Positions 1 to 64,000 of a DNA stretch of 64,000 bases are shown in pieces. A model generated the notes under the pieces. It saw nothing but the letters and a program-made list of their open reading frames with translations, did no database searches and was not told the origin of the DNA. Source of the DNA: Alphaproteobacteria bacterium (GTDB lineage Bacteria > Pseudomonadota > Alphaproteobacteria > Bin95). The position numbers and the translations under genes are program-made. Position 1 is the first letter of the stretch, and every line of letters starts with the position of its first letter. The stretch spans positions 4,864,001-4,928,000 of the forward strand of contig CBDBGH010000003.1 in the NCBI GenBank assembly GCA_965205265.1. Direction: 5' to 3'.

Positions 1-1797
<1,797 letters not shown>

Positions 1798-2166
1798 CTA
1801 CTCGGAAAAACGTCACCGTTCGCCCAGCCGACCGACCCCGCCAGAAGGTCCAGGAAAAATTTTTTGAGGCGGCGGCCCGGAACTCCGGTCGGGCTACGCC
1901 CTCCCTCCGTTCCGGGCCGCCGCCTTCCCCCGTCTCATCCTGATTGTCGCCAGCGTCTCAAGCTGATTGTCGCGCCGCAGCTGCCGGCTTTCGGGATACG
2001 CGCGCGGCGCGGCGTGCCACTTTAAGTCAGGCGCAGGGCGCGCGATTGGTCCATCGATTCACCGGCTTGCACGAAGCGCCTCTCGATTTCCCACAGAAAT
2101 TCCGAACGCCTCTGAGACATCCCCCTATCTCCTTCGCGCGCGCCCCAGCCTGCACCCGCCGCGTCT

Positions 2167-2811
2167 TCAGCGCTGCCCTTTCCGCCATTCCCATGGCGGG
2201 ACAACCTCACCGCGCCAGATTCCGCGCCGGGCGGCGCGCGCCCCGCGCTCGTCGCCAACATACCGCTCGGAATACCGTCGGTAAGCGAAGGCGTGCCCCT
2301 GGCGGACCATCCAGCGGCTAATGTCTATCCCGCCGCTCCGGCATACCGCCACAATGCGTCCGTAACGGTCACGGTCCTGTTCCCGGCAGGACGCCCATCG
2401 GCCGCCAACCCGCCCGGCAAGAGCTTTCGTGGCGGCGCGCCCGCAGGGATTCCCGATACCACCGACCCGGCAGTCCTGTCCCTGCTCCGGCGCATCTATC
2501 CCGAACAGCCTCACCCTTTGGCCGGAAACCTCTATCGTGTCTCCGTCGATAACCCTGACCCGGCCCTCCAGCAGCCGACCTCCTGCCGGCGTCGATCCGG
2601 CCCCCCTGCCTATCTGAACCCCGACCGGCTTGAGATATTGTCCGGTCCCTGCCGCCAGGGCCTGGATATCCCGGTACGCCTCCCGCAGCACAGAGGACGG
2701 CGGGAGGCGCGCCGTCATGGCCGCCACTCCGACGGCCACACACAGGACAATCATCACCCGGACCCGGCGCCGGCGCGCCGAAAAACGGCGGAACCTACGC
2801 CGCCTCCTCAC
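2167..2811 (-). CDS. Thermonuclease (SNase-family) with N-terminal membrane anchor
   Basis: VIDGDTIEV...VRLFGIDAPE...DRDRYGRIVA...MVRQGHA...ARAARRGIW. Confidence 0.9.
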   Translation of the reverse strand: MRRRRRFRRFSARRRRVRVMIVLCVAVGVAAMTARLPPSSVLREAYRDIQALAAGTGQYLKPVGVQIGRGAGSTPAGGRLLEGRVRVIDGDTIEVSGQRVRLFGIDAPEQGQDCRVGGIGNPCGRAATKALAGRVGGRWASCREQDRDRYGRIVAVCRSGGIDISRWMVRQGHAFAYRRYSERYVGDERGARAARRGIWRGEVVPPWEWRKGQR

Positions 2812-3850
2812 AGGGGTCCTTCAGATTCCGGTTGTAATTGGCGGCCACATTCGTCGCCCATTCCTCAAGGCCGACGCGGTCGCATTCCCGGGCCAGGGCC
2901 TCAATGCCGGCGCGCAGTTCGCGGTCGCCCTTCAGCATGTTGAACGCCTTGCTCTCGGCATATCCCACCGTCGTGTGGTCGCGTCCGAAAAACCGTGCGA
3001 TCTGTGTCTGTGTCTGATGCGTGACCCGGCGCAGGAGATGAAACGTCGTTATGCGGGAAAAGACCACCACGCTTTGCCGTGACTGGCTCATCATTTCCTC
3101 GACCGAAACCCCATGCCACTTGGAAGACACCCGCAATACCATGGCCGAAGACGGAACCGTGCCATACGGCTTGGTCCTCAGCCGTCCCCGGCGCACCGCC
3201 GCCGGAATGCCCCTCAGCGACTTGACCGTCTCGTGGAGCACCTGCCGGTCCACCAGACCCGGCGGCGGTGTCCTGAAACGGCGATCCAGAACCTCAGTGA
3301 CATGACGGCGCTCCGACGTCGTGAACTGACAGTAAAGGCACTCCAGAAGCCCCTTGCAGGGATCGTAGATCTCGAGCACCCGTCTGGCCGACATCCTCTC
3401 TCCGGCCTCGCGCCGTTGGTCCAGCTCGGAATAGAACCGGAGCAGGGGATTGTCTCTGGCGATCAATTCCACACCGTCCAGGTCGGGCCAGCGGCGAATC
3501 CCGTCAAGCTCCGGAGATGACGGACCCGAACGCCTGAACGTGTCCCCGCGCGGCGCCGCCGTCAGTATGACCCGGATATCGCCATGCTCGACGCCGAGCG
3601 CCCTGGCAACCATCTTCTCGAGGGTGGGCAGCCAGTAGGCGCGGATCCACGCGGCATGGGGCGCGGGCGCCCTTACCGTGACCACGCTCCGACGCCCGGA
3701 GGGTTCTATCGAAAGGGAGTTCCGTCCCAGGCGCGCGAACCACTCGTCCATTCCGCCCTGTTCGGCGGACAGACGCCCGCGCAGACGCGCGGCAATCTCA
3801 TCGACGCACGCGCTGACGCGTTCCGGATCCCATGCCAAAGACGACGCCAT
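2795..3850 (-). CDS. DnaA-like protein with domain-I-like N-terminus and domain-IV HTH, no Walker A
   Basis: C-terminal VSVEEMMSQSRQSVVVFSR...TQTQIARFFGRDHTTVGYA matches the DnaA domain IV signature; N-terminal VTVRAPAPHAAWIRAYW resembles domain I. Confidence 0.7.
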   Translation of the reverse strand: MASSLAWDPERVSACVDEIAARLRGRLSAEQGGMDEWFARLGRNSLSIEPSGRRSVVTVRAPAPHAAWIRAYWLPTLEKMVARALGVEHGDIRVILTAAPRGDTFRRSGPSSPELDGIRRWPDLDGVELIARDNPLLRFYSELDQRREAGERMSARRVLEIYDPCKGLLECLYCQFTTSERRHVTEVLDRRFRTPPPGLVDRQVLHETVKSLRGIPAAVRRGRLRTKPYGTVPSSAMVLRVSSKWHGVSVEEMMSQSRQSVVVFSRITTFHLLRRVTHQTQTQIARFFGRDHTTVGYAESKAFNMLKGDRELRAGIEALARECDRVGLEEWATNVAANYNRNLKDPCEEAA

Positions 3851-4657
3851 CGAGATCTGATTCTATCCACAATCACGCCCGGCGTCACTATACGCGAGAC
3901 GTTTCGTTTTGCCACGCATAGATATGCGGCGCGGCAATAGCGTCGCCGCGTTTCGTTTTTTCAGAAATCCCGGCTACCTGTAGCCTTCCGCCTGTTGCCC
4001 GCTTCGAGGCCGCCATGCCCCGACCCGATGCCGATGCCTATCGGCGGTTCGACCGCCAGCTCCGCGCCGCCGGACGTGCCGATCTCGACGGGCCCGCCGA
4101 CATCCGGGGTCTCTCCAGCGCCATTCTCGAAACCATCGCGGCCTTGCCGCAGGCCGACCTCATCCCCGAACACCGGCGCATCGACTGGATGGAACGAACC
4201 GCCAGCGCCGAACTGCAACGTCACTCCGAGGTCACCGGCAAGCGCCTCGATCTTCCGGATCTGCTTCCCATCATGCTCTGGCACGTCCGGCGGCTGTCGG
4301 GCATAGGCGGCTCCGACGCCGGAACGATCCTTCTGGGCAGCCGGGGCCTGCCGGGCTCGTTTACGACAGCGCGGAATATAGCCGCGCAGAAACTGCTCAT
4401 CGCCGCTCCCGACCCCGGCAACGAGTTCACGCAGCGCGGGGCCCGCGCCGAACCCTGGCTCCGACGCATACTCATGGAACAGACCGGCGCAGACACATCC
4501 GCCGACAGCCTCGAGACGCTGCGCGATTTTCGCGACGACAGCACACCCTGGCGGATCGGAACGCCTGACGACTTTCTGCTCTCATCCGGCCCGCTGCCGG
4601 GATTCGCCCCGGCCGCCCGGCATATCATGATCGACTACAAATCCCCCTCCGAAGAAG

Positions 4658-4749
4658 AATTCAGGAAGCTCGCCACCCACGGGATCGGCCTCGAATACGC
4701 CTCGCAGCTCAGCCATTACGAGGCGATCGCCCGGGATGCCGGCGTGACC
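4658..4749 (+). repeat. 92-bp target-site duplication, left copy (right copy 6666-6757)
   Basis: AATTCAGGAAGCTCGCC...GCCGGCGTGACC is identical on both sides of the IS. Confidence 0.95.
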
Positions 4750-6665
4750 CCTGACTTCGACGGTTGGGCTGACTTCTGACCGATCTCGCGTCTGGAGTTT
4801 TCAGTAAAGCCAATGAGTTGGCAGTTGCGGTGCGGTCAAGCTGCGTTGTAGTGCCTAGTAAATCTTTGAGACTGTCAATGCCTCCGCCACGCGCTACACT
4901 CCCCCCATGTTCGTGCGCATCAAGACCTCCCCCAACAGCCCGCGACGCTCGGTCCAGATCGTCGAGGCCGTGCGCGACGGCGGCAAGGTCCGACAGCGCA
5001 TCGTCCGCCATGTCGGCGTGGCCATGGACGAGGACGAGCTCGAGCGCCTGAGGCAGCTCGGCGAGTACGTCAAGGCGAAGCTGGAGGACGAGCGTCAGCC
5101 GGCATTGTTTGCGCCCGAGAAGATCGCTGAGCAGGCGATCCGTGTCGGCCGCCGGGGGGACGGCAAGGAGGAACTCCCGGTCGACCTCAAGCAGCTTGAA
5201 GAGGAGCAGCGCCTGATCACAGGCATCCACGAGGTCTATGGCGAGATCTACCGGCTGCTGGGCCTCGACGCGCTGCTGCCGCGCTCGCGCTACCGGGCCT
5301 CCCATGACGCGCTGTTCCATGTGGTGATGGCGCGGGTAGCCAACCCCGACAGCAAGCGGGGCAGCGTGCGCCGGCTCGAGGAGGACTTCGGCGTGAGTCT
5401 TCCGCTCGAGAAGGTCTACCGGATGATGGATCAGCTCGACGCGACGGTGATCGAGCGACTGCGCACGCGCGTCGGCGAGGCGAGCCGGTCGCTGCTGCCG
5501 GAGCCGGTCGCGATCCTCTTCTTCGATTGCACCACGCTCTACTTCGAGACGGCCGCCGAGGACGAGCTTCGCCAGCACGGCTTCAGCAAGGACGGCAAAC
5601 ACAAGGACTCGCAGGTTCTGCTGGCGCTGATGGTGACGCGCGAAGGGCTGCCGATCAGCTACGAGGTCTTCCCCGGCGCCACCTACGAGGGACACAGCAT
5701 GGTCCCGGTCCTGCAGGACATGCAGCGCCGCCACCAGGTGGAGCGCACGGTATGCGTGGCCGACCGGGGCATGCTGAGCGCCGACAACCTCGACGCCATG
5801 GACGCCATCGGCGGCGAGTATGTCGTCGGCGCGCGGCTGCGCAAGCTGCCGCTCGCGCTGCTGGGGCAGGTTCTCGACCCCGGGACCTATGCCCCGCTGG
5901 AGGGCTCACAGGACCGCCGGGTCGGCGAGTGGGAGTACAAGGGCCGTCGCCTGATCGTCGTCTTCTGCCCCCAGCGCGCACGCAAGGACGCGCACGAGCG
6001 CCGCCATCAGGTGGAACGCCTGCTCGACAGGCTGGCCCGCAGCGACAATCCCAGGGAACTGCTCTCCAATCACGGGGCGAAGCGCTTCATCGCCGTCGAG
6101 GGCGACGCACGGCTCACGGTGAACCCGGAGAAGATCGCCGAGGCCGCACGATGGGACGGGCTCACCGGCGTCATCACCAATCTGCGCGACGCGCGCGTCA
6201 CCGAAGTGATGGCTCACTACCAGGGGCTCTGGCAGGTCGAGGAGAGCTTCCGGATCACCAAACACGACCTGAAGATACGTCCCATCTGGCACTGGAACCC
6301 GGACCGGATCCGCGCTCACATCGCCATCGCCTTCCTGGCCTTCGCCTGCGTTCGACACCTTGCGTACCGCGTCGCCATCCAGAAGCGGCGGATGTCCCCG
6401 GAGGTCATCCGCTCCGCCCTCGTCCACCGCCAGTGCTCCCTGCTGCGCTGTCGGCAATCGGGCAACCGCTACGTCATCCCCTCGAAGCCGACACCGGCGG
6501 CGGAGCAGATTTACGCAACCATGGGGCTGCCCCTGACGATCACCCCGTATCAACTCGCCTGACCGTCGACGAAGCACGGCTCGAAGAAATGCCGGATGTA
6601 GTGCCTAGCCGAAATGAGAACCAGGCAATATCAACTACTTATGCGAATCAACCGTCGAAGTCAGG
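4750..6665 (+). mobile_element. IS1634-family element copy 1 (1916 bp)
   Basis: Terminal inverted repeats CCTGACTTCGACGGTT / AACCGTCGAAGTCAGG; flanked by a 92-bp direct repeat. Confidence 0.95.
4907..6562 (+). CDS. IS1634-family DDE transposase
   Basis: 551 aa; FFDCTTLYFE, GFSKDGK, VADRGM, WQVEESFRITKHDLKIRPIWH motifs. Confidence 0.95.
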   Translation: MFVRIKTSPNSPRRSVQIVEAVRDGGKVRQRIVRHVGVAMDEDELERLRQLGEYVKAKLEDERQPALFAPEKIAEQAIRVGRRGDGKEELPVDLKQLEEEQRLITGIHEVYGEIYRLLGLDALLPRSRYRASHDALFHVVMARVANPDSKRGSVRRLEEDFGVSLPLEKVYRMMDQLDATVIERLRTRVGEASRSLLPEPVAILFFDCTTLYFETAAEDELRQHGFSKDGKHKDSQVLLALMVTREGLPISYEVFPGATYEGHSMVPVLQDMQRRHQVERTVCVADRGMLSADNLDAMDAIGGEYVVGARLRKLPLALLGQVLDPGTYAPLEGSQDRRVGEWEYKGRRLIVVFCPQRARKDAHERRHQVERLLDRLARSDNPRELLSNHGAKRFIAVEGDARLTVNPEKIAEAARWDGLTGVITNLRDARVTEVMAHYQGLWQVEESFRITKHDLKIRPIWHWNPDRIRAHIAIAFLAFACVRHLAYRVAIQKRRMSPEVIRSALVHRQCSLLRCRQSGNRYVIPSKPTPAAEQIYATMGLPLTITPYQLA

Positions 6666-7585
6666 AATTCAGGAAGCTCGCCACCCACGGGATCGGCCTC
6701 GAATACGCCTCGCAGCTCAGCCATTACGAGGCGATCGCCCGGGATGCCGGCGTGACCGTCCACGCCGTTGCCCTCGCCGCTTTCGACTCCCGGTCCTTTC
6801 GCGTCGAACTCATCCCCCACGAAGAGGAGCCGACGCTGGCTGAGGAGTTGCGGAAGGCGTGCGCCTCCTTCTGGGACGATTTCGTCCTCAAGGGCCGCCT
6901 GCCGCCGCGCCTGCCCGAGGACCTCCCCCTCGAACCGACGCCAATGGCAGAAGCCACGGTGTTCCGTCTGGCGGCCCTGAAAGCCGTCATGGACGCCCTG
7001 GAAAACGCACGGCAAGCCATGACCGAGGACCTGCAGGACCTTTATGCAGGAACCACGGGCGCACTCGCCACCGGGCTCGCCACCTACTCGCGCAAACGCT
7101 CCTGGGACGCCGACACCCTTCGGGCGCTGGCAGGAACGGCCAGCATCGACATCGGTGAACACACCGTGCTCTCCGGCAGTCCCGACCAGGCCCAGTCCAC
7201 CGCCTTCCTCGAGCGGATCGCGGGAACCTTGCGCCGCGGGGACCGCGATGGTCTGAGAGCCCTCCTGACCACCCTCCGCAACGACGGGATGCCCGAAGCC
7301 CGGTCGCTCGACACCGACTCCCTCGCCAGGGCCTTGCATGAAGCCGGCATAGAAACCTCTCCCGCCGAAAGAGAGAGCGTCCGTTTCGCGCTCTCCCGGC
7401 GCCGGGTCCATAGCGAGGCACTCGGCGAATTGCGGCTTGACGCCGAACGGGTGCGCGAGGGTGTCTGCGAGTATCTGGACGAGATGGCCGAGGGCGCGCT
7501 CGCGCCGGCCGAAGAGGCCGAGAACCATCTCGCGCCGACCTGACCCCCCTTCCACGCCAACCGTCCCCAAGGAGTCTCGACAGAC

Positions 7586-8437
7586 ATGCTTCCCAAAGCC
7601 ACAGCGGAACAGGTGGTGGACCAGTACGAAAGGGGGCGCCGTAATTTCAGGCGTCTGGACTTCTCCGGAGAGGATTTCACGCGGGATTACCTGGAAGGCG
7701 TCGATTTCAGCGAATGCCGACTGGACGGCGCAACCTTGATAGGGGCCCATCTCGTTGGCTGCCGGTTTACCGGGGCGAGGGCCTTGCGTGCGGACTTCAC
7801 CGGCGCCCGCCTGACGAGTTCCAATCTCGACCGGCTCGTTGCCGGAGGCGCGGACTTCTCGACAGCCGATCTGAACGGCTGCTCTATCAATGACGCCTCC
7901 CTGCGCCGTGCCGACTTTCTCGGCGCCCAACTGCAGGACGCCTCGCTCCGCTCGCTCAACGCCCCCGGCGCCGACTTTACCGGCGCCCGCCTCGAACGGG
8001 CCGATCTGACCGATGCAATGCTGCACCGGTGCCTCTTCCGGGAGGTCCTTCTCTACGAAACGAAAATGCTGGCCGTCGAGGCGAACGGGGCGGATTTCAG
8101 CGGCGCGTCGGTCTGGAGGACGGATTTCGGCATGGCGCAGCTCGTGCGCTGCGATTTCCAGGACGCAACAAGCTGGAAAGCCCATTTCCGGGATGCCCAG
8201 ACGGCCAACCACGGAGCCCCGAATTTCCGCGGCACCTTCATCAACCACAGCATTCTGAGCAACGCGGTCTTCCGCGACGCGGATTTCTCGGAGGCCGTCA
8301 TCCTGCATTCGGATTTCTCCGGGGCCGACCTGCGCGGGGCCCTGTTCGACGATGTCACCATCGAACATGCCGGCATGGAGGGAAGCCTGCGTGGGCCTTC
8401 GGAGCCTCATGAAGCGGGCGTGCCCGATCCCGGCTGA
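7586..8437 (+). CDS. Pentapeptide-repeat protein
   Basis: YERGRRNF N-cap, ADFxx repeats, tail EAGVPDPG. Confidence 0.95.
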   Translation: MLPKATAEQVVDQYERGRRNFRRLDFSGEDFTRDYLEGVDFSECRLDGATLIGAHLVGCRFTGARALRADFTGARLTSSNLDRLVAGGADFSTADLNGCSINDASLRRADFLGAQLQDASLRSLNAPGADFTGARLERADLTDAMLHRCLFREVLLYETKMLAVEANGADFSGASVWRTDFGMAQLVRCDFQDATSWKAHFRDAQTANHGAPNFRGTFINHSILSNAVFRDADFSEAVILHSDFSGADLRGALFDDVTIEHAGMEGSLRGPSEPHEAGVPDPG

Positions 8438-8822
8438 CCGCCGGGCGCCCGGGCTCCGGTTCTGGCCGCTTGCGCTTCTGTGGCTGCCGGCCGGGGTGGC
8501 GGCAACGGCGCTGGTCCGCTTCGGAGCGGACGGCCGGGCAGAGGGAGATCCCGGGACGGGACTTGCGGCAATACCGGTGATGCTGGGGTCCCTGCTGCCG
8601 CTCGCGCCTTGCGGCCTGCCGCTGGCGCTCGGGTGCCGCCAGCTTTGGCGGCTCGGCTATCGAGCCGCCGCCTGGGTAGCCGGCTTCGGGCTCGGCGCGG
8701 TCACCGTTGCGGCCGCGCTGCCGGCAGGACTGCTCGGGCCCGTCATGATCGCGGTCCATGCGGCGACGCTCAGTGTGCCGGTGTGGATCGCCTGCGTCTG
8801 GATCATCGTCCGCCGGAAGTGA
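8409..8822 (+). CDS. Small multi-TM membrane protein
   Basis: About 4 hydrophobic segments; start codon uncertain. Confidence 0.6.
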   Translation: MKRACPIPADRRAPGLRFWPLALLWLPAGVAATALVRFGADGRAEGDPGTGLAAIPVMLGSLLPLAPCGLPLALGCRQLWRLGYRAAAWVAGFGLGAVTVAAALPAGLLGPVMIAVHAATLSVPVWIACVWIIVRRK

Positions 8823-8899
8823 GCCCGAGCCCGGGGCCCGCTTCGGCCGGGAACAATATCCGCCCCGAGCGCACCGACCGATTTCTCTCCGCCTTCCGG

Positions 8900-8944
8900 T
8901 TATCCGATTGCCGCCAAAAGCGGATTGTCAGGACAATCCGGCTG
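8900..8944. promoter_or_regulatory. 17-bp-period operator-like array, site A
   Basis: TTATCCGATTG-N6-AAAGCGGATTG-N6-CAATCCGGCTG upstream of the gene at 9026. Confidence 0.65.
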
Positions 8945-9025
8945 GGGCTGTTTCCCGATTTCACGGCCTCCCTCCATACTTCCGGCGACCACGGGACATC
9001 CGACAACCGGAAGGCCGCAAAGGCG

Positions 9026-9880
9026 ATGCACGCACCAGCCTCCAGAGTGGACGAAATACTCGACCGCCTGAACCGTCAGGCCCACCGTTCATTCCGGGGT
9101 TTCGACCTCACTGGCCTGGATTTCGGCGACGCGCATCTCGCCGGCATAGACCTGACCGACGCCAGGCTCGACGGCGCGGACTTCTCGGGCGCCGATCTCA
9201 CCGGGGCCACCCTGGCCAACGCCTCGGCAGCCGACGCCCGCTTTATCGGCGCCAGGATGGAAGGGGGCGACCTGAGCGGCATCAACGCTTGCGGCTCAAA
9301 TTTCAGGGAGGCAGTCCTGACTGCCGCAAACCTCTTTCAGGCTCGACTGAAGCGGGCCTGCTTCGAGAACGCCCGGCTGGACCAGGCCTCGCTCGTCTGT
9401 GCCGATGCCGCGGGCGCGGACTTCTCCTTTGCCCATCTCAGGGGGGCCGTTCTGGCCGAAGCCGGGTTGGACCGCTGCTCCTTCAACACCGCCGACCTCA
9501 GGGAGGCCCGGCTTACGGCAATCCAGGCCAGGGGCGCGGATTTTCACGCCGCCTCGATCTGGAGGGCCGATTTCGCTCTCGCGCAGCTCGTACAGTGTTC
9601 ATTCACATCCGCAACGACCCGGAACGAGGATATCCTCCCCTCCGGTCCCCAGGCCCACGGCGCGGACTTCCGGGGGACGGTCATCAACCACTCCACATTG
9701 ATAAACGCGGACCTGCGCGGCGCGGGCTTCGTCGAGAGCTTCATCCTCCATTCGAGCCTGGTGGCCGCCGACCTGCGCGGCGCCGTGTTCGACGACACGA
9801 CGATCGAGAACACGGACATGGAACACGCCCTGAAGGGCCCGTTCGGGACAGAGCCTGCGGACGTGCCGGACCTCGGATGA
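9026..9880 (+). CDS. Pentapeptide-repeat protein (paralog of 7586-8437)
   Basis: Pentapeptide repeats; shares the FRGTxINHS and ILHS segments with the upstream paralog; tail EPADVPDLG. Confidence 0.92.
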   Translation: MHAPASRVDEILDRLNRQAHRSFRGFDLTGLDFGDAHLAGIDLTDARLDGADFSGADLTGATLANASAADARFIGARMEGGDLSGINACGSNFREAVLTAANLFQARLKRACFENARLDQASLVCADAAGADFSFAHLRGAVLAEAGLDRCSFNTADLREARLTAIQARGADFHAASIWRADFALAQLVQCSFTSATTRNEDILPSGPQAHGADFRGTVINHSTLINADLRGAGFVESFILHSSLVAADLRGAVFDDTTIENTDMEHALKGPFGTEPADVPDLG

Positions 9881-9937
9881 TCCCCTTCATACGGGCTACC
9901 CAAGAACGGAAGGGAAGGGCACGCCCACATTGGCTAC

Positions 9938-9982
9938 CACAATGATTGCCAATACAATCCGATTGTATAGACAATCGAATTG
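9938..9982. promoter_or_regulatory. Operator-like array, site B
   Basis: CACAATGATTG-N6-CAATCCGATTG-N6-CAATCGAATTG. Confidence 0.75.
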
Positions 9983-10053
9983 TGCCAGAGAGGCACAATG
10001 AGCGCCCACGACAACATGACGCGCGAGCAACCGGAACAGGTGAACCTAACCCC

Positions 10054-10629
10054 ATGAATAACCCGGACAATATCCCGACGGTCATCGCGCCCGCGCGCAT
10101 CTGGGCTGCGATGCATGTGCTGGTGGCACAGATATGCGAGGAATCGGAAAAGGTGCCCCCCGAGATGCATGACAGGGCCCGCGACATCCTCGACGAACTT
10201 CTTGACGATCACGTCCCCGACCCCCTCTGCCCGGGTTGGATATGGACCGACCGGCTTCGCCGCGCCGAACGGTTTACCCACTGGGACGACGCCGATGAGG
10301 CTCGCGACAGCATGCCGAACGCAACCTACGAGCCCCCGGTGCCGCATATCGACGAGACGCCGGAAGGCGAGTGGCTGGTGTGGACCTTCGTCCACGGGCG
10401 GCGCGTCTGGATTGCGCCGGACCTGAACCGGAAGCTCGAGTTGCTCCAGGCCACCATGGAGAAAGCCGGAGCCGATGTTGCCCAGGCCCGGCGCCTTCTT
10501 CAGGACTCGGAAAACCGTTACCGCCATGCCTGCGACGCTGTCGCCGTGCAAACGGCTGCGAACGCGAGACTGGCGGCCGAAGAAACCGCTGTGGGGGACA
10601 ATCCTGACGACGACCTGCCGGCGCCGTGA
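10054..10629 (+). CDS. Hypothetical protein with C-terminal coiled coil
   Basis: Natural-looking ORF behind site B; tail DNPDDDLPAP. Confidence 0.7.
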   Translation: MNNPDNIPTVIAPARIWAAMHVLVAQICEESEKVPPEMHDRARDILDELLDDHVPDPLCPGWIWTDRLRRAERFTHWDDADEARDSMPNATYEPPVPHIDETPEGEWLVWTFVHGRRVWIAPDLNRKLELLQATMEKAGADVAQARRLLQDSENRYRHACDAVAVQTAANARLAAEETAVGDNPDDDLPAP

Positions 10630-10642
10630 ATTCTCCCCGGAG

Positions 10643-12517
10643 CTAGTCCATGTAGCTGCGGAGCTTCCGCGACCTGGACGGGTGCTTGAGCTTCCGGAGC
10701 GCCTTTGCCTCGATCTGCCGGATGCGCTCGCGGGTGACGCCGAAGGTCTGTCCGACTTCCTCCAGCGTGTGATCGCTCTGCATGCCGATCCCGAAACGCA
10801 TCCGGACAATACGCTCCTCCCGGGCCGTCAAGGTCGCCAGCGCCCCGGTCGTGCTGACCCGCAGGGAGCTCTGGATGGCTACATCGACAGGCTGGACCGC
10901 GTTGACGTCCTCGATCATGTCGCCGAGCATGCCACCGTCGTTTTCGGCGCCGATCGGCATCTCCAGGCTCACGGGTTCCTTCGCCACCTTCATCGCCTTG
11001 CGGACCCGGTCGACCGGCATCTGAAGGCGCTCCGCCAGCTCCTCGTAGCTCGGCTCCCGGCCGAGTTCGTGAACCATCTGCTGGCTGACGCGCCTCACCT
11101 TGGTGATGGACTCCACCATGTGGACCGGCACCCGGATGGTGCGGGCCTGGTCGGCGATCGACCGCGTGATGGCCTGACGGATCCACCAGGTGGCGTAGGT
11201 CGAGAACTTGTAGCCGCGGCGGTACTCGAACTTGTCCACCGCCTTCATCAGTCCGATATTGCCTTCCTGGATCAGGTCCAGGAATTGCAGGCCGCGATTG
11301 GTGTATTTCTTCGCGATCGAGATCACCAGCCTGAGATTGGCCTCGACCATCTCCTTCTTCGCCCGGGCCGCGTCACGGTCGCCTGCCTTGACCAGGACAA
11401 GAACCTCCCGGAACTCGTCGGGCAGCATGCCGGTTTCCTGGCACAGCTCGCCGAAACGCTGGCGGGCCGCACGGATGTCCTCGCGGAAACGGCTCGAGAA
11501 CGCCTTCCAGTCTTTCCGCTGACAGATGCTGCGCATCCAGCCACGGTCGAGTTCACGTCCCCGCCAGCCCTCGAGGAAGACCTCTCGCGGCATCTTCGCG
11601 CGCCGCGCGCAGCGCAGAAGGCGACTTTCCAGGCCGACGATCTCGCGCTGCGCATCGTACAGCGCGTCGCGCATCTCCTCGACGCGAACATCGAGCAGCC
11701 TGAGTTCCCGCATGGCCAGCGCCATTTCCTGCGTGATCTCACGCCAGGTGCGCAACTGGCGCGAGGAAGGCCCTTCGCCGCCGCACGCCTTCTCGAAGCG
11801 CATGGCGCGGATCCTGGCGAGCCTCGCCTCGAGGCGCGCAATCCGGTCCATGACCTCCAGGACGTGCGGTTTCAATTCCGTTTCGGTAGCCGCCAGGGAA
11901 CGGACCGCGTTGTCGTTCGCCCCATCCCCGTCCGGCATGTCGTCCGACATGTCGTCATCGTCGGCGGCGTCCGCGGATTTCCCGAAAACCTGGACCCAGG
12001 TGGCATCGAGACTCACCACCTCGCGCAGCAGCATCTCGTTGGCGTTCAGACGGTCCCTGAACCGGAGAATCCCGGCAATCGCCAGCGGGGTCGCGCAAAT
12101 CGCGCGGACCATCTTGGTCCGCCCGGCCTCGATCCGCTTGGCGACAGCGATCTCTCCCTCACGGGAGAGCAGTTCGACTTCGCCCATTTCTCGCATATAG
12201 AGGCGGACCGGGTCATCCGTCCGTGACGCCGTCTCGTCATCGACGTTTCCGGACCGCTTGACTTCCGCCAGACCTGACTCCGAAGAGGTCCCGGATATGC
12301 CGTCCTCGTCCTCGACAACCTCGATCCCCAGCTCGGCCAGGGCGGTCATCATGTCCTCGATCTGGTCGGACGATACGCGGTCCGAGGGCAGGGCGGCATT
12401 CAATTCCCCATAGGAGACCTGACCGGTCTCCCTGCCTTTCTCCACCAAGGCTTTCATGGCCTCTTCCGGAGACACGCCAGGCTCCCGATCCTGTACGCGT
12501 TCCGTTGCATTCGCCAT
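10643..12517 (-). CDS. rpoD: RNA polymerase sigma-70 factor, RpoD-like
   Basis: Region 1.1, [79 protein letters not shown]. Confidence 0.97.
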
Positions 12518-12646
12518 TCGCGCGTCTCCCGTGATCTCCCGATTGTCCCCGGTTATCGAAAATGGTCACCGGCGGCTGCCGGGTCAACGCATCCTTCCTA
12601 TTTTCACGGCCAGCCTGCATTCTGGGGCTCCAGGAAGGAGGGAACA

Positions 12647-13345
12647 ATGAGCGAGCCGCACACCGACATGGAGGGAACCCCGGCACCCCGGGAAAACCTG
12701 AGCGCAGAGCGCGTCATTGAACTCTACAAGGAGGGACGACGCGATTTCAGCGGACTTGACCTTTCCTTCCGGTCCTTCGGCGAGGCCGTGCTGCCGGGCA
12801 TAGACCTGAGCGACACCAACCTCCAGAATTCCAGTTTCCGCGGAGCGTACCTCCGCCGGGCCGATTTCACCGAGGCATGGACGATCGGGGCGGATTTTTC
12901 GTTCGCCGACCTGCGGGAGGCCGATTTCACCGATTCCGGCGCCAACGCCCTGGACGGGGCACAATGCGAGGGGGCCCGCTTCTTCGGCTGCCATCTCTGC
13001 GATACGACGGTAGCCGGAGCCACCTTCGCCGGCGCGACTTTCCGCGGCGCCACCATCGAGGGAGTGTCCTTCGACGGACACGACCTGTCGGGTATCGACT
13101 TCTCCCGTGGCCATATCGTCAACACCCGCTTCACAAGAGCCAATCTTCACAAGGCGAAATTCCACGACACCCGGATCATCCAGTGCGGTTTCGACGATGC
13201 GGACATGGGGCTCGCCAACATGCGGGGAAGCTCGCTGGAAGACTGCGCCCTGACGCCCGGGCAGATCGATCAGCTCGCCGAAGGACCGGAGGTGGTGAGG
13301 ACCGGTCAGGACAGCCGGTTACCGGAACCGCCGCCCGAACAGTGA
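12647..13345 (+). CDS. Pentapeptide-repeat protein
   Basis: LYKEGRRDF cap; RBS AGGAGG; tail LPEPPPEQ. Confidence 0.93.
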   Translation: MSEPHTDMEGTPAPRENLSAERVIELYKEGRRDFSGLDLSFRSFGEAVLPGIDLSDTNLQNSSFRGAYLRRADFTEAWTIGADFSFADLREADFTDSGANALDGAQCEGARFFGCHLCDTTVAGATFAGATFRGATIEGVSFDGHDLSGIDFSRGHIVNTRFTRANLHKAKFHDTRIIQCGFDDADMGLANMRGSSLEDCALTPGQIDQLAEGPEVVRTGQDSRLPEPPPEQ

Positions 13346-13359
13346 CCGGAGCAAGGCGC

Positions 13360-14463
13360 ATGTCCCGCGATGAACTGCTCCGGCTCTATGCCGCCGGAGA
13401 GCGGGATTTCCGCAATGCCGACTTCTCGGGCGAAGATCTCTCGGACCTGGACCTCGGCGAAGCCCGGTTCCGGTTTGCAAAATTCCGAGGAACCACCCTT
13501 ATCAGCACAATACTTCGTCGAACCGACATAAGAGGGGCGGATTTCACCGGCGCGCTCATCGTTGGCATCGTGTTTGCGAGAGCCAATCTCGGTCAGGCGC
13601 GTTTCAACGACGCTCGAATAGCTGGCTGCGACTTCCATGGCGCCCTAATGGAACAAACAGACCTGCAAGGGGTGCGCCTCGAGAGCTGCGGGTTCCTTGG
13701 CGCCGGGATGGAACTGGTCAACATGAAAGGGGCCAACCTCGACCGCTGCGCGATCTTGGAAGAACAGCTGGCGGGTCTGACGGGCCAGCCTGACACCATC
13801 ATCCCGGATAAGGGCCTCCCGAAACGCTCTGCGTGCAGGAAGCCCCGCTTCTCTGACGTAGAACATATGGCCCGCGGCGAGCTCGCCTGCCGCTATGCGG
13901 CCGGGGAGCGCCGTTTCGAGGGTCTCGATTTCTCGGACGAGGACCTCTCGGGCCTGGACCTCAGCCATGCTTATTTCGATTTCTCGATCTTCCGCGGAAG
14001 CTCTCTCAGGAAGACGCGACTGCACCGGGCGCGTCTTGCAGACGCGGACTTGGCCGAATCCGACCTCCGGGAAGCGGACCTTTCGGAAGCAGGCATGGAA
14101 TGGGTCATGCTTGACGGTGCCGATCTCCGGCAGGCAATTCTCGATCGCACCAACCCGCGCTATGCCTCCATGGCCCGGGCGCGCTTGGCCGGGGCATCGC
14201 TGCGATATGCGGATATGACGGGGGCCCTCTGTTTCGGGGCGGATTTCACCGGCGCCGATCTCTCCCATACCTTCATCCATGAAGCGGACTTCCGCGAAAC
14301 CCACATCGCCGCCACCCTGTTCGACGGCGCCGATATCCGGAAGAGCCGTTTTCACGGCGCCGCTCCGGCAAAGGCCGGCATGCCCGGCGCCGGGGTCGAC
14401 GACGAAAGCAAGTCCACGATGAACCCGGCCGCGAGTGAGCCGGACGTCCCGGCCCCTGGGTAA
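13360..14463 (+). CDS. Pentapeptide-repeat protein with two fused modules
   Basis: Two caps (LYAAGERDF and RYAAGERRF); tail SEPDVPAPG. Confidence 0.92.
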   Translation: MSRDELLRLYAAGERDFRNADFSGEDLSDLDLGEARFRFAKFRGTTLISTILRRTDIRGADFTGALIVGIVFARANLGQARFNDARIAGCDFHGALMEQTDLQGVRLESCGFLGAGMELVNMKGANLDRCAILEEQLAGLTGQPDTIIPDKGLPKRSACRKPRFSDVEHMARGELACRYAAGERRFEGLDFSDEDLSGLDLSHAYFDFSIFRGSSLRKTRLHRARLADADLAESDLREADLSEAGMEWVMLDGADLRQAILDRTNPRYASMARARLAGASLRYADMTGALCFGADFTGADLSHTFIHEADFRETHIAATLFDGADIRKSRFHGAAPAKAGMPGAGVDDESKSTMNPAASEPDVPAPG

Positions 14464-14662
14464 CCGGGCACAGGAGAGAGCAATGACGCAAGATCCCAGG
14501 GACGACGACACGCCTTCCCTACAGCCGTCACGGGCCGCCCGGCTGCGCGCGGGGCGCAGCGGCTTTGTATCCGGTAACGACGGGGAACCTCGATTTTGCG
14601 GATTCAATCATCGGGTCAGGGAAGGCCTCCAGCACAAAGCCCTCACAGCCCGGGAGACTCGT

Positions 14663-15478
14663 ATGCCTCAAGCCGCCAGAGAGGCCCGCAAGCTGACGGC
14701 CGTCGACGTCCTGGCCCGTTACAGGAACGGGGAGCGTGACTTTTCGGAGTGTGCCCTGGCCGGCGCCGATTTCGCCGGCGCAGATCTTCGCGGCATCGAC
14801 TTCACGGAGGCAGATCTGCGCGGGGCGTCCTTCACGGGAGCCCGGCTCGACAATGCAAAGTTCAACAACGCCGCCCTGTTTCATGCCAAATTCTACGGAG
14901 CCCGGCTCGAAGGGGCGGAATTCATCTTCGCCTCGATGCATGAAGCGGACATGAGCCACGCGGAGTGTCCGCATGCGCGGTTCGACAGGGCCGACATGAC
15001 CAAGGTTCAGGCCGGACATGCCGATTTCACGGAGGCGTCCTTCCTGCGCGCCAATCTCGTGCGGGCCGCCATGAGTCAGGCGATCCTGGTGCGCGCCAAT
15101 CTCCACGGCGCGAAATTGGCGGGAGCCGACTTCTCGCAAGCAAACATGCAGGAGGCATGTATCGACAGGGCCGTCGCCAACGGCGCGGACTGCATCGGGG
15201 CCGACATGACCGGAGCCAGTCTCCGCATGGCGAACTTCGACGATTCCGGCCTGTCCGGAGTTAATCTCACCGGCGCGGACTGCAGGGACGCCTCCTTCGA
15301 CAATGCCGGCATGGAAGGGGCCATACTCGATCATGGCCTCTTCGACGGCGCCGAATTCACCTGGACGCAGATGGACGGGGTTTCCGCGAGAGGGGCCGAC
15401 CTCTCGGGCGCCGACACCAGCGACGCCACCCTGGACCTGTCGGCAACGGCCGGCACGACCGGCACGCCGGCTCCCTGA
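14663..15478 (+). CDS. Pentapeptide-repeat protein
   Basis: RYRNGERDF cap; tail GTTGTPAP. Confidence 0.93.
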   Translation: MPQAAREARKLTAVDVLARYRNGERDFSECALAGADFAGADLRGIDFTEADLRGASFTGARLDNAKFNNAALFHAKFYGARLEGAEFIFASMHEADMSHAECPHARFDRADMTKVQAGHADFTEASFLRANLVRAAMSQAILVRANLHGAKLAGADFSQANMQEACIDRAVANGADCIGADMTGASLRMANFDDSGLSGVNLTGADCRDASFDNAGMEGAILDHGLFDGAEFTWTQMDGVSARGADLSGADTSDATLDLSATAGTTGTPAP

Positions 15479-15483
15479 ACCGG

Positions 15484-16416
15484 ATGTCCAGACACGCAAC
15501 GGCACCAGGATCGCGAATGCGCCGCATCCCGCTCGTCAAGGCGTCTGAAATCCGGAAGGACCATGCTGCCGGCCGTCGCGATTTCCGGTGTATCGCGATC
15601 CATCCGGACGATACGGACCTCTCCGGCGCGGACCTGCGCGGCACCGACTTTTCGGGGGCCCTGCTGGCCAATGCAAACATGACCGACGCGAACCTCCGGA
15701 AGGCCAGGTTCACGGGTGCGGACCTGCGCGGGGCGCTGCTCATCCGCGCCAACCTGTCGCGTCATCCTCTGGACGACGCGAATTTCAGGCGGGCGGACCT
15801 GACGCGCGCGGACCTGACCGACGCCCGGTGCGCCGGGGCGGACCTCATCGGCGCCATCCTTGCCGAGGCCGACATGAAAGGGGCCAATCTCTCGAAAGCG
15901 GTCGCGTTGTGGGGGGACTTTACCGAGGCCCGGATGGACGCCATCGACTTCACGGGCGCGCGCCTGAACCACGCGCGCTTTCTCAAGGCCCTCGCTCCCA
16001 GACAACGTCCGGCGCTCTTCCGCGGGGCGGACCTCTCGGACGCCACACTTCGCGGGGCGAGTTTCGCCTGTGCCGATTTTGGCGAAACCGACTTGCGGCG
16101 CGCCGTAATGAGCTTCGGGATATTTTCCGGAGCATCCTTCCATGGAAGCAGGTTGCGCAACAGCGAACTCTCCTCGGCCAGCATGCGCGAGACCGATATG
16201 ACCGAAGCGGATCTCGCGTCGGCCGACTGCTTCGAGGCCGATTTTACGGGCTCCAAATTTGTGAACACGGGGGTTAAGGGGACGAAATTCGCTTACACGA
16301 AGCTCAGTCTGGTCGACTTCACCGGGACCGAGTTCGATCCGGCGAAAGCCTCTTCATGCGATCTTCAGGACGCCGTTTTCCCGGGACTCGCCGGCTCCGT
16401 CCCGGGTCCTGGCTGA
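15484..16416 (+). CDS. Pentapeptide-repeat protein
   Basis: HAAGRRDF cap; tail GSVPGPG. Confidence 0.93.
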   Translation: MSRHATAPGSRMRRIPLVKASEIRKDHAAGRRDFRCIAIHPDDTDLSGADLRGTDFSGALLANANMTDANLRKARFTGADLRGALLIRANLSRHPLDDANFRRADLTRADLTDARCAGADLIGAILAEADMKGANLSKAVALWGDFTEARMDAIDFTGARLNHARFLKALAPRQRPALFRGADLSDATLRGASFACADFGETDLRRAVMSFGIFSGASFHGSRLRNSELSSASMRETDMTEADLASADCFEADFTGSKFVNTGVKGTKFAYTKLSLVDFTGTEFDPAKASSCDLQDAVFPGLAGSVPGPG

Positions 16417-16443
16417 GAGAGCGGCCGTGACTGCACATTGAGA

Positions 16444-16488
16444 CAATTCGATTGACATAACAATCTGATTGCGACAATTATCCGATTG
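16444..16488. promoter_or_regulatory. Operator-like array, site C
   Basis: CAATTCGATTG-N6-CAATCTGATTG-N6-TTATCCGATTG; contains TTGACA at 16452; upstream of the C5 methyltransferase. Confidence 0.75.
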
Positions 16489-16592
16489 TATGCCGAGCGG
16501 AGCTTGCGGATGCGAAAAGGCCGTTGTCTTCTGTCACGGATCCATGAGCGGGGCGGGCCACGCAAGCGGGGCCGGGCGGAAGAGGCGCCGCA

Positions 16593-17891
16593 ATGACCCC
16601 CGGGGCAGCGCCAGGCGTAACCGAAGTCCCGCTGGGGATAGACATCCTCCAGAGGGACCTTTTCCGTCGCAATCCGGCCTTCCGGACCCTCCCGGCGGGT
16701 CGGGAGCCCTGCTTCGTGAACGCGTTTGCCGGCTGCGGCGGGCTTGCCCTGGGCCTTGTGCGTGCCGGATGGACCGGCCTGCTTGCGATAGAGGAACGGC
16801 AAGCCGCATGGGAAACCCTCTCGGCCAACCTCCTGCACCTGCACGCATTCGCCTGGCCAGCGGACATCGAATGCCGCGCCTGGTCTCTGGGCAGCCTTCT
16901 CGCGACTCATCGCGGGACGCTTGCCTCCCTTGCCGGCAACGTCGATCTCCTGGCGGGCGCTGTGCCGTGCAGTCCCGGGACCGCCCCCGAAGATCCGGCC
17001 AACCGCATCTGGCAGGATTTCCTGTCGCTTGCCGACATGCTGCGGCCCGCAGCGATACTGATCGAGAGTATGCCGGCCTTCGTGCGCTCTCCGCGCAACC
17101 GCGGCTCGGGCAGGACCGGAACGAGTTTCGCCGGCCACTTCCAGGAATCGCTTCCCGGATACGATGCGGCCGCAGCGCTGCTCGATGCGGGGGCCTTCGG
17201 CGTGCCGCAGCGCCGGCGGCGTGTCTGGGTCATCGCCACCCGGAACGACCTCGATCTGCCTGTCCAGGTCGCCGGTTTCTTCGACCGGGCCGGACGCGAT
17301 GCCTCGCTTTTCCTGCATGAACGCGGGCTTCCGCCGTCGCCGACCGCCGAGGAGGCCATCGGTGACCTGGAAACAGACGGCAATTCCGTCCCGGCCTATG
17401 GCGGGCCCCGGACGGCCTTCCAGGACGTCATGCACCGCGGATGCAACGACGAACCGGCCGACCGGCGTCTGACCCGACACAGCCATGCCGTGCAGGCGCA
17501 ATACCGGAAGGCCATTTCCCGGGCGCAACGCCCGACCGGCACCAAGAAGGCCGGGAAGGAGGGACCCGGACGCCCGACGCGAGTCCTGGAGCGGTCCCGG
17601 CCGGCGCCTCCGGTGCCGGCAAGTCCCGAAGACCTGCTTCACTACGCCGAACCGCGGACATTGACGGTCCGTGAGGCGGCCCGCCTGCAGACCTTTCCGG
17701 ACGAGTTCGCTTTCCACGGCGTTCACACGGCAAGCGGCACACGCCGCAACCGGGTGATGCCGCGCTATGCCTAGGTCGGCACAGCGACGCCGCCGCTGCT
17801 TGCGGAACAGATCGGCAGGGCCCTGTCCCGGCTCCTCCAGCATGGAGACAGGGCGCGGTCCGACATCCGCGAGCCCGCTATACATCATTGA
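16593..17891 (+). pseudogene. DNA (cytosine-5)-methyltransferase with in-frame TAG at motif X
   Basis: FAGCGG (I), AVPC (IV), GVPQRRRR (VIII), TVREAARLQTFPD (IX). TAG at 17772-17774 is followed by VGTATPPLLAEQIG up to TGA at 17891. Confidence 0.85.
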
Positions 17892-17928
17892 CCCGGGCCC
17901 GGACCAGGCGAGCGAAGAGCGGCGACGG

Positions 17929-18279
17929 ATGACGGAAAGAACCTGGCGATGTTGCCGCTGCGACGGACTGTTCCGGCGTGAGGACGTGGTGTCTGCGCCC
18001 GACGTCGCGAGGCCGTCAATCCGCCTTGGGAAATCCCCATGGATGTGCCTGGCCTGCCACGATGTCGACGCGGGTCCCGGCACGATGGCGGGTATCCGGA
18101 AGGACGGAGACACCGGCGAACCGCCGATGCCTCACCTATGGATGGACAAGACGTTCGGTCGCGGGCCTGCCCTTACCATGTGCCGGATTTGCGGCTTCCT
18201 CCAGAACGAGAACAACATCGATGCGCCGTGCCGGGGCAATCCCGGCGTGGCGTTCCGCACCGTCAGCCGGTCTTTGTAG
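17929..18279 (+). CDS. Small Cys-rich (CxxC) protein
   Basis: CCRC, CLAC and CRIC motifs. Confidence 0.55.
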   Translation: MTERTWRCCRCDGLFRREDVVSAPDVARPSIRLGKSPWMCLACHDVDAGPGTMAGIRKDGDTGEPPMPHLWMDKTFGRGPALTMCRICGFLQNENNIDAPCRGNPGVAFRTVSRSL

Positions 18280-18289
18280 GCAGCTCGTT

Positions 18290-19357
18290 TCAGGGCGCTG
18301 CGGCCGGCTCTTCCTCCCAGGCGTCGAACCGGGCGCCCGTGCAGAAGGATTGGGCGAAAGACGCCGGCCGGTCGATGCGGGCGCCGCGGAAATCGGCTCC
18401 CGTGAAGTCGGCGCCCCGAGGATGAATACGGGCAATCTCCGTCTCTCGCAGATCGGCGCCTGACATCCTTGTTGCATCCAGGCCCGTCATGACGAACCGG
18501 GCGCCGCGCGCACGGAAGTTTTCGCATTCCGCACCGGACAGGTCCGCATCCTGGAGATTCACCTTCTCCATGGAGACGCTGCGCAACACCGCCCGGACCG
18601 CCGTCGTTCCGACAAGCTTCGCCTCGTCGAGGATGACGCTGCCGAGTTCGGCTTGCCGCATGTGCGCCCCACCGAGATCGGTCAGGCGCATGTCGGCACC
18701 GACCAGCTTTGCTCTTGTGAACGTGCAGTTCGCGAAATCCGCACCCGCCGCCCGGATGCCGGTGATGCGGGCGTCGCTGAAATCGGCGAGCCCGGCTTTC
18801 GCCTGCTCGAGAACACAGTCCCCAATCAGGGCGTCGGCGAACATGACCCGCAGCAGGTCGGCCTTGGCCATCCTGCACTTCAGGAACCGGGCCCCCGCGC
18901 AATTGGCGCCGCGCATCTGCGCTTCTTCCATCTGGCAATCGCTGAATTCGGCCTGGTCCAGCCGGGCGCCCTCGAAAATGGTGCGATACAGGTCCGTGCC
19001 GACGAAACGGCAGCCGCGCAGGTCGGCATCGACGAAACTCGCGGCAGCGAGTTCCGTTTCGTGAAAGAAGGCCTTCTCGAAGACCGAGCCCGTGAACACG
19101 GCCTCGCTCATCCGGGCGCCTTCGAAACGGCAATCCTCGAAAACGCAGTCCGTGAAGTCCGAGGCGCCGAGTTCCACGTCGTTGAACGGCGTGGCCTCGA
19201 AAAGGCAGCCGTCGAAATTGGCGCCGGTCAAATCGAGTTCGACAAAACCCGACCCGGGCGGCTCCGACCGGATGTGGAGGTCCCGAAAGCTGCGGTCGCC
19301 TGCCTCATACCGGGCAAGCAAATCCCGGGGACCGATCATTTGCCGTTCCGTCGCCAT
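18290..19357 (-). CDS. Pentapeptide-repeat protein
   Basis: RYEAGDRSF cap; tail WEEEPAAAP. Confidence 0.93.
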   Translation of the reverse strand: MATERQMIGPRDLLARYEAGDRSFRDLHIRSEPPGSGFVELDLTGANFDGCLFEATPFNDVELGASDFTDCVFEDCRFEGARMSEAVFTGSVFEKAFFHETELAAASFVDADLRGCRFVGTDLYRTIFEGARLDQAEFSDCQMEEAQMRGANCAGARFLKCRMAKADLLRVMFADALIGDCVLEQAKAGLADFSDARITGIRAAGADFANCTFTRAKLVGADMRLTDLGGAHMRQAELGSVILDEAKLVGTTAVRAVLRSVSMEKVNLQDADLSGAECENFRARGARFVMTGLDATRMSGADLRETEIARIHPRGADFTGADFRGARIDRPASFAQSFCTGARFDAWEEEPAAAP

Positions 19358-19529
19358 TACAGCTTTTCCCTCCCGGATTGATACCTGCGGTTTTCTGGAA
19401 AAGCATCCTGAGGCGCGGGCCTGAAAATGCCAAGGTTTTGGCAATTTCAGACGAGGCCGACACACTGCGCAGGCGCTTCTTCCCCAACCTGCTGGTCCGG
19501 AGGGCATTGCCTTGGCTCACACACTGAGA

Positions 19530-20393
19530 ATGACGACGCGGGAGCTTCTTCAACGCTATGGCGATGGGGAACGCGGCTTTGCCGGCATAACCTTCATCCT
19601 GCCGATCGAGCTTGAGGGCGCGGATCTGCGCGGGGCGGACTTCTCCGGGGCGATTTTCGAAGACGCTCTCATGCCGGGGGCCGACCTGCGCGGCTGCAAT
19701 CTCGCTGGCGCCTCCTTCCGTAATGCCAAACTCCAAGATGTGCGATTCACGACCCTGCCGGACCATCCGGATGCGACGGTCAGGCGGGCCGATTTCACCG
19801 GCGCCGATCTCGCCGGCGCGGACTTCTCCGACACGAACCTGCGGGGGAGCTGTTTCCGCGGCTCCAACCTTCTCGATGCCCGGCTCGCCGGCATTAACCT
19901 GCGCGAAGCGGATCTCCGCGATGCGGACCTCTCGCATGCCGTGTTCGACGGGGCGGATCTATCGGACGCCGACTTCCGGGACACCGATCTGGCCGGGATC
20001 AATCTCCGGCGGTGCGAGATGCTGCGCGCCGACTTCAGCGGCGCGAGTCTCTATGATGCAGACCTCACGGACAGCAATCTGGCCGAAGCGGTCTTCGCGG
20101 ATGCAGACCTCACAGGAACCCGGCTTATCGGTTGCTTTCTGGCTCGGGCCAATTTCGAGCGAGCCCTGCTCGCCGACACCGATCTCTACGACGCCGAGTT
20201 GCAGAACGCCCGGTTCTGCAATGCCCAGGCGCAGGGCGCATCTTTCCGGCGGTCACGTCTCGCCGAGGCCGATTTCTCCGGGGCCCTGGTGAGGAACAGC
20301 GACTTCACGGACGCCGAAATCGCCGGAACCGTCAATCTCATAACCAGCGCCTCCCTGGTGAGAAGCGTCATGATGCGCCCGCCGACGGGCTGA
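19530..20393 (+). CDS. Pentapeptide-repeat protein
   Basis: RYGDGERGF cap; tail MRPPTG; alternative TTG start at 19512. Confidence 0.93.
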   Translation: MTTRELLQRYGDGERGFAGITFILPIELEGADLRGADFSGAIFEDALMPGADLRGCNLAGASFRNAKLQDVRFTTLPDHPDATVRRADFTGADLAGADFSDTNLRGSCFRGSNLLDARLAGINLREADLRDADLSHAVFDGADLSDADFRDTDLAGINLRRCEMLRADFSGASLYDADLTDSNLAEAVFADADLTGTRLIGCFLARANFERALLADTDLYDAELQNARFCNAQAQGASFRRSRLAEADFSGALVRNSDFTDAEIAGTVNLITSASLVRSVMMRPPTG

Positions 20394-21486
20394 ACCACGG
20401 GAACGACAGGGACGCCAAGTGCTCCGCGGCCTCGCGCTCCCGTTCATTCCCCCGGCTGCCCATATCCAGGAATGTGCGCAGGGCATCGGTGCAGACAATG
20501 CCCGGAGCGGGCACCGCAACATGCAGGAAGACATCGCTCCTCTCATCCGGCACCGCAACCTCGAGGGCGCCGTAGCCTTCCTGCAAGCGCACAAGCCCCG
20601 GCAGGCCATCGAGCAGCTCCAGACCCTGCCGGTCCGCATACAATGTGGCGTGCATGCCCCGCAGGAAGGGGGCAATCCACTGGGCGGCGGAATCCCGGCA
20701 ACGGACAATCCTGGGCCGCCCGGACTCCGCATTGAGAGGAATGCCGCGCAGCACGGCGGCAAGGGGTTCCCCGGGCGCCGGACTGTAGAAGGCCCTCATG
20801 CCGATTGCCGGCTCCCAGGCCACACTCCAGGCCTGCAACAGGCGGGCAGGTTCCGTAAGGACAAACCCTTCCTTCCGCCGCTCTCCCCAGGCCCGGGTTC
20901 CCAGCTCCCGACAGATCGCACTCACATGCCCGACGCTGACACCGGCCCGGTCGGCCAGCGCCACGACCCGCCAGGGGCGGCCGGGCTCCGAAAGCAATAC
21001 TCGCAGCACCATTCCGGCCCGGGCGCCGAAAAGAGACTTCAGCCTCCTCGAAGGGCTTTTCGCGGGCTGGCCGGGAACCTGTATGTCCATATGCATACCT
21101 CCGCCGGAAATATGGGCATTCCCGAGCCTGTCGATCCAGGAAATGCCCAACTCCGTGCACGCGGCCCTGGCTTTCGGCGACAGGAAGGGAGCGCAGATCA
21201 CCGGGACCGGATTGACACCACCGCCACCACCACTCGCTGCGGCGCCAACCTTGCCGAGGACGCCCATATAGCTCCGGAGCCGGTGGGCGGCCGCTTTCAC
21301 GAACCGGGGCGCGCCGTCTTCCTCGTTGCTGACGACGATCATGCAGGACTTCCCGTTCACGGTTGCCGGAATACAGCCCGAAATTCCGTAGAGAGCCAGG
21401 TCGCGGCCATCTCGGACCGCATCCCCGGTCTCGACAGCCCAGGCCTTCCCCAGGACTGCCAGAATCATCTCGACCGCGTCAGCCAT
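20368..21486 (-). CDS. AbiEi-like (type IV TA antitoxin-like) wHTH protein with no adjacent toxin
   Basis: APFLSPKARAAC...WIDRLGNAHI, VLRVLL...LADRAGVSVGHVS, TFLDM...REREAAEHL. Confidence 0.7.
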   Translation of the reverse strand: MADAVEMILAVLGKAWAVETGDAVRDGRDLALYGISGCIPATVNGKSCMIVVSNEEDGAPRFVKAAAHRLRSYMGVLGKVGAAASGGGGGVNPVPVICAPFLSPKARAACTELGISWIDRLGNAHISGGGMHMDIQVPGQPAKSPSRRLKSLFGARAGMVLRVLLSEPGRPWRVVALADRAGVSVGHVSAICRELGTRAWGERRKEGFVLTEPARLLQAWSVAWEPAIGMRAFYSPAPGEPLAAVLRGIPLNAESGRPRIVRCRDSAAQWIAPFLRGMHATLYADRQGLELLDGLPGLVRLQEGYGALEVAVPDERSDVFLHVAVPAPGIVCTDALRTFLDMGSRGNEREREAAEHLASLSFPWFSPSAGAS

Positions 21487-21551
21487 CGCGGGGTCGTCCC
21501 GATATAGAGTGCAGTATTGCGGGCAGCTCCCGCATTCCGGCCCATATATCA

Positions 21552-21605
21552 TAATCCGATTGCCAACGCAATCTGATTGCGTGAGCGCATCGAGTGCGCT
21601 ATACT
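21552..21605 (+). promoter_or_regulatory. Operator-like site D with sigma70-type promoter
   Basis: TAATCCGATTG-N6-CAATCTGATTG; TTGCGT (21577)-N17-TATACT (21600). Confidence 0.75.
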
Positions 21606-21656
21606 ATCCGGCATGCCCTTCGGAAGCACGCTGGAACCCTTGCCGGGAGAAGATGG

Positions 21657-22064
21657 ATGTCTGTCCCAACCGCCTTTCTGGCGGGCCTGACACTGGCGGC
21701 GTGCGCGGCTGCCGCCGCCGCCTGGTATATCACCTGCCGTTCCGGGCGCGGCCGCCTTCTTTCGACTCTCGCCAAGACAGGACTGGTCTGCGCAGGCATC
21801 TCAATTGTTGTCTGTCTGGGATTCGGAGCAGGCGAACGGGAGATGCTCCCGGCTGTCGGCAGTATAGCCAACATCGTCGGGTTTGCGCTCGTCCCGATCT
21901 GCTGTGCGGCTGCGGTGCGGACATTCGGTAAACTCCGCCGCACCACCATTGCCGCGGAACGCGAGGCTTGCCAGCGCGACCTGGCCATGACAGCGGTCGC
22001 GGCGCCCCTCTGCACCCTGGTGCTCGCAGGCCAGCTTGTGTTCCGGATCGAGTTTCTTTCTTAA
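21657..22064 (+). CDS. Membrane protein (about 4 TM)
   Basis: Hydrophobic segments; GGAGA RBS. Confidence 0.65.
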   Translation: MSVPTAFLAGLTLAACAAAAAAWYITCRSGRGRLLSTLAKTGLVCAGISIVVCLGFGAGEREMLPAVGSIANIVGFALVPICCAAAVRTFGKLRRTTIAAEREACQRDLAMTAVAAPLCTLVLAGQLVFRIEFLS

Positions 22065-22085
22065 GCGCCGTCGGGAGCAGCCGTC

Positions 22086-22379
22086 ATGCACACCGAACAT
22101 GCGGGCGTGAGCGCCCCTATCCATGCGTGGAACCATGGAGTTGAGATCGATGCGGGGTCTTTCCGTCAGGCCCGTAATCTCTCGGCCCTGCCGTTCATCC
22201 ACCACCATGTGGCGCTCATGCCGGATTCGCATCCTGCGATCAGCTCAACGGTCGGGTCCGCAATCCCGACCCCGGGCGCCGTGATTCCGGCAGCCGTCGG
22301 TGTCGATATCGAATGCGGGACAGTGGCCGTGCGCCTGGACGGCGTCGGCGCCGGGGTAACACGAAGCCCGGCAGGCTGA
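22086..22379 (+). pseudogene. rtcB: N-terminal fragment of RtcB RNA ligase
   Basis: LPFIHHHVALMPDSH...TVGSAIPT..AVIPAAVGVDIECG; only 97 aa and degenerate. Confidence 0.8.
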
Positions 22380-22402
22380 CCGGAGGGAAAAGGAGAGCAT
22401 CC

Positions 22403-23041
22403 ATGGCCTACAGTTCATACGGAGGCTATGCCTTCCGCAATGGGGAACGCTGCGTTGAGCGCAGCGATGCCGTCATTACCGACCGGGCGGAGACCGTGCC
22501 GGGCATGTGGCCCGGCTTCGCCTTCGCGGCCCAGGGCCTCTCCCCGGAAGAAGCCCACAAGGAGATATGGAAGCAGAAAAACCCGCACGGCCATGTCGTG
22601 CTCGGCGACGGCCCGCTCCATGTCGGCCTCTACAAGCAGAGCGACGTCTGGGCATGGTTCGACGGCAAGCAACTCGACCTGCTGAAGCACGGGATCGACC
22701 TGCCCGAAGAGATTATCAGGACCGAGTGGTGGAGCGGTGCGCCCTGCGAGCCGCATATCGACCCGACCGACTGGGCCGAGCGCGGAGGCTTCGAGCCCGT
22801 CCGGTTCGACTTCCCCGACGGCAGCCGACTCGATGTCGTGTGGACCGTGCAGGACAACCACTATGTCTATGCCCGTCTTGAGCACCCGGATGGCACGGTC
22901 TGGGCGGGCTGGTCGGGATATGGCGTGGGCGCCGGCCTGGAGGACTGCGGATGGGGATTCTCCACGGAGGAACGCAACCAAGGGCTCGTGCGGATCTGGC
23001 CGGACGCCATCAAGGAGCCGGTGCCAGAACCGGGCCCCTGA
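22403..23041 (+). CDS. Hypothetical protein
   Basis: AGGAG RBS, GC3-rich codons; tail KEPVPEPGP. Confidence 0.8.
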   Translation: MAYSSYGGYAFRNGERCVERSDAVITDRAETVPGMWPGFAFAAQGLSPEEAHKEIWKQKNPHGHVVLGDGPLHVGLYKQSDVWAWFDGKQLDLLKHGIDLPEEIIRTEWWSGAPCEPHIDPTDWAERGGFEPVRFDFPDGSRLDVVWTVQDNHYVYARLEHPDGTVWAGWSGYGVGAGLEDCGWGFSTEERNQGLVRIWPDAIKEPVPEPGP

Positions 23042-23134
23042 CACCACATCCAGCCAATCGCGCCGGCCCGGGACTTGGACTTTTCACGGTGGCGGAGCAT
23101 CGTCTCTTGCACCCGTTCCCGCAGGAGAGCTTTC

Positions 23135-23934
23135 ATGGATTTCAGGACGGTCACCGCTCCGGCCCTGCGCGATTGGCTGGACGCGGGCGGGGACCCGGAC
23201 GTCGAAGATGGCAACGCGGGGGCGGCCATTCACCAGGCGGCCGGTGCCGGGAACGTCGCGGCCCTGCGCGTCTTGCTCGCGGCCGGGGCCAGCCCGGACT
23301 CCCGCGATGGCTCCGACTCCACGCCGTTGCACCTGGCGGCGCGCGAAGGGCATGCCGATGCCGTGAAAACGCTTCTGGCCGCCGGAGCCGACGTTGAATC
23401 CCAGGACAGGGGGATTACCAGACGCCCTTGCATTGGGCCGCGTTGCACGACCCAAACGCGGAATCCCTGGAAGCGCTGCGTGAAGCCGGCGCCGATATCG
23501 AGGCCCAGGACAGTCTGGGCCAGACGCCGCTGCACATGGCGGCAAGCAGGGGGAATGCGTCGGCTATCGGGTTTCTCCTTGCCGCCGGCGCCGATGTGAA
23601 CGCCCGGCAGAAGGGAAGCGCCTTTACGGCTCTGCACGAAGCGGCCAGCTGGGGCGACCCGGAGGCGTTGCGCGCCCTGCTCGATGCCGGCGCCGACGTG
23701 AATGCCCGGGAGGTCTGGAGCAATTCCATCCCGCTGCATTTCGCCGTCCAGAACGTCCGGGGCGCAACCGGGGTTGTAGCAGCCCTCCTGGAAGCCGGTG
23801 CCGACCTCTCGGTGCGGAACAACCTGGGCAAGACGGCGCTCGAAATGGCTGTCCTGCACGGCACGTCCGAAATCGCTGGCCTTGTCGGCGCCGCAGCAGG
23901 ACAGGACTGGACCGCCCCGGAACCGGGCGCCTGA
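23135..23934 (+). pseudogene. Ankyrin-repeat protein, frameshifted at a G5 run (23409-23413)
   Basis: TPLHLAA / TPLHWAA / TPLHMAA / TALHEAA repeats split over two frames; tail TAPEPGA. Confidence 0.85.
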
Positions 23935-23967
23935 CGGCGAGCCATTGTGAAGGACGGCGACAACACC

Positions 23968-24618
23968 ATGAAGATCGAGGACGTCATTGAGCAGTACGGG
24001 CAGGGCCGGCGCGATTTCCGTGGCATCAGCCTGTTCGAGCAAAGGGAGCACAGCCTTGTCCTGCCAGGGGCGGACTTCTCCGGGGCGGACCTCCGCCTCT
24101 GCGAATTCTGGCAAGGCGATTTCACGGGAGCCGATTTCTCCGGCGCCTGGATGGGCAATATCAACCTGGTGGGGTGTAAACTGCAGGGGGCGGTTTTCGC
24201 GAAGGCGGAACTGTTCGAAGCCTGTTTCAGCGAGGCCGATGCCACCGGCGCGAATTTCGCCGAAGCGGGGATCCACGGCATCGACGCAACGCACGGCATA
24301 TTCAGGGATGCGCTGCTGACCGATGTCGATGCCCATGGCGGCAACTTCACCGGCGCCGCCATGAATGGCGCCGACCTGTCCGGAGGACGGTTCACAAGAA
24401 CGAACCTGTCGGGAGCCGATCTATCCCGGGCGGTCGCAAGGAACGCGGATTTTTCAGACGCTCTCCTTTATGGAGCAAAGCTCCGGAATGCGGATTTCGA
24501 GGGAACGGACATGCTGCGCCTGCGCATTTCCGGCACGGATTTGGACGAGACCCGCGTCCCGCCGGCGCGGATGACCATCCGGGAGCCGGAGAGCGGTCAC
24601 GGCCCCGAAGAGCCCTGA
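23968..24618 (+). CDS. Pentapeptide-repeat protein
   Basis: QYGQGRRDF cap; tail EPESGHGPEEP. Confidence 0.93.
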   Translation: MKIEDVIEQYGQGRRDFRGISLFEQREHSLVLPGADFSGADLRLCEFWQGDFTGADFSGAWMGNINLVGCKLQGAVFAKAELFEACFSEADATGANFAEAGIHGIDATHGIFRDALLTDVDAHGGNFTGAAMNGADLSGGRFTRTNLSGADLSRAVARNADFSDALLYGAKLRNADFEGTDMLRLRISGTDLDETRVPPARMTIREPESGHGPEEP

Positions 24619-24689
24619 ACGCTCTTCGCGTTTTCACCACCCGCTCTTAACATCCCCGCTGGACGGGTTTCCCGAGAGCGGAGGAAGGA

Positions 24690-25529
24690 ATGGCTGAAAA
24701 GAAGGGCGGGACTGTTTCCGTGGAAGACCTTCTGCGGCGCTACGCGGCCGGCGAGCGCGATTTCAGGGAGATCAGTCTGTCGGGCGTTACAGGCGACAGT
24801 CTGGCAGGACAGACCCTCGCCGGAGCCGATTTCCGCGGCGCATTTCTGTGGCTGGTGGATTTCACCGGGGCGGATCTCACGAGCTGCTCCTTCGACGGGG
24901 CGGAACTGACCCAAGCTAAATTCACCGCCGCCCGCATGGCCGAGTGCAGTTTCTACGGCACCATCATGCGGTCAACCGACTTCACCAGGGCCCACCTGGA
25001 CGAGGCCCGGTTTTCGCTCACGGACGCCATACGGGCAGACTTCACGGAAGCCAGCCTCTTCGGCGCCCGGGCGACAAGGACGGATTTCAGGGAATGCAAA
25101 TTCTCCCGCGCGCGCCTTGTCGGGAGTGTCCTCGATCAGTGCAGTTTCGAGGAGGCCGACTTCCATTCCGCCTCGCTGGGCGATGCCGTCATGCACTGGG
25201 CCTCGATCCATCGGGCCTCGTTCGCTCACGCGGTCATGCTCGACACGGATATGCTGTATGCCTCGGCCATGGCGCCGGACGACAACGATGGGGCCTGCGA
25301 GGCGAATTTCGACCACGCCGATCTCCGGGGCGCCAATCTGAGCGAGACCACGTTGCACGGCGCGAGCTTCCGGCACGCCAATCTCTTGGACGCGCGGGTC
25401 GAGAAAGCGCTGATGGACGACTGCGACTTCACCGCCGCCTGTCTGGACGGCGTGGATTTCAGCGCCGCCCGCAGCGCCGACGGTGCAGGATTACCGGAAC
25501 CGCAGGCGGCGGACTCGCCGCAGGTCTGA
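24690..25529 (+). CDS. Pentapeptide-repeat protein
   Basis: LRRYAAGERDF cap; tail LPEPQAADSPQV. Confidence 0.93.
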   Translation: MAEKKGGTVSVEDLLRRYAAGERDFREISLSGVTGDSLAGQTLAGADFRGAFLWLVDFTGADLTSCSFDGAELTQAKFTAARMAECSFYGTIMRSTDFTRAHLDEARFSLTDAIRADFTEASLFGARATRTDFRECKFSRARLVGSVLDQCSFEEADFHSASLGDAVMHWASIHRASFAHAVMLDTDMLYASAMAPDDNDGACEANFDHADLRGANLSETTLHGASFRHANLLDARVEKALMDDCDFTAACLDGVDFSAARSADGAGLPEPQAADSPQV

Positions 25530-25556
25530 TCCGGGGTGAAGAAGGAACGGAACGCC

Positions 25557-26425
25557 ATGGCCGAACGAAGCATCGTTTCCTCCGTCGAGGAGCTGAAGGC
25601 GCGCTACGCCGCCGGCGAGCGCGATTTCCGCGATGCGGATCTGCCCGCCGCGGATCTGCGGGGCGCCGTGCTGCCCGATGCCGACTTTACCGGTGCCGAT
25701 CTCCGGAACGCGGTGTTCGACGGGGCCGACCTCACCGGATGCCGGTTCGACGGGGCCGACATCGACGACGGTTCCTTTGTCGAGAGCCGGATGGCCGGGG
25801 CCAGTTTCACCGGGGCAAGCCTTTTCCGCGGCACCTTTGACGAGGCCGATCTCAGCCGTTCCAGAATGACGCGGTGCGAAGCGTTTTTCGCGCACTTCAC
25901 CGGGACCGACATGACCGGGGTGAAGGCCCGTTCCGCTCAATTCAGGAACGCCCGGATGCAAGGGGCGCTCCTCGACGAGGCGGACCTCACCGGATGCGAC
26001 CTGTGCAAGGCCGAAATGTCCGAGGCAGCCTGAAGCGGGCGAACCTGAAATCCTGTCGGGTCTTCAAGGCCGACTTCAGTGCGGCCAATCTGCGTCAGGC
26101 CAGGCTGGGGCTGATGTCCTCGGCCGACCCGGACCTCCCGGAAGACGAGCGGGACTACGAGGTGGATTTCTCGGGAGCCGTTCTTGAAGGCGCGGATCTC
26201 CGCGATTCGAATCTCCCCGGCAGCAACTTCCGGCAGGCAAATTTCCGGAATGCCGACATGCGCGAGGCGAATGTCGACAACGCCTGTTTCGACGGGGCCG
26301 TCCTGACCGGAGCACAGTTCGTCACCGAAGGGGCATGGACGCCGGACGCGGATTTCAGCGAGGCGATCGATGTTCCGGAAGGCCTGCTGGAGGGCGCGGA
26401 AGCCAGCGCGGCCGCCGGCCCCTGA
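25557..26425 (+). pseudogene. Pentapeptide-repeat protein with a 1-nt frameshift near 26026
   Basis: First frame stops at 26033; LKRANLKSC continues in another frame, collinear with paralog 26458-27327. Confidence 0.85.
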
Positions 26426-26457
26426 CGCCCCGCGCCGAGCCGGAGGAGCAGAACGCC

Positions 26458-27327
26458 ATGGCCGAACGAAGCATCGTTTCCTCCGTCGAGGAGCTGAAGG
26501 CGCGCTACGCCGCCGGCGAGCGCAATTTCCGCAATGCCGAGCTGGAGGGAGCCGACCTGAGAGGCCTGGTGCTCAAGGACGCCGACTTCGGCGGCGCCAT
26601 TCTCCGGAGAACCAGGGGCGACGGATCGGACCTCACCGGCTGCCGCCTTGATGGAGCCGACCTCACCGGCGCCTCCTTTCCTGCCGCCCGGCTGGAGGAC
26701 AGCTCCCTGCATGGAGCCATGCTCAATTTCGCGACCTTCACGGAAGCCAATTTCGACCGCTGCGAGATGGTTCGGGTTTCCGCGGTCGAATGCGGTTTCG
26801 GCAAGGCGGGCATGGCCGGGATACGGGCTCCGTGCGGCGATTTCCGCCGGTCGAATTTCGCCGGGGCCAATCTGCCCGAGGCCTACCTTCCCGACAGCGA
26901 TCTCTGCGAGGCCAACTTCGCGGGATGCGGAATGGCTCGGGCCAACCTGGAATCCTGTTCGGCCTACAAGACCAACTTCTCGGCGGCCTGCCTGGACCGG
27001 GCCCGCATGTATGTTTTCACGGTTCGCGACCCGGAAAGCCCCGAAGAGGCATCGGAATACGAGGCGGATTTTTCGGACGCGACCCTTCGGGAATCCGACA
27101 TCACCAACGCGGATATCCAAGGTGCGGATTTCTCGCGCGCGGACCTGGGGGACGCCGATATGACCGGGGCATTTGTGTTCTCGTGCAATTTCACCGGCGC
27201 GAACTGCGCCGGCACCAGGTTCGACAAATCTCTGCCGCCCGACCTGTGCGATTTCACGGGCGCCCTTAACGTCCCTGACGCCGTCCTGGAGGCCAACAGG
27301 GGCACCGGCGGCCCCAACGGGCCATAG
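26458..27327 (+). CDS. Pentapeptide-repeat protein
   Basis: KARYAAGERNF cap; GGAGG RBS; tail GGPNGP. Confidence 0.93.
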   Translation: MAERSIVSSVEELKARYAAGERNFRNAELEGADLRGLVLKDADFGGAILRRTRGDGSDLTGCRLDGADLTGASFPAARLEDSSLHGAMLNFATFTEANFDRCEMVRVSAVECGFGKAGMAGIRAPCGDFRRSNFAGANLPEAYLPDSDLCEANFAGCGMARANLESCSAYKTNFSAACLDRARMYVFTVRDPESPEEASEYEADFSDATLRESDITNADIQGADFSRADLGDADMTGAFVFSCNFTGANCAGTRFDKSLPPDLCDFTGALNVPDAVLEANRGTGGPNGP

Positions 27328-27356
27328 GCGGGCAATGGAGGGGGAGGAACGGACCG

Positions 27357-27755
27357 ATGCAGATCATGCCTGCCGAGAATAGGGCCGGCGTGCCCGAGGA
27401 CGATGGCTATCCGCCGGAAGGCACGCCGGAAACCGCGCTCGTGATCGTCTGGAGCGGGGAGGATTACGCCTTCCACATCATGGCCCATACCGGCCGGTAC
27501 TTCCACGGCACGGTTGAGGTCGCCGGCTTCAATGGTGAGGAGTCCGGCATGGAGGGCGTGCCGGAAGAGCCGGGCTTCTACGTCATGGAAAACGGCCGGG
27601 TCTCGTCGCATCGCGACCGGGAAACCGGCATTGTCGAGGAGGTTCTCATCCACGGCGATTGGCGAAAGGCGCGTCTGGCGGACTTCGACCGCTTCGGCAT
27701 CGAATGTCCCCTGGACCTCTCGCCGGAAGCGGAGGAACCCGGAATCAGCCCCTGA
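27357..27755 (+). CDS. Hypothetical acidic protein
   Basis: GGAGG RBS; tail EAEEPGISP. Confidence 0.75.
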   Translation: MQIMPAENRAGVPEDDGYPPEGTPETALVIVWSGEDYAFHIMAHTGRYFHGTVEVAGFNGEESGMEGVPEEPGFYVMENGRVSSHRDRETGIVEEVLIHGDWRKARLADFDRFGIECPLDLSPEAEEPGISP

Positions 27756-27789
27756 TGCAAGTCGGGACTCAAATAGGGAAACCCGGAAT

Positions 27790-28638
27790 ATGAGCACACG
27801 AGAGATCGTCACGTCCGTCGAGGACCTCCGTCGCCGCTACGCCGCCGGCGAACGCGACTTCCGCGATGCCCGGCTGGAAGGGGCCGATCTGCAGTGCCTC
27901 GATCTGACCGGTTCCGACTTTTCCGGTGCCGATCTGCGCGCGGCGCAACTCGATGACGCCTGGCTGTCTGACTGCAATTTCTCGGGCGCCGACATGGAGT
28001 CCGTATCGGCCCCCCGGACGATCATGAGGGACAGCCGCTTCTATGGCGCCATCCTGAACGGGGGACATTTCGCGAGCGCACAGCTTGCGGGGGCGCAGTT
28101 CACAAGAGTGTCGGCCCAAAACTGCCATTTCACGAATGCCGATCTGAGCGGCATATCCGCAAGATGTGCTGACTTCCGGCATTGTCACTTCGTGAAGGCC
28201 AGTCTCACCAAGGCTCTCCTCGATATGGGCGAGTTCGAGAACGCCGTTTTCACCGGCGCCGATCTGGAAGGCGCCTCCCTGGCATGGGCCGCCATCTACC
28301 AGGCCCATTTCGAGGATGCCGACATGCGCGAAGTGCAGCTGCGGGGCGCCTGTTCGCGCGACCCGGAAGACGACGAGACCTTCGAGGCCTGCTTCGCCAG
28401 CGCTGACCTGCGCAAGGCCGGGCTGACGGACGTCATCCTGCACGAGTCCGATTTCCGGGGAGCCGACATGCGCGAGGCGGACCTGTGCGGTGCGCTGATG
28501 AGCGGCTCGAAATTCGAGGGGGCCGACATCACCGGAATCAGGTTCGACGACGTGTCGGGCTACGAGATCGACCTGCGCGGCGCCATCGGGATCCCGGATG
28601 AATGGCGCCCCTCCGGCGAAAGCGGGCCCGCGGCATAG
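27790..28638 (+). CDS. Pentapeptide-repeat protein
   Basis: LRRRYAAGERDF cap; tail PSGESGPAA. Confidence 0.93.
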   Translation: MSTREIVTSVEDLRRRYAAGERDFRDARLEGADLQCLDLTGSDFSGADLRAAQLDDAWLSDCNFSGADMESVSAPRTIMRDSRFYGAILNGGHFASAQLAGAQFTRVSAQNCHFTNADLSGISARCADFRHCHFVKASLTKALLDMGEFENAVFTGADLEGASLAWAAIYQAHFEDADMREVQLRGACSRDPEDDETFEACFASADLRKAGLTDVILHESDFRGADMREADLCGALMSGSKFEGADITGIRFDDVSGYEIDLRGAIGIPDEWRPSGESGPAA

Positions 28639-28659
28639 TCCGGCCCAGCGCCCAGGCGC

Positions 28660-28939
28660 CTACCGCGCGATGGTCCGGAAGGTCGCGGAAATGCGGGTGC
28701 CCGTCTCCCGGGCGCTGTCGGCCCGGTCGATCCCGTGCATCCAGCTTTGCCGCGCGGCTCCCGCGAGAACGAGAACCGATCGCCTGGGCAGGGTGACGAT
28801 CTCGTCACCCGGCAGGCCGTCGCGTACATAGCGGCCCCGGCGCGGCCTGAAACGCATCGGCCAGTCCTCCCCAAGCGAAAGGGACGCCACCACGGGACCG
28901 AAGTCCCGGTGGTCGGCATGCATTCCGATGCCCTGGCCC
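28660..28939 (-). pseudogene. C-terminal remnant of an AlkB-like 2OG-Fe(II) dioxygenase
   Basis: GQGIGMHAD...VASLSLG...WMHGI...RISATFR; truncated by IS1634 copy 2. Confidence 0.8.
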
Positions 28940-30855
28940 CCTGACTTCGACGGTTGATTCGCATAAGTAGTTGATATTGCCTGGTTCTCATTTCGGCTAG
29001 GCACTACATCCGGCATTTCTTCGAGCCGTGCTTCGTCGACGGTCAGGCGAGTTGATACGGGGTGATCGTCAGGGGCAGCCCCATGGTTGCGTAAATCTGC
29101 TCCGCCGCCGGTGTCGGCTTCGAGGGGATGACGTAGCGGTTGCCCGATTGCCGACAGCGCAGCAGGGAGCACTGGCGGTGGACGAGGGCGGAGCGGATGA
29201 CCTCCGGGGACATCCGCCGCTTCTGGATGGCGACGCGGTACGCAAGGTGTCGAACGCAGGCGAAGGCCAGGAAGGCGATGGCGATGTGAGCGCGGATCCG
29301 GTCCGGGTTCCAGTGCCAGATGGGACGTATCTTCAGGTCGTGTTTGGTGATCCGGAAGCTCTCCTCGACCTGCCAGAGCCCCTGGTAGTGAGCCATCACT
29401 TCGGTGACGCGCGCGTCGCGCAGATTGGTGATGACGCCGGTGAGCCCGTCCCATCGTGCGGCCTCGGCGATCTTCTCCGGGTTCACCGTGAGCCGTGCGT
29501 CGCCCTCGACGGCGATGAAGCGCTTCGCCCCGTGATTGGAGAGCAGTTCCCTGGGATTGTCGCTGCGGGCCAGCCTGTCGAGCAGGCGTTCCACCTGATG
29601 GCGGCGCTCGTGCGCGTCCTTGCGTGCGCGCTGGGGGCAGAAGACGACGATCAGGCGACGGCCCTTGTACTCCCACTCGCCGACCCGGCGGTCCTGTGAG
29701 CCCTCCAGCGGGGCATAGGTCCCGGGGTCGAGAACCTGCCCCAGCAGCGCGAGCGGCAGCTTGCGCAGCCGCGCGCCGACGACATACTCGCCGCCGATGG
29801 CGTCCATGGCGTCGAGGTTGTCGGCGCTCAGCATGCCCCGGTCGGCCACGCATACCGTGCGCTCCACCTGGTGGCGGCGCTGCATGTCCTGCAGGACCGG
29901 GACCATGCTGTGTCCCTCGTAGGTGGCGCCGGGGAAGACCTCGTAGCTGATCGGCAGCCCTTCGCGCGTCACCATCAGCGCCAGCAGAACCTGCGAGTCC
30001 TTGTGTTTGCCGTCCTTGCTGAAGCCGTGCTGGCGAAGCTCGTCCTCGGCGGCCGTCTCGAAGTAGAGCGTGGTGCAATCGAAGAAGAGGATCGCGACCG
30101 GCTCCGGCAGCAGCGACCGGCTCGCCTCGCCGACGCGCGTGCGCAGTCGCTCGATCACCGTCGCGTCGAGCTGATCCATCATCCGGTAGACCTTCTCGAG
30201 CGGAAGACTCACGCCGAAGTCCTCCTCGAGCCGGCGCACGCTGCCCCGCTTGCTGTCGGGGTTGGCTACCCGCGCCATCACCACATGGAACAGCGCGTCA
30301 TGGGAGGCCCGGTAGCGCGAGCGCGGCAGCAGCGCGTCGAGGCCCAGCAGCCGGTAGATCTCGCCATAGACCTCGTGGATGCCTGTGATCAGGCGCTGCT
30401 CCTCTTCAAGCTGCTTGAGGTCGACCGGGAGTTCCTCCTTGCCGTCCCCCCGGCGGCCGACACGGATCGCCTGCTCAGCGATCTTCTCGGGCGCAAACAA
30501 TGCCGGCTGACGCTCGTCCTCCAGCTTCGCCTTGACGTACTCGCCGAGCTGCCTCAGGCGCTCGAGCTCGTCCTCGTCCATGGCCACGCCGACATGGCGG
30601 ACGATGCGCTGTCGGACCTTGCCGCCGTCGCGCACGGCCTCGACGATCTGGACCGAGCGTCGCGGGCTGTTGGGGGAGGTCTTGATGCGCACGAACATGG
30701 GGGGAGTGTAGCGCGTGGCGGAGGCATTGACAGTCTCAAAGATTTACTAGGCACTACAACGCAGCTTGACCGCACCGCAACTGCCAACTCATTGGCTTTA
30801 CTGAAAACTCCAGACGCGAGATCGGTCAGAAGTCAGCCCAACCGTCGAAGTCAGG
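28940..30855 (-). mobile_element. IS1634-family element copy 2 (1916 bp), no target duplication
   Basis: Same inverted repeats and identical transposase; the two flanks are unrelated. Confidence 0.95.
29043..30698 (-). CDS. IS1634-family transposase
   Basis: Protein identical to 4907-6562. Confidence 0.95.
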   Translation of the reverse strand: MFVRIKTSPNSPRRSVQIVEAVRDGGKVRQRIVRHVGVAMDEDELERLRQLGEYVKAKLEDERQPALFAPEKIAEQAIRVGRRGDGKEELPVDLKQLEEEQRLITGIHEVYGEIYRLLGLDALLPRSRYRASHDALFHVVMARVANPDSKRGSVRRLEEDFGVSLPLEKVYRMMDQLDATVIERLRTRVGEASRSLLPEPVAILFFDCTTLYFETAAEDELRQHGFSKDGKHKDSQVLLALMVTREGLPISYEVFPGATYEGHSMVPVLQDMQRRHQVERTVCVADRGMLSADNLDAMDAIGGEYVVGARLRKLPLALLGQVLDPGTYAPLEGSQDRRVGEWEYKGRRLIVVFCPQRARKDAHERRHQVERLLDRLARSDNPRELLSNHGAKRFIAVEGDARLTVNPEKIAEAARWDGLTGVITNLRDARVTEVMAHYQGLWQVEESFRITKHDLKIRPIWHWNPDRIRAHIAIAFLAFACVRHLAYRVAIQKRRMSPEVIRSALVHRQCSLLRCRQSGNRYVIPSKPTPAAEQIYATMGLPLTITPYQLA

Positions 30856-31261
30856 AACTCACTCAGGATCATCGCCAGCCGTTTTCCCTGCAAGACCGAC
30901 ACAAAGCCTACCCCGCCGACATGAAAACCCGAAACGGCCCCTCTACAGACAGCCGCAACAGATTTCCGGTCGGGACCCGGCCGGCGGGCCCGCGCCGCGG
31001 CTTGACGGCTCGTTTCGGGAATGGCCGCGTCGGGAACCGCACCGCGACCGCTGCACCGCGACCGCTGCACCGAATCGGCGGAGCGGCGCGGGCCCTCTGG
31101 TCTCGGCCAGGGACTTGATGCGGTTGCTGGATCAGGAGAGCCCGCCCAGGCTGCGATCCGGGGGCAAGCGTGATCGCCGGGCCGGTAGGGTTATTGAAGA
31201 GACAATCACGACATGATATATATAAGCTGCAATAACGCCTATAATGTAAGGTTTAGTCAAC

Positions 31262-31603
31262 ATGTCTAGATCTGCAAACATTGCCCGGACACCGCCGGCC
31301 GCCGTTGAGGACGCGTTGAGGCGGTTGGGCGGGAACATTCGCACAGCGCGGCTGCGCCGCAATCTGACCCAGGCCCAGCTGGCCGGGCGTATGGGTGTCT
31401 CCCGGTTCGTGGTGGCGGATATCGAGAGAGGCAAGCCGACGACCGGTGCGGCGGCCTGTCTGGGCGCGCTCTGGGGGCTTGGCCTGCTCGCTCACATGCG
31501 TGACGTGGCCGAACCGGACCGCGATCACGAGGGCCGGACGCTGGAGCGCGCTCGAAACCCCGCAAGGGCGCGAAGGCAGCGAGCGATGAGCGATGACTTC
31601 TGA
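31262..31603 (+). CDS. HipB-like XRE HTH antitoxin
   Basis: IRTARLRRNLTQAQLAGRMGVSR..VADIERG; overlaps the HipA-like gene. Confidence 0.85.
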   Translation: MSRSANIARTPPAAVEDALRRLGGNIRTARLRRNLTQAQLAGRMGVSRFVVADIERGKPTTGAAACLGALWGLGLLAHMRDVAEPDRDHEGRTLERARNPARARRQRAMSDDF

Positions 31604-32909
31604 GCGCGAGTGCTTCGTCCATATCGTGCTGCCGGAGACAACGGGCTTCGTACTCGCCGGCCGGTTCCGCTGGACGGATGATGGAGACCGCGGGGTCGGG
31701 CGGTTCGTCTATGGGCGCTCCTACCGGGAGCGGCCCGACGCCGTCGAACTCGACCCCGTCGAACTGCATCTCTCCGACAGCGTCTTCGAGACCGCCCGCA
31801 TGGACGGTTTCTTTGGTGCCATCCGGGACTCCATGCCGGATTTCTGGGGGCGGTGCGTGATCGAGCGCAGCGTCGGCCAAGCCGCGCTTCCGGAATTCGA
31901 CTACCTGATGCGGGGACCGCAAGACCGTCCCGGCGCTCTGGGCTTCAGTCCGGGCCTCGAACCTCCGGCTCCCGGCCCGCCCGTCGGGCGGACGCTCGAT
32001 CTCGCTGAGCTGCAGGAGGCGGCAGACACGCTTGTCGCCGACGGGCGGCAGCCTGCCCCAGGATCCGGAGGTGGGCCGGACGGGCCCGTTGCCGAAACGG
32101 CCGCGGCAGTGCTGTTTCCGGGCTCGTCGATGGGCGGGGCGCGGCCCAAGGCGGTGGTCACCGACGGGCCAGACTCCTGGATCGCCAAGTTCGGCCGCCA
32201 GGACGACCGCTGGAACCAGCCACGGGTCGAACACGGGCTGCTCGCTCTTGCGGGGGCCTGCGGCCTGGACGTCGCTGACAGCCGGATCGAGACCGTAGGT
32301 GGCCGCGATGTGCTTCTCGTGCGCCGCTTCGACCGTGAGCGCATCGATGCCGGCTGGCGTCGTCACCGCATGGCCAGCGCGCTGACCCTGCTGCGCAGCG
32401 GCGACGGTGTCGCCGACCGGCGGGACTGGTCCTATCTCCTGCTCGCCGATGAAATCCGCCGGACTGCCGCCAGCCCGAAGGACGAACTGCGCGAACTGTT
32501 CGGGCGGATGTGTTTCAACGCGGCCGTCTCCAACCTTGACGATCACCCGCGTAACCACGCGATCCTCGCGGAAGGTCGGCAGTGGCGCCTCAGTCCGGCC
32601 TTCGACCTGACGCCCTCGCCGGTCGTGCCGCGCGAACGGCGTGACCTCGCCATGACCTGTGGGCACTTCGGGCGCTATGCGAACCGGAGCAACCTGCTGA
32701 GTGCCCATGAGCGCTTCCTGCTTGGACGCGACGAGGCGGAAGGGGCGTTGGACAGCATTCTGAACACGGTGCGACGGCAGTGGCTTGCCGGCATGAGATG
32801 GGCCGGCGTCAGCGAGCAGGACTGTGAACGGATAGCGCCCGCCTTCATCTATGACGGCCTGTTTCACGACATTGACGACGAACTATCGGGTGATGGCTTC
32901 GGCTGGTAG
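31593..32909 (+). CDS. hipA: HipA-family kinase toxin
   Basis: SSMGGARPKA, LLVRRFDR, NLDDHPRNH, LSPAFDL. Confidence 0.92.
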   Translation: MTSERECFVHIVLPETTGFVLAGRFRWTDDGDRGVGRFVYGRSYRERPDAVELDPVELHLSDSVFETARMDGFFGAIRDSMPDFWGRCVIERSVGQAALPEFDYLMRGPQDRPGALGFSPGLEPPAPGPPVGRTLDLAELQEAADTLVADGRQPAPGSGGGPDGPVAETAAAVLFPGSSMGGARPKAVVTDGPDSWIAKFGRQDDRWNQPRVEHGLLALAGACGLDVADSRIETVGGRDVLLVRRFDRERIDAGWRRHRMASALTLLRSGDGVADRRDWSYLLLADEIRRTAASPKDELRELFGRMCFNAAVSNLDDHPRNHAILAEGRQWRLSPAFDLTPSPVVPRERRDLAMTCGHFGRYANRSNLLSAHERFLLGRDEAEGALDSILNTVRRQWLAGMRWAGVSEQDCERIAPAFIYDGLFHDIDDELSGDGFGW

Positions 32910-32989
32910 GCGTTAGGCGGCGCGCGAACCGACTTCGTGCCCGCTCGGAGGAAATCTTCCGAACGCCTCCCAGAATTTGTAGCGGCTAT

Positions 32990-33682
32990 CTACAGGGACG
33001 GCCCGGCCATAGTGTCCCGCTCGACATCGTCTTCGACGGACCGCGGTTCGGCAATCTGCGTGCGGCGCACCTCCGCGCCCTCGAAACGCGCGCCGTCCGC
33101 CTGCCGGGACGTCACACGGCATCCTTCCACGATCCCGTTCTCGAACACCATCCCGTCGAGCCGCGCCGGCGGGGCCGCGGTGAAGTCCGTATCCAGGACA
33201 CTGGCCTCGCGGGCATCCATACCGCTCATCACCGCCCCGGCCGTCCGCAGCCGGGTCATGAACGCTCCACGGACGCTCGCCCCTGCCAGGAACGTGTCCT
33301 CGATGATCGCGCCCTCCAGGCGCGCCCAGGCCAGGTCCGCCTCCTGGGCGTCCGCACCCGTCAGGTCCGCACCGTTCAGGACAGCGCCGCACATCCGCAC
33401 GCCCTTCATCTTGGCCTCGCGGAAACTCGCCCCGGTGCAGTCGCACCCCGAGAAGTCCAGGCCTTCGAGATCCATGTTCGAAAAGTCGCCGCCCCGGAAG
33501 TCCGTCCGGCCTTCCTGCAATGCCGCCGCCAGCTTGTCCCGGCGCAGGGCCTCCGGACTCAAGTCCACACCGCTCAGATTCGCGGAACGAATGAACGCCA
33601 TCGTCTCGCCGTCGAGAACAGTCGGCGGGGTTCTCAGATCCACCCCATCCGGCGGCGAGCCATGCTCCTCAGGCTTTCTCAT
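32990..33682 (-). CDS. Pentapeptide-repeat protein
   Basis: LQEGRTDF cap and repeats; tail ERDTMAGPSL. Confidence 0.85.
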   Translation of the reverse strand: MRKPEEHGSPPDGVDLRTPPTVLDGETMAFIRSANLSGVDLSPEALRRDKLAAALQEGRTDFRGGDFSNMDLEGLDFSGCDCTGASFREAKMKGVRMCGAVLNGADLTGADAQEADLAWARLEGAIIEDTFLAGASVRGAFMTRLRTAGAVMSGMDAREASVLDTDFTAAPPARLDGMVFENGIVEGCRVTSRQADGARFEGAEVRRTQIAEPRSVEDDVERDTMAGPSL

Positions 33683-33750
33683 CGGTAAACCGTCTCCCGG
33701 GTCCGCTTCCCGGGAAGCTTACGCCCGCCCCCTGAAACCGGCAAACGCCG

Positions 33751-34641
33751 CTACCCGCCGCCGGACGCCCAACGGGCCGGCCGGCGCGTAACCAGCAACT
33801 CGTCCACCCCGGCATGATGCGCGTTGCGCATCGTCACCCGGACCGCATGGAACCCGTGCCGGCAGACCAGACCCAGGATCTCGTCAGAAACGTCGTAGGT
33901 CATCAGGAAATCCGCCCTGCGGTCCGCGAGAAGCGCGAACAGCCGGGCATGGTCCACGTCGTTGCAGGCATACAGCCTCCGCCCGGCCCGCTTGCCGCCC
34001 CGGCCCGTATAGGGCGGGTCGACAAACACCGCCATCTCCTCCTCCTGCCGGTCCAGCTTCTCTTCAAGCACCGCCAGCCCGTCCGCCTCGCGGAACTCGA
34101 TGTGCCCTGCCGCCGCGGAGATCGCCTCTATCCGGCGGCACAGCGTCCCGGGATACCAGCGCGAGGCGACGCCCGCCCCGTTTTCGCCCTTCCGGACGAA
34201 GGACGCCCCGGGCGCCACAATGCCGCCCCGGCGCGTGCGGTTGAGCACCAGTGTCCGGAACCCCCGCCCGACAGTGTCGCGGGGCTCGGCCCGCGCCAGG
34301 TCCCGGACCGCCGTCATGCAGGGCTGGAACGCCCGCACGCGCTCACAGAGATCGGGGCCGTGATACAGCGCCGCCTTCCAGAAGGCCGCGATATCCGCAT
34401 CGCGCTCCACCATAAGCGTCCGGGGAGCCAGCCCTTCCATCACCGCGGCGAGCGATACCGTCGCCCCGCCGGCGAAGGGCTCGATCAGCAGCCGGTCCCG
34501 GCCAGCACCGAGCCATGCCCGCGCATGCGGAATGGCCCAGGTCTTGCCGCCCGGATAGCGCAGCGGGCTGCGCTGCGGGACACGGGACACATTCGCCGGC
34601 GGAATGCCGCAGGCCGGAATGATCGCCGCCTTCCCCGTCAC
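33751..34641 (-). CDS. Dam-like (D12 class) DNA adenine methyltransferase
   Basis: SPLRYPGGK, IEPFAGG, FVDPPY. Confidence 0.9.
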   Translation of the reverse strand: MTGKAAIIPACGIPPANVSRVPQRSPLRYPGGKTWAIPHARAWLGAGRDRLLIEPFAGGATVSLAAVMEGLAPRTLMVERDADIAAFWKAALYHGPDLCERVRAFQPCMTAVRDLARAEPRDTVGRGFRTLVLNRTRRGGIVAPGASFVRKGENGAGVASRWYPGTLCRRIEAISAAAGHIEFREADGLAVLEEKLDRQEEEMAVFVDPPYTGRGGKRAGRRLYACNDVDHARLFALLADRRADFLMTYDVSDEILGLVCRHGFHAVRVTMRNAHHAGVDELLVTRRPARWASGGG

Positions 34642-34897
34642 GGCGACGGGAGCGGCTCCTGCGGGCCTGCGACCCTTACACCGCTTGCCATGATCCCCGC
34701 CGCGCGCAGCTTGTCCCTGTCACCCGGCGTCATCAGCGCTCCATCGAGCTTTGAATCCCAACCAAACGGCGTCCGATGACCTGCATCGGCCCCACGAAGA
34801 TCCGCTCCCCTGAAATCCGTCTCCGAAAAGGCCGCATCGCGAAGCACCGCATCGCGCAGGTCGGCGGCACGGAACACCGTTCCGAACAGCCCGGCAC

Positions 34898-34961
34898 CAT
34901 ACATGTTCGCACCGCGCAGGTCGGCACCGTCCAGGCAGGCCCGGTCCAACCCGGCGCAATC
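34898..34961 (+). repeat. 64-bp target-site duplication (second copy 36878-36941)
   Basis: CATACATGTTCGC...CCGGCGCAATC on both sides of the IS. Confidence 0.95.
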
Positions 34962-36877
34962 CCTGACTTCGACGGTTGATTCGCATAAGTAGTTGATATT
35001 GCCTGGTTCTCATTTCGGCTAGGCACTACATCCGGCATTTCTTCGAGCCGTGCTTCGTCGACGGTCAGGCGAGTTGATACGGGGTGATCGTCAGGGGCAG
35101 CCCCATGGTTGCGTAAATCTGCTCCGCCGCCGGTGTCGGCTTCGAGGGGATGACGTAGCGGTTGCCCGATTGCCGACAGCGCAGCAGGGAGCACTGGCGG
35201 TGGACGAGGGCGGAGCGGATGACCTCCGGGGACATCCGCCGCTTCTGGATGGCGACGCGGTACGCAAGGTGTCGAACGCAGGCGAAGGCCAGGAAGGCGA
35301 TGGCGATGTGAGCGCGGATCCGGTCCGGGTTCCAGTGCCAGATGGGACGTATCTTCAGGTCGTGTTTGGTGATCCGGAAGCTCTCCTCGACCTGCCAGAG
35401 CCCCTGGTAGTGAGCCATCACTTCGGTGACGCGCGCGTCGCGCAGATTGGTGATGACGCCGGTGAGCCCGTCCCATCGTGCGGCCTCGGCGATCTTCTCC
35501 GGGTTCACCGTGAGCCGTGCGTCGCCCTCGACGGCGATGAAGCGCTTCGCCCCGTGATTGGAGAGCAGTTCCCTGGGATTGTCGCTGCGGGCCAGCCTGT
35601 CGAGCAGGCGTTCCACCTGATGGCGGCGCTCGTGCGCGTCCTTGCGTGCGCGCTGGGGGCAGAAGACGACGATCAGGCGACGGCCCTTGTACTCCCACTC
35701 GCCGACCCGGCGGTCCTGTGAGCCCTCCAGCGGGGCATAGGTCCCGGGGTCGAGAACCTGCCCCAGCAGCGCGAGCGGCAGCTTGCGCAGCCGCGCGCCG
35801 ACGACATACTCGCCGCCGATGGCGTCCATGGCGTCGAGGTTGTCGGCGCTCAGCATGCCCCGGTCGGCCACGCATACCGTGCGCTCCACCTGGTGGCGGC
35901 GCTGCATGTCCTGCAGGACCGGGACCATGCTGTGTCCCTCGTAGGTGGCGCCGGGGAAGACCTCGTAGCTGATCGGCAGCCCTTCGCGCGTCACCATCAG
36001 CGCCAGCAGAACCTGCGAGTCCTTGTGTTTGCCGTCCTTGCTGAAGCCGTGCTGGCGAAGCTCGTCCTCGGCGGCCGTCTCGAAGTAGAGCGTGGTGCAA
36101 TCGAAGAAGAGGATCGCGACCGGCTCCGGCAGCAGCGACCGGCTCGCCTCGCCGACGCGCGTGCGCAGTCGCTCGATCACCGTCGCGTCGAGCTGATCCA
36201 TCATCCGGTAGACCTTCTCGAGCGGAAGACTCACGCCGAAGTCCTCCTCGAGCCGGCGCACGCTGCCCCGCTTGCTGTCGGGGTTGGCTACCCGCGCCAT
36301 CACCACATGGAACAGCGCGTCATGGGAGGCCCGGTAGCGCGAGCGCGGCAGCAGCGCGTCGAGGCCCAGCAGCCGGTAGATCTCGCCATAGACCTCGTGG
36401 ATGCCTGTGATCAGGCGCTGCTCCTCTTCAAGCTGCTTGAGGTCGACCGGGAGTTCCTCCTTGCCGTCCCCCCGGCGGCCGACACGGATCGCCTGCTCAG
36501 CGATCTTCTCGGGCGCAAACAATGCCGGCTGACGCTCGTCCTCCAGCTTCGCCTTGACGTACTCGCCGAGCTGCCTCAGGCGCTCGAGCTCGTCCTCGTC
36601 CATGGCCACGCCGACATGGCGGACGATGCGCTGTCGGACCTTGCCGCCGTCGCGCACGGCCTCGACGATCTGGACCGAGCGTCGCGGGCTGTTGGGGGAG
36701 GTCTTGATGCGCACGAACATGGGGGGAGTGTAGCGCGTGGCGGAGGCATTGACAGTCTCAAAGATTTACTAGGCACTACAACGCAGCTTGACCGCACCGC
36801 AACTGCCAACTCATTGGCTTTACTGAAAACTCCAGACGCGAGATCGGTCAGAAGTCAGCCCAACCGTCGAAGTCAGG
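34962..36877 (-). mobile_element. IS1634-family element copy 3 (1916 bp)
   Basis: Same inverted repeats; flanked by a 64-bp direct repeat. Confidence 0.95.
35065..36720 (-). CDS. IS1634-family transposase
   Basis: Protein identical to the other two copies. Confidence 0.95.
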   Translation of the reverse strand: MFVRIKTSPNSPRRSVQIVEAVRDGGKVRQRIVRHVGVAMDEDELERLRQLGEYVKAKLEDERQPALFAPEKIAEQAIRVGRRGDGKEELPVDLKQLEEEQRLITGIHEVYGEIYRLLGLDALLPRSRYRASHDALFHVVMARVANPDSKRGSVRRLEEDFGVSLPLEKVYRMMDQLDATVIERLRTRVGEASRSLLPEPVAILFFDCTTLYFETAAEDELRQHGFSKDGKHKDSQVLLALMVTREGLPISYEVFPGATYEGHSMVPVLQDMQRRHQVERTVCVADRGMLSADNLDAMDAIGGEYVVGARLRKLPLALLGQVLDPGTYAPLEGSQDRRVGEWEYKGRRLIVVFCPQRARKDAHERRHQVERLLDRLARSDNPRELLSNHGAKRFIAVEGDARLTVNPEKIAEAARWDGLTGVITNLRDARVTEVMAHYQGLWQVEESFRITKHDLKIRPIWHWNPDRIRAHIAIAFLAFACVRHLAYRVAIQKRRMSPEVIRSALVHRQCSLLRCRQSGNRYVIPSKPTPAAEQIYATMGLPLTITPYQLA

Positions 36878-37673
36878 CATACATGTTCGCACCGCGCAGG
36901 TCGGCACCGTCCAGGCAGGCCCGGTCCAACCCGGCGCAATCCAGACCGCAATCCACGAGCCCTGCATCCATGAGCCACGCACCCGAGAAGTCGCAACCGG
37001 CCGCGTCCATGTTCTCCAGGCTGGCTCCCGCCAGATTGGCCCCGGCGAATTTGGCTTCCTTCGCTTCGGCGCCGCTGAAATCCGCGGCCGCCAGACGGGC
37101 TCGCGTGAAATCGGCCCCGGCCAGGCGGGCCTGCGCGAAACAACATCCACCGGCCAGAACCGCTTCGAACCGGCAGCCCGTCAGATCGGACCTCAGGAAA
37201 GAGCACACGGCAAGATGCGATCCTGAAAAGTCCGACCCGGGCAGACGAACATCCGACAGGTCCATTCCTGACAGATCCAGATTCCGGAAATCACGTTCCC
37301 CCTGCGCATGACGCAGACAAAGCTCCTGAAGCGGGACACGCTCCCGCGCGGACATCACCGGGACACCTCATTCTTCCCGAAGCGCCGAAGGGCGTGGAAG
37401 CAGGTCAGAGTCCCAACCATGCCGGGGTTCCTTCGGACCGATCCCCTCACCATCCCACTGTTCCCTGAAAACTCCAATCCTCCCGGTTCCCACCGTGCCC
37501 CCGAGGGCCGCTGCGTAGAAGGCCCTCCCGTCCTGAACACCTGAACAATGTCTCCTGCCGGAACCGCAGTCCCCAAGGCAGGACCCCAACCCGGTCGCTC
37601 CCATCATCGCGGCGCCTGACCGGCGCGCCGGCCGCCGGAGTCCGGCGTCGACGCACTCATGAGCCCCACCCAT

Positions 37674-39173
37674 TCACCAGTAGCTTGCCTGCCGGCCATC
37701 GTTCCAGACGCGAAGAATGACCGTGTTCACGTTGGTGCCGACTTCGGAAAACGAACCCTGCGGAAGGTCACGCCACGACGCCTTGCGCGTCGCCATATGG
37801 TCCCGAAATCCCCTGGCCTTTTTCGTGGAACGCCATTCCGTCCCGGCGGACATGACCGCCACAAGCAGGCCATCCGGCTTCAGGAACCGCATCGCGTGCA
37901 TCACATGGTCGATATCCCGTTCGCGGTCGAACGGCGGATTCATGATGATCCTGTCATAGACCGGGCTGGGCGGCAGCGCGAGGAAATCTGCCGCAATCAC
38001 CCGCCGGTAACGCCCGCTGGCCTCGAGCGCCGCGGCAAGGTGGGGCTGGATCTCCACACAATCCACCACGCCGCCCTGCTCGACCGCCGGCAGGGCCAGG
38101 TTGCCTTCGCCCGCGCTCGGCTCCAGCACCCGCAGCGGCCCGGCCTCGTCCCGGCCACGGTAAAAGGCGGCAGCCCGCATCACCTCGGCCGCGACCGCCG
38201 GCGGGGTGGGGAAGTGGCCGAAAAACCGGGCCGGGGCCGTCTTGGCCCGGGACAGGCCACCCTCGTCGCCTTGGTCCCCGTCGTCCGCGAGCACCTCTCC
38301 GTAATACTCCGCAAGCAGCAGGTTCGCCTTGCGCACCAGATCGTCGCGGCGGAACCAGAGATGCAGGTTCCCATTCTTGTACACCCTGACGCGGAAATAC
38401 TCGGTTTCGATCACCGACTGGAATGCCGACAACCGCGGGCCGCGTGAGCGCACATCGTCGATCTGCGCGATGATCCCCGCATAATGCGGCGGCTGCGTCC
38501 GCCCGTCCAACAGGAAGAAGACCCGCTCGACGTCCAAGACGGTGTCCTTGTGATTGGAACTGAATGACCAATGCCCCCAGTCGTCGAAGGCCCTGTCGAC
38601 AATCACCCGGCTGCCGATCTTCCATCCCGTGTGCGACCGGAATCGCCGGTCAAGCCGTGAGAAGCAGTTCGCAAGACCCCGCTTCCAGATTGTGTCCGCC
38701 TCGGCAACGAAGCGTTCAAGGGTCGCATAGACGTTCTCGACCGTGACTTCGGGCGGATCCTCGACGAGGGCGGCGCGCAGCTTGTCCTTTTCCTCCTTGT
38801 CCATGACCGTCTCGAGCTCGGTCAGTTCGACAATCTGCGCCCACACGCCAGTGTCCGTAAGGCGCCGGGCCGCGGCCAGAAACGCTTCGCGCTCGGCAAC
38901 GTCCAGATTGCACAGGAAGTTGCGCTCCCGCCGATCCCCATGCGTGTGGAAATTGTAGGAATTGACGCGCATCGAGGCCGCAGCGCCCGCCGCGCGGGCG
39001 TCGCCGATCGCCGTCTGCGCGGCGGTGAGCGCGTCATGGGCGATTTCGTATTTGCGCAGCGCCTCGTCACGCAAAGCCACCATCCGCTCGATGGTATTCC
39101 ACGGAATCAGCGCCGTCGGCCCGGCCGGCCGTTCGTCCGCCCCCTGGAGAACGATAACGGTATCGTCAGGCAT
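37674..39173 (-). CDS. DUF4942-like domain fused to an N6-adenine methyltransferase
   Basis: YFRVRVYKNGNLHLWF; FPTP, VLEPSAGEG, IIMNPPF. Confidence 0.85.
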   Translation of the reverse strand: MPDDTVIVLQGADERPAGPTALIPWNTIERMVALRDEALRKYEIAHDALTAAQTAIGDARAAGAAASMRVNSYNFHTHGDRRERNFLCNLDVAEREAFLAAARRLTDTGVWAQIVELTELETVMDKEEKDKLRAALVEDPPEVTVENVYATLERFVAEADTIWKRGLANCFSRLDRRFRSHTGWKIGSRVIVDRAFDDWGHWSFSSNHKDTVLDVERVFFLLDGRTQPPHYAGIIAQIDDVRSRGPRLSAFQSVIETEYFRVRVYKNGNLHLWFRRDDLVRKANLLLAEYYGEVLADDGDQGDEGGLSRAKTAPARFFGHFPTPPAVAAEVMRAAAFYRGRDEAGPLRVLEPSAGEGNLALPAVEQGGVVDCVEIQPHLAAALEASGRYRRVIAADFLALPPSPVYDRIIMNPPFDRERDIDHVMHAMRFLKPDGLLVAVMSAGTEWRSTKKARGFRDHMATRKASWRDLPQGSFSEVGTNVNTVILRVWNDGRQASYW

Positions 39174-39407
39174 TCCCCTGCCTCCCTCTATCCGGATGGA
39201 CGGGATTCGCTCGGAAGGGAGCCACCCGCACCCGTATCAGGCCGATCCACCCGGCCCTCCTGCATGTCCCCGCCGCTTCCCGGGATCGGCGGCCCTAGCT
39301 CGCAAACGCCGGGTGCAGCAACACCAGCGCTGCCGTCAAAACTCCCGCGAGGGCAATGCCGGCCGCTACCGGCATCCACAGGGAAGTTCCCGCGGGCATT
39401 TTCCCCT

Positions 39408-39929
39408 TCACCGACACAAGGACCGCTCCCCGGGCCTCAGGTCGATCAACAGCCTGGTATTCAGGATCCCCAGTTCCCGGTTTTCGTCCGTGTCCCCGAG
39501 TATCAGGTCGCCGTCCGTCACGGCGTCCAGATAGCGAAAGACGATGAGAGCCATGAATTCGCCCCACGGCATTTCCGACGGGCGCTCGACCTCAAGCCGG
39601 ACGCCGCCATCGCCCTCCTCGAAGAACCCGGCGCGGCAGAAAGGCCTGCCGTCGAGTTCGAAGCGGTTGCAGAACAGCGCCCCGACCATCCGCGCCTCTC
39701 GCTCCGTATAGCCTTCCGGCGGAACGGGGGGCGGCGGTAATTTCGCGCGGACCGCCCTGGCCTGCCGGCCCCGGCCGGCTTCCAGGAAGCTCTCGATCAT
39801 CATGAACAACGCGAACGGAGCCCATGCCTTGGCATCGGCCTCGGTCGGCGCGAGATACGGCCCGAGACGGACATCCTCCCTGCCGATTCCATCGATAACC
39901 GTCATGTCCCCTTTCCCTTTCCGACCCAT
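39408..39929 (-). CDS. Hypothetical protein
   Basis: Natural-looking ORF within a co-oriented run. Confidence 0.6.
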   Translation of the reverse strand: MGRKGKGDMTVIDGIGREDVRLGPYLAPTEADAKAWAPFALFMMIESFLEAGRGRQARAVRAKLPPPPVPPEGYTEREARMVGALFCNRFELDGRPFCRAGFFEEGDGGVRLEVERPSEMPWGEFMALIVFRYLDAVTDGDLILGDTDENRELGILNTRLLIDLRPGERSLCR

Positions 39930-39935
39930 TGGCGG

Positions 39936-40592
39936 CTACAGCGGCGCGAACAGGATGCCGCGCAGCTTGCGCCGCCAATGCACCCGGCCGGGCCTCGCGA
40001 GACCGGCGATGCACGGACCGCATTCCAGGGCGATACCCATTCCCTGCGCCGTGCGGTCCGTTACCGCAAGGCTGCCGGCAGAGCCGCAAAGCGGGCAGTC
40101 GGCCACCAGTTGCGTATCCGAGTTCCGGCGAGGCGCGAAAGGCCGGAGGGCTTCCACCCACAGTCCGAATTCCAGGTTCCATTGCGGCCGCTGACAGGGA
40201 CCCCCGTTCCTCGTTCCCGGAGGGAACAGGCGCCGCCGCCCATCCAGCTCGCGGGACTTCCACCCGAGGGCCTTCAACACGGCCACGATACCGCGCAGGC
40301 CGACCGTTTCCCCGCTGTCGGTGCGGAAGCGGACATCGGAGATGGCGAATGTGCCGTTGGACCGCCAGGTCGCGAGCACCTCGAGAAGCAAATCGCGCAC
40401 CCGAAACGTCACCGGCCGGTCCGGACGTTCCCGGAGTTTCCGGAACGTCTCCAGTTCCGCGACGGTCATGCCGCGGCCCAGGCGGGCCACGATGTTCCCG
40501 GTCGCCGTCTCGAAATCGCCCGGTCCGGCCGCATGGGCGCGAATGAGCGCGCCGACATCCGCGTCGACCGCGTCTTCCGACGGATGATCCAT
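39936..40592 (-). CDS. Hypothetical protein with C-terminal zinc ribbon
   Basis: CPLC...CGPC. Confidence 0.65.
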   Translation of the reverse strand: MDHPSEDAVDADVGALIRAHAAGPGDFETATGNIVARLGRGMTVAELETFRKLRERPDRPVTFRVRDLLLEVLATWRSNGTFAISDVRFRTDSGETVGLRGIVAVLKALGWKSRELDGRRRLFPPGTRNGGPCQRPQWNLEFGLWVEALRPFAPRRNSDTQLVADCPLCGSAGSLAVTDRTAQGMGIALECGPCIAGLARPGRVHWRRKLRGILFAPL

Positions 40593-40808
40593 CTGTCGCC
40601 CCGCGTCACTCGTCTCCCGCCGCCGCCCGGGAGGGAGGCCCGCATCGCCCCGGACACGCTCATCGAAAGGGGGGAAGGGCCAGGAACCGCCTCAGGGCGC
40701 CGCCGCTCGCCCGGTGTTAGCGACGGTTAGGAAGGGCGTTTATTTGCTGGCGCGGAACGGCCGGTTTGTGCGGCTTGCGAGCAGCGTCGCATGGGTTAGG
40801 TGTTGCGT

Positions 40809-41702
40809 TCATCTGATTGGGCGGTCATCGGTTTCGAGCGGCTCGCCGTCGCGGTCACGGATGAGCATGTCGTTCCAGTCCTGGTTTTCGAGGGCCGGTC
40901 GCATTCGGACGATTCTTGTGTCGTTGTCTTGCATGCGGCGGGCGGCGTGATCGCCGTATCGTGTAGCGTCCCAGGCACAGAAGATACGGCGCGGGTTCCA
41001 GGCCTCGACCCATTTGGGGATTCTGGCCGTGATGGCGCCGGTGGAGACGACGGCGCATTTGCTGCGTTTTTCCGGGACGAGGTGGAGGGAGAGGATCGAC
41101 AGGGCGTCGAGGGCGCTGCCGGTGAGGATGACGGTGCCGGGCCAGTCGGGCTCCCATGACATCCAGAAGCCGCCGTCTGCGGCCGGCTCCTGCGCTGCGG
41201 GGAGGGTCTCTATGCCGACCACCTTGCTGGCGGCGTTTCGGCGGAGGAACACGGGATTGCCGCGCCGGTCGGCACGGATCAGGCCGAGGCCTCGGCATAG
41301 CTCGACGAGCGCGTCGGCGAGGCCGCGCTGCTCGATGAGGTATTGCCGCAGCGCCGGCCAGCGAGGGTCCTGGCACGAGGGCTCCGCCTCACAGCGACTG
41401 TTCGGGAGCCGTGAGTGGCGCGGCAGTTGGGCGAGGAAGTCGAGGGCTTCGGTCGTTGGGCATCCGAGCGCATGAACCGCCAGCTGGATGGCCCCGGCGC
41501 CTCCCTCTCCGCGCAGATGGTCGTAGAACATGAAGCGGTTGATGGAGAGGACCGAACCGGCTCGTCTCCAGCGCGCGGCATCGGCGGGATCGCGGCGATA
41601 GCCGAGGGCGTGGACCACGTCTTCGAGGGGGCAGCTTCGCAGCCCCTCGGCCCGCAGGCGGCGATCCCATGGATGCAGATGCTGCACGGCTGGCTCAGGC
41701 AT
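40809..41702 (-). CDS. DUF3991/Toprim-like protein (IS passenger)
   Basis: [38 protein letters not shown]. Confidence 0.75.
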
Positions 41703-42480
41703 CCCCCGTGTCTTGCGCCGTGCTCTTGCCCGCTCCTTTTGCCGATCGCCGCCGGCGGCGATCGGCGCTGCGCTGCTTCTGGCGTTCCTCGGCCTCCTTG
41801 CGGCGGTATGAGTCGCCGTCGATGGCGAGGATCTCGGCATTGTGGACGAGCCGGTCGACAAGGGCCACGAGGCAGGCGGCGTTGGGGAAGGCCTCGCTCC
41901 ACTCGGCGAAGGGGCGGTTTGTGGTGATGATGGTGGAGCGCTGCTGGCTGCGGCTTGAGACGATATTGAACAGCAGGTCGGCATGACGGTTGGAGTAGGA
42001 GAGATATCCGACTTCGTCGATGACCAGGAGGTGCTGGCGGGCGTAGAAGCGCAGCCTGCGCTGGAGCATTGTGTCGGAGTCGATGGCGGCGAGCTCGCCG
42101 AGCAGGCTGGCGGCGGTTGCGAAGCGCACGGTGTGGCCTTCGAGGACGGCGCGGTGTGCGATATTGGCGGCGATTGTGGACTTGCCGACGCCGTTGGGGC
42201 CGATGAGGACGACATTGGCGCCCTCGCGGAGGAAGTTGAGGGTCATGAGGTCCTCGACGGCCATGCGGTCGCATCGCCTTGGCCAGTCCCAGTCGAAGTC
42301 GGCGAGCGGCTTGAACTGTCCGAGGCGGGCGGCGGTGAGGCGTCGCCTGAGGCTTCGGCTTCGCCTCTCTTCCTCTTCCCATGCGATCAGGGGCGGGAGC
42401 CAGTCGCGCTCCGCAACCTCGCTCCAGTGGGCGAGGAGGCCGTGCAGTCCGAGCGCCGTGGCGCGGTCCTTGAGGGTCAT
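41695..42480 (-). CDS. istB: IS21-family ATPase IstB
   Basis: [32 protein letters not shown]. Confidence 0.95.
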
Positions 42481-43982
42481 TCTTCGCTGTCCTCCTCGTG
42501 GTGGCTTGCGAGCCCGTCGTATCCGCCGAGGTCGTGATCGCGGACCGCGATATCGCGCAGTCTTGGATCGCCGGGCAGGTCGATGGGGATGGGTGGTGGC
42601 TCGTTGCGCTGTTCGCGCCGCCGGTTCAGGCTGAAGCGCACCGCATTGGGATGGGGGACGCCGCGCTCAAGGGCTTCATCGATGGCGGCTTCGAGTTCGA
42701 CGGCTCCGTAGTCGTCGAGCAGGCGCAGCAGGGAGGCGACGGTTGTGCCGATATTGCCGCCGCGCCTGGCGGTCTCGGCAAGCAGGCGCTCGCTGTCGGG
42801 GGCGGCCTGGAGAAGGCGGCTCTGCCCGCGCAGGCGGTGGGCGTGACGTTTGAGCCTGACCAGCTCCTCGATGTGCTCGGGGGTCTCGATGCGGGCCGCC
42901 TTGTCGAAGCTGCGCGGATGACGGGCGACGGTGTCGGCGCCGTCGAGGATGCGTACCTCCTCCAGTGTCGCGACCACGGTGAGGGTGCGCCGCGTATGGG
43001 TATGCGGGACGCTATAGTCATTGAGGTCGAACCTGGCGTAGGGGGTCTTGCCGATCCTGACCTCGACCCTCTCGTCGACGGGGGGCCGGTCGTCGGGCAG
43101 CGCCATCAGGGAGCCGCGCTCGCGCTCGAAGGCCTCGCGCACGGTGAGGGAGCGGTCGTCCGGCCAGCGACGGTCGGCGGCGACGCCGTCGCACCAGGCG
43201 CGGGCCCGGGCGTTCAGGTCGTCGAGGTCGCGCCAGGCGCGGGCGGCGAAGAAGTTGTCGCGCACATAGCGTATGGCGCGCTCCACGCGCCCCTTCTCGT
43301 TGCCGCGCGCGACCGCGACCGGCTTGGGCAGGAAGCGGTAGCGGGCGGCGAAGTCGAGGAGCCGGGGGTTGAACCGGATGGCGTCGCCCTGGCGCTCCAG
43401 CACGACGCTCTTCAGGTTGTCGTACCATAGCTCGCGGGGCACGCCCTGCCAGGCCTCGAAGGCCTCGACATGGCCGCGCAGGAAGTTGTCCATCGCGGCA
43501 TTGAGGTAGAAGTGCAGGAAGATGCGGCGCGAGTAGCTCAGCACCATCACGAAGCCCATCAGCGGGCGCTCCGCGCGCCCGATCCTCACCTTGCCGAAGT
43601 GGGCCCAGTCCACCTGGGCCAGCTCGCCGGGCAGGGTCTTGAGGCGCAGATAGGCCTCGGCCACAGGCCGCGGGCGCTCCGGCGCGATCATGCGCCGGAA
43701 GTGGCTCTGGCTGCCCCGGTAGCCGCGCTCGACCGCCATCTGGTAGAGCCGGCTGGCTGGCAGCCTGGGCCAGACCGCCAGGGTCTGGCGGATGAAGGGC
43801 CGGAACGGATCGATCATCGAAGCCCTGCGCCGCCTCTCACGCGCGGGCGCCCCGGCGGCCGCTACCGCGCGCTCGACCGTGCCGTGGTGGACGCCGAGCT
43901 GGCGCGCGATCGTGCCGATCCTCCACTTCTCGGCAAAATACAGCCGCTGGATCTCGGCACGGGTCTGCTTGTCGATCGCCAT
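42477..43982 (-). CDS. istA: IS21-family transposase IstA
   Basis: AQVDWAHFG, YDNLKS, GNEKGRVERAI, NDYSVP. Confidence 0.95.
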   Translation of the reverse strand: MAIDKQTRAEIQRLYFAEKWRIGTIARQLGVHHGTVERAVAAAGAPARERRRRASMIDPFRPFIRQTLAVWPRLPASRLYQMAVERGYRGSQSHFRRMIAPERPRPVAEAYLRLKTLPGELAQVDWAHFGKVRIGRAERPLMGFVMVLSYSRRIFLHFYLNAAMDNFLRGHVEAFEAWQGVPRELWYDNLKSVVLERQGDAIRFNPRLLDFAARYRFLPKPVAVARGNEKGRVERAIRYVRDNFFAARAWRDLDDLNARARAWCDGVAADRRWPDDRSLTVREAFERERGSLMALPDDRPPVDERVEVRIGKTPYARFDLNDYSVPHTHTRRTLTVVATLEEVRILDGADTVARHPRSFDKAARIETPEHIEELVRLKRHAHRLRGQSRLLQAAPDSERLLAETARRGGNIGTTVASLLRLLDDYGAVELEAAIDEALERGVPHPNAVRFSLNRRREQRNEPPPIPIDLPGDPRLRDIAVRDHDLGGYDGLASHHEEDSEE

Positions 43983-43983
43983 C

Positions 43984-44418
43984 TCACTCCCTTCGCGCCT
44001 GGCGCAGGCCCGGATAGACCGCCAGGCCGCAGAACCGACCGCAGCGCTCGCAGCGGAACACCCGGGCGGGACGGTCGGGCCCGAAGGGCCGGGTTCCGGA
44101 CCGCCCCGCCGGTATGCGCGCCACATCAGGACGCCGGCGCGCGACGGTCAAAGGGTGATGCGTCACTTTCTGCGCGATGGCCCGAACTGCCGGCTGCCGC
44201 ACACGGCGCCGTTCGCGGTAGCGCCGCTGGCGCTCGGCATGCTTGTGACGGCCCCGGCGGCTGTTCTGGTAGCGCTGCCCCGCAAGGCGCACCGACCGAC
44301 GCCGCGCCCGCCCGCTGCAACGCGGCGAACAGTAGATATGGCCAGAGTCGCAGCGCCGGCAGAGAACCACCTGGCGGCGGCACAGGGCGCAGGTGAACAG
44401 GCGGGCGGCGTTCCTCAT
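43984..44418 (-). CDS. Basic Cys-rich accessory protein upstream of istA
   Basis: CALC...CRRC...YCSPRC; Arg-rich. Confidence 0.7.
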   Translation of the reverse strand: MRNAARLFTCALCRRQVVLCRRCDSGHIYCSPRCSGRARRRSVRLAGQRYQNSRRGRHKHAERQRRYRERRRVRQPAVRAIAQKVTHHPLTVARRRPDVARIPAGRSGTRPFGPDRPARVFRCERCGRFCGLAVYPGLRQARRE

Positions 44419-44800
44419 CGCGACCGATGAGAACGGGGTGGACCCACGCCCGGACGCGCACGATACTGCGCTTCCGGGCCGCGCCTTGCATGGCTCGGGG
44501 GGTGCGGCGCCGGTCGTTGCCACCAAGCCAACGGGGCCGGCGCCGCATCGTTCTCAGAAGCCCCAGTCTACCCCCTGCCGCAGCCCGGGAACGGCCAACC
44601 CGGTCGCCAGGACGTCGCCGCCCTCCGGGAGGCGAAAATCTCAACGCGACGGGGGCCGAGGACTCCGGTCGGGCTACGCCCTCCTTCCGTCCTCGGCCCC
44701 CGTCATAAACCCGGCCGCGCCTGTCTCACGCTGTTTGTCGTGCGCACCACAAAAGCGCGCTACGCCAGCAAATATGCGCCCTTTATGATAATCACCGACA

Positions 44801-45048
44801 ACCGACAGATCCTGGTCCTCGATGTCGCTGTCGAGCTTGTGCGCCAGCGCCGGGTCCGGTTCCCACACCGGGTCGGCGCTGGCGAGATTGCGCTCCAGCA
44901 AACCGATAAAGCCGTCCCCCGTCGGGTCCACCACGCACACCTCCTGGCGCGGGTAGCCGAGCCGCAGGTCGTGCAGTTCCAGCGGGGACTGGAAATTCTC
45001 GTCCGGGACCGGCAGGCAGTCCCTCAGATTCGGATCGGGATCGTGCAT
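44801..45048 (-). pseudogene. Hypothetical gene truncated by IS21 element B
   Basis: The ORF runs into the IS end at 44800; GGAGG lies upstream. Confidence 0.45.
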
Positions 45049-45106
45049 TGCGGCACATCTCCTCCCTGTTCTTGCGGCGGATATCGCGTCGTCCTGGCTC
45101 TCCGGG

Positions 45107-45691
45107 TCAGTCTTCCCCGTGTCTGCGGCCGCCGACCGCGGCGGCAGGATCAAGCCACCGCGGCCCGGCCGTATCCGGTTCCGCGTGTGCGTCCTCGCTC
45201 CGCATTTCCGCCAGCAGCACGCCCGCCAGCACGGTCAGGACCGGCAATCCCAGCCCCACCGGAATGACGAGGATGATCGCCGCCCCCATCTCCATCGCGA
45301 ACAGGAGAGCCAGCTCCGTCGAAACGAGCACCGCAACGAACCCGCAGGCCATACCGGCGCGGGTGGCGATGGCAACCGCCTGGAACCGGCCTTCCCCGAC
45401 GGGAAGCCGCAGGCGACCCGACCGGGCCGCGACCGCCTCGCCCCAGCTCGCGCAAAGCCGCCCGACAAACCGGCTTGCCACAAGCGCGCACAGGATGAGC
45501 GCCACTGCAACACCCGCCTCGATGAGAGGCATGCCCTGCGAGCCCACCGTGTGTTGCGTCCGGCCGAAGGCCTCGTGCAGCGTCTCGTGCACGAGAAGAA
45601 CCAGGAAAACCGCAATCATGCCCCTGACGCCGGAGCGTCCGGCCTGCCCGTAGATGAGGCCCAGATAATCCGCAAAGCTTCTGTATGGCAC
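45107..45691 (-). CDS. Membrane protein (about 4 TM)
   Basis: Hydrophobic segments; downstream of promoter site E. Confidence 0.7.
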   Translation of the reverse strand: MPYRSFADYLGLIYGQAGRSGVRGMIAVFLVLLVHETLHEAFGRTQHTVGSQGMPLIEAGVAVALILCALVASRFVGRLCASWGEAVAARSGRLRLPVGEGRFQAVAIATRAGMACGFVAVLVSTELALLFAMEMGAAIILVIPVGLGLPVLTVLAGVLLAEMRSEDAHAEPDTAGPRWLDPAAAVGGRRHGED

Positions 45692-45744
45692 AGCTTTCCT
45701 CCACTCTCCCCCAGGGAGTCCAGATCCTTGCGTTCAGCCATTGC

Positions 45745-45781
45745 ATTATATGCCAATCCGATTGGTATGGCAATCGGATTA
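45745..45781 (-). promoter_or_regulatory. Sigma70-type promoter with overlapping operator-like site E
   Basis: Minus strand TTGCCA (45773-45768)-N17-TATAAT (45750-45745); CAATCCGATTG-N6-CAATCGGATTA. Confidence 0.85.
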
Positions 45782-45945
45782 TATTCGAAAACCGCCTGTT
45801 GTCCCGCGCCCCCGCCCATCAATTCCGGGTTTCCCCATAAAACTGCTTTCAGGCGCCCGGTCCCCGCTTTACCTCCGTTGTCGGTTCCCCTTACACCAAT
45901 GGTCTCGAACCGCTTCCCCAGCACGGCCACCGGAGGAACCATGTC

Positions 45946-46359
45946 ATGCGCCGCTTCCTGAGCCAGGCCCTCCGGGCCCTTTCCGCCGCCGCCCTCGCCG
46001 TGCCGGCCTGGGCGGCCGCGGCCTTCCTGCTCGCGCTGCCCGCCGGCGCCCAGACCGGCAATATCGGCTCTGTGGCCGAGAACGTGCAGGGCCAGTTCGG
46101 CAGCCTCGCGGACCTTCTCGGGGCGGCCGCCTTCCTCGCCGGGGTCGGCTTCGTCGTGTTCGGCATCTTCAAGTTCTACAACTATTCCAAGAACCCCCAG
46201 GACCCGCAGAACAAGGTCGGCTCCGCCGTCATGCTGGTCGTCGCCGGGGCGATGATGATCGCCGTGCCCACCGTCGCCGGCGTCGGCGTCGTCTCCATCT
46301 TCGGCGAGGACAGCACCAGGGTGCAGATCGAGGGCGAGCAGCTCCGGAGCATCCGGTAA
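45946..46359 (+). CDS. IcmD/DotP-like (type IVB pilin-like) protein, copy 1
   Basis: Signal peptide, then IGSVAENV..FGSL..FLAGVGF..GIFKF..KNPQ and a second TM ending SIFG. Confidence 0.7.
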   Translation: MRRFLSQALRALSAAALAVPAWAAAAFLLALPAGAQTGNIGSVAENVQGQFGSLADLLGAAAFLAGVGFVVFGIFKFYNYSKNPQDPQNKVGSAVMLVVAGAMMIAVPTVAGVGVVSIFGEDSTRVQIEGEQLRSIR

Positions 46360-46401
46360 ACCCCGACACACGGCCTTTCCGACGCACAAGGAGTCCTGCC
46401 C

Positions 46402-46812
46402 ATGATGCATCGCTTCCTGAGCCGGGCCCGCCGGGCCCTTTCCGCCGCCGCCCTCGCCGTGCCGGCCTGGGCGACCGCGGCCTTCCTGCTCGCACTGCCC
46501 GCGGAGGCCGCGGACAATATCGGCACCGTGGCCACCAATGTGAAAGGCCAGTTCGGCAGCCTCGCGGACCTTCTCGGGGCGGCCGCCTTCCTCGCCGGGG
46601 TCGGCTTCGTCGTGTTCGGCATCTTCAAGTTCTACAACTATTCCAAGAACCCCCAGGACCCGCAGAACAAGGTCGGCTCCGCCGTCATGCTGGTCGTCGC
46701 CGGGGCGATGATGATCGCCGTGCCCACCGTCGCCGGCGTCGGCGTCGTCTCCATCTTCGGCGACGACACGCAGAAAGTGGACGCCGAGGGCTCCCTGCGG
46801 ACCATTCAATAG
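46402..46812 (+). CDS. IcmD/DotP-like protein, copy 2
   Basis: 218 bp identical to copy 1. Confidence 0.7.
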   Translation: MMHRFLSRARRALSAAALAVPAWATAAFLLALPAEAADNIGTVATNVKGQFGSLADLLGAAAFLAGVGFVVFGIFKFYNYSKNPQDPQNKVGSAVMLVVAGAMMIAVPTVAGVGVVSIFGDDTQKVDAEGSLRTIQ

Positions 46813-46838
46813 TCGGCGGGCGACCGGAGGAACGGTCC

Positions 46839-47825
46839 TCACGGCGAGGGCGATTCCTCCGGTTCCCCGAAGTTCCGGTCCGGTCTTCCGGCCAGCACCT
46901 CGTCGTAAACCGTCCCGACCACGATCGCCCGGAACAGGGCCCTTCGTTCCACCTGCCCCTTGTCAAGCGCCGCTCCGGTCATCACGGCATCCTCGAACAG
47001 CGCACCGTCCAGAACGGCCTCCTGAAGATTGGCACCCGAGAGATCGGCACTCCTGAAGACCGCGCGGTCCATCCGGGACTCAAAGAAATCCACGCCGGAA
47101 AGATCCGCCCCGGTGAAGTCGGCATGCCTGAGATCGGCCCCCTCTACCGTTGCCCCGGCCAATTGGGCACGGGCGAAAAGACCGAGCGCGATCACGCTGC
47201 CGCTCAGATCCGCCCCGGTCAAATCGCTGTTCGCGAATTTTGCCCGACGCAGTTTCTGCAACGACATGCTGTCGTCCGGGGCGATCCTGTCGATAGCGCC
47301 TTCGATCAGGCGGGCATTGCGCATCCACACGCCACGCATGACCGCTCCGGTGAAGTCGGCCCCGGAGGCCCAGCAATCCGTCAGGACCGCCCCGGTGAGA
47401 TCGGCCCCGTTGAACAGCGCATTGCACAGATTCGTTTCCCGCATGGCGGCACCGACCATGACCGCACGCTCGAACTTCCCGTCGGCCAGATTGGCATCCC
47501 TCATCTGCGCTCCGGTCAGGTTGGCTCCTGTCATCCGGCAATTCAGTCTGGCGTCCGTCAGGTCGGCCCGGATCAGCGTGGCCCCCGAAAAATCGGCGCC
47601 GCTGCAGGATGCCTGCCGGAGCTTCGCCCCGACCATCGCCGCCTCGCGGAACCAGGCGTGATCGAGGCGGGCGGCGCTGAAGTCCGTGCCGCGCAGCAGA
47701 CACCCGGAAAAATCCGCCCCGGTCAAGTCCGCCCCGCGAAAATCCATGCCCGACAGGTCGAGGTCGACGAAACGGCGCTCACCGTTGCGATACCGCCGGG
47801 TAATGTCGTCCCTGGTGATCGGCAT
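46839..47825 (-). CDS. Pentapeptide-repeat protein
   Basis: RRYRNGERRF cap; tail GEPEESPSP. Confidence 0.93.
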   Translation of the reverse strand: MPITRDDITRRYRNGERRFVDLDLSGMDFRGADLTGADFSGCLLRGTDFSAARLDHAWFREAAMVGAKLRQASCSGADFSGATLIRADLTDARLNCRMTGANLTGAQMRDANLADGKFERAVMVGAAMRETNLCNALFNGADLTGAVLTDCWASGADFTGAVMRGVWMRNARLIEGAIDRIAPDDSMSLQKLRRAKFANSDLTGADLSGSVIALGLFARAQLAGATVEGADLRHADFTGADLSGVDFFESRMDRAVFRSADLSGANLQEAVLDGALFEDAVMTGAALDKGQVERRALFRAIVVGTVYDEVLAGRPDRNFGEPEESPSP

Positions 47826-47906
47826 GCCGGATCCTCCCTGCCGTGCCTTCGGGAAGACGGCCATCATCCGCCCTTGACGTGAAAACGCCAACGGCCGCGC
47901 ATCGGT

Positions 47907-48971
47907 TCACCGCGTCATGCGCTCCATCAACACGATGCGGTTCGTGTTCGTGCCCTTGCGGTTGTTGGCGACACCCCAGCAATTGGCGGTCTTGGTGAAG
48001 CGCTGCTCGTTCACCATCACGCCCTCGACGGCGAGCGGCAGGCCCTTGGCGGCCGCCACGACATGGTCCTCCAGCAGCACCTTGCCGCCGCGCACCTCGC
48101 CCACCTCGAAGGCGAGGAAGCCGCCGGGACGGAGGGTGCGCGCGATGTCGCGGAGGCTTGCATGGACGAAGGCCCGCCAGGCGTCCGGGGTCCTGTGGGC
48201 CGCTATCGGGACGGTCTCCATGTCGATGCCGGCGAACCAGCAGCGCAGCCAGTTGTCGGTACGGTAGTCCACCTGGTCGAGGAAGGGCGGAGAGGTGACG
48301 ACCAGATCGACCGAGCCGTCCGGCACGAAGGCGGCATTGTCGGCCGGGGCCGCGCCGAGCAGCGCCGGCGGATGCGGCGGCGGCTGGCCCGTGGAGAGCA
48401 GCGACCGGCTCTTGCGCAGGATGAGCGCGTCCACGTCGCGCGGGGGCGGCGTCTGCCCGCGCTTGGCATTGATGCGGCGTTGGCGGTCGGCCGCGACCGC
48501 CTGGTTGGGCGGCATGGTATAGACCGAGAAGAAGCCGGGGGAATGGCCGGTGAGGCGGTTGAGGCAGACCATACGCAGCCACCCGTCCACCGGGTCGAGC
48601 GCGCCCGACCGCTCCCGCTTGAGGAACCATGCGCGGAGCGCGGCGAGGCGGGCGAGCACCGAGTCGTGGAAGAAGACGCGCAGGTCGGCGAGCAACGGCT
48701 CTTCCGGCAGGGGGGCGGAGGGCGGTATCTCCGCCAGCCGCGCGGCGATTTCGTCGAGGGCAGGCGGCGCGAGGCGCGGGGCGAGCAGCATGACGGAGAG
48801 CGGGTTGATGTCGGAGCCGACCGGGCGGCGGCCCATCAGCGCGGCCTGCAAGGGCGTCGTGCCGCGCCCCATGAAGGGGTCGTAAACCGCGTCGCCCGCG
48901 CGCGTCAGCCGCTCGATGAAGAAAGCCGGCAATTGCGGCTTGAAGCAGGCCCGGTAGCTCACCTCATGCAA
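47907..48971 (-). CDS. DNA amino-methyltransferase (N4-C/N6-A); 5' end uncertain
   Basis: YDPFMGRGTT, VVTSPPF. The frame stays open upstream of the TTG (EFWTARQRQ). Confidence 0.85.
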   Translation of the reverse strand: MHEVSYRACFKPQLPAFFIERLTRAGDAVYDPFMGRGTTPLQAALMGRRPVGSDINPLSVMLLAPRLAPPALDEIAARLAEIPPSAPLPEEPLLADLRVFFHDSVLARLAALRAWFLKRERSGALDPVDGWLRMVCLNRLTGHSPGFFSVYTMPPNQAVAADRQRRINAKRGQTPPPRDVDALILRKSRSLLSTGQPPPHPPALLGAAPADNAAFVPDGSVDLVVTSPPFLDQVDYRTDNWLRCWFAGIDMETVPIAAHRTPDAWRAFVHASLRDIARTLRPGGFLAFEVGEVRGGKVLLEDHVVAAAKGLPLAVEGVMVNEQRFTKTANCWGVANNRKGTNTNRIVLMERMTR

Positions 48972-49109
48972 CCGGCTCGCCTGACGCTGCCGGGCGGTCC
49001 AGAATTCGCCCGCGAAGCGGGGGATTCCGTGCCTGCGGGACTCCGATACGTTCCGCCCATTTTCCCGGGGGATGGGCGATGACGGCAGCCGGAGGCCGGG
49101 CGGACGCCC

Positions 49110-50207
49110 TCACGAGGGGCCCGAAAACCCGGAATCCAGGTTCTCGGCCCCGGGCCCGCTCGACGGATCGTTGAATTGCGTCTCCAGAGCCTGGAGGCGA
49201 TCATTGATCCATTCGAAAGCCGGGGCGTCGCCAGCCATCATGCCCTGCATGCGCCTGTAGTCCCGTTCCATCGCGGAGCGCAGTTCCGGCTGCGGAACCA
49301 GCCGCAGCGAACCGGGCACCGCCTCCTCGATTTTCTTCCATCTCTGCCGGAAGGCCAGCAGGGTGTGCTCCCGGGCCCCCTTCCCCACATCCAGCCGCCC
49401 GGCAGCATCCTTCCCGATATCCGTGCCGGCGATCATCGCGGTATCGTAGTAGTGCCGCGATATGCGCTCGGCCGACGGAATGCGGCCTTCGTCCCTGTAG
49501 CCGCAGTGGAACCCGTGAAGGATGAGCAGCTTTTCCCAGAAAGCCCTTGCCGGATGGATCGTCACGATTCCCCCCACCTCGAGGGGCAGGTCCGGAATAT
49601 CCGCAGCAACGAACGGGTCGATGGCCGTTTCCACAGCCATGTCGAGGCCGCCGCGCGCGCCGCCCTCGATCTTCACCCGCGGCTGCACGTAGAACGGCCT
49701 TCCCTCACCGGCAAGGACACTTCGATAGCCGACCAGAAGGCTCTGCCCGGACTGGTCGGCTTCATCGACATGGATGGCGCTCTCCGCGCCGGCCGCGTCC
49801 AGCGCGGCTCCCAACTCCCGGCGAAGATCAATCTGGATATAGGCGCTGCACGAAGCCCGGAGTTCTTCAAAAAGCCTTGCCCGCTTCGTGTTGGACAGGC
49901 CGCTGTCCGGATTTGTCGGATCCCGGTCACCGGCGAACCCGAGCGCTTCGCGCGAGACGGTAATGTCCACGTCCTCGGAGAAGCGGTCTATGAGGCCGAA
50001 CGACTTGGAAAGGGCGGTGCCTCCCTTGAACAGAAATGCCGGGTGACCCTGCGGCAGGCCGTGATAAAGCGCGTCCAGCGTCATGCAGACCCAGAAATCC
50101 TGCTCGACATAGGCGGGGACGGTTCCGATCCGCTCGGCGGTCTCCGTGAAGAGAAGCCTCCGCTCGGCCTCACCCAAGGCAAGAAACCGGCCGAAAGACG
50201 GATTCAT
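49110..50207 (-). CDS. AbiEii-family nucleotidyltransferase toxin
   Basis: VEQDFWV, FKGGTALSK, RFSEDVDI, FWEKL, SRHYYD. Confidence 0.92.
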   Translation of the reverse strand: MNPSFGRFLALGEAERRLLFTETAERIGTVPAYVEQDFWVCMTLDALYHGLPQGHPAFLFKGGTALSKSFGLIDRFSEDVDITVSREALGFAGDRDPTNPDSGLSNTKRARLFEELRASCSAYIQIDLRRELGAALDAAGAESAIHVDEADQSGQSLLVGYRSVLAGEGRPFYVQPRVKIEGGARGGLDMAVETAIDPFVAADIPDLPLEVGGIVTIHPARAFWEKLLILHGFHCGYRDEGRIPSAERISRHYYDTAMIAGTDIGKDAAGRLDVGKGAREHTLLAFRQRWKKIEEAVPGSLRLVPQPELRSAMERDYRRMQGMMAGDAPAFEWINDRLQALETQFNDPSSGPGAENLDSGFSGPS

Positions 50208-50836
50208 GTTGCCGGCCGCCCCGGGCCCGGGGCCCCGGCAATGCTGTCGACGATGGCGGCCATCCATGCCGGCACCGCGTCCCTGCCCTCGAGCAGGTCG
50301 CGCTTCACGCAATCCGGCAGGTTCCGTCTCAGAATCGCCGCCGTGCGCGGATGCCGCGCTTCTCCCGGGCCGAGCCAGTGCAGGGCCTGTATGACCGGGC
50401 CGCCCGGCCTGCCGTGCCAGTTCATGACGGTCGCGGTCGCGCGCGACAGATGGACGGTCCGCCGCCCGACCCCGATACGCCGGGTGCGGCCGTCCGTGGC
50501 ATAGGCCGCCCTGGCGGGGATGCCTTCGGAAAGACCGAGCCAGTTGGCCGCGGAGCACCCGTCCGGCATGATCCGGATATTGTCGCGGCGCGCGATCGCC
50601 TTGACGGCGGCCCCGAGATCGGGCGGCTCGGAACGGCCCAGAATCGCGCTGTATCGCGGCAGATCGTAAAGACCCCGGCCTACCCGGCGAAGCCGTCCGG
50701 TCCGGACCAGGCGTGCAAGGGCCCGGTCCACGGCCGCCCGACTGCCGAGGTCGAGAAAGTCCTTCGGCGTGCAGACCCACCGGCCCCTGCCGTGACCGCG
50801 CACCCGGCGCATGATCCTGTCTGCCAGCGAACCCAC
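50204..50836 (-). CDS. AbiEi/DUF6088 antitoxin
   Basis: PKDFLDLGSRAAVDRALARL...RRVGRGLY; 4-bp overlap with the toxin gene. Confidence 0.9.
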   Translation of the reverse strand: MGSLADRIMRRVRGHGRGRWVCTPKDFLDLGSRAAVDRALARLVRTGRLRRVGRGLYDLPRYSAILGRSEPPDLGAAVKAIARRDNIRIMPDGCSAANWLGLSEGIPARAAYATDGRTRRIGVGRRTVHLSRATATVMNWHGRPGGPVIQALHWLGPGEARHPRTAAILRRNLPDCVKRDLLEGRDAVPAWMAAIVDSIAGAPGPGRPAT

Positions 50837-50848
50837 CCCCAGGGCCGC

Positions 50849-51732
50849 CTACTCGCGAAGCGCGCGACCGATCCGCTTGGTCAGCCGCCTGCGTGCATTC
50901 TCGCGCTCCTTGCCGGTCAGCATTCCCTGCACCGCGAGCAGGGTAATGGCCTCGGCGAGCCGCTGTTCCGTAGCCACCTTCTCCTCGGCCACGCCCAACT
51001 GCTCGTGAAGCGGCGGGGCAAGCGCTCCGTAAACGACCTCGATCACCGTTTCGTCCATCGGGTAATCCTCCTTGCGGTCCAGGCGCTCACGGGCGCAATA
51101 CGGGATCCAGCGGGTCCTCGTCTCCCACCGCGGCCCCGTCATGTCCTCCTTGCGCCACAGGAACCAGGCGAAGGTCAGCACCGACCCGCCCTTCCTGACC
51201 AGGCGGCCCTCGTCCATCCTCACCCGGGCGGAAAACACCGCGACCTCGGTCGGGGGCGTGCGGGTGAACAGCCTGTTGTAGCGCGTCTTGCCCTCGAGCC
51301 AGGACAGCCGACAGAGCAGCGCCACACCCTTCCGGGCAAGCGGCAGGGCGCGCATGGCGAAGTCCATCGCCTTCGTATAGGGCGGGTTTGTGATGATCCA
51401 GTCGACCGGAACATCGTCCGCCCGTTCCTCCAGGAAGTCGCGGACCGGGAATCCCGCGCCGTAATCGGCGATATCCGTCGCCACGACCGTCCCGAAATGC
51501 TTCTCGAGCACCTTCACCATGTGGCCGCGATTGGCGCCGGCCTCACCCAGACCGTCTGCCGGCGCCGGGCCTCGTCGGGTCCCAGATGTTCCATCAGCGC
51601 CCTGGTGGCCCAGGGCGGCGTCGGATAGTCGTCGAGGGAGTCCTCCGCCTCGATGCGCTTGTGCGCAAGGATGTGCATATTGCTGCGCGGGCTGTAGCGC
51701 GCGACCTGCCCGGCGTTGCGGGCGGCGCTCAT
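50849..51732 (-). pseudogene. Phage-type adenine methyltransferase, frameshifted near 51545
   Basis: DDYPTPPWAT...TVW in one frame; ANRGHM...WIITNPPY in another. Confidence 0.75.
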
Positions 51733-51983
51733 GGCCTGCCCGACATGGCCGAAAGGATCGTCCGCACGCCCTGGCAGAACGCTTCCATGCACACCACGAC
51801 GGCAATGGCGAGCAAACCGCTGATCGTGACCGCCAGGGTCACGTTCCCGGCATCCGTCGCACGCTGCGCCGCGTCTGTGCCGACGATCCAGAACACCGGA
51901 ATGGCGATCATGGCCAGGACCACATCGATGAGCGCGCAAAGGAACGCGAGCAGCCCCATCACGAACGGCCAATTGTTCTTCAC
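51729..51983 (-). CDS. Small 2-TM membrane protein
   Basis: Hydrophobic; ATGA overlap with the next gene. Confidence 0.65.
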   Translation of the reverse strand: MKNNWPFVMGLLAFLCALIDVVLAMIAIPVFWIVGTDAAQRATDAGNVTLAVTISGLLAIAVVVCMEAFCQGVRTILSAMSGRP

Positions 51984-52104
51984 GTCGAATTCCCGCCAGG
52001 TCCAGGGAGAAGAGGCAAGGGGGTCAGGGATGCATTCCGCATCGTTCAGACATGCCCGGCGCCCCGGGCATCGCGCGTGTTCCGTGACCGGCCGGCCCCA
52101 AGCC

Positions 52105-52488
52105 TCAAAGGCTCATGTCCCAGGGCTCCCGGCGGGTGAAAACGATGCCCTGACTTCCACTCTCGATCACGTCGAGCCAGCCCGCGTAATCGAGCGTCGT
52201 GTCCGCGAACACGCTCGCCCTGTTGTCCACCAGCCATTGCGCCAGCTCCTCGGCGGTGGCGAACGCCGGGCTGATCGGCGTGCCCCCGGTTGTGTCCTCA
52301 TACATCATGAGATGCGTCGCGCGGTCGCCGAACGCGGGCATGCAATCAGCCTCGTCGATACGCTCGTCCTCCGGCGTGTCGGCGTCCTGACTCTCGAAAA
52401 ACTCCCGCGGATGAAGCGGAATGAAAACGTCCCGCTCGTCTCTTGGATGCTCCCACTCGGGAGGCACCATCCTCACTTCCCGTCCCAT
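52105..52488 (-). CDS. Hypothetical phage/plasmid-type protein
   Basis: MGREVRMVPPEWEHP...MYEDTTGGTPISPAF; GGAGG RBS. Confidence 0.8.
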   Translation of the reverse strand: MGREVRMVPPEWEHPRDERDVFIPLHPREFFESQDADTPEDERIDEADCMPAFGDRATHLMMYEDTTGGTPISPAFATAEELAQWLVDNRASVFADTTLDYAGWLDVIESGSQGIVFTRREPWDMSL

Positions 52489-52773
52489 TCTACCATCCTC
52501 CGGTTTCCTTGCATGCGGCCGAGCGGGCCGCAGAACCGTCGTGCAACCCCGCCGGCCGGTTCAGGAGGCCCGCCGGAAGGAGCGTGTCCGACGCCGTCAT
52601 CCGCCATGTGCGACACCGACCTCCTGGACACAAACGCGACAGACCGTCTTTCCATCGACGGAAACAGCTTCGCGCATCTCCACCCGAACAGCGCAAAACC
52701 GGCAGGTGACAAACCTGTGGCTTTTCATGGCACGCAACAGCCTGAGCAGTCGCTCATTCCATGCGGTCATCGC

Positions 52774-53001
52774 TCAGATCCCCGGAAACCGGCGGTCGAT
52801 CCAGGCCTCGACCGCTGTGGCCCGGGTCCGGAACTTCCGGTGAAGCACCCATGCCAGCCCCAGCAGCGCGGCCCCGAAGACCGCGGACGCGCCAACGGAC
52901 CCGATCCCCAGAAACAGGCCGGCCAGGTGGAAGACCGGCCACAGGAACGAGGCAAAGAGGATGCCCAGCACAAAGCCGACCGCGATCAGGATCATCTTCA
53001 T
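52774..53001 (-). CDS. Small 2-TM membrane protein
   Basis: MKMILIAVGFVLG...; AGGAG RBS. Confidence 0.65.
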   Translation of the reverse strand: MKMILIAVGFVLGILFASFLWPVFHLAGLFLGIGSVGASAVFGAALLGLAWVLHRKFRTRATAVEAWIDRRFPGI

Positions 53002-53255
53002 GTCCGGCGCTCCTGTCCTGGCGTTCCCTGCGTCCCGGACGACCTGCCGCCCGGAGCGTGGCGCCAAGAATAATCGAGATCCCTGAAAAACGCGCTCCCG
53101 CATGCCACCCTCGAAAGGATGGCCGCCAGGGCCATTGCCGCCATCGCCGCCATCGCGACCCGGGATCCGGCCATGAATGGCAGCGCCCAGCCGATCTGCA
53201 CCGCCACAACTGCAGTGCAGGTTACGGACAGGAATCGGAGATGTTTCTCGAGCAC
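52998..53255 (-). CDS. Small membrane protein
   Basis: Behind promoter site F; ATGA overlap with the next gene. Confidence 0.6.
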   Translation of the reverse strand: MLEKHLRFLSVTCTAVVAVQIGWALPFMAGSRVAMAAMAAMALAAILSRVACGSAFFRDLDYSWRHAPGGRSSGTQGTPGQERRT

Positions 53256-55564
53256 GGCAATTCCTGCGGTTCGGGACGATCCCCATTATATGCTGATTCG
53301 ATTGCACCGACAATCGGATTATTGTTCCACTCGTCAGCCGACACCGGCTCTGCATGTTCCGGCAGGACCATCCGGGCCTCGCGGTCGATCGCGGCCAGCA
53401 CGCCTGCCTCTGCAAGACCCCGCCGGATCCGCGCAGACACGGCCGCCTGACTGGCCGGGCCATCGTCCCGCACCAGGGCGGCCGCCCGCGCCTCGGCTTC
53501 CCGGCAGAGGCCGGCCAACCGCCGGTGAATCGGGTCGGCTGGGTCATATCTCGGCACCGGCACGGTTTTCCAGAGCGTCCGGCTGAAATGCCTTCCGGTA
53601 CTCTTTGCCTCCGCGAAGGCCTCCCTCAGACAGGGCGCGTTGAGGAGGGCGACCAGGAACGCCGCCTCCGCCGACGACGAAACCTGCATCAGGTTCAGTG
53701 TGTGGTCCATGATTGCGCGGCCCGGATCGATCCGGGCCGCGCGCATGATGTCTCCGGATACCGGATGAAGGACAAGGAACCTTTCCGTGCGACAGTTCCG
53801 GGCAAGTTGGAATGACAGCCGCCCGTTGTAGTCCAGACGGTCGAGCAGGCATCCCGGCGTATGGCGGCCCGAGCCGCGATGGTCGCGATAGATGGCGTCG
53901 AGCCGTCCCCAGAACGGACACAGCGGTCCCGGATCGGCCTCGAGACCGCCTTCACGGTCAACGGGAACGATGGCCTGGGACTCCGCCGCCCTGACGACGA
54001 AGGGCAGCATCTCGGCCGACGTCACCGTATCGCGCAGCCAGCGTTCCGGGACATGGCCGGTCTGCCGCGGGATGCTCTTCCAGGGATCCTTCATCGAAGG
54101 CAGGGTCTCGACCGGGACGCCGGCCGCCTCTTCCGGTCCCGTGCGCCGGACCAGGCTCAGGACGCGCGGATAGAAGGTCACGCCATTGGCCGGCGCGTCC
54201 TTGCCGCACCATGCGGACGGCCGCGCCGGCCTGGGACGGGCTGCCGGAACGATCTCCATCCACTTTGCGGCTTCCGCCGTCCCCATCCAGGATCGCGGCG
54301 GTCCGTGACCGGCCCTCCGCCGGGCCACCAGGTTCCCTGTCGGCCCGGCGCAGTTCTCGAACAGGACACAGCAACGCCGGGCCTCGCCCGATCCGAAGGG
54401 CCGGACCGCCTCCAGGTCGAGCACGCTCATACTTTCCGGGGCGTGCCGCTCCCGGTAGCGCGCCCAGGAGCCCGCGGTCCGCGCCGCGCTCTTCACGACC
54501 CAGGCCGCCGCATCATTCTGCGGATTCCCCAACCAGAGCCCCCGCATCCGGACCGCGCAGATCTGCGCCACATCCAGATGCGGGGCATGGGCGCCGCCCG
54601 GAAGGATCCCGAGCTTGCCCGCCAGCTCCTCGAGGACCTGCCGGTACCCCGCCTCTCCCAGGGAAGCCGTCGAGTACCATGGCGGGTTGGCGACAATGCG
54701 GTCCACCTTCCGGGCGGCCAGCATTTTCAGCCCCGGGCCGGGCTCCCCGGCGCCTGCCAGGAGCCCGTCGCCCCAATGGATATGCAGGGCGTCCGCCCCG
54801 CCCGCAGGCGAGACTCCCAGGGCGCGCAGGACTGTCGCCCGGGCCAGAAGGGCTGCAACGGGATGAATATCCACCCCGTGGACCAGTCTGGCCACCACGG
54901 TGCTGCGCTCGGCATCCGGCGGGCCGGCTGCCGCCTCCGTCCGCATGAGCTTCCTCACGGCGTGCCACAGCAATGTTCCGGACCCGCAGGCCGGGTCGAT
55001 CACGCCAATGCCGGGGACCTGCCCGGTGCGGCTCGCCCGGGCCGCCTCGACCGCCCGTTCGCACCAGTCGTCATCGAGAACGCGCTCGACGATCAGGCCG
55101 GCGAGCCAGTCCGGCGTATAGAACGCCCCGCCGAGCCGACGCTCCCGCTCTGCGGTCATGCGCTCGTAGAGAATCCTGAGCATGTCGCCGTCCCGGCTCC
55201 AGTCCGTCCGGCGCACGGCGTCCCCGAGCGCCTGCGTCCATTTCAGGCCCGCATTCCCGGCACCGGCGATCCAGCCCGCGAAAGCCGACTCCGGCGTGGC
55301 TGTCGGCCCGGACATCCGTTCCAGAAGGGCACGGGCGAGCATGGCGAGACAGGAATGCGCGATGAAAAGCCGACGGGCGATATCTCCGTCCGTCGGTTCC
55401 ATGCCGCCCGCCCGGAGCATTCGCGTCCAACCCGCAAGGGACCGTCTGAATCCTTCCAGAGCCGGGCCGGCCAGACCGGCCGCGAGCAGACCGAGCCGGT
55501 CCGACAGGTCCTCGAATGCGGCAAGCGGGTCGCCCACGCCCGGCAATTCCGGGTTACGGCCCAT
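53222..55564 (-). CDS. Large N6-adenine DNA methyltransferase (type IIG-like, no evident nuclease domain)
   Basis: GAFYTPDWLA, IDPACGSGTLL, GVDIHP, IVANPPWY. Confidence 0.85.
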   Translation of the reverse strand: MGRNPELPGVGDPLAAFEDLSDRLGLLAAGLAGPALEGFRRSLAGWTRMLRAGGMEPTDGDIARRLFIAHSCLAMLARALLERMSGPTATPESAFAGWIAGAGNAGLKWTQALGDAVRRTDWSRDGDMLRILYERMTAERERRLGGAFYTPDWLAGLIVERVLDDDWCERAVEAARASRTGQVPGIGVIDPACGSGTLLWHAVRKLMRTEAAAGPPDAERSTVVARLVHGVDIHPVAALLARATVLRALGVSPAGGADALHIHWGDGLLAGAGEPGPGLKMLAARKVDRIVANPPWYSTASLGEAGYRQVLEELAGKLGILPGGAHAPHLDVAQICAVRMRGLWLGNPQNDAAAWVVKSAARTAGSWARYRERHAPESMSVLDLEAVRPFGSGEARRCCVLFENCAGPTGNLVARRRAGHGPPRSWMGTAEAAKWMEIVPAARPRPARPSAWCGKDAPANGVTFYPRVLSLVRRTGPEEAAGVPVETLPSMKDPWKSIPRQTGHVPERWLRDTVTSAEMLPFVVRAAESQAIVPVDREGGLEADPGPLCPFWGRLDAIYRDHRGSGRHTPGCLLDRLDYNGRLSFQLARNCRTERFLVLHPVSGDIMRAARIDPGRAIMDHTLNLMQVSSSAEAAFLVALLNAPCLREAFAEAKSTGRHFSRTLWKTVPVPRYDPADPIHRRLAGLCREAEARAAALVRDDGPASQAAVSARIRRGLAEAGVLAAIDREARMVLPEHAEPVSADEWNNNPIVGAIESAYNGDRPEPQELPCSRNISDSCP
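53285..53321 (-). promoter_or_regulatory. Sigma70-type promoter with operator-like site F
   Basis: Minus strand TTGTCG-N17-TATAAT; TGATTCGATTG-N6-CAATCGGATTA. Confidence 0.8.
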
Positions 55565-55568
55565 CCAT

Positions 55569-56072
55569 TCAGAATCCGGGCTCCGGCAGGGCGGACATCG
55601 ATTCATCCTCTTCCCCGTGATCGGGACCGTGACCGTTGTCGTGCTCGAAGAGGATGCGATAGGTATCGTCTTCGATGACATGCGGCTTCAGCCAGTCATG
55701 GAAAGCCCCGAGGTCCCAGTCACCGGCGGCTACCTCGATGACCCGGTCCGCGATGTCATCGTTGGAAAGCCCCGGGTCGAGCCGCAACCCGTTTGCCGCG
55801 AGCATCGTCACCAGCGCGCCATATCCGGCCCGCTTGTTGCCGTCGACGAACGGATGGTTCTTGACGATCGTCCAGCAGAGCATGGCCGCGGCCTCGACCG
55901 TTTCCATGTCATCCGCATAGGCGATCGCATTGCCGACCCGCCCGACAGCGGACTCCAGCAATCCGAGGTCGCGGATTTCCGGCGCCCCTCCGAAACGCCG
56001 GATCATCACGTCATGCTGTTCGATGATGTCGGCGGTGTCCGGCAGGAAGATCGCCCGCCGGTCGCCGGTCAT
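55569..56072 (-). CDS. doc: Doc/Fic-family toxin
   Basis: IRDLGLLESA, HPFVDGNKR; extra tail EEDESMSALPEPGF. Confidence 0.92.
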   Translation of the reverse strand: MTGDRRAIFLPDTADIIEQHDVMIRRFGGAPEIRDLGLLESAVGRVGNAIAYADDMETVEAAAMLCWTIVKNHPFVDGNKRAGYGALVTMLAANGLRLDPGLSNDDIADRVIEVAAGDWDLGAFHDWLKPHVIEDDTYRILFEHDNGHGPDHGEEDESMSALPEPGF

Positions 56073-56287
56073 TGCGCGAGCCGCCGGTACAGGTCGGCCC
56101 GCATGTCCATGTCGTCCATCAGGGCCTGGTGCATCGCGCCCGAAACCGAATTCCTCGCCTTGACCAGCACCCCGTCCTGGACCGGCACCGTCACGACCTC
56201 GTCGTTCAATCCCAGATTGGCCTGGGCGAGCACCTCGCGCGGCAGCGTCACCATGTGCGACCCCCCGACTCTCACGATCTTCGGCAT
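56069..56287 (-). CDS. AbrB/MazE-type antitoxin
   Basis: KIVRVGGSHMVTLPREVL; ATGA overlap with doc. Confidence 0.85.
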   Translation of the reverse strand: MPKIVRVGGSHMVTLPREVLAQANLGLNDEVVTVPVQDGVLVKARNSVSGAMHQALMDDMDMRADLYRRLAQ

Positions 56288-56305
56288 GGAACCTGCTCCC
56301 CGATT

Positions 56306-56343
56306 GTTATACAAATCATATAACTTTTTCGGGGGACTGTCAA
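56306..56343 (-). promoter_or_regulatory. TA operon promoter and operator
   Basis: Minus strand TTGACA-N17-TATGAT; inverted repeat GTTATA-N7-TATAAC overlaps the -10 box. Confidence 0.75.
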
Positions 56344-56393
56344 GCCTGCCGCGCCGACCGGCGAGGGAACGGCCTGCGGCGAAAGCAGGTCGC

Positions 56394-58238
56394 CTACCCG
56401 GCCGCCCTTTCCTCCGGGTCGCGGTCATGCTGCCAGAAGCGCGGATCGCCCGGCCTGGGCGGTTCCGTCATCTGCTGTCTCCGGAACTCCTCGATATCCC
56501 GGCGCTGCCGGCGCACCGCATCGCCGTCGTTCGGCTCCCCGTCGTCTCCGGGCGGTTTGCTCAACTCGAACGCCCGTTCCACGAGGGACCTCGCCGTCCC
56601 GTAGTCATCGGCCGCCAGGATGTGCTTCGCGACCGGCCGTTCCCTCAACGAAAGGAACAGGTCCACGGCGGCTTCATAACCGGCTTTCCTGAAACGGTCC
56701 CAGGAGAGATCCGGCGGCCCGGCCTCTTCTCCGGCCTCCTGGGAGGTCAGTTCGCCGATACCGTTCAGCAGCGCCTGCAACGCCTCGTTGTCGCACGAGT
56801 AGCCGCCGATCTGCTCGTCGAACTCATGCGCCAGTTGCGGATGCCTGACGACCGCCAGGATGACCTGCATCGCGCGAATGGTGTCGCCGGAGAGCCCGAT
56901 CCCCGCGTCTCCGCCCGGGCGCGGTCGCGGACGGTTCCGGCGCCCGTCCGGGACCGACGGGACTATGCCGAATTCCTTGTGGCACCGGTCCTGGACCTCC
57001 CGTTCATGAAACGCCCGGAGGTCCCGATCCCCTATCCGTCCGCACAGCGTGAGCAGGGCGCGCAGGCACCCGGCCTTGGCGCTCGCGGACTGCGGGTTCT
57101 CGAACCGCAACTCGCTTGTCCAGAGCGTGCCGACCAGGGTCTCCGCACCGTCCAGCGCCGCCCTCAGCGCCTCCGGCCCGCCGGGGGCCCTCACCAGGTC
57201 ATCCGGGTCCTTCCCCTCCGGCAGCGTCGCAAACCGCAGCGACTTGCCGGGCCGGATGGCTTCCAGGGCCCGCTCCGCGACCCGGCGGGCCGCCCTCTGG
57301 CCCGCCTCATCGCCATCGAAACAGAACACCGGTTCGTCGACGATCTGCCAGAGCGCCTTCAGATGGTCCTCGCCGAACGCCGTTCCGAGAGCGGCAACAG
57401 TCTGCGGGAACCCGGCCTGCGACAGCGCGATGGCATCCATATAGCCCTCGACCACCACAATCTCCCGCTTCCGCCAGGCATCCTCGCGCGCCTGGGCGAG
57501 CCCGTACAGGGTCTCGCGCTTCCTGAAGACGGGACTTTCGGCCGTGTTGAGGTATTTCGGCTGACCGGCGCCGAGCGTGCGCCCGCCGAAGGCGATCACC
57601 CGCCCCCGGCGGTCCGTGACAGGGAACACGACGCGTCTGCGCAGCATCGCGCTCGGGCCCTCATCGTCGTGCCGGGGGGCGTGCACCATCCCGGATGCGA
57701 CGATCATCCTGTCCTCGAACCCGGCTTTCGCCAGCATCTGCGGCAGGGCCTGACCGTTGGCAGGCGCCCAGCCCAGGCGAAACCTGCCGATTGTCTCGTC
57801 ATCCAGGCCGCGGCCATGGAGATAGGCCAGCCCCTCCCGCCCTTCCGGCATGCGGAGCTGCTTCTCGTGGAAAGCGGCCGCAGCCTCCATCGCATCCTGA
57901 ACGGTCTGGCGCTCGCCCGCCCGCCGCGCCGCCTGCGGGTCGCGCGCCGGCATCTCCAGTCCGGCCCGGGCGGCGAGCTTCTCGACGGCTTCGGGGAAGG
58001 AAAGCCCCTCTATCTTCATCACGAAATCGAAGACATCCCCGTGCTCGCCGCTCGAGAAGCAATGGTAGAAGCCTTTCTCCGGGACGACGGTGAATGACGG
58101 CGTCTTTTCCGTCTTGAACGGCGACAGGCCGCTGAATTCCCGTCCGGTCCGTTTCAGATTGACGTGGGGCGAGACGATGTCCGTCAGCGGCACGCGTTCA
58201 CGAATGCTGTCGAGAAATTCCGGCGTGAATTCCACCAT
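56394..58238 (-). CDS. dnaG: DNA primase DnaG
   Basis: GLSPFKTEKTPSF..YHCFSSG, AFGGR, KYLNTAE, VVEGYMDAI, CFDGDEAG, GKDPDD. Confidence 0.97.
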   Translation of the reverse strand: MVEFTPEFLDSIRERVPLTDIVSPHVNLKRTGREFSGLSPFKTEKTPSFTVVPEKGFYHCFSSGEHGDVFDFVMKIEGLSFPEAVEKLAARAGLEMPARDPQAARRAGERQTVQDAMEAAAAFHEKQLRMPEGREGLAYLHGRGLDDETIGRFRLGWAPANGQALPQMLAKAGFEDRMIVASGMVHAPRHDDEGPSAMLRRRVVFPVTDRRGRVIAFGGRTLGAGQPKYLNTAESPVFRKRETLYGLAQAREDAWRKREIVVVEGYMDAIALSQAGFPQTVAALGTAFGEDHLKALWQIVDEPVFCFDGDEAGQRAARRVAERALEAIRPGKSLRFATLPEGKDPDDLVRAPGGPEALRAALDGAETLVGTLWTSELRFENPQSASAKAGCLRALLTLCGRIGDRDLRAFHEREVQDRCHKEFGIVPSVPDGRRNRPRPRPGGDAGIGLSGDTIRAMQVILAVVRHPQLAHEFDEQIGGYSCDNEALQALLNGIGELTSQEAGEEAGPPDLSWDRFRKAGYEAAVDLFLSLRERPVAKHILAADDYGTARSLVERAFELSKPPGDDGEPNDGDAVRRQRRDIEEFRRQQMTEPPRPGDPRFWQHDRDPEERAAG

Positions 58239-58314
58239 GCCCCTGCACCCTGTCGCCCGAGCCGCCCGGGACCGTGCATGCTACACGCTGACGGCTCCCT
58301 CCGATACATCCGAG

Positions 58315-58368
58315 AGCATAGCGTAAGCGGATTGTCGTTGCAATCGGATTACTATATCAATCGGTTGG
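58315..58368 (-). promoter_or_regulatory. dnaG promoter with operator-like site G
   Basis: Minus strand TTGCAA-N17-TATGCT; TAAGCGGATTG-N6-CAATCGGATTA-N6-CAATCGGTTGG. Confidence 0.8.
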
Positions 58369-58390
58369 GTGCTTTCGCCGATGGATTGAC

Positions 58391-58780
58391 GGACCGCCAT
58401 ATGTGGCGGTCCCCGGGCGGCGCTGCGACGTCCCTGGCCCGGGGAGGCTCGCAGCTGGAGGCCAGGGCGCCGAAGGAATCCCGGCCCTTCAGGACCGGGA
58501 GGGATATTGCGGTCCGATCCCGACGAAATGTCCCGACCGGCTCTACCGGGCATGCCGGCTACATACCCGGGAGCCGGTCGGGACCTCTACCGACGCAGGG
58601 GGGAGGAAACCCTGAATCGGCAAAGCCCATGCCGCGCCGACGGCAGTGCCCTTCGCGAACTCACACCCGGCCCCGGGCCATCTTCCTGCCCATATCCGAG
58701 GTCGGACCGGGAGACCGGTCGCTTTCATCGTTCCACGGAAGCCGCATGCCCAATCCTCACCCTCCAGGCATGTACGCAGC
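58391..58780 (-). ncRNA. Candidate structured non-coding RNA or ssDNA element
   Basis: Several perfect stems plus a long-range stem; no convincing ORF; lies behind promoter H. Confidence 0.4.
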
Positions 58781-58785
58781 GCATT

Positions 58786-58822
58786 ATTATATGACTCTCC
58801 GATTATCATTGCAATCGGATAA
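58786..58822 (-). promoter_or_regulatory. Sigma70-type promoter with operator-like site H
   Basis: Minus strand TTGCAA-N17-TATAAT; CTCTCCGATTA-N6-CAATCGGATAA. Confidence 0.8.
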
Positions 58823-59004
58823 GGATGGGCGACAGGGTCGCGGCAACGGCCCGGCATGTTCCGGGTTGCCGGCACCCTGGCGGTGAAGGGCTTGGGGCCC
58901 TGCAGGCCAAGCCTGACGACGCGCCTCACGGAGAGGCCGTCATCATCCCCCGGTTCGGGTCGTGACCCCGACGGCGGGCATCGTCCGTCACCGTCCGGGC
59001 GCGG

Positions 59005-60537
59005 CTATTCCCGAATTCCGCCGAAGCCCGCGGAAAGGTCGTCGCGCGTCAGGACGCCGAGCATGGCCTCATGCTCGTTCCCGGCAAAGGCCCCCTCGAC
59101 CTCGCCGTCATCGCCCGATGTGCGGGCGAACGTGTTCGCCGTCACCTGGATCCCGTACTCCAGGTCGCCGTCACCCCACTGCATGCCGGAGCCGACGGCC
59201 CCCGGCGCCGAGCCCGGCGTCCAGAATTCCAGGCCGGTGAAATCCAGGGTCCCGGTGAGATCGGCAAGCTCCACCGTCATCTCGGCCGCACCGGCAACCG
59301 CACTGGACGTCGGCGTCAGGCCGGCCAGCCGTCCTGTCCAGGTTGCGCTTCCTGACAGAAGGGCGTTCGACGCCAGCGGCACATCCGGCAACGGCCCGCC
59401 GAAGGCCCAGGGGCGCACATGCCCGTTGCGCTCGACCGCCCCGAAGCGGAGCAGCCCCGCCCCGCTTGCGAATGAACCCTCCACGGCAAAATGAGCGCTT
59501 TCCGTCTCCCACGGTCCGAGCGCTGTCGCCACCATCGTGTAGTCCTGACCCGCCGTCAGGAATCCGTAGGTGGCAAGCAGGGCCTCGATGTCCATCTGCG
59601 GGAGTATGCCGGGCACCGCAGGCACCGTATTTATCGTTGTGTGCAGCAACGTGTTCGCGAAGGTCGCCGGATCGACATGTTCGCGGCCCAGCACATGCAG
59701 CATTTCATGGCCCAGCACCATCAGCCGCTGGCTTCGTGTCGTGTTCTGAACCGGGTCCACAAAGACCCGCGCGCCGATATAGGTGTGGGGCGTCCCGGCA
59801 TTGTAGATGAACAGCGCCAGCCCGATGGAGCCGTCCCCCGGCATGATCTCCGGCCAGGTGTCGCTCGTCGTGAACTCGACGACGATCCTGCCTTCCTCGG
59901 GATCGGTCATGGTCGTCGTGTCGACCCGGTCGACCGACAGCGTCAATTGCCAGTCCCTCGGCAGGGCGCTGTTGAGCAACCCCACCATGATGCGCACCTC
60001 TTCGAACTGCTCCCCTGTCGTTCCCGCCGCCACATGCACGGTCGGCGGCGTCGCACCCCAGCGGCTGATGGAGATGCGCCCTCCGTGCTCATCCGTCGTC
60101 AGGAGCCGGTTCAACGTCGCCGCATCCGTGCCGTCGTCAAGTTCACCGTAAAAGGAGCCGAAAGCCCCATGCGCCGATCCCGCAGACAGATCGGAGAGGT
60201 TTGCCAGCTGCGTCCCGAACAGGCCGTGGCCGACCAAAACCTGTCCGGCCTCGGGGTTCTGGAGAACCGACGGCCCTCCCGGCACAAAGCTCCATGCCGG
60301 GTCCGGGTGTTCGCCAAAGGTCCCTGTCGGCGAGAAGTCCGCATCCGCGTTCCTGTCCGGCGGATCGGCAAAACCGGTCCCGGGCGGCGGCCGCTGCAAA
60401 TCCCCCGGCTGCGTCCTGTCACCCGGCTCCGGCGGCGCGGCCTCCCCGATCCGGACCGGCGGCGAACTCCCGCCTCCGCCTCCACATGACGCAAGGAAAA
60501 CAGCCGCCATCAGGACGGCAAGTGTCCGCATCTGCAT
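59005..60537 (-). CDS. Lipoprotein with HExxH metallopeptidase-like motif and beta-rich C-terminal domain
   Basis: Lipobox FLASC-GGGGG; LGHEMLHVLG; C-terminal GAF.G..HE..GV...L..GFGG.R. Confidence 0.8.
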   Translation of the reverse strand: MQMRTLAVLMAAVFLASCGGGGGSSPPVRIGEAAPPEPGDRTQPGDLQRPPPGTGFADPPDRNADADFSPTGTFGEHPDPAWSFVPGGPSVLQNPEAGQVLVGHGLFGTQLANLSDLSAGSAHGAFGSFYGELDDGTDAATLNRLLTTDEHGGRISISRWGATPPTVHVAAGTTGEQFEEVRIMVGLLNSALPRDWQLTLSVDRVDTTTMTDPEEGRIVVEFTTSDTWPEIMPGDGSIGLALFIYNAGTPHTYIGARVFVDPVQNTTRSQRLMVLGHEMLHVLGREHVDPATFANTLLHTTINTVPAVPGILPQMDIEALLATYGFLTAGQDYTMVATALGPWETESAHFAVEGSFASGAGLLRFGAVERNGHVRPWAFGGPLPDVPLASNALLSGSATWTGRLAGLTPTSSAVAGAAEMTVELADLTGTLDFTGLEFWTPGSAPGAVGSGMQWGDGDLEYGIQVTANTFARTSGDDGEVEGAFAGNEHEAMLGVLTRDDLSAGFGGIRE

Positions 60538-60683
60538 GAAATCGCTCCTGTTCCCGTCCCCAGGCGGCCCAATCTGAAGTGGCCCGGGACCGTTTGCGAG
60601 AGCTGCGCAGACGAAATATGGGGAAACCGGTTTCCCGGTGTCGCGCACGGGAGCCGGCGCCGGGTGACAGGACGCAGCCGGGG
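60403..60683. repeat. 31-bp inverted repeat (1 mismatch) bracketing the lipoprotein 5' end
   Basis: 60403-60433 CCCCGGCTGCGTCCTGTCACCCGGCTCCGGC versus 60653-60683. Confidence 0.9.
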
Positions 60684-60684
60684 T

Positions 60685-60843
60685 TCAGCCCGCAGGAAGG
60701 AAGAAGCCGGGGACCGCGACGGCGGCCGCGGTCATTCCGGCGACAGCCAGAAGCAGACGGATCTCCCGCTTGACGGTTTCCGCATCGCGCCTCGCCACGT
60801 CTTCGGCCAATCGCGCAATGTCGGTCTTGTAACCGGCTCGCAT
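60685..60843 (-). CDS. Small coiled-coil protein with C-terminal TM
   Basis: KTDIARLAEDVARRD...LLLAVAGMTAAAVAV. Confidence 0.5.
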   Translation of the reverse strand: MRAGYKTDIARLAEDVARRDAETVKREIRLLLAVAGMTAAAVAVPGFFLPAG

Positions 60844-60914
60844 GGTTCTCGATATCCGATTGCTATCGACGGCCCAACCCCAACCTGCCTGCACTGTCCG
60901 CCCGGCGGCCCCGA

Positions 60915-63900
60915 TCAGGCTGCCACCGGCTGCCGCTGCGGGCGGTCCAGGCTTGCCAGCACGCGGCGGCCCTCGAGGGCGTCCTTCGCTGTCGGCGGAC
61001 CGCCCGCCGGACCGCGCTGGGCGGCCACGCTCTTCGTCATCATTGCGCTCAGCGCCGCCAGACTGCGCTCGAGATGCACCATCTGCTCGGAAAACTCCGG
61101 CTCCTCTGCCGAAGCCGGGCTCGCCCCGGTTTCCCCGGCCACCAGCGTATTCTCGGCAAGAAGCATCCCGAGGATACCGGGATAGCGTTCCTTCGCCGTC
61201 GCCCCGTTCAAGGCCATGTCCACATGCTTCGCCCGCACCGGCGACGGCGAAGGCTTCGGTTCGGCCAACGGCTCCGTCTCCTCGCCGCCGTCCGCCTCGG
61301 CGGACGGTTCGGGTTCGAGGTCTTCGGCCAGCTTCACTCCTCCGCCGGCAGCGGCCGCCGAAACATCGCCGTCGCTGTCGCCGGGCGCCCCTGCCGCCGT
61401 TTCCGGTTCCGCTGCGGCCTCCGGCTCCTCGCCGGCCGCCTCGGCCAGAACCTCGAGCAGCAGGACCGGGGCGGCGGCAGGGGCCTGCTCCGAAACGGCT
61501 GTCCGGCATTCGACCAGCAGGTCCTCGCCCGCCCCCTTCGCGTCGATCTCCGGCGCCGGGTCGCTCCTGGCGATCCCGACAGCCGCCGCCTGCAGGGCCG
61601 TCTTGAAGGCCTCCTCGACCGACTGGTCCAGACCCGGCACCCGGTCGAGCGGGCCCCGGATCTTGAGGAAGCGGTTGACCGCGAATTCCGGCGCGAAGTC
61701 CTCGCCGATATAGAAGGTCCGGGCGAGCTCCAGCTTCGAATCGAACAGGAAGAAAAATTGTCCGGGCGCCATGTCCTGGAGATCCTGGACCTTCACCCGC
61801 GCCGTCTGCTGGAACGACACTTCCGGACGGTCGACCCACTTCCGCCCGTAGAAGGTCTCCTGAGCCTGCATGCCGCCCGTGACGGCCACCTGCTCCTCGC
61901 CCATGACCTTGGAGATATAGTCCATTGTTTTCGCCCCATCGACGGTCTTGCCGACAGCGAGCGTGCTTGCGTTCGCAAGCGCCGTCTCGGCGATCTGGGC
62001 GGACACCTTCTGCATGGCCGACATGTCCTGGCCGGCGAGGATGATGCAGAATCCCAGTGAGCGCGCCTGGGCCATCATCACATCGATGCCGTTCACCATA
62101 TAATACCCGACCTCGTCCAGAACAACGATGAACGGGCTCGGCGCCCGCGTCTGGTCGGCCTCGATGATTTCGGAGAATCCGCCCTGGAGCGTGGCGCCCG
62201 AGACCTTCGCCATCGTCATCTTGACGTTCGAGACGACGATTTTCCCGCAGTTGCGCATTTCCTCCTCGGCTTTTTGAAGCGCTGGAAGAAGGACAATAAG
62301 AATTCTCCTGTTTATGACAATATCTTCTATGTCCACTTCTCCAAGAGGCGTATTGAAAATATGACCGAAATCATCCGCCATACCGCCCAAAGGTTTCGTT
62401 AATTGCATACTCAAAAAACCGTACTGTTCTGATGCTTTACTTTCCTGCGGATCCCCGTTCAACGCTTTTTTAAGTGCAAAACCGGGCAAACTGTCGAAGA
62501 AACCTTTCAGCGCAAGCTTGCTGCTTGTCGAAAATTCCCCGCGCAAGGCGCGCAAATAAAGCTCGATCATCCCGCCACGTTCGCGCAATTCCGCCCAGGC
62601 GGCCTCCGGAACCTCCTCGATCTTCTCGATCTTGCCGGCCTTCCCGCCGAGCTTGGACTTCATGAAACCCTTGCCGAGCGGCAGGAAATCGCGGACCGCC
62701 TGCACGTTGAGCAGGATGTCGCCGCTCTCGCGCATCTCGACCAGGGCCTTCATCGCGCTGGTGACGAGCGACATCGCCCTCGACTTCCACATGTCGTTGC
62801 CCGAGCCGGCATCGCCCATCAGCGACACGATCAGGTTCATGAGATTGTCAGCCGAGCCCTTCGCGAACGGATTCATGGTGTTGGTCTGGGAGGTCGGCCC
62901 GCCGGCGGGGCGGTCCGAATCCTCCACGCCCATGAAGTTCAGCACCCGTACATCGTCCTCGCGCCCGAAACGCTTCGCGAGAGACCAGATGCGCGCGTAA
63001 AAGACTCTGGTGCCCTTCCCGTCAATGAAAAGGAACCCCGAAGACCACATCAAAGCCTGCGATATCAGGCCCAGCAGCAGCTCCGTATTGTGCGTCGTGA
63101 CATAGCCCTCGACGACATAGAGGCCGTCCTCGCGGTCGACCTTGAGGCACGACATTTCCGCGCCGGCCTCGACGGGCTCGACCGCGGCGATCGTGATTCC
63201 CTCCTCGTCGAGCCTGCCGACGAGGCTTTCCGGCAGCCCTGCCGAGGCGGGAAGCGCGAAATGCACCTCGAGCAGCGGGCCCTCGACCTCCCAGAGCGCC
63301 GCGACGCCGCCGAGCGACCAGACCAGTTCCTTGAACAACCGTCCCTCGCGCCAAGAGCGCACCGCCTGCACGGCGTGCAGGCTTCCGTCCCCCGTCTCCC
63401 GGTCCAGACGCATCTGCCCGCGCCCCTCCAAGAAGGAACGCAGGAACCGCGCCCGGTCCCCCGGTGTTCCCGACAGCGCCGCCGGCGTCCGGCAGGACTC
63501 CAGCAGGCCGTTCACGGCAAGGCGGACCTGCTCCCCGTCCAGGGCCGGATACGGCCCCGAGGACGGCCTGGGCGCCGGCACGGACAGCCGCAGGCAGCGC
63601 GCCGGGGATTCCTTGGCCGCATAGACGCCGTGCAGGAACCCCAGATCGTTCGCCGTCATTACCCGGTCGCCCCAGGGGATGCTGCCGAGCTTGGCCAGAT
63701 CGGCCCCGGGATCCTCGAGCAGGCCCCGGCTCCGGGCTTCCGCGGTCAGCGCTTCCTGGTACTGCCGCACCTGCGGCAGCGCCTCGGTCCGGACATGCCA
63801 CAGATGGTCGGGCGAGCAGTCGACGAAACGCCCGTCCGAAAACCAGATCCGGACAACCGGCTGCTCCCCCTGCGGATGCACCGAGAGCACCCGGCAGGTC

Positions 63901-64000
63901 CCGCCATGCGGATGGACCAGACGGTCGCCGGGCCGGAGATCCCCGTTGCGCCGCCATCCGAACGGCGTCAGGACCAGCGTGTCCAGGGGCAGGGCCTTGC
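60915..64000 (-). CDS. Type IVB coupling protein (DotL/IcmO/TrbC-like) containing an intein; 5' end outside the window
   Basis: GK|intein|TELLLG, FLFIDGKG, VRVLNF, TNTMNPF, VVLDEVGYY, AQARSLGF..ILAGQD. Confidence 0.88.
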   Translation of the reverse strand, partial: KALPLDTLVLTPFGWRRNGDLRPGDRLVHPHGGTCRVLSVHPQGEQPVVRIWFSDGRFVDCSPDHLWHVRTEALPQVRQYQEALTAEARSRGLLEDPGADLAKLGSIPWGDRVMTANDLGFLHGVYAAKESPARCLRLSVPAPRPSSGPYPALDGEQVRLAVNGLLESCRTPAALSGTPGDRARFLRSFLEGRGQMRLDRETGDGSLHAVQAVRSWREGRLFKELVWSLGGVAALWEVEGPLLEVHFALPASAGLPESLVGRLDEEGITIAAVEPVEAGAEMSCLKVDREDGLYVVEGYVTTHNTELLLGLISQALMWSSGFLFIDGKGTRVFYARIWSLAKRFGREDDVRVLNFMGVEDSDRPAGGPTSQTNTMNPFAKGSADNLMNLIVSLMGDAGSGNDMWKSRAMSLVTSAMKALVEMRESGDILLNVQAVRDFLPLGKGFMKSKLGGKAGKIEKIEEVPEAAWAELRERGGMIELYLRALRGEFSTSSKLALKGFFDSLPGFALKKALNGDPQESKASEQYGFLSMQLTKPLGGMADDFGHIFNTPLGEVDIEDIVINRRILIVLLPALQKAEEEMRNCGKIVVSNVKMTMAKVSGATLQGGFSEIIEADQTRAPSPFIVVLDEVGYYMVNGIDVMMAQARSLGFCIILAGQDMSAMQKVSAQIAETALANASTLAVGKTVDGAKTMDYISKVMGEEQVAVTGGMQAQETFYGRKWVDRPEVSFQQTARVKVQDLQDMAPGQFFFLFDSKLELARTFYIGEDFAPEFAVNRFLKIRGPLDRVPGLDQSVEEAFKTALQAAAVGIARSDPAPEIDAKGAGEDLLVECRTAVSEQAPAAAPVLLLEVLAEAAGEEPEAAAEPETAAGAPGDSDGDVSAAAAGGGVKLAEDLEPEPSAEADGGEETEPLAEPKPSPSPVRAKHVDMALNGATAKERYPGILGMLLAENTLVAGETGASPASAEEPEFSEQMVHLERSLAALSAMMTKSVAAQRGPAGGPPTAKDALEGRRVLASLDRPQRQPVAA
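63087..63995 (-). mobile_element. Intein (303 aa, Ala1, class-3 WCT signature)
   Basis: Starts ALPLDTLVLTPFGW; block B CSPDHLW; block F MSCLKV; ends VTTHN followed by T. Confidence 0.9.

Follow-up and report, generated by a model that had tools for sequence, protein, structure and literature searches.

The window, meaning the whole 64,000-nucleotide stretch analysed, lies inside a lower-GC chromosomal island of ~600 kb (C3:4.745–5.35 Mb), which the original prediction had taken for a replicon. Its features are as follows, those marked loose class having a near-motif in place of the tail.

6641..7543, plus strand: protein with no Pfam match (YqaJ-like in the original prediction), tail ...NHLAPT, off the motif
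7586..8437, plus strand: pentapeptide-repeat protein (Pfam Pentapeptide, 6e-35), tail ...EAGVPDPG
9047..9880, plus strand: pentapeptide-repeat protein (Pfam), near-motif ...EPADVPDLG with two prolines and no strict P-x-P (loose class)
10054..10629, plus strand: protein with no Pfam match, tail ...DDDLPAP
12647..13345, plus strand: pentapeptide-repeat protein (Pfam), tail ...LPEPPPEQ
13360..14463, plus strand: pentapeptide-repeat protein (Pfam), tail ...SEPDVPAPG
14663..15478, plus strand: pentapeptide-repeat protein (Pfam), tail ...TGTPAP
15517..16416, plus strand: pentapeptide-repeat protein (Pfam), tail ...GSVPGPG
18290..19339, minus strand: pentapeptide-repeat protein, near-motif ...EEEPAAAP (loose class)
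22403..23041, plus strand: protein with no Pfam match, tail ...KEPVPEPGP
23443..23934, plus strand: ankyrin-repeat protein (Pfam Ank families), tail ...TAPEPGA
23947..24618, plus strand: pentapeptide-repeat protein, near-motif ...GHGPEEP (loose class)
26458..27327, plus strand: pentapeptide-repeat protein, near-motif ...GGPNGP (loose class)
27357..27755, plus strand: protein with no Pfam match, near-motif ...EAEEPGISP (loose class)
34638..34949, minus strand: ORF ending ...QEPLPSP, adjoining an IS copy and missed by the gene caller
45946..46812, plus strand: two tandem DUF6750/T4SS-pilin-like small membrane proteins (the first copy by Pfam), without tail
46839..47825, minus strand: pentapeptide-repeat protein (Pfam), canonical tail ...EPEESPSP
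49110..50177, minus strand: AbiEii toxin, tail ...SGFSGPS, off the motif
50204..50812, minus strand: AbiEi/DUF6088 antitoxin-like protein, ...APGPGRPAT (regex match)
55569..56072, minus strand: Doc/Fic toxin (Pfam Fic, residues 12–91 of 167) with a ~35-aa C-terminal extension ending ...EEDESMSALPEPGF
60915..64000, minus strand: DotL/IcmO-like type IV coupling protein of 1163 aa, its Walker A loop interrupted by an intein; the gene continues to 64406, past the window

All tails quoted in the original prediction were found in the sequence, QEPLPSP being the end of the minus-strand ORF at 34638–34949. Two of them do not belong with the rest: HLAPT is off the motif and its protein has no YqaJ match in Pfam, and the AbiEii ending SGFSGPS is likewise off the motif. 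The AbiEi/DUF6088 protein is a doubtful member because it is basic near its end, despite matching the regex. Comparison with homologues bore out the claim that the Doc tail is an addition, as the extension is kept in the closest relatives only and ordinary Doc proteins (120–133 aa) lack it. In the AF2 model of Doc the tail is disordered, its last ~20 residues having pLDDT values of 46–54.

The predicted C-terminal enrichment over background was confirmed. P-x-P occurred within the last 8 aa in 12 of the 55 genes called in the window from 6.6 kb onward versus 126 of 4532 in the remaining genome (odds ratio 9.8, Fisher 5e-8), and at least two prolines in 19/55 versus 597/5041 (1e-5). Across the island the tail is found on 114 of 564 genes, about a fifth, so that the candidate substrate set, put at ~20 in the original prediction, is several times larger. 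Island-region genes ended exactly in P-x-P in 51/508 cases (25/4555 elsewhere); allowing P-x-P anywhere in the final 8 aa raised the counts to 108/508 and 128/4555, and a strict motif was present in 41/564 island genes versus 13/4532 remaining genes. The 50-kb bins between 4.80 and 5.35 Mb held 3–13 tail matches each, other bins mostly 0–2. Apart from chance matches to the loose regex, which affect ~2.8% of ordinary genes, the tag is confined to the island that harbors the genome's only DotL–DotM–DotA system. The shared acidic P-x-P tail thus stood, while the formula E..PxP(G) is better replaced by the consensus [DE][DE]-small-P-x-P-COOH, with the proline motif at the free C-terminus. The acidic part sits mainly at −5 to −8; positions −10 to −4 hold on average 2.0 acidic residues in tails versus 0.9 in the background. 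Over the final 15 aa, net charge was −1.68 in tagged proteins, −0.33 in untagged island proteins and +0.13 in the rest of the genome.

Internal P-x-P density per residue hardly differed between the island region (0.0041) and other regions (0.0040), and the GC of the island is below that of the remaining chromosome; the enrichment is therefore not compositional. In the 51 genes ending in P-x-P, CCC/CCG/CCA/CCT were used 21/19/8/3 and 12/31/2/6 times at the two tail prolines, and information content 3′ of the stop was ~0. Because all four proline codons are used and conservation ceases at the stop, selection acts on the peptide and not on a DNA repeat. Genes were called with a home-made codon-likelihood caller, and their C-termini depend on the stop codon alone. 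The tail was found in 83/312 island genes versus 98/3762 others at caller scores ≥40, and in 24/130 versus 66/2875 at scores ≥80. A caller-free count of CCNNNNCCN-stop showed a modest excess, 26.1 ± 6.3 per 50 kb in the island versus 19.2 ± 4.7, with a control pattern ending in TGG at 20.6 versus 17.9. Stop usage in tagged genes (TGA 0.68) resembled that in the rest (0.70).

The 114 carriers fell into 56 blastp sequence clusters, 48 of them singletons, in agreement with the original claim that the tails lie beyond the folds of unrelated proteins; three families (19, 18 and 16 members) account for 53 carriers. Among the 106 carriers scanned, Pfam identified Pentapeptide (17), Ank (16), DUF6878 (10), Uma2 (4) and Fic (2), besides DnaB, Thg1, Dam methylase and others; ankyrin proteins number 16–18 in all. 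DnaB helicase and the AbiEi antitoxin would be odd substrates. Among 16 DUF6878 paralogues (17–33% identity) the only invariant columns were a W, a G and the two tail prolines. In-genome homologues of carriers were tagged in 66/126 cases within the island and 3/36 beyond it, and DUF6878 homologues in 12 of the 22 closest matches other than the genome's own versus 3 of 109 distant ones. In four same-genus genomes without DotM, none of 13 ankyrin ORFs bore the tag. As judged from these sequences, the tail is an add-on beyond the folds of unrelated families. Tagged proteins seldom had signal-peptide-like N-termini (1/114, versus 32/450 untagged island proteins and 365/4532 for genes beyond the island) or TM-like segments (5/114, versus 62/450 and 752/4532). 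As originally noted, transposases (none of 74 multi-copy IS-like genes) and RpoD are without the tail; the secretion apparatus also lacks it. Collectively, the tag is a positively maintained peptide-level feature of about 114 proteins from at least 56 unrelated families.

The predicted Dot/Icm-type neighbor was verified: the best PDB match of the coupling protein is IcmO/DotL (6sz9_A, E 1e-108), accompanied by intein matches. It also matches NCBIfam TrbC (355 bits, under the 800-bit equivalog cut-off) and Pfam TraG-D_C/TrwB. Directly upstream lies a DotM/IcmP homologue, single-copy in the genome (Pfam DotM_C 102 bits, cut-off 27; PDB DotM E 1e-11), followed by DotA/TraY (TIGR04346, 257.6 bits, cut-off 100). 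The outer-membrane core is represented by T4BSS_DotH_IcmK (143.8 bits), DotD (81.8) and the DotC-like T4SS_TraI (164.7). IcmL/DotI scored 191 bits (cut-off 175), DotG/IcmE 167 bits, under its equivalog cut-off, and the DotB model gave the best match to another protein at 289.5 bits, under the 463-bit cut-off; a 1022-aa VirB4-like ATPase, a candidate for DotO/IcmB, matched VirB4/TraC models weakly. Within C3:4.745–5.35 Mb, the relaxase Pfam families Relaxase (MOBP), TrwC (MOBF), MobA_MobL (MOBQ) and TraI_2 (MOBH) had no match. HMMER aligned 'DRRLWY' of the island DotM with 'NRRLWY' of Legionella DotM, and the position mapped to R217 by our own offset calculation is also Arg, R196/R197 lying beyond the aligned region. 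Passages of PMC5802825 report Glu-rich peptide binding for Legionella DotM residues including R217 and R314/R315.

The association of tail and machine recurs on two other replicons. On a Paracoccus sp. ME4 plasmid (DotM 36% identical) the tail was present in 68/415 genes versus 16/392 on the chromosome (6e-9), with terminal P-x-P in 37/415 versus 4/392; on a Gemmobacter caeni contig (DotM 34% identical) the counts were 89/401 versus 17/368 (2e-13) and 41/401 versus 6/368. The 68 and 89 carriers formed 67 and 87 clusters, mostly unrelated to the island carriers, and only 1/68 and 2/89 had signal peptides. The backbone that the island shares with both replicons includes the type IVB system, and neither T4BSS replicon matched Relaxase or TrwC. 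Internal P-x-P density of Gemmobacter C2 was 1.7-fold above that of its control contig. Metagenome contigs with 72% and 60% DotM homologues are equal in size (302850, 188107) to contigs with tailed Doc and DUF6878 homologues, which suggests that machine and tail co-occur there. In MAG G041 (54% DotM homologue) DUF6878 had no match and two examined ankyrin ORFs lacked P-x-P. Three DotM-bearing contigs of the Paracoccaceae MAG G045 showed no enrichment (3/127, 1/84 and 2/80, with gene calling weak at that GC), and therefore the tag does not follow every DotM.

Because the same ending appears on unrelated proteins of the island and of two distant replicons that carry this type of machine, the tail is probably a new C-terminal translocation tag of the type IVB system, borne by more than 100 proteins per element, a reading that rests on association. 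The original interpretation is partly supported. This unstructured, acidic, proline-tipped extension would act as a recognition tag routing cytoplasmic proteins to the Dot/Icm-like machine. By analogy with the binding of acidic C-terminal peptides by Legionella DotM, the coupling complex may capture the tail, candidate receptors being the DotL-like ATPase, DotM or an adaptor; export by the machine would then carry the tagged protein into the contacted cell in a single step. The cargo allows two possible targets: Doc, the Uma2 nuclease, Dam methylase, DnaB and DUFs of plasmid leading regions hint at recipient or competitor bacteria, and the ankyrin proteins at a eukaryotic host.

The tail might instead be a stability or translation feature of accessory proteins that travels with the element, either an anti-proteolysis or degron cap or a Pro-stop that slows termination. 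The observed linkage of tag and element fits this explanation, as do the slowing of termination by a C-terminal proline in E. coli and some of the carriers, DnaB and AbiEi for instance, whose site of action should be the donor cell. A stability cap, however, leaves unexplained the coupled acidic block, the scarcity of signal peptides and TM segments among carriers, and the tag-free apparatus and IS genes, and the stop usage of tagged genes is ordinary; we consider this explanation unlikely. Alternatively, the tail could sort proteins to another co-encoded machine or adaptor (for export, vesicle loading or modification), with the type IVB system merely co-resident. Most island genes lack a family assignment, and the untagged G045 contigs indicate that DotM alone is no predictor. 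Against this, no T6SS sheath gene and no HK97 capsid turned up in the genome, the type IVB system is the sole large export machine detected in the island among the families searched, and it belongs to the backbone shared with Paracoccus and Gemmobacter. Moreover, C-terminal, unstructured, acidic signals are the mode of recognition described for this machine in passages of PMC5802825 and PMC3096851. Sorting by another machine is thus quite improbable.

An artefact of high-GC composition, spurious ORFs, common ancestry within a handful of paralogous families or a repeat in the DNA at gene ends is largely refuted and very improbable. At 66–68% GC, Pro, Gly and Ala occur often, nearly half of the carriers belong to three families, the caller is home-made and the caller-free DNA excess is small. 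Nevertheless, internal P-x-P density is equal in a lower-GC island, high-scoring genes keep the enrichment, singleton carriers abound here and clusters on the two other replicons, proline codons vary without conservation after the stop, and same-host chromosomes served as matched controls.

As a probable translocation tag, the tail invites comparison with Legionella/Coxiella Dot/Icm, which is the same type of machine (DotL, DotM, DotA, DotC/D/H, DotG and DotI homologues, with a probable DotB). Its E-block signal, read by the DotL–DotM–DotN coupling complex, is likewise short, C-terminal, unstructured and acidic, and occurs on numerous unrelated proteins, ankyrin and Fic proteins among them. 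The Arg residues that we map to R217 and R314/R315 of Legionella DotM (PMC5802825) are kept in the island DotM. Passages of PMC3096851 define the E-block as 3–6 acidic residues within the last ~25, usually starting 11–18 from the end; the tail falls outside that definition, with ~2 acidic residues on average, placed nearer the end. A fixed P-x-P at the free C-terminus is a feature of the island tail that the E-block lacks. Unlike the Legionellales, the hosts here are high-GC bacteria (Paracoccus and Gemmobacter for the replicate replicons), and the system lies on 0.45–0.6-Mb mobile replicons or an island.

I-type (IncI1 R64/ColIb-P9) conjugation systems likewise transfer proteins to recipient cells, Sog primase being one example. 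TrbC is the best NCBIfam match of the coupling protein, and TraO-, TraY- and TraI(DotC)-type matches were found too; a PilB-like ATPase, a T2SSF protein and proteins with TcpQ domains are reminiscent of the IncI thin pilus, and the element carries a primase, helicase, methylases and TA modules. In contrast to I-type plasmids, the island lacks matches to the four relaxase families, and its DotB-like, DotG and DotI proteins score higher with Dot/Icm than with plasmid models. We know of no comparable tag or ~100-protein cargo set on IncI plasmids. Other T4SS signals, namely the Arg-rich C-termini of VirB/D4 systems, the BID domains of Bartonella and the XVIPCD domains of Xanthomonadales, belong to type IVA systems and take the form of basic tails or of folded domains ~100 aa long. 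A C-terminal location and reading by the coupling protein are rules that hold widely for such signals. The island tag differs in being an acidic, proline-tipped tail of 6–10 residues alongside a type IVB system.

The gene beside the tailed proteins proved to encode a Dot/Icm-type coupling protein, as the original prediction had proposed. This DotL/IcmO-like ATPase matches 6sz9_A (E 1e-108) and TrbC (355 bits), and is followed by a DotM/IcmP homologue, the sole one in the genome, and by DotA/TraY. Further apparatus clusters lie on the same chromosomal island.

Genes of the type IVB secretion system (T4BSS)
Window 60915-64000, the gene running on to 64406, (-): DotL/IcmO-like coupling ATPase, 1163 aa (6sz9_A, TrbC)
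4.757-4.770 and 4.784-4.794 Mb: further clusters with DotG, DotI, DotH, VirB4-like ATPase, DotD, DotC-like TraI, DotB and PilB/T2SSF-like pilus genes

Alignment with Legionella DotM showed that the Arg pair of 'DRRLWY' and one more Arg are conserved; our own offset calculation numbers them R314/R315 and R217. PMC5802825 describes these residues of Legionella DotM as required to bind acidic Glu-rich C-terminal peptides. A search with four Pfam families (Relaxase, TrwC, MobA_MobL and TraI_2) found no relaxase in the island. When the cytoplasmic domain of DotM (residues 250-460, from an alignment of 18 rows) was modelled together with the last 40 aa of the Doc toxin, without controls, the predicted complex scored 0.00, which was uninformative either way.

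The window occupies 4864001-4928000 of chromosome C3 (5.46 Mb, 68.2% GC); two other contigs of the assembly measure 193 kb and 43 kb. The island limits, ~4.745 and 5.35 Mb, are approximate; IS copies crowd both ends, no tRNA was found at either, and the IS DNA matched none of the plasmids compared. The island has the appearance of a megaplasmid or chromid that became integrated. It brings a sigma-70, primase, replicative helicase, ribonucleotide reductase (RNR), topoisomerase and RecD2 of its own, which probably accounts for the 7.28% 'contamination' value of the genome.

Island features (L0xx, island loci; C3, chromosome)
Window 4907-6562, 29043-30698, 35065-36720 and elsewhere: identical copies of a 551-aa DDE transposase, 56 genome-wide, 13 in the island
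Window 10643-12457: rpoD (sigma-70)
Window 56394-58238: dnaG (primase)
C3:5254597-5256228: DnaB replicative helicase, tagged
L024:3608-7093: class II RNR
L007:2856-5261: topoisomerase
L015:7293-10463, L013:4427-6769 and L011:5981-8173, (-): respectively Cas9-like protein (RuvC_III, HNH, Cas9 alpha lobe), another HNH protein (780 aa), and GSU0054-family Cas protein

The island and its borders are also crowded with further IS copies, among them IS21-type pairs (501 + 261 aa). Within the window, 7586-28638 is a 21-kb one-strand array of ~15 divergent pentapeptide-repeat genes mixed with ankyrin and orphan genes; loci L008 and L012 hold similar tandem arrays of DUF6878 genes.

Genes were called with a codon log-likelihood model trained on long high-GC3 ORFs and a greedy non-overlapping choice, which gave 5096 genes; their start codons are uncertain, and their C-termini are set by the chosen frame and stop alone. 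All tails quoted in the original prediction were found in the window sequence, QEPLPSP being the end of an ORF at 34638-34949 (-) that adjoins an IS copy. The tails of its 'YqaJ-like' example, which has no Pfam match, and of its AbiEii example fall outside the motif [DE][DE]-small-P-x-P-COOH. The anticipated enrichment over background was borne out: P-x-P occurred in the last 8 residues of 12 of 55 window genes (from 6.6 kb on), compared with 126 of the 4532 non-island genes (p 5e-8, odds ratio 9.8), and 5 further window genes had two prolines without strict P-x-P. A tail shared by many proteins was upheld, but its extent was underestimated, as the set reaches much beyond the window to 114 of 564 island genes (4.745-5.35 Mb). 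None of the 74 multi-copy IS-like island genes is tagged, and without them the tagged share is 114/490. Along the chromosome, PxP.{0,2}$ ($, C-terminus) occurred mostly 0-2 times per 50-kb bin, and 3-13 times in each bin of 4.80-5.35 Mb, where GC is 66-67%. Between 4.80 and 5.33 Mb, 51 of 508 genes ended exactly in P-x-P (PxP$) versus 25 of 4555 elsewhere, and 108/508 versus 128/4555 had P-x-P in the last 8 residues.

To define the motif, the 130 PxP$ proteins of three elements (the island, a plasmid of Paracoccus and a contig of Gemmobacter) were pooled. D/E predominates at -5 and -6, -4 is small (G/S/A/T) and -2 is S/A/E/G; between -10 and -4, acidic residues average 2.0 and basic ones 0.45, versus 0.89 and 0.96 in the background. 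A strict motif, defined as PxP$ with an acidic residue at -8 to -4 and the last six residues free of K/R, was present in 41/564 island genes versus 13/4532 elsewhere. The tag resembles the Dot/Icm C-terminal signal in position, disorder and acidity; unlike that signal as presented in PMC3096851, it ends in an invariant P-x-P at the free terminus, and its acidic block is more distal. Full-text literature searches turned up no account of a tag of this kind.

With tails cut off, the 114 tagged proteins fell into 56 blastp clusters (19, 18, 16, 4, 3, 2, 2, 2 and 48 singletons). A Pfam scan of 106 of them, the 8 crossing locus borders being excluded, identified 17 pentapeptide, 16 ankyrin, 10 DUF6878, 4 Uma2, 2 Fic/Doc and 2 AbiEi proteins, and one each of DnaB, Thg1, NTP_transf_8, Dam methylase, DUF2958, DUF3085, DUF7007 and PcfJ. 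The 167-aa Doc toxin, whose Fic domain spans 12-91, carries a ~35-aa C-terminal extension that is an addition, as originally suggested: it is shared by the nearest relatives alone, with ends such as LPEPGF, GPGF, PSPSFS or ELPEPQ, and ordinary Doc proteins (120-133 aa) end before it. The AF2 model of Doc has its fold stop near residue 145 and shows the tail as coil (pLDDT 46-54). Among 16 DUF6878 paralogues of 17-33% identity, just four columns are invariant, two of which are the tail prolines. In a DUF6878 profile search of 1.84 billion representatives, 12 of the 22 nearest non-own matches were tagged, versus 3 of 109 at ranks 41-150. Homologues of tagged proteins in the same genome were themselves tagged in 66 of 126 cases within the island and 3 of 36 beyond it; among the 13 complete ankyrin ORF ends in four same-genus genomes without DotM, none had such a tail. 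The sole tagged homologues on another replicon are two proteins of plasmid contig C1 (C1:21675-22427 and C1:64309-65061), which end ...SPSPFD; the homologous island family ends ...LPEPSPFD or LPQPSPFD. DUF6878, the main orphan cargo family, gave an AF2 model with pLDDT 87, for which Foldseek returned no match at E<=0.001. Its best VIA-align row, 8guo_A (EsaD-EsaG complex; Z 5.5, rmsd 4.3, 106 aligned), was within the tool's noise range and gave no assignment of function.

Comparable elements were sampled in two other genera, with genes called by self-trained models: 400 kb of the 535-kb plasmid NZ_CP151277.1 of Paracoccus sp. ME4 versus 400 kb of its chromosome and, by the same design, contig NZ_QBKP01000002.1 of Gemmobacter caeni DSM 21823 versus another contig. 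P-x-P in the last 8 residues was found in 68/415 versus 16/392 Paracoccus genes and 89/401 versus 17/368 Gemmobacter genes; PxP$ in 37/415 versus 4/392 and 41/401 versus 6/368; and the strict motif in 33/415 versus 0/392 and 35/401 versus 1/368. Clustering divided the carriers into 67 and 87 groups, respectively, and few carriers match anything in the source genome; 37 and 33 backbone genes have their best match in the island, versus 2 and 1 in the chromosomal samples. The mega-element lineage so far comprises these two elements and the island. Overall, the tag is genuine: it is under selection as protein, can pass between unrelated folds and is linked to a lineage of T4BSS mega-elements.

Island-type DotM was absent from 40 relatives (16 of the same genus), a single-protein query of species-representative genomes returned no close DotM relatives, and PLSDB plasmids yielded DotM relatives at 27-29% identity only. 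The nearest homologues are metagenomic (72, 60, 55 and 54% identity), followed by 34-39% in Rhodobacterales; around related DotM loci, the 10 kb on either side consist chiefly of apparatus genes. The contigs with the 72% and 60% homologues match in size those bearing tailed Doc and DUF6878, and from this equal size we infer that they are the same contigs. Two MAGs count against generality. The MAG with the 54% homologue (G041) provided no supporting case; among five DotM-bearing genomes, the DUF6878 profile gave 4 weak matches in two and none in G041. In the other, a Paracoccaceae MAG (G045), a DotM homologue lies on each of three contigs (C5, C13 and C12), none of which showed PxP-tail enrichment, with weak gene calls; these systems may be ordinary conjugative I-type ones and are possible negative controls.

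That the tails are an artefact is highly improbable. Internal P-x-P per residue is equal in the island region and elsewhere (0.0041 and 0.0040), and the enrichment persists at gene-call score >=40 (83/312 versus 98/3762), so a GC or composition artefact was rejected. Counted without a gene caller, CCNNNNCCN-stop showed a modest excess, 26.1 per 50 kb in the island versus 19.2, with a control pattern at 20.6 versus 17.9. Because the DNA past the stops of the 51 PxP$ genes shows no conservation and all four Pro codons are used at both tail Pro positions, an origin as DNA repeat or terminator was rejected; stop-codon usage of tagged genes equals that of the remaining genome.

A role in stability or termination is unlikely, though less remote than an artefact, and a tag serving another co-resident pathway is slightly less probable than such a role. 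The tagged proteins have substrate-like features: signal-peptide-like N-termini occur in 1/114 tagged and 32/450 untagged island genes and 365/4532 genes of the rest of the genome, and are scarce among Paracoccus (1/68) and Gemmobacter (2/89) carriers; TM-like segments occur in 5/114, 62/450 and 752/4532, respectively. The four other coupling proteins in the genome are part of other elements, and neither a T6SS sheath gene nor an HK97 capsid was found in it. We favor the reading that the motif is a candidate T4BSS translocation tag, which is probable. The broader proposal stands at about even chances: plasmids or islands of 0.45-0.6 Mb in high-GC environmental bacteria, with a Dot/Icm-like machine, no recognisable relaxase and a new C-terminal tag, would each inject ~70-115 proteins, mostly orphans, into other cells. 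A bacterial target is suggested by TA toxins, a nuclease, a methylase and leading-region-type DUFs, a eukaryotic one by the ankyrin set.

The weakness and degeneracy of known signals make the effector repertoires of type IV systems difficult to predict. On three large elements, ~20% of genes are marked by a sharp motif at the extreme C-terminus. If it is an export tag, >250 candidate substrates could be read from sequence alone and, given its fixed place at the free C-terminus, so could whole effector repertoires in organisms unsuspected of effector injection. It would also offer a minimal portable tag for probing how the DotL/DotM complex reads substrates, and would place Dot/Icm-like injection with large effector sets beyond Legionellales, in free-living Paracoccus and Gemmobacter that carry mobile mega-replicons. 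The idea that large conjugation-related elements send a protein cocktail before, or in place of, DNA thereby becomes testable.

The DotL-like ATPase itself contains an intein-like insert (residues ~138-470) exactly within the Walker A loop, with PDB matches to the gp41-1 and DnaB mini-inteins. Its junctions read GTTGSGK / ALPLDT...VTTHN / TELL, the first insert residue being Ala rather than Cys or Ser; since the insert splits Walker A between GTTGSGK and TELL, excision would restore GTTGSGKT. Further along, residues ~960-1090 form an acidic Pro/Ala-rich C-terminal linker with an internal tag-like ...EPKPSPSP... sequence.

What the first reader, a model, noticed from the sequence alone, without database searches (positions are those of the whole stretch)
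7586..47825. Expansion of 16 divergent pentapeptide-repeat genes with a common YxxG(E/R)RxF cap
Seen: 16 genes (14 intact, 1 frameshifted, 1 IS-interrupted) within 40 kb, in tandem arrays at 7.6-9.9, 12.6-16.4, 18.3-20.4 and 24-28.6 kb. They are stand-alone beta-helices with no signal peptide or enzyme domain, and their surface positions are highly diverged. Established: Qnr and MfpA pentapeptide proteins act as DNA mimics that bind gyrase; PipB2 is a secreted pentapeptide effector. Inference: a diversified library of DNA mimics or decoys, possibly anti-defence or topoisomerase-protective, interleaved with methyltransferases as in plasmid establishment regions.
Basis: partly seen in the sequence, partly recalled or inferred. 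Interest (0 to 1): 0.8.

Follow-up and report, generated by a model that had tools for sequence, protein, structure and literature searches.

The report
Pentapeptide-repeat gene swarm, giant conjugative element
The sixteen genes for rod-shaped pentapeptide-repeat proteins are real and belong to a swarm of about forty on a roughly 0.6-million-base transferable element that has its own secretion machine; many share a short acidic, proline-ended tail with unrelated repeat proteins, which suggests they are exported, but this has not been shown.

Summary
The window has 16 pentapeptide-repeat (PRP) loci: 14 intact, 1 frameshifted and 1 split by an IS.

The swarm is larger than reported. About 43 PRP genes lie in C3:4.87-5.26 Mb. 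Sixteen congeners have only 2-7 Pfam matches each, against 122 here.

The YxxG(E/R)RxF cap is not a family signature. It is the generic N-terminal cap of HetL/All3740-type PRPs and occurs in 32 of 120 unrelated PRPs. No window PRP reaches the NCBIfam cut-offs for Qnr, MfpA, PipB2 or HetL.

Paralogues are 27-54% identical to one another. No outside relative above 45% identity was found.

[quoted passage not shown] It also carries at least 13 ankyrin proteins, 32 tRNAs, a tmRNA and RF2.

New here: PRPs, ankyrin proteins, DUF6878 proteins and many orphans end in an acidic stretch followed by Pro-x-Pro. This tail ends 59 of 381 element ORFs against 46 of 3109 chromosomal ORFs.

Best reading (0.4): they are exported cargo of the type IVB system. 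DNA mimicry is neither supported nor excluded.

The parts
7586..8437 (+). PRP gene P01 (283 aa). It has the cap and its tail ends ..VPDPG.
   Evidence: PF00805 118.8 bits; translation
9026..9880 (+). PRP gene P02 (284 aa from the ATG; the ORF is open from 8480). The cap is degenerate. Its nearest paralogue is P01 at 44% identity.
12647..13345 (+). PRP gene P03 (232 aa). Its tail ends ..LPEPPPEQ.
13360..14463 (+). PRP gene P04 (367 aa). It is a fused double: two cap-plus-repeat modules in one frame, joined by a tail-like linker.
   Evidence: two cap matches at 49.7 and 44.3 bits in one ORF; translation
14663..15478 (+). PRP gene P05 (271 aa; the start is uncertain and could lie at 14435 or 14483).
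15484..16416 (+). PRP gene P06 (310 aa). It is the only non-acidic one, with pI 7.7.
18290..19357 (-). PRP gene P07 (355 aa), divergent from P08.
19530..20393 (+). PRP gene P08 (287 aa).
   Evidence: PF00805 176.1 bits
23428..23934 (+). Ankyrin-like ORF (168 aa) ending ..APEPGA, directly upstream of P09.
   Evidence: PADLOC Ankyrin and PDC-M72A models; tail
23968..24618 (+). PRP gene P09 (216 aa).
24690..25529 (+). PRP gene P10 (279 aa). Its cap aligns to the HetL/All3740 cap.
25557..26425 (+). Frameshifted PRP gene P11/P12. The frame changes near 26022-26030.
   Evidence: tblastn of P13: residues 1-155 in frame 1, residues 159-278 in frame 3
26458..27327 (+). PRP gene P13 (289 aa). It is 54% identical to P11, the closest pair in the whole set.
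27790..28638 (+). PRP gene P14 (282 aa).
32990..33598 (-). PRP gene P17 (about 202 aa) with a degenerate cap.
   Evidence: PF00805 70.2 bits; translation
34638..37355 (-). PRP gene P15, split by an IS. The N-terminal half is 36873-37355 and the C-terminal half is 34638-35009. The IS copy lies at 34958-36877. About 20 residues are duplicated on both sides.
46839..47825 (-). PRP gene P16 (328 aa). The model shows an N-terminal helix at 5-13, a beta-helix at 18-288 and a disordered tail at 301-328 ending ..EESPSP.
   Evidence: AlphaFold2 pLDDT 90.1, pTM 0.85; Foldseek top hit 3du1
22313..23041 (+). Orphan ORF with no family match, ending ..VPEPGP. It carries the same tail as the PRPs.
10643..12517 (-). 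Full-length RpoD-type sigma-70 gene (624 aa) lying between PRP arrays.
   Evidence: six sigma-70 Pfam regions
16593..17774 (+). Orphan C5 DNA methyltransferase lying between PRP arrays.
   Evidence: PF00145 101 bits
60915..64000 (-). DotL/TrbC-type coupling protein of the type IVB system. It runs past the window end. DotM and DotA/TraY follow just outside the window.
   Evidence: NCBIfam TrbC_conju 311 bits, below its cut-off of 800; PF12696; DotM_C and DotA/TraY in L001

Best explanation
The PRP genes are cargo of a giant mobile element of about 0.6 Mb that encodes an I-type/Dot-Icm-like type IVB secretion system. The element is either integrated or joined to the chromosome by the assembly.

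Each gene makes a soluble, acidic beta-helix rod. The rod has a generic N-terminal helix cap, a variable number of coils and a diverged surface. It ends in a disordered tail of 15-30 residues that is rich in Asp/Glu and Pro and often finishes in Pro-x-Pro.

The same tail ends ankyrin-repeat proteins, DUF6878 proteins, a Macro-NADAR protein and dozens of orphan ORFs of the element.

I infer that the tail is a recognition tag for the element's DotL/DotM coupling complex. On this reading the rods are handed to the secretion channel and delivered into the contacted cell. There, each variant would bind or imitate a different target.

Whether that cell is a bacterial recipient (establishment, counter-defence) or a eukaryotic host is open.

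Shown here: the genes, the predicted fold, the element context and the shared tail. Inferred: export, the receptor for the tail, and the targets.
For: 1. Type IVB parts lie on both sides of the window.
- DotH/IcmK, DotD, DotB and IcmT/TraK lie at C3:4.762-4.792 Mb. PilB- and PilC-like genes lie there too.
- The DotL/TrbC-like coupling protein sits at the window end. DotM and DotA/TraY follow directly after it.

2. The tail is enriched on the element.
- P.P within the last 5 residues: 59 of 381 element ORFs against 46 of 3109 chromosomal ORFs (odds ratio 12.2, Fisher p 4e-31).
- 'PEP' in the last 12 residues: 27 of 412 against 14 of 3109. An internal control window gives 0 of 412.

3. The tail crosses families.
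- Strict form (P.P within the last 5 residues): PRP 10 of 32, ankyrin 7 of 12, DUF6878 5 of 8.
- Loose form (P.{1,2}P within the last 10 residues): PRP 17 of 32, ankyrin 9 of 12, DUF6878 6 of 8, chromosome 180 of 3109.
- All 15 window PRP C-termini have Pro in the last 6 residues, against 36% of chromosomal ORFs.

4. The tail is an add-on. DUF6878 proteins in 7 other genomes (6 canonical matches and one divergent, G323) end at the domain without it.

5. The tail is a protein-level feature. In the 59 tails the most frequent Pro-x-Pro-encoding 9-mer recurs only 4 times. All three stop codons are used. No downstream 8-mer occurs in more than 4 of 59.

6. Tails are acidic: 4.7 acidic and 2.1 basic residues in the last 25, against 3.1 and 3.3 on the chromosome. 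The tail is disordered in the model.

7. Legionella DotM recruits effectors through acidic Glu-rich C-terminal sequences (PMC5802825, abstract read).

8. PRP-containing secreted effectors exist: Rickettsia SrfD (PMC11258249, passages) and cREM-4 (PMC11077975, passages).

9. About 39 of roughly 43 genes keep open frames at 27-54% mutual identity. That argues for selection on each copy.
Against: - Only 10 of 32 PRPs (7 of 15 in the window) carry the strict tail, and 0 of 3 Fic proteins do.
- The tail was not seen outside this genome. Only 3 of 71 ORFs flanking DotA relatives in five other records have it. Ankyrin proteins of two congeners lack it.
- The motif differs from the described Legionella signal, because the prolines are new. 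No receptor was tested: the DotM-tail complex job never ran.
- Pro/Ala/Gly-rich ends can arise from read-through in G+C-rich DNA.
- The system has thin-pilus genes like IncI plasmids, so it may only move DNA.
- No expression data were found.
- Element borders are not defined. The assembly repeats chromosomal ends around the region.
Confidence: 0.4

Rival explanations
1. The PRPs form a library of DNA mimics or decoys. They act against restriction, CRISPR or other defences, or they shield topoisomerases. They may work inside the donor or recipient, and a dedicated export tag is not required.
For: - They are acidic rods: median net charge -4.7 per 100 aa against 0.4 for the chromosome, and window pI 4.5-5.2 for all but one.
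- They sit among orphan methyltransferases.
- The element carries a 28-gene tRNA array. Such arrays on mobile elements are called putative anti-defence (PMC12803027, abstract in search listing).
- One PRP lies 557 bases upstream of a ParE/GyrB-like gene.
- Qnr, AlbG and MfpA are among the structural matches, at E 1e-9 to 1e-7.
Against: - None of 14 reaches the Qnr or MfpA model cut-offs. The best models are HetL and Alr5209.
- The top structural and sequence match is HetL, which is not a gyrase protector.
- None of 14 has a PADLOC hit.
- Two literature searches found no PRP described as an anti-restriction or anti-defence protein.
- Acidity is common among PRPs.
- Some forty variants at 30% identity is far more than any known mimic set.
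Confidence: 0.2
2. The PRPs stay in the cell. They act as HetL-like binding modules, such as adaptors, inhibitors or immunity-type partners. Their targets would be the element's own many toxins (HipA, Fic, AbiEii, Zeta) or its replication and transcription proteins. On this reading the tail is a docking or turnover tag unrelated to secretion.
For: - The closest known proteins are HetL/All3740 and Alr5209.
- The element is rich in toxin-type genes and in its own DnaA, DnaB, DnaG, sigma-70, ParE-like and Topo IA genes.
- An M48 peptidase with a weak PDZ match lies at the left side of the element.
Against: - There is no consistent pairing of a PRP with any one toxin or enzyme gene. PRPs sit in PRP-only tandem arrays.
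- The same tail on ankyrin, DUF6878 and orphan proteins is hard to explain by one intracellular partner system.
Confidence: 0.2
3. The swarm is a product of tandem duplication and drift with little present function. The proline-rich ends are compositional by-products of G+C-rich read-through.
For: - Duplication is local. The best paralogue lies within 10 kb for 20 of 46 pieces, against 5.9 +/- 2.5 when positions are shuffled.
- At least 4 of about 43 genes are broken: 1 frameshift and 3 IS hits.
- GC3 of the PRP genes is 0.70-0.85, below that of IS and housekeeping-like genes at 0.82-0.89.
Against: - About 39 genes keep open frames of 200-480 codons at 27-54% identity.
- They show a clear coding signature, GC3 > GC1 > GC2.
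- Tails are depleted in basic residues and enriched in acidic ones, unlike random G+C-rich read-through.
- Chromosomal ORFs of the same composition lack the tail.
Confidence: 0.07

Closest known systems
HetL (All3740, PDB 3du1) and Alr5209-type cyanobacterial pentapeptide-repeat proteins
   Same: - Stand-alone Rfr beta-helix with an N-terminal helix cap that carries the YAAG(E/K)RxF motif.
- HetL is the best sequence match (phmmer), the best NCBIfam model for 11 of 14 and the best Foldseek match at E 1.8e-15.
   Different: - Scores lie far below the HetL equivalog cut-off: 45.7-140.7 bits against 260.
- The host is not a cyanobacterium.
- There are about 43 paralogues on a mobile element.
- The disordered acidic Pro-x-Pro tail is not seen in the outside PRPs listed.
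Qnr / MfpA / AlbG / McbG topoisomerase-protecting PRPs (DNA mimics)
   Same: - Same fold and an acidic surface.
- Often carried on mobile DNA.
- Structural matches at E 1e-9 to 1e-7.
   Different: - Model scores are below cut-off: Qnr 25.9-90.4 against 240, MfpA 30.6-65.7 against 360.
- Those proteins have no helix cap of this type. They dimerise through a C-terminal helix (review PMC8145042, passages). Dimerisation was not tested here.
Dot/Icm (type IVB) effector arsenals with Glu-rich C-terminal signals recognised by DotM (Legionella)
   Same: - A type IVB system with DotL/DotM.
- Large sets of repeat proteins (ankyrin, Fic, PRP-containing) with a disordered acidic C-terminal end (PMC5802825 abstract).
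   Different: - This system looks like an I-type conjugation system, with TrbC-type coupling protein, DotA/TraY and thin-pilus genes.
- DotM is divergent: E 5.5e-30 and 594 aa, against E-43 to E-53 in the other genomes.
- The tail ends in Pro-x-Pro, which is not part of the described signal.
- No translocation has been shown.
Secreted PRP-containing effectors: Rickettsia SrfD and cREM-4; Salmonella PipB2
   Same: Pentapeptide-repeat modules are used as protein-binding parts of secreted effectors (PMC11258249 and PMC11077975, passages).
   Different: - Those are single, multi-domain proteins. Here the proteins are pure rods in tandem arrays.
- PipB2 and PipB model scores are below cut-off: 40-101 against 354 and 45-89 against 274.
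PRP gene arrays with constant end modules in large phages
   Same: A mobile element devotes a row of genes to PRP rods. The rods share end pieces but differ in length and surface. One note proposes delivery together with the DNA.
   Different: - Those are phages with a helical end module of about 100 residues. Here it is a conjugation-type element with a short disordered tail.
- The notes are unchecked AI notes and were not tested here.

Membership tests
Pentapeptide-repeat superfamily (Pfam PF00805 clan, Rfr fold) | At least eight tandem pentapeptide repeats matched above the Pfam cut-off | tested here: met
   18 of 18 PRP ORF pieces score 47-180 bits against the cut-off of 20.2
Pentapeptide-repeat superfamily (Pfam PF00805 clan, Rfr fold) | Right-handed quadrilateral beta-helix | tested here: met
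   A predicted model only. P16 has pLDDT 90.1 and regular 5-residue strands at 18-288. All top Foldseek hits are PRP structures.
Qnr / MfpA topoisomerase-protecting PRPs | Sequence membership (NCBIfam Qnr NF033086, cut-off 240; MfpA NF000349, cut-off 360) | tested here: not met
   14 of 14 are below cut-off: Qnr 25.9-90.4 bits, MfpA 30.6-65.7 bits
Qnr / MfpA topoisomerase-protecting PRPs | Head-to-head dimer through a C-terminal helix | not tested
   The P16 model has a short helix at 289-298. No dimer prediction was run.
Qnr / MfpA topoisomerase-protecting PRPs | Binding to or protection of gyrase / topoisomerase IV | not testable with these tools
   Needs a biochemical assay
HetL-type capped PRPs | N-terminal helix cap with the YAAG(E/K)RxF motif | tested here: met
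   The cap aligns to the 3du1 cap. The model has a helix at 5-13. The cap is present in 14 of 16 window loci.
HetL-type capped PRPs | NCBIfam HetL equivalog, cut-off 260 bits | tested here: not met
   45.7-140.7 bits
Type IVB (Dot/Icm, I-type) secretion substrates | Encoded together with a type IVB system | tested here: met
   DotL/TrbC-like, DotM, DotA/TraY, DotB, DotD, DotH/IcmK and IcmT lie on the same element
Type IVB (Dot/Icm, I-type) secretion substrates | Disordered C-terminal signal, acidic in one described class | tested here: inconclusive
   The tail is disordered and acidic. The Pro-x-Pro end is not part of the described signal. Only 10 of 32 PRPs carry the strict form.
Type IVB (Dot/Icm, I-type) secretion substrates | Secretion-system-dependent translocation | not testable with these tools
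   Needs reporter fusions and secretion mutants
Plasmid leading-region anti-defence genes | Position next to oriT on the strand that enters first | not tested
   No oriT was located. The nearest relaxase match (TrwC) is at C3:4730561, about 140 kb from the window.
Known anti-phage defence system proteins (PADLOC) | Match to a PADLOC model | tested here: not met
   0 of 14 window PRPs

The most novel reading that the evidence does not exclude
The acidic tail ending in Pro-x-Pro is a previously undescribed export signal of an I-type/type IVB conjugation system. It marks some 60-100 proteins as substrates, including about forty PRP rods, a dozen ankyrin proteins, DUF6878 proteins and many orphans. 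The proteins belong to a 0.6-Mb element that also brings its own tRNA set, tmRNA, RF2, sigma factor and replisome parts. On this reading a conjugative element would inject a large protein arsenal ahead of, or along with, its DNA.
Probability: 0.3. Interest if true: 0.85.

Novelty: new variant of a known kind. Interest (0 to 1): 0.7.

Why it matters
PRPs are among the commonest proteins without a known role. One search found 89,341 representative clusters matching one of these proteins.

Here, about forty diverged copies sit on one transferable element next to a type IVB machine. They share an end tag with ankyrin and other proteins. That gives a concrete, testable handle: one short tail, one secretion system and a defined set of candidate substrates.

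If the tail is an export signal, three things would follow:
- Large effector-like arsenals would not be confined to intracellular pathogens. They could also belong to conjugative elements of free-living bacteria.
- PRP rods would gain a general role as delivered binding or mimicry modules.
- A sequence rule for finding such cargo in other genomes would be available.

If the tail is not an export signal, the element-wide tail still needs an explanation.

Tried and rejected
- dN/dS between paralogues could not be computed. Best-paralogue identity is 27-44% (maximum 54%), so synonymous sites are saturated.
- Polymorphism between strains was not usable. Contigs of runs X3, X4 and X5 are identical to the window over the PRP genes, for example 11181-23013 with 0 differences. 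Only one change was seen, at 18606.
- Expression: no RNA holder was listed.
- Complex prediction of DotM residues 235-470 with the P16 tail 284-328 never ran. This gives no information either way.
- Relatives of the element:
  - A DotM pattern scan of genome contigs found none.
  - DotA relatives exist in five alphaproteobacterial records at 31-44% identity and in one congener at 45-58%. Their flanks show no tail enrichment, with 3 of 71 ORFs.
  - Ankyrin proteins of G002 and G015 lack the tail.
  - DUF6878 was not found in G002 or G015.
- Close orthologues of the PRPs were not found: best 28-35% for P10, at most 45% for P16, and under 41% on plasmids.
- A DNA-level origin of the tail (Shine-Dalgarno or repeat element) is rejected.
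- PADLOC gave no PRP hit.
- The protein atlas gave no usable hit for the orphan at 22313-23041.
- A word-index search with a DUF6878 paralogue gave only itself and one 78% relative.
- Earlier notes of this scan held nothing for this genome or for the P16 sequence.
- The Pfam VirB4 model (PF03135) and the MOBP relaxase model (PF03432) found nothing in this genome. A weak TraC/VirB4-like ATPase was seen with NCBIfam.

Full report
WHAT IS THERE

The window has about 66% G+C. A Pfam scan of 19 candidate ORF pieces gave PF00805 above its cut-off in 18. With the translations these make 16 loci:
- 14 are intact.
- One is frameshifted at 25557-26425. A tblastn of its neighbour paralogue switches from frame 1 to frame 3 near 26022-26030.
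- One is split by a 1.9-kb IS. The halves lie at 36873-37355 and 34638-35009, and the IS copy lies at 34958-36877.

Further details:
- One gene (13360-14463) holds two cap-plus-repeat modules in one frame.
- The proteins have no N-terminal hydrophobic stretch and no second Pfam domain.
- They are acidic, with pI 4.5-5.2, except for one at 7.7.
- An AlphaFold2 model of 46839-47825 was built on an alignment of 21 paralogues (A1). It has pLDDT 90.1 and pTM 0.85. It shows an N-terminal helix (5-13), a beta-helix (18-288) with one inserted loop, a short helix (289-298) and a disordered tail (301-328).

THE SWARM IS LARGER THAN THE WINDOW

The window is G000:C3:4864001-4928000.
- Of the 150 PF00805 matches listed (164 found in all), all but those at two loci (C3:1.315 Mb and 2.398 Mb) lie in C3:4.871-5.258 Mb.
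- A cap profile built from the window's 15 caps found 43 cap modules in C3:4871544-5258363, 28 of them outside the window. Elsewhere it found only one weak non-PRP match, in C1. The 15 window matches are circular. The 28 outside are not.
- A crude repeat score gave 56 ORF pieces. After dropping 10 false ones (8 antisense frames of an IS21 element and 2 others), 46 pieces remain. They make about 43 genes, of which at least 4 are broken.
- Sixteen genomes of the same genus have 2-7 PF00805 matches each, against 122 here at E <= 1e-5.
- Paralogues are old. Best mutual identity is 27-44%, the maximum is 54% and the median is 30%.
- The best paralogue lies within 10 kb for 20 of 46 pieces, against 5.9 +/- 2.5 after shuffling positions. 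So the swarm grew by local duplication followed by long divergence.
- No close relative exists outside the genome. The best is 28-35% among 5.8 billion proteins, at most 45% among 1.84 billion representatives, and under 41% on plasmids.

THE CAP IS GENERIC

- The cap aligns residue by residue with the cap of All3740/HetL (3du1) and of designed solenoids derived from it.
- HetL is the top Foldseek match, at E 1.8e-15. QnrB1, AlbG and MfpA follow at 1e-9 to 1e-7.
- The cap profile also hits 32 of 120 unrelated PRPs. These come from Nostoc and from TIR-PRP fusions of other phyla, and none of their listed ends shows an acidic Pro-x-Pro terminus.
- NCBIfam places none of 14 window PRPs above the cut-offs of HetL, Qnr, MfpA, PipB or PipB2. 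HetL is the best model for 11, Alr5209 for 2 and PipB for 1. P16 just reaches the Alr5209 cut-off, at 125.3 against 125.

CONTEXT

I annotated about 420 further ORFs around the window with Pfam and NCBIfam. The ORFs came from my own GC3-based caller.

Secretion genes:
- The region encodes an I-type/Dot-Icm-like type IVB system.
- DotH/IcmK, PilB- and PilC-like proteins, DotD, DotB and IcmT/TraK lie at C3:4.762-4.792 Mb.
- A DotL/TrbC-like coupling protein lies at the window end and is followed by DotM and DotA/TraY.

Replication, transcription and translation genes:
- DnaA, DnaB, DciA, DnaG, RpoD-type sigma-70, class II ribonucleotide reductase and ThyX.
- A ParE-like protein, two Topo IA, RecQ, RecD2, RecJ, RNase H and LexA.
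- RF2, Cas9 with Cas1/Cas2, and many DNA methyltransferases.
- 32 tRNA genes, 28 of them in one array, and a second, permuted tmRNA.

Other cargo:
- HipA, Fic, AbiEii and Zeta-type toxin genes.
- At least 13 ankyrin-repeat proteins.

Extent and limits:
- No ribosomal protein or rRNA gene was seen in this region. The only 16S site is chromosomal.
- Tyrosine integrases lie at C3:5.321-5.326 Mb. A TrwC relaxase match lies at 4.7306 Mb.
- The region is therefore a mobile element of about 0.6 Mb.
- Its borders, and whether it is integrated, are not settled. C3:4632568-4659093 repeats C3:1-27098, and C3:5407582-5432139 repeats C3:36590-61081.
- Contigs of independent runs reproduce the PRP arrays without differences.
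- DotM_C was found in 23 of 301 same-class genomes. This tally counts G000 itself and one genome flagged unpublished, G064. The DotM here is much more divergent than in the others.
- DotA relatives in named records are alphaproteobacterial.

THE SHARED TAIL

PRP proteins end in short Asp/Glu- and Pro-rich tails such as ..VPDPG..LPEPSP and ..EESPSP. The same kind of end closes ankyrin proteins, DUF6878 proteins, a Macro-NADAR protein and many orphans. ClpS, RNase H, RF2 and GPP34-like proteins lack it.

Counts with my own gene caller:
- 'PEP' in the last 12 residues: 27 of 412 element ORFs against 14 of 3109 chromosomal ORFs. An internal control window gives 0 of 412.
- P.P within the last 5 residues: 59 of 381 against 46 of 3109 (odds ratio 12.2, Fisher p 4e-31).
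- Pro at position -1 is 20% against 8%, and at position -3 it is 20% against 6%.
- By family, strict form: PRP 10 of 32, ankyrin 7 of 12, DUF6878 5 of 8, Fic 0 of 3, other 37 of 327.
- All 15 window PRP C-termini have a Pro in the last six residues, against 36% of chromosomal ORFs. Seven of the 15 meet the strict form.

Properties of the tail:
- Tails carry 4.7 acidic and 2.1 basic residues in the last 25, against 3.1 and 3.3 on the chromosome.
- In the 59 tails the most frequent Pro-x-Pro-encoding 9-mer recurs only 4 times, all three stop codons are used, and there is no shared downstream word. So it is not a DNA element.
- DUF6878 proteins in 7 other genomes (6 canonical matches and one divergent, G323) stop at the domain without a tail. 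So the tail is an addition made on this element.

READING

The best-supported explanation is that the PRP rods are cargo of the type IVB system and that the tail is its recognition tag. The basis is as follows:
- The secretion genes lie on both sides of the window.
- The tail crosses unrelated families.
- The tail is disordered and acidic.
- Legionella DotM recruits effectors through acidic C-terminal sequences (PMC5802825, abstract).
- Secreted effectors with PRP modules are known (PMC11258249 and PMC11077975, passages).

Export, the receptor and the targets are all inferred.

Points against this reading:
- The strict tail is on only about a third of the PRPs.
- It was not found outside this genome.
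- The prolines are not part of the described signal.
- The system may serve DNA transfer only.

It has no specific support beyond acidity and neighbourhood, and the Qnr/MfpA membership tests failed.

LITERATURE LIMITS

- Two full-text searches for PRPs as anti-restriction or anti-defence proteins returned none that describes one.
- One search for PRPs with type IV secretion and ankyrin returned the Rickettsia papers only.
- I did not see any paper's supplements.
- Statements about IncI plasmids, Orientia elements and slow termination after C-terminal proline are recalled, not checked.

Noticed in passing
G000:C3:5094894-5101696, C3:5292698-5293015 and C3:5228095-5229081 (outside the window): The element carries 32 tRNA genes, 28 of them in one array. 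It also carries its own permuted tmRNA (tag ANDNQEFALAAA), besides the chromosomal one (tag ANDNEVALAA), and an RF2 gene at 414 bits, above the prfB cut-off. Many of its proteins end in proline, which is recalled to slow termination. A link between the two is untested.
   Followed up: partly
G000:C3:1-61081 against C3:4632568-4659093 and C3:5407582-5432139: The first 61 kb of contig C3 recur at 99.95-100% identity on both sides of the 4.66-5.41 Mb stretch. The contig may therefore be a path through a chromosome plus a large insert, or a mis-joined separate replicon. The reported contamination of 7.28% fits the duplicated housekeeping-like genes.
   Followed up: partly
L031-L033 (G026:C203, C59, C3): A small, 37% G+C genome of the same class has 124 PF00805 matches in tandem arrays. 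Its PRPs share a different conserved N-terminal module of about 40 residues and a constant basic C-terminal tail ending in KQK/KQR. This is an independent case of capped and tailed PRP arrays.
   Followed up: partly
window 4750-6669, 28940-30855 and 34958-36877: There are three near-identical copies (99.9-100%) of a 1.9-kb IS with a 551-aa DDE_Tnp_1 transposase. Copy 1 is flanked by a 93-bp direct repeat (4657-4749 = 6665-6757). The copy inside the PRP gene duplicates about 60 bp. Such long target duplications are unusual. The same IS splits or truncates two or three more PRP genes outside the window.
   Followed up: partly
L010:17995-18867 and L011:1424-3631 (C3:5105995-5109631): A PRP gene lies 557 bases upstream of a ParE/GyrB-like gene (704 bits against the parE cut-off of 723). 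This is the only PRP-topoisomerase adjacency seen.
   Followed up: no
L012:3293-6463 and L011:18121-19426; L009:14427-16871: The element encodes a Cas9-like protein (RuvC_III, HNH, Cas9 helical lobe; 1056 aa) with Cas1 and Cas2. It also encodes a second 814-aa HNH protein and a GSU0054-family Cas protein.
   Followed up: no
L006:10661-11362: This PRP carries a C-terminal DUF7007 domain. Its N-terminus reads into IS sequence (C3:5026661-5027413), so it may be a truncated fusion.
   Followed up: no
L018:6375-11544 (C3:5237375-5243607): Six tandem PRP genes carry an extra N-terminal domain of about 100-200 residues ahead of the cap.
   Followed up: no
window 10643-12517 and 2795-3850: A full-length RpoD-type sigma-70 (all six Pfam regions) lies between PRP arrays. 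A 351-aa protein with only the DnaA C-terminal DNA-binding domain also lies in the window. A complete DnaA lies elsewhere on the element (L026:9921-11315).
   Followed up: no
L004:11735-13643, L008:14407-16903, L012:6683-7243 and L015:11885-12394: DUF6878 is expanded to at least 8 divergent copies on the element (E about 1e-8 to 1e-16). It is single-copy and canonical (E-50 to E-55) in six other genomes. Only the element's copies have the C-terminal extension.
   Followed up: partly
window 10690-11340: In the laid runs, many alternative letters pile up only over the sigma-70 gene. They most likely come from rpoD genes of other organisms in mixed samples, not from variation of the element.
   Followed up: no

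Follow-up and report, generated by a model that had tools for sequence, protein, structure and literature searches.

A 17-bp-phased palindrome in the promoters of a mobile island as the candidate operator of its type Ib partition protein

Which protein recognises the CAATC(C/G)GATTG palindromes that recur in the 64,000-nucleotide stretch of alphaproteobacterial DNA analysed here (the window), and what would it do there? The first-pass annotation had reported such units at exact 17-bp spacing at eight loci, and they were found at all eight. Seven of these sites were among the 25 window matches with no more than two mismatches per unit (18.0 expected from shuffles); at 53294 and 58795, the first unit carries more than two mismatches and was seen by sequence inspection and the PWM scan only. 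On the chromosome contig of the source genome (C3 of G000; 5.46 Mb), the 17-bp phase is far beyond chance. Unit pairs with at most three mismatches in total occurred 25 times at offset 17, three times at offset 34 (2 x 17), and zero or one time at each other offset counted from 11 to 39. A reversed-pattern control gave no match in any of the 41 genomes scanned.

A PWM scan of the replicon and chromosome, as proposed in the first-pass annotation, returned 42 loci on C3, of which 40 lay within a low-GC island of ~0.55 Mb (C3:4.74-5.32 Mb) and the remainder in a pair of small related islands, one at 3.634 Mb and the other at 3.736 Mb. All eight original sites stand, but the element that they were taken to mark is not limited to the window. 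IS elements and duplicated genes abound in the island. Among the 60 PWM positions of at least 14 bits on C3, 57 were in the island and three outside, while contigs C1 and C2 carried one and none, respectively; the best score of the whole genome belongs to 45754..45781. The motif was not equally common in coding DNA, as 38 of the 40 island loci were intergenic against a coding fraction of 82.5% according to our own gene calls. The census agrees with the idea of a shared operator type: an operator-type palindrome sits on ~40 strong promoters and is confined to the mobile island.

The units are built into the promoters in a recurrent layout, in which unit 1 gives the TTG of the -35 hexamer, unit 2 occupies the spacer, and a TGn-TATAAT-like -10 element then follows or overlaps unit 3. 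The consensus of 32 oriented sites reads CAATCSGATTG-cCAtgA-CAATCGGATTG-Tga-TAt, with T at +31 in 24 sites and A at +32 in 21. At offset 31, TAnnnT was complete in nine of the 32 sites and had at least two of its three bases in 21, in comparison with at most five and at most 11 sites, respectively, at any other offset from 28 onwards. All of these -10 figures are inflated by the procedure itself, as each site was given the orientation with the highest promoter score among two strands and three spacings. All five -35/-10 pairs claimed earlier at 17-bp spacing could be read directly from the sequence, and the hexamers are of the ordinary TTGACA-17-TATAAT type at optimal spacing.

Within the window (Table 1), the operators precede a varied set of genes. 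Pfam confirmed three of the targets named in the first-pass annotation, namely the pentapeptide gene, the C5 DNA methyltransferase and dnaG. The operator at 8900 is located at the 5' end of, or directly upstream of, the pentapeptide gene (8783-9880, + strand), and its label as coding sequence arises because the gene caller picks the most upstream start codon. The promoter at 9938 (TTGCCA-18-GACAAT, the -10 of which overlaps unit 3) lies upstream of a 191-aa ORF (10054-10629), for which our searches, Pfam among them, found no family. The methyltransferase gene begins 105 nt after the operator at 16444. At 21552, a rightward promoter (TTGCGT-17-TATACT) is paired with a leftward one (TTGCGT-17-TATATG) that faces a 372-aa ORF (20368-21486, - strand). 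The promoters at 45754 (TTGCCA-17-TATAAT) and 53294 (TTGTCG-17-TATAAT) point leftward to ORFs of 194 aa (45107-45691, - strand) and 75 aa (52774-53001, - strand), respectively; the ORFs of these previously named membrane-protein targets are present, have no Pfam match and appear membrane-like as read from their sequences. The operator at 53294 itself lies within the 3' end of an N6-methylase-like gene (53222-55564, - strand), and the marginal ninth site is directly upstream of a MazE-like/Fic-Doc pair (55569-56287, - strand; Pfam).

The leftward promoter at 58324 (TTGCAA-17-TATGCT) is ~90-100 nt upstream of the DnaG-like primase gene, which is a second copy, the host dnaG-rpoD pair being located at 3.347-3.350 Mb. 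The promoter at 58795 (TTGCAA-17-TATAAT) reads leftward into the structured region that had also been named as a target. This region indeed folds strongly on the - strand (MFE -228.7 kcal/mol, z = -4.28), none of 100 shuffles being as good, and it may be a leader or non-coding RNA; Rfam gave no match in the window, this stretch included.

Table 1. Operator sites, selected target genes and the partition genes (window positions unless prefixed by C3)
Feature	Coordinates	Strand	Evidence
Operator, 3 units (TTATCCGATTG / AAAGCGGATTG / CAATCCGGCTG)	8900..8944	+	PWM 33.0 bits
Operator, 3 units (weak / exact / 1 mismatch)	9938..9982	+	PWM 39.0 bits
Operator, 3 units, TTGACA-18-AATTAT	16444..16488	+	PWM 36.9 bits
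C5 cytosine DNA methyltransferase, target gene	16593-17774	+	PF00145, E = 1.2e-28
Operator, 2 units, between divergent promoter-like sites	21552..21579	.	PWM 38.6 bits
Operator, 2 units (exact + 1 mismatch)	45754..45781	-	PWM 40.7 bits
Operator, 2 units	53294..53321	-	PWM 32.7 bits
Marginal ninth site	56296..56323	-	PWM 14.4 bits; doubtful
DnaG-type primase, island copy, target gene	56394-58238	-	DNAG_N, Zn_ribbon_DnaG, Toprim (Pfam)
Operator, 3 units	58324..58368	-	PWM 35.1 bits
Strongly structured stretch, 422 nt, between two leftward promoters	58369..58790	-	Folding
Operator, 2 weaker units	58795..58822	-	PWM 26.9 bits
Short ParA, type Ib	C3:4982831-4983517		Upstream of RHH gene
95-aa ribbon-helix-helix (RHH) candidate centromere-binding protein (CBP)	C3:4983580-4983867		Directly after parA

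The most heavily occupied promoter of the island is that of a parA-RHH operon ~55 kb past the window end. Its array, the densest found, comprises five units: the third contains TTGACC, and the fifth, whose end is separated from the ATG by 28 nt, is overlapped by TACAAT. The 95-aa product of the second gene matched no Pfam family at E <= 1e-4, and its model, of modest confidence (mean pLDDT 65.4 from a 3-row alignment), places an extended strand at residues 41-48 followed by helices at 49-62 and 66-79. Every match listed by Foldseek for this model was an RHH protein (CdbA, CopG, Arc, AmrZ, ParG, omega at rank 33, PutA and RHH antitoxins), all at E >= 0.23. The homodimer model scored 0.78 against 0.01 for the best control, the three runs sharing at least 97% of contacts with a partner pLDDT of at least 87; of proteins solved as one-chain pairs, 20 of 30 reached this mark, as did one of 23 solved as single chains. 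As RHH dimers have already been solved, this result speaks for likeness to the RHH fold and not for binding by this particular protein, and the modelling suggests that the protein has that fold. No ParB_N protein was found in C3:4.79-5.32 Mb.

Relatives of this operon carry comparable arrays. In the genomes G094 and G375, the parA gene of a homologous ParA-RHH pair is preceded by a 17-bp array, and in 63 metagenomic loci of relatives the summed self-matches amounted to 341 at offset 17, 211 at offset 34 and at most 29 elsewhere, the best offset being 17 or 34 in 37 of the loci. The metagenomic units read TTATCSGATAA and have the ATCSGAT core in common with the island units. The predicted RHH strand reads GQVHAKV[M/L]P in these relatives and SQVHAWVRP in the island protein, so that strand and outer unit bases differ together, in a single lineage contrast. 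Among alphaproteobacterial plasmids, PLSDB holds 63 records (Paracoccus, Zymomonas, Sulfitobacter and others) with a small 'ParB' of the G094-homologue family; as in the island, parA is followed by the small ParB gene and preceded by 17-bp-phased units. Nevertheless, the two plasmids scanned whole (47 kb and 41 kb) had phased units upstream of parA only, unlike the island. The G000 protein is divergent, and tblastn with it against plasmids gave nothing at E <= 1e-3. More distant cousins, on contig C2 of G000 and in G642, pair a short ParA and a small RHH-type protein with palindromic iterons upstream of parA whose unit differs and whose period is 11 bp. Across these sequences, 17-bp arrays are associated family-wide with the ParA-RHH pair.

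On balance, the motif is probably the sequence unit recognised by the type Ib partition RHH protein that the island itself encodes; this protein would double as an island-wide repressor. RHH dimers would bind each 11-bp palindrome. At 17 bp centre to centre, neighbouring dimers would be on different helix faces, so that cooperative binding would need another geometry than in omega, whose heptads are contiguous, or in Arc and CopG, whose subsites likewise contrast with this spacing. As the units extend over the -35 hexamer and the spacer, and at some sites over the -10 element as well, the bound protein would block RNA polymerase at ~40 near-consensus sigma-70-type promoters, and the five-unit array on its own operon points to negative feedback. 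The RHH protein would then bind the centromere and also repress promoters across the island, a double role that omega plays on pSM19035 and KorB on RK2. In DNA entering a cell without the protein, all of these promoters would fire until it accumulates, a burst (zygotic induction) predicted from the negative-feedback logic demonstrated for plasmid R388 (PMC3937220). If this is the case, a single master off-switch governs a whole half-megabase mobile element.

Alternatively, the units may be the operator of another, unrecognised DNA-binding protein of the island, the parA operon being merely one of its targets. Among 17 genomes of the genus, the RHH protein was detected in G000 alone (E <= 0.01), and four others (G002, G010, G012 and G015) have one or two operator loci each without a detectable copy; the operator is also kept before AAA+ genes that share no more than 52-59% identity. 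Should these promoters be under regulation in the hosts that now carry them, such orphan operators require another binder. Room for one exists, as most island proteins match no family, a large share having no Pfam match, and 159 (140 longer than 320 aa, 19 small) were outside our scan. Small genes directly behind operators, possibly self-regulated, encode GapR-like and AlpA-like proteins and a 72-aa protein with two CxxC pairs, read as a zinc-ribbon. Nevertheless, same-core 17-bp arrays lie upstream of parA in the metagenomic loci, G094, G375 and two plasmids, and, of all island proteins, only ParA (54-56% identity) and the RHH protein (36-42%) recur on both the G094 contig (23.5 kb) and the G375 contig (first 40 kb). 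ParB_N candidates are absent, as noted above, and LexA2 has its own SOS box. The unit is not itself an SOS box, since both lexA genes have GAAC-N7-GAAC and no CAATC unit. In the literature searched, the motif was not described as an operator (one match was a PCR primer, the others being judged unrelated by title and the start of the abstract), in keeping with the first-pass annotation, which had not recognised it. We regard this second reading as unlikely.

Less probable still is that the dispersed sites serve mainly as extra centromeres of a very large replicon, with promoter overlap being secondary. The ParB iterons spread along pMF1 (passages of PMC3235114) offer a precedent, and on the G094 contig one two-unit site is located between convergent ORFs, with no obvious promoter nearby. 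Against this stand the intergenic position of nearly all island loci, the chromosomal integration of the island in the present assembly, and the fixed register with the -35 and -10 elements, for which a pure centromere has no need. It is quite improbable that the sites form a special promoter class for the island RpoD paralogue, or are switched by an activator, rather than being repressor operators. The island does encode a full-length second RpoD (window 10643-12517, - strand), and it would be biologically sensible for orphan copies in island-free genomes to stay silent; yet the hexamers and spacing are the ordinary ones, and the units are dyad-symmetric, repeated (3-5 copies at parA) and spacer-filling, which fits steric repression and not sigma recognition. 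Finally, spread by duplication or a small mobile cassette without regulatory meaning, which the abundant IS elements and duplicated genes might invite, is hardly credible, since the loci have only a 28-45-bp module in common, each with flanks of its own, the units keep their positions while spacers vary, and the module is kept across genomes before AAA+ genes only 52-59% identical to one another.

The proposed dual role of the RHH protein can be compared with known systems. KorB, acting with KorA on the IncP-1 plasmid RK2, is a partition protein and plasmid-wide repressor whose short palindrome has a central S and a dozen sites; it is a ParB-family HTH protein, whereas the island protein is of the RHH type. 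On its small plasmid, omega recognises contiguous 7-bp heptads in a few promoter regions, in contrast to 11-bp palindromes with a 17-bp period at ~40 loci of a ~0.55-Mb island. Passages of PMC3235114 describe omega (RHH) of the inc18 plasmid pSM19035 as forming, with delta (ParA), a type Ib partition system and acting as a global regulator; like the island protein, it is a small RHH CBP encoded with a short ParA, with promoter-region repeats at multiple sites of its replicon. According to the same passages, the 75-aa ParB of Myxococcus plasmid pMF1 (type Ib parCAB) binds iterons at six sites along the plasmid (ItA to ItF) and represses the par operon. It differs in its AGATGTCT-like 8-mer unit, the small plasmid, the location of some sites inside ORFs and the need for a third protein, ParC, and those passages of PMC3235114 do not describe a promoter-embedded cassette. 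What we add to the first-pass annotation is a specific candidate repressor and a known class for it, that of dual partition and regulation as in omega, pMF1 ParB and KorB. In the CUP of pKM101, repeated promoter-bearing cassettes lie upstream of anti-restriction and establishment genes. On R388, negative feedback keeps strong promoters silent, and they fire in a burst when the plasmid enters a new cell (PMC3937220); six repressors serve this one small plasmid, compared with one operator type on ~40 promoters in the island. By analogy, the pKM101 CUP/ArdK and pLS20 systems may indicate a possible mode of action of the island operators, rather than membership of a family.

The exact unit CAATCSGATTG, an 11-bp palindrome, occurs twice in the window against a mean of 0.03 in shuffled sequences. 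When up to two mismatches were allowed, we counted 25 unit matches against 18.0 expected, an excess that is by itself only mild; these matches form runs at exact 17-bp spacing, and the runs lie where the first-pass annotation had placed its operators. On the chromosomal contig C3, pairs of units with up to three total mismatches were found 25 times at an offset of 17 bp and three times at 34 bp (2 x 17), with none or one at each of the other offsets between 11 and 39 bp. No phased pair of this kind was found on contigs C1 and C2 of the source genome, and a backwards-read pattern, used as a control, had no match in any of the 41 genomes searched.

When a position weight matrix derived from 32 sites, its spacer columns zeroed, was run on C3, it gave 60 positions at or above 14 bits and 58 at both 16 and 18 bits. 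Fifty-seven of the 60 fall in C3:4.74-5.325 Mb, the low-GC island to which the window, C3:4864001-4928000, belongs. The positions group into 42 loci, 40 of which are within the same interval, including all eight window sites claimed earlier and a marginal ninth (see the table). According to gene calls based on codon usage, 38 of the 40 island loci are intergenic, while 82.5% of the island is coding; one of the two others is probably an overcalled start codon, and the second lies close to the 3' end of a gene, within the final 100 nt. The remaining two loci, at 3.634 and 3.736 Mb, are beyond the island, in small islands that have genes in common with it, several at 99-100% identity. As the motif is almost confined to the island and biased towards intergenic DNA, the possibility that it is equally common in coding or chromosomal sequences, which would have spoken against an operator, clearly fails. 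An exact two-unit scan of ~185,000 species genomes returned two loci, one on an alphaproteobacterial MAG contig and the other on a Lachnospiraceae MAG contig (L044). The latter is the only such match beyond Alphaproteobacteria and may be due to chance.

The oriented sites share a single module composed of unit 1 (CAATCSGATTG), the spacer cCAtgA, unit 2 (CAATCGGATTG), three bases that are often TGn, and TAtaat. The TTGACA-like -35 hexamers are formed by the TTG of unit 1 and the first spacer bases, and unit 2 fills the 17-bp promoter spacer. The five -35/-10 pairs proposed in the first-pass annotation were all correctly read from the sequence. Eleven of the 32 sites have their best -10 at 18-bp spacing instead, and most of these hexamers overlap the start of a third unit; examples are GACAAT and, at parA, TACAAT. 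T occupies +31 at 24 and A occupies +32 at 21 of the 32 sites, counts that are biased upwards because the sites were oriented by their best promoter score. The first called gene in the promoter direction typically starts 40-170 nt past the site. We consider it very probable that the motif is the dyad operator of one island-encoded repressor, overlapping some 40 promoters.

The island spans about 4.74-5.32 Mb of C3 (about 0.55-0.58 Mb), with a GC content of 0.65-0.69 in 20-kb bins against 0.70-0.73 in flanking bins and a chromosome mean of 0.684. We take it to be a giant replicon that is, or once was, mobile. Among its genes are those for conjugation-type functions (a TrbC/TraD-like coupling protein, DotD-like and TcpQ-like proteins), a tyrosine integrase, toxin-antitoxin pairs, several orphan DNA methyltransferases, Cas1 and Cas2, ClpS, DciA and RNase H, as well as second copies of rpoD, dnaG and lexA. 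Pentapeptide-repeat proteins number at least 35 and ankyrin proteins at least 15; the Pfam scan of the island covered all but 159 proteins (140 longer than 320 aa and 19 small ones). A relaxase of family PF03432 was not found in the source genome. The island also carries 31 tRNA genes, with 28 grouped in a single array, and a second tmRNA with a different tag, and 30 of its 32 tRNA/tmRNA types duplicate types present outside the island. When the window was compared with plasmids by megablast, rpoD was the sole match, and 44-60 kb gave none.

Many IS21-type and other IS copies are scattered through the island. Three copies of a 551-aa DDE transposase, equal in length and score, lie in the window, and istA/istB pairs of the IS21 type recur across the island and at 3.73 Mb with 99-100% protein identity. 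The window has 62 called proteins, of which 17 are of the pentapeptide-repeat type, mostly in head-to-tail runs adjoining orphan methyltransferases and an ankyrin protein. These runs look like a bank of DNA-mimic or anti-defence-type genes.

The first genes downstream of the operators include those for a DnaG-like primase, C5 methylases, GapR-like and Thg1-like proteins and an RNA ligase. Others encode Fic, HipA, an AlpA-like protein with an antitoxin, Band7/NfeD and ankyrin proteins, and many belong to no family. The integrase sits behind the sole perfect two-unit site, and one operator faces the tRNA array. Sites at several unrelated operons of one replicon, a feature of omega-type regulation, are seen at 40 island loci, where the units are candidate binding sites. 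A 422-nt stretch just upstream of the primase gene folds far better than its shuffled versions (z = -4.28). No Rfam match was obtained across the window, this stretch included; it could act as a leader, encode a non-coding RNA or form a structure of the single-strand initiation type.

Locations of operator-associated and other features (G000, source genome; G002, G012 and G015, other members of the genus; L numbers, sequence stretches)
Feature	Location	Remarks
Short ParA of the island	G000:C3:4982831-4983517	
95-aa putative ribbon-helix-helix protein	G000:C3:4983580-4983867	
Operator toward tRNA array	C3:5094713-5094757	TTGACA-17-TATAAG; array ~100 nt off
tRNA array	C3:5,094,894-5,101,696	28 genes
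Second tmRNA	C3:5,292,698	
Marginal ninth window site	window 56296	position weight matrix scan
AAA+ module, source genome	L031:9800-11412 (G000:C3, 3.634 Mb)	
AAA+ module, G002	L032	
AAA+ module, G015	L036	
AAA+ module, G012	L051:11638-13077	
AAA+ module, island copy	G000:C3:4973633-4975148	cassette at 4973633
AAA+ promoter and leader	C3:3,736,269(-)	other cargo
Four-unit array, G012	G012:C5:2530882-2530943 (L035, L051)	outer spacers mutually reverse complement
Island LexA2	G000:C3:5303196-5303879(-) (L066)	
ParA and RHH-type pair on C2	G000:C2:21178-24408 (L087)	43-kb contig; ParA 225 aa, RHH-type protein 108 aa
Folded 422-nt stretch	window 58369-58790 (-)	between two leftward operator-promoters
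DDE transposase copies	window 4907-6562(+), 29043-30698(-), 35065-36720(-)	
istA/istB pair (example)	window 41695-43982	
Pentapeptide-repeat genes	window 7586-28638 and elsewhere	

The promoter of the island parA is the richest in units, with five spread across the -35, the spacer and the -10, the last ending 28 nt before the ATG. The encoded ParA (228 aa) has its P-loop at the extreme N-terminus and matches Pfam CbiA/VirC1/ParA; its best NCBIfam match is NF041546 (ParA_partition) at 94 bits, under the 180-bit cut-off of that model. Its size falls in the range given for type Ib partition proteins in PMC3235114. Starting 63 nt past parA is an ORF of 95 aa, which an upstream start would lengthen to 110 aa; it lies within the 46-131 aa of type Ib partner proteins, and the same order of parA and a small protein was seen in three other genomes (G094, G375 and G642) and on contig C2. 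In type Ib par operons, a small ParB binds repeats in the par promoter and represses it (PMC3235114). Repeated units overlap the par promoter of the island as well, and the five units together with the small protein next in line give the layout of a type Ib partition operon.

In the model of the 95-aa protein (mean pLDDT 65.4), the N-terminus is basic and disordered, and a strand and two helices come after it. All structural matches listed for it are ribbon-helix-helix (RHH) proteins but with E values of at least 0.23, and a profile search against PDB sequences gave CdbA only (E = 0.17). Its homodimer model scored 0.78 against 0.01 for the best control, with at least 97% of contacts agreeing between runs and a partner pLDDT of at least 87. 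Among proteins solved as pairs of one chain, 20 of 30 attained the mark used for the dimer score, as did one of 23 solved as single chains, and the predicted pairing may reflect likeness to, or memory of, solved RHH dimers. Pfam assigned no family to the protein at E values up to 1e-4, tblastn against plasmids gave no match, and a word-index protein search recovered the protein itself alone.

A search of 400 other genomes of the class found homologues in three, with identities of 31-41%. In the closer two (G094 and G375), the RHH gene directly follows a short ParA, and 17-bp arrays lie upstream of parA. The G375 array holds 2.8 copies with a 17-bp period and a 100% match and is ended by the contig edge, and that of G094 has four copies, spaced by 17, 34 and 17 bp, with the units TTACCGGGTAA, TAATCGGATTG and TACCGGATTA. 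ParA and the RHH protein are the sole island proteins that recur both on the 23.5-kb contig of G094 and in the initial 40 kb of the G375 contig. A scan of metagenomes yielded 191 confirmed relatives; 80 loci were kept, 78 of them with the conserved strand motif, and 63 of those also with an upstream Walker-A ParA and at least 200 nt of upstream DNA. Summed over these 63 loci, 8-mer self-matches numbered 341 at an offset of 17 and 211 at 34, with at most 29 at any other offset from 6 to 40, and the best offset was 17 or 34 in 37 loci. More distant cousins on contig C2 and in G642 also combine a short ParA and a small RHH-type protein with palindromic iterons upstream of parA. Their iterons have a GATAGCTATCG-like unit at an 11-bp period, and those of C2 represent another specificity than that of the island.

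Since arrays were present at five of five genomic loci examined for ParA and the small centromere-binding protein, and at most of the metagenomic ones, we interpret the motif as the cognate site for proteins of this family. The metagenomic units have the consensus TTATC-S-GATAA, and the strands of their RHH proteins read GQVHAKV[M/L]P. The source genome retains the ATCSGAT core together with the strand Q and H, and alters the outer two bases of each arm (CA...TG) together with two residues of the strand, K becoming W and M/L becoming R. This co-change is a single lineage contrast and no more than suggestive. We found neither form of the unit described as an operator in the open full-text literature, where one paper uses it as a PCR primer; the other papers matching the unit, and those matching the family consensus, looked unrelated, as judged from titles and the starts of abstracts. 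An older description in subscription journals, for example on pTAR, is possible.

With the G094 protein as a query, tblastn retrieved 63 PLSDB records annotated as ParB or hypothetical; this small-ParB family is common on alphaproteobacterial plasmids. Two whole plasmids of 47 kb and 41 kb have phased units upstream of parA only, and on the G094 contig one further two-unit site is clear and another doubtful. Set against the 40 loci of the island, the plasmids with units at parA alone suggest that a centromere and autoregulation site was recruited as an island-wide operator. Judging from these sequence comparisons, we favour the 95-aa type Ib partition protein as the binder of the motif, with some reserve.

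The reserve comes mainly from genomes that seem to lack the protein. Operator loci, one or two each, occur in four of 16 other genomes of the genus (G002, G010, G012 and G015), and the protein was not found in any of the four; within the genus it is in the source genome alone. In G002, G012 and G015, and at 3.634 Mb of the source genome, an operator-promoter precedes a conserved leader (200-360 nt, with the blocks GGTCAGCnGAnGA and GGTGTGAnnGACCCCG) and a gene for a Lon-like AAA+ protein of ~400 aa. These AAA+ genes are only 52-59% identical to the island copy, which likewise has a cassette and contains a stop in frame as well as a HigA-like HTH insert. The genes at 3.634 Mb and in G012 are followed by those for an 80-aa membrane protein and a nucleotidyltransferase-like protein; at 3.736 Mb the promoter and leader of the module are joined to other cargo. 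The AAA+ modules may be (i) remnants, (ii) satellites reading the repressor of the big element, or (iii) a sign of another binder.

G012 also has a four-unit array, with an unrelated 60-aa RHH-like ORF 220 bp upstream and ~2 kb downstream in which no gene was called. That ORF was set aside as a common regulator, as tblastn found no homologue of it in the source genome (best E 0.08). Canonical HTH_3 regulators within the island are only four, namely HipB, two proteins of 105 aa and 75 aa, and the domain inserted into the AAA+ gene; they were rejected, as none adjoins multi-unit sites. A ParB/KorB-type binder was likewise dismissed: PF02195 matches in the source genome are at 3.46, 3.91, 3.97, 4.31 and 5.377 Mb, with none in 4.79-5.32 Mb. 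Host LexA and the island LexA2 are excluded, as both lexA genes (0.193 Mb in the host part, 5.303 Mb in the island) carry GAAC-N7-GAAC and no CAATC unit. LexA2, 66% identical to host LexA and with a GAAC-N7-GAAC box of its own, is a paralogue seen in the source genome alone; each of the other 16 genomes of the genus has one full-length LexA match.

If the 95-aa protein is the genuine binder, its centromere and autoregulation site would have become the standard operator of strong promoters across the island. The earlier proposal of one repressor and a zygotically induced regulon gains from the shared operator on island promoters and from a specific candidate repressor; its second half, a burst from strong promoters under negative feedback on entry into a new cell, is something we only infer here. 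Such an entry burst has been shown for R388 (PMC3937220). The comparison with the pKM101 CUP/ArdK and pLS20 Reg establishment regulons, made in the first-pass annotation, is an analogy of function.

A bolder reading, which we regard as tentative and rather unlikely, makes the 95-aa partition protein the master switch of a half-megabase transmissible replicon; the smaller islands of sister genomes, which have kept the cassette but not the protein, would be satellites or sensors that detect the big element through its repressor. One cassette would then head ~40 transcription units, among them the 28-gene tRNA array, the integrase and the banks of DNA-mimic-like pentapeptide and methylase genes. 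If the protein were lost, or the element entered a naive cell, an entire element equipped with its own tRNA set, tmRNA, sigma-70, primase and LexA would reboot at once.

Should the main reading be confirmed, with the 95-aa protein as the island-wide repressor, a single protein would offer a handle for turning a giant mobile element on or off, and the likely early genes (primase, orphan methylases, pentapeptide proteins and the tRNA array) could be named without expression data. The widespread alphaproteobacterial small-ParB family would, in addition, gain a previously undescribed site, an ATCSGAT-core palindrome with a 17-bp period.

KorB of RK2 is among the closest described cases. So are omega of pSM19035 and ParB of pMF1 (PMC3235114) and ArtA of pSK41 (PMC2777438). 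Unlike omega, the island protein has no match to the Omega_Repress family, and the units of the island are 11-bp palindromes at a 17-bp period instead of contiguous heptads. Small plasmids are known to encode partition proteins that also serve as global repressors, each at only a few sites. The island would follow the same logic on a scale about tenfold larger, with some 40 promoters over ~0.55 Mb and with operator and promoter being one and the same in a standard cassette.
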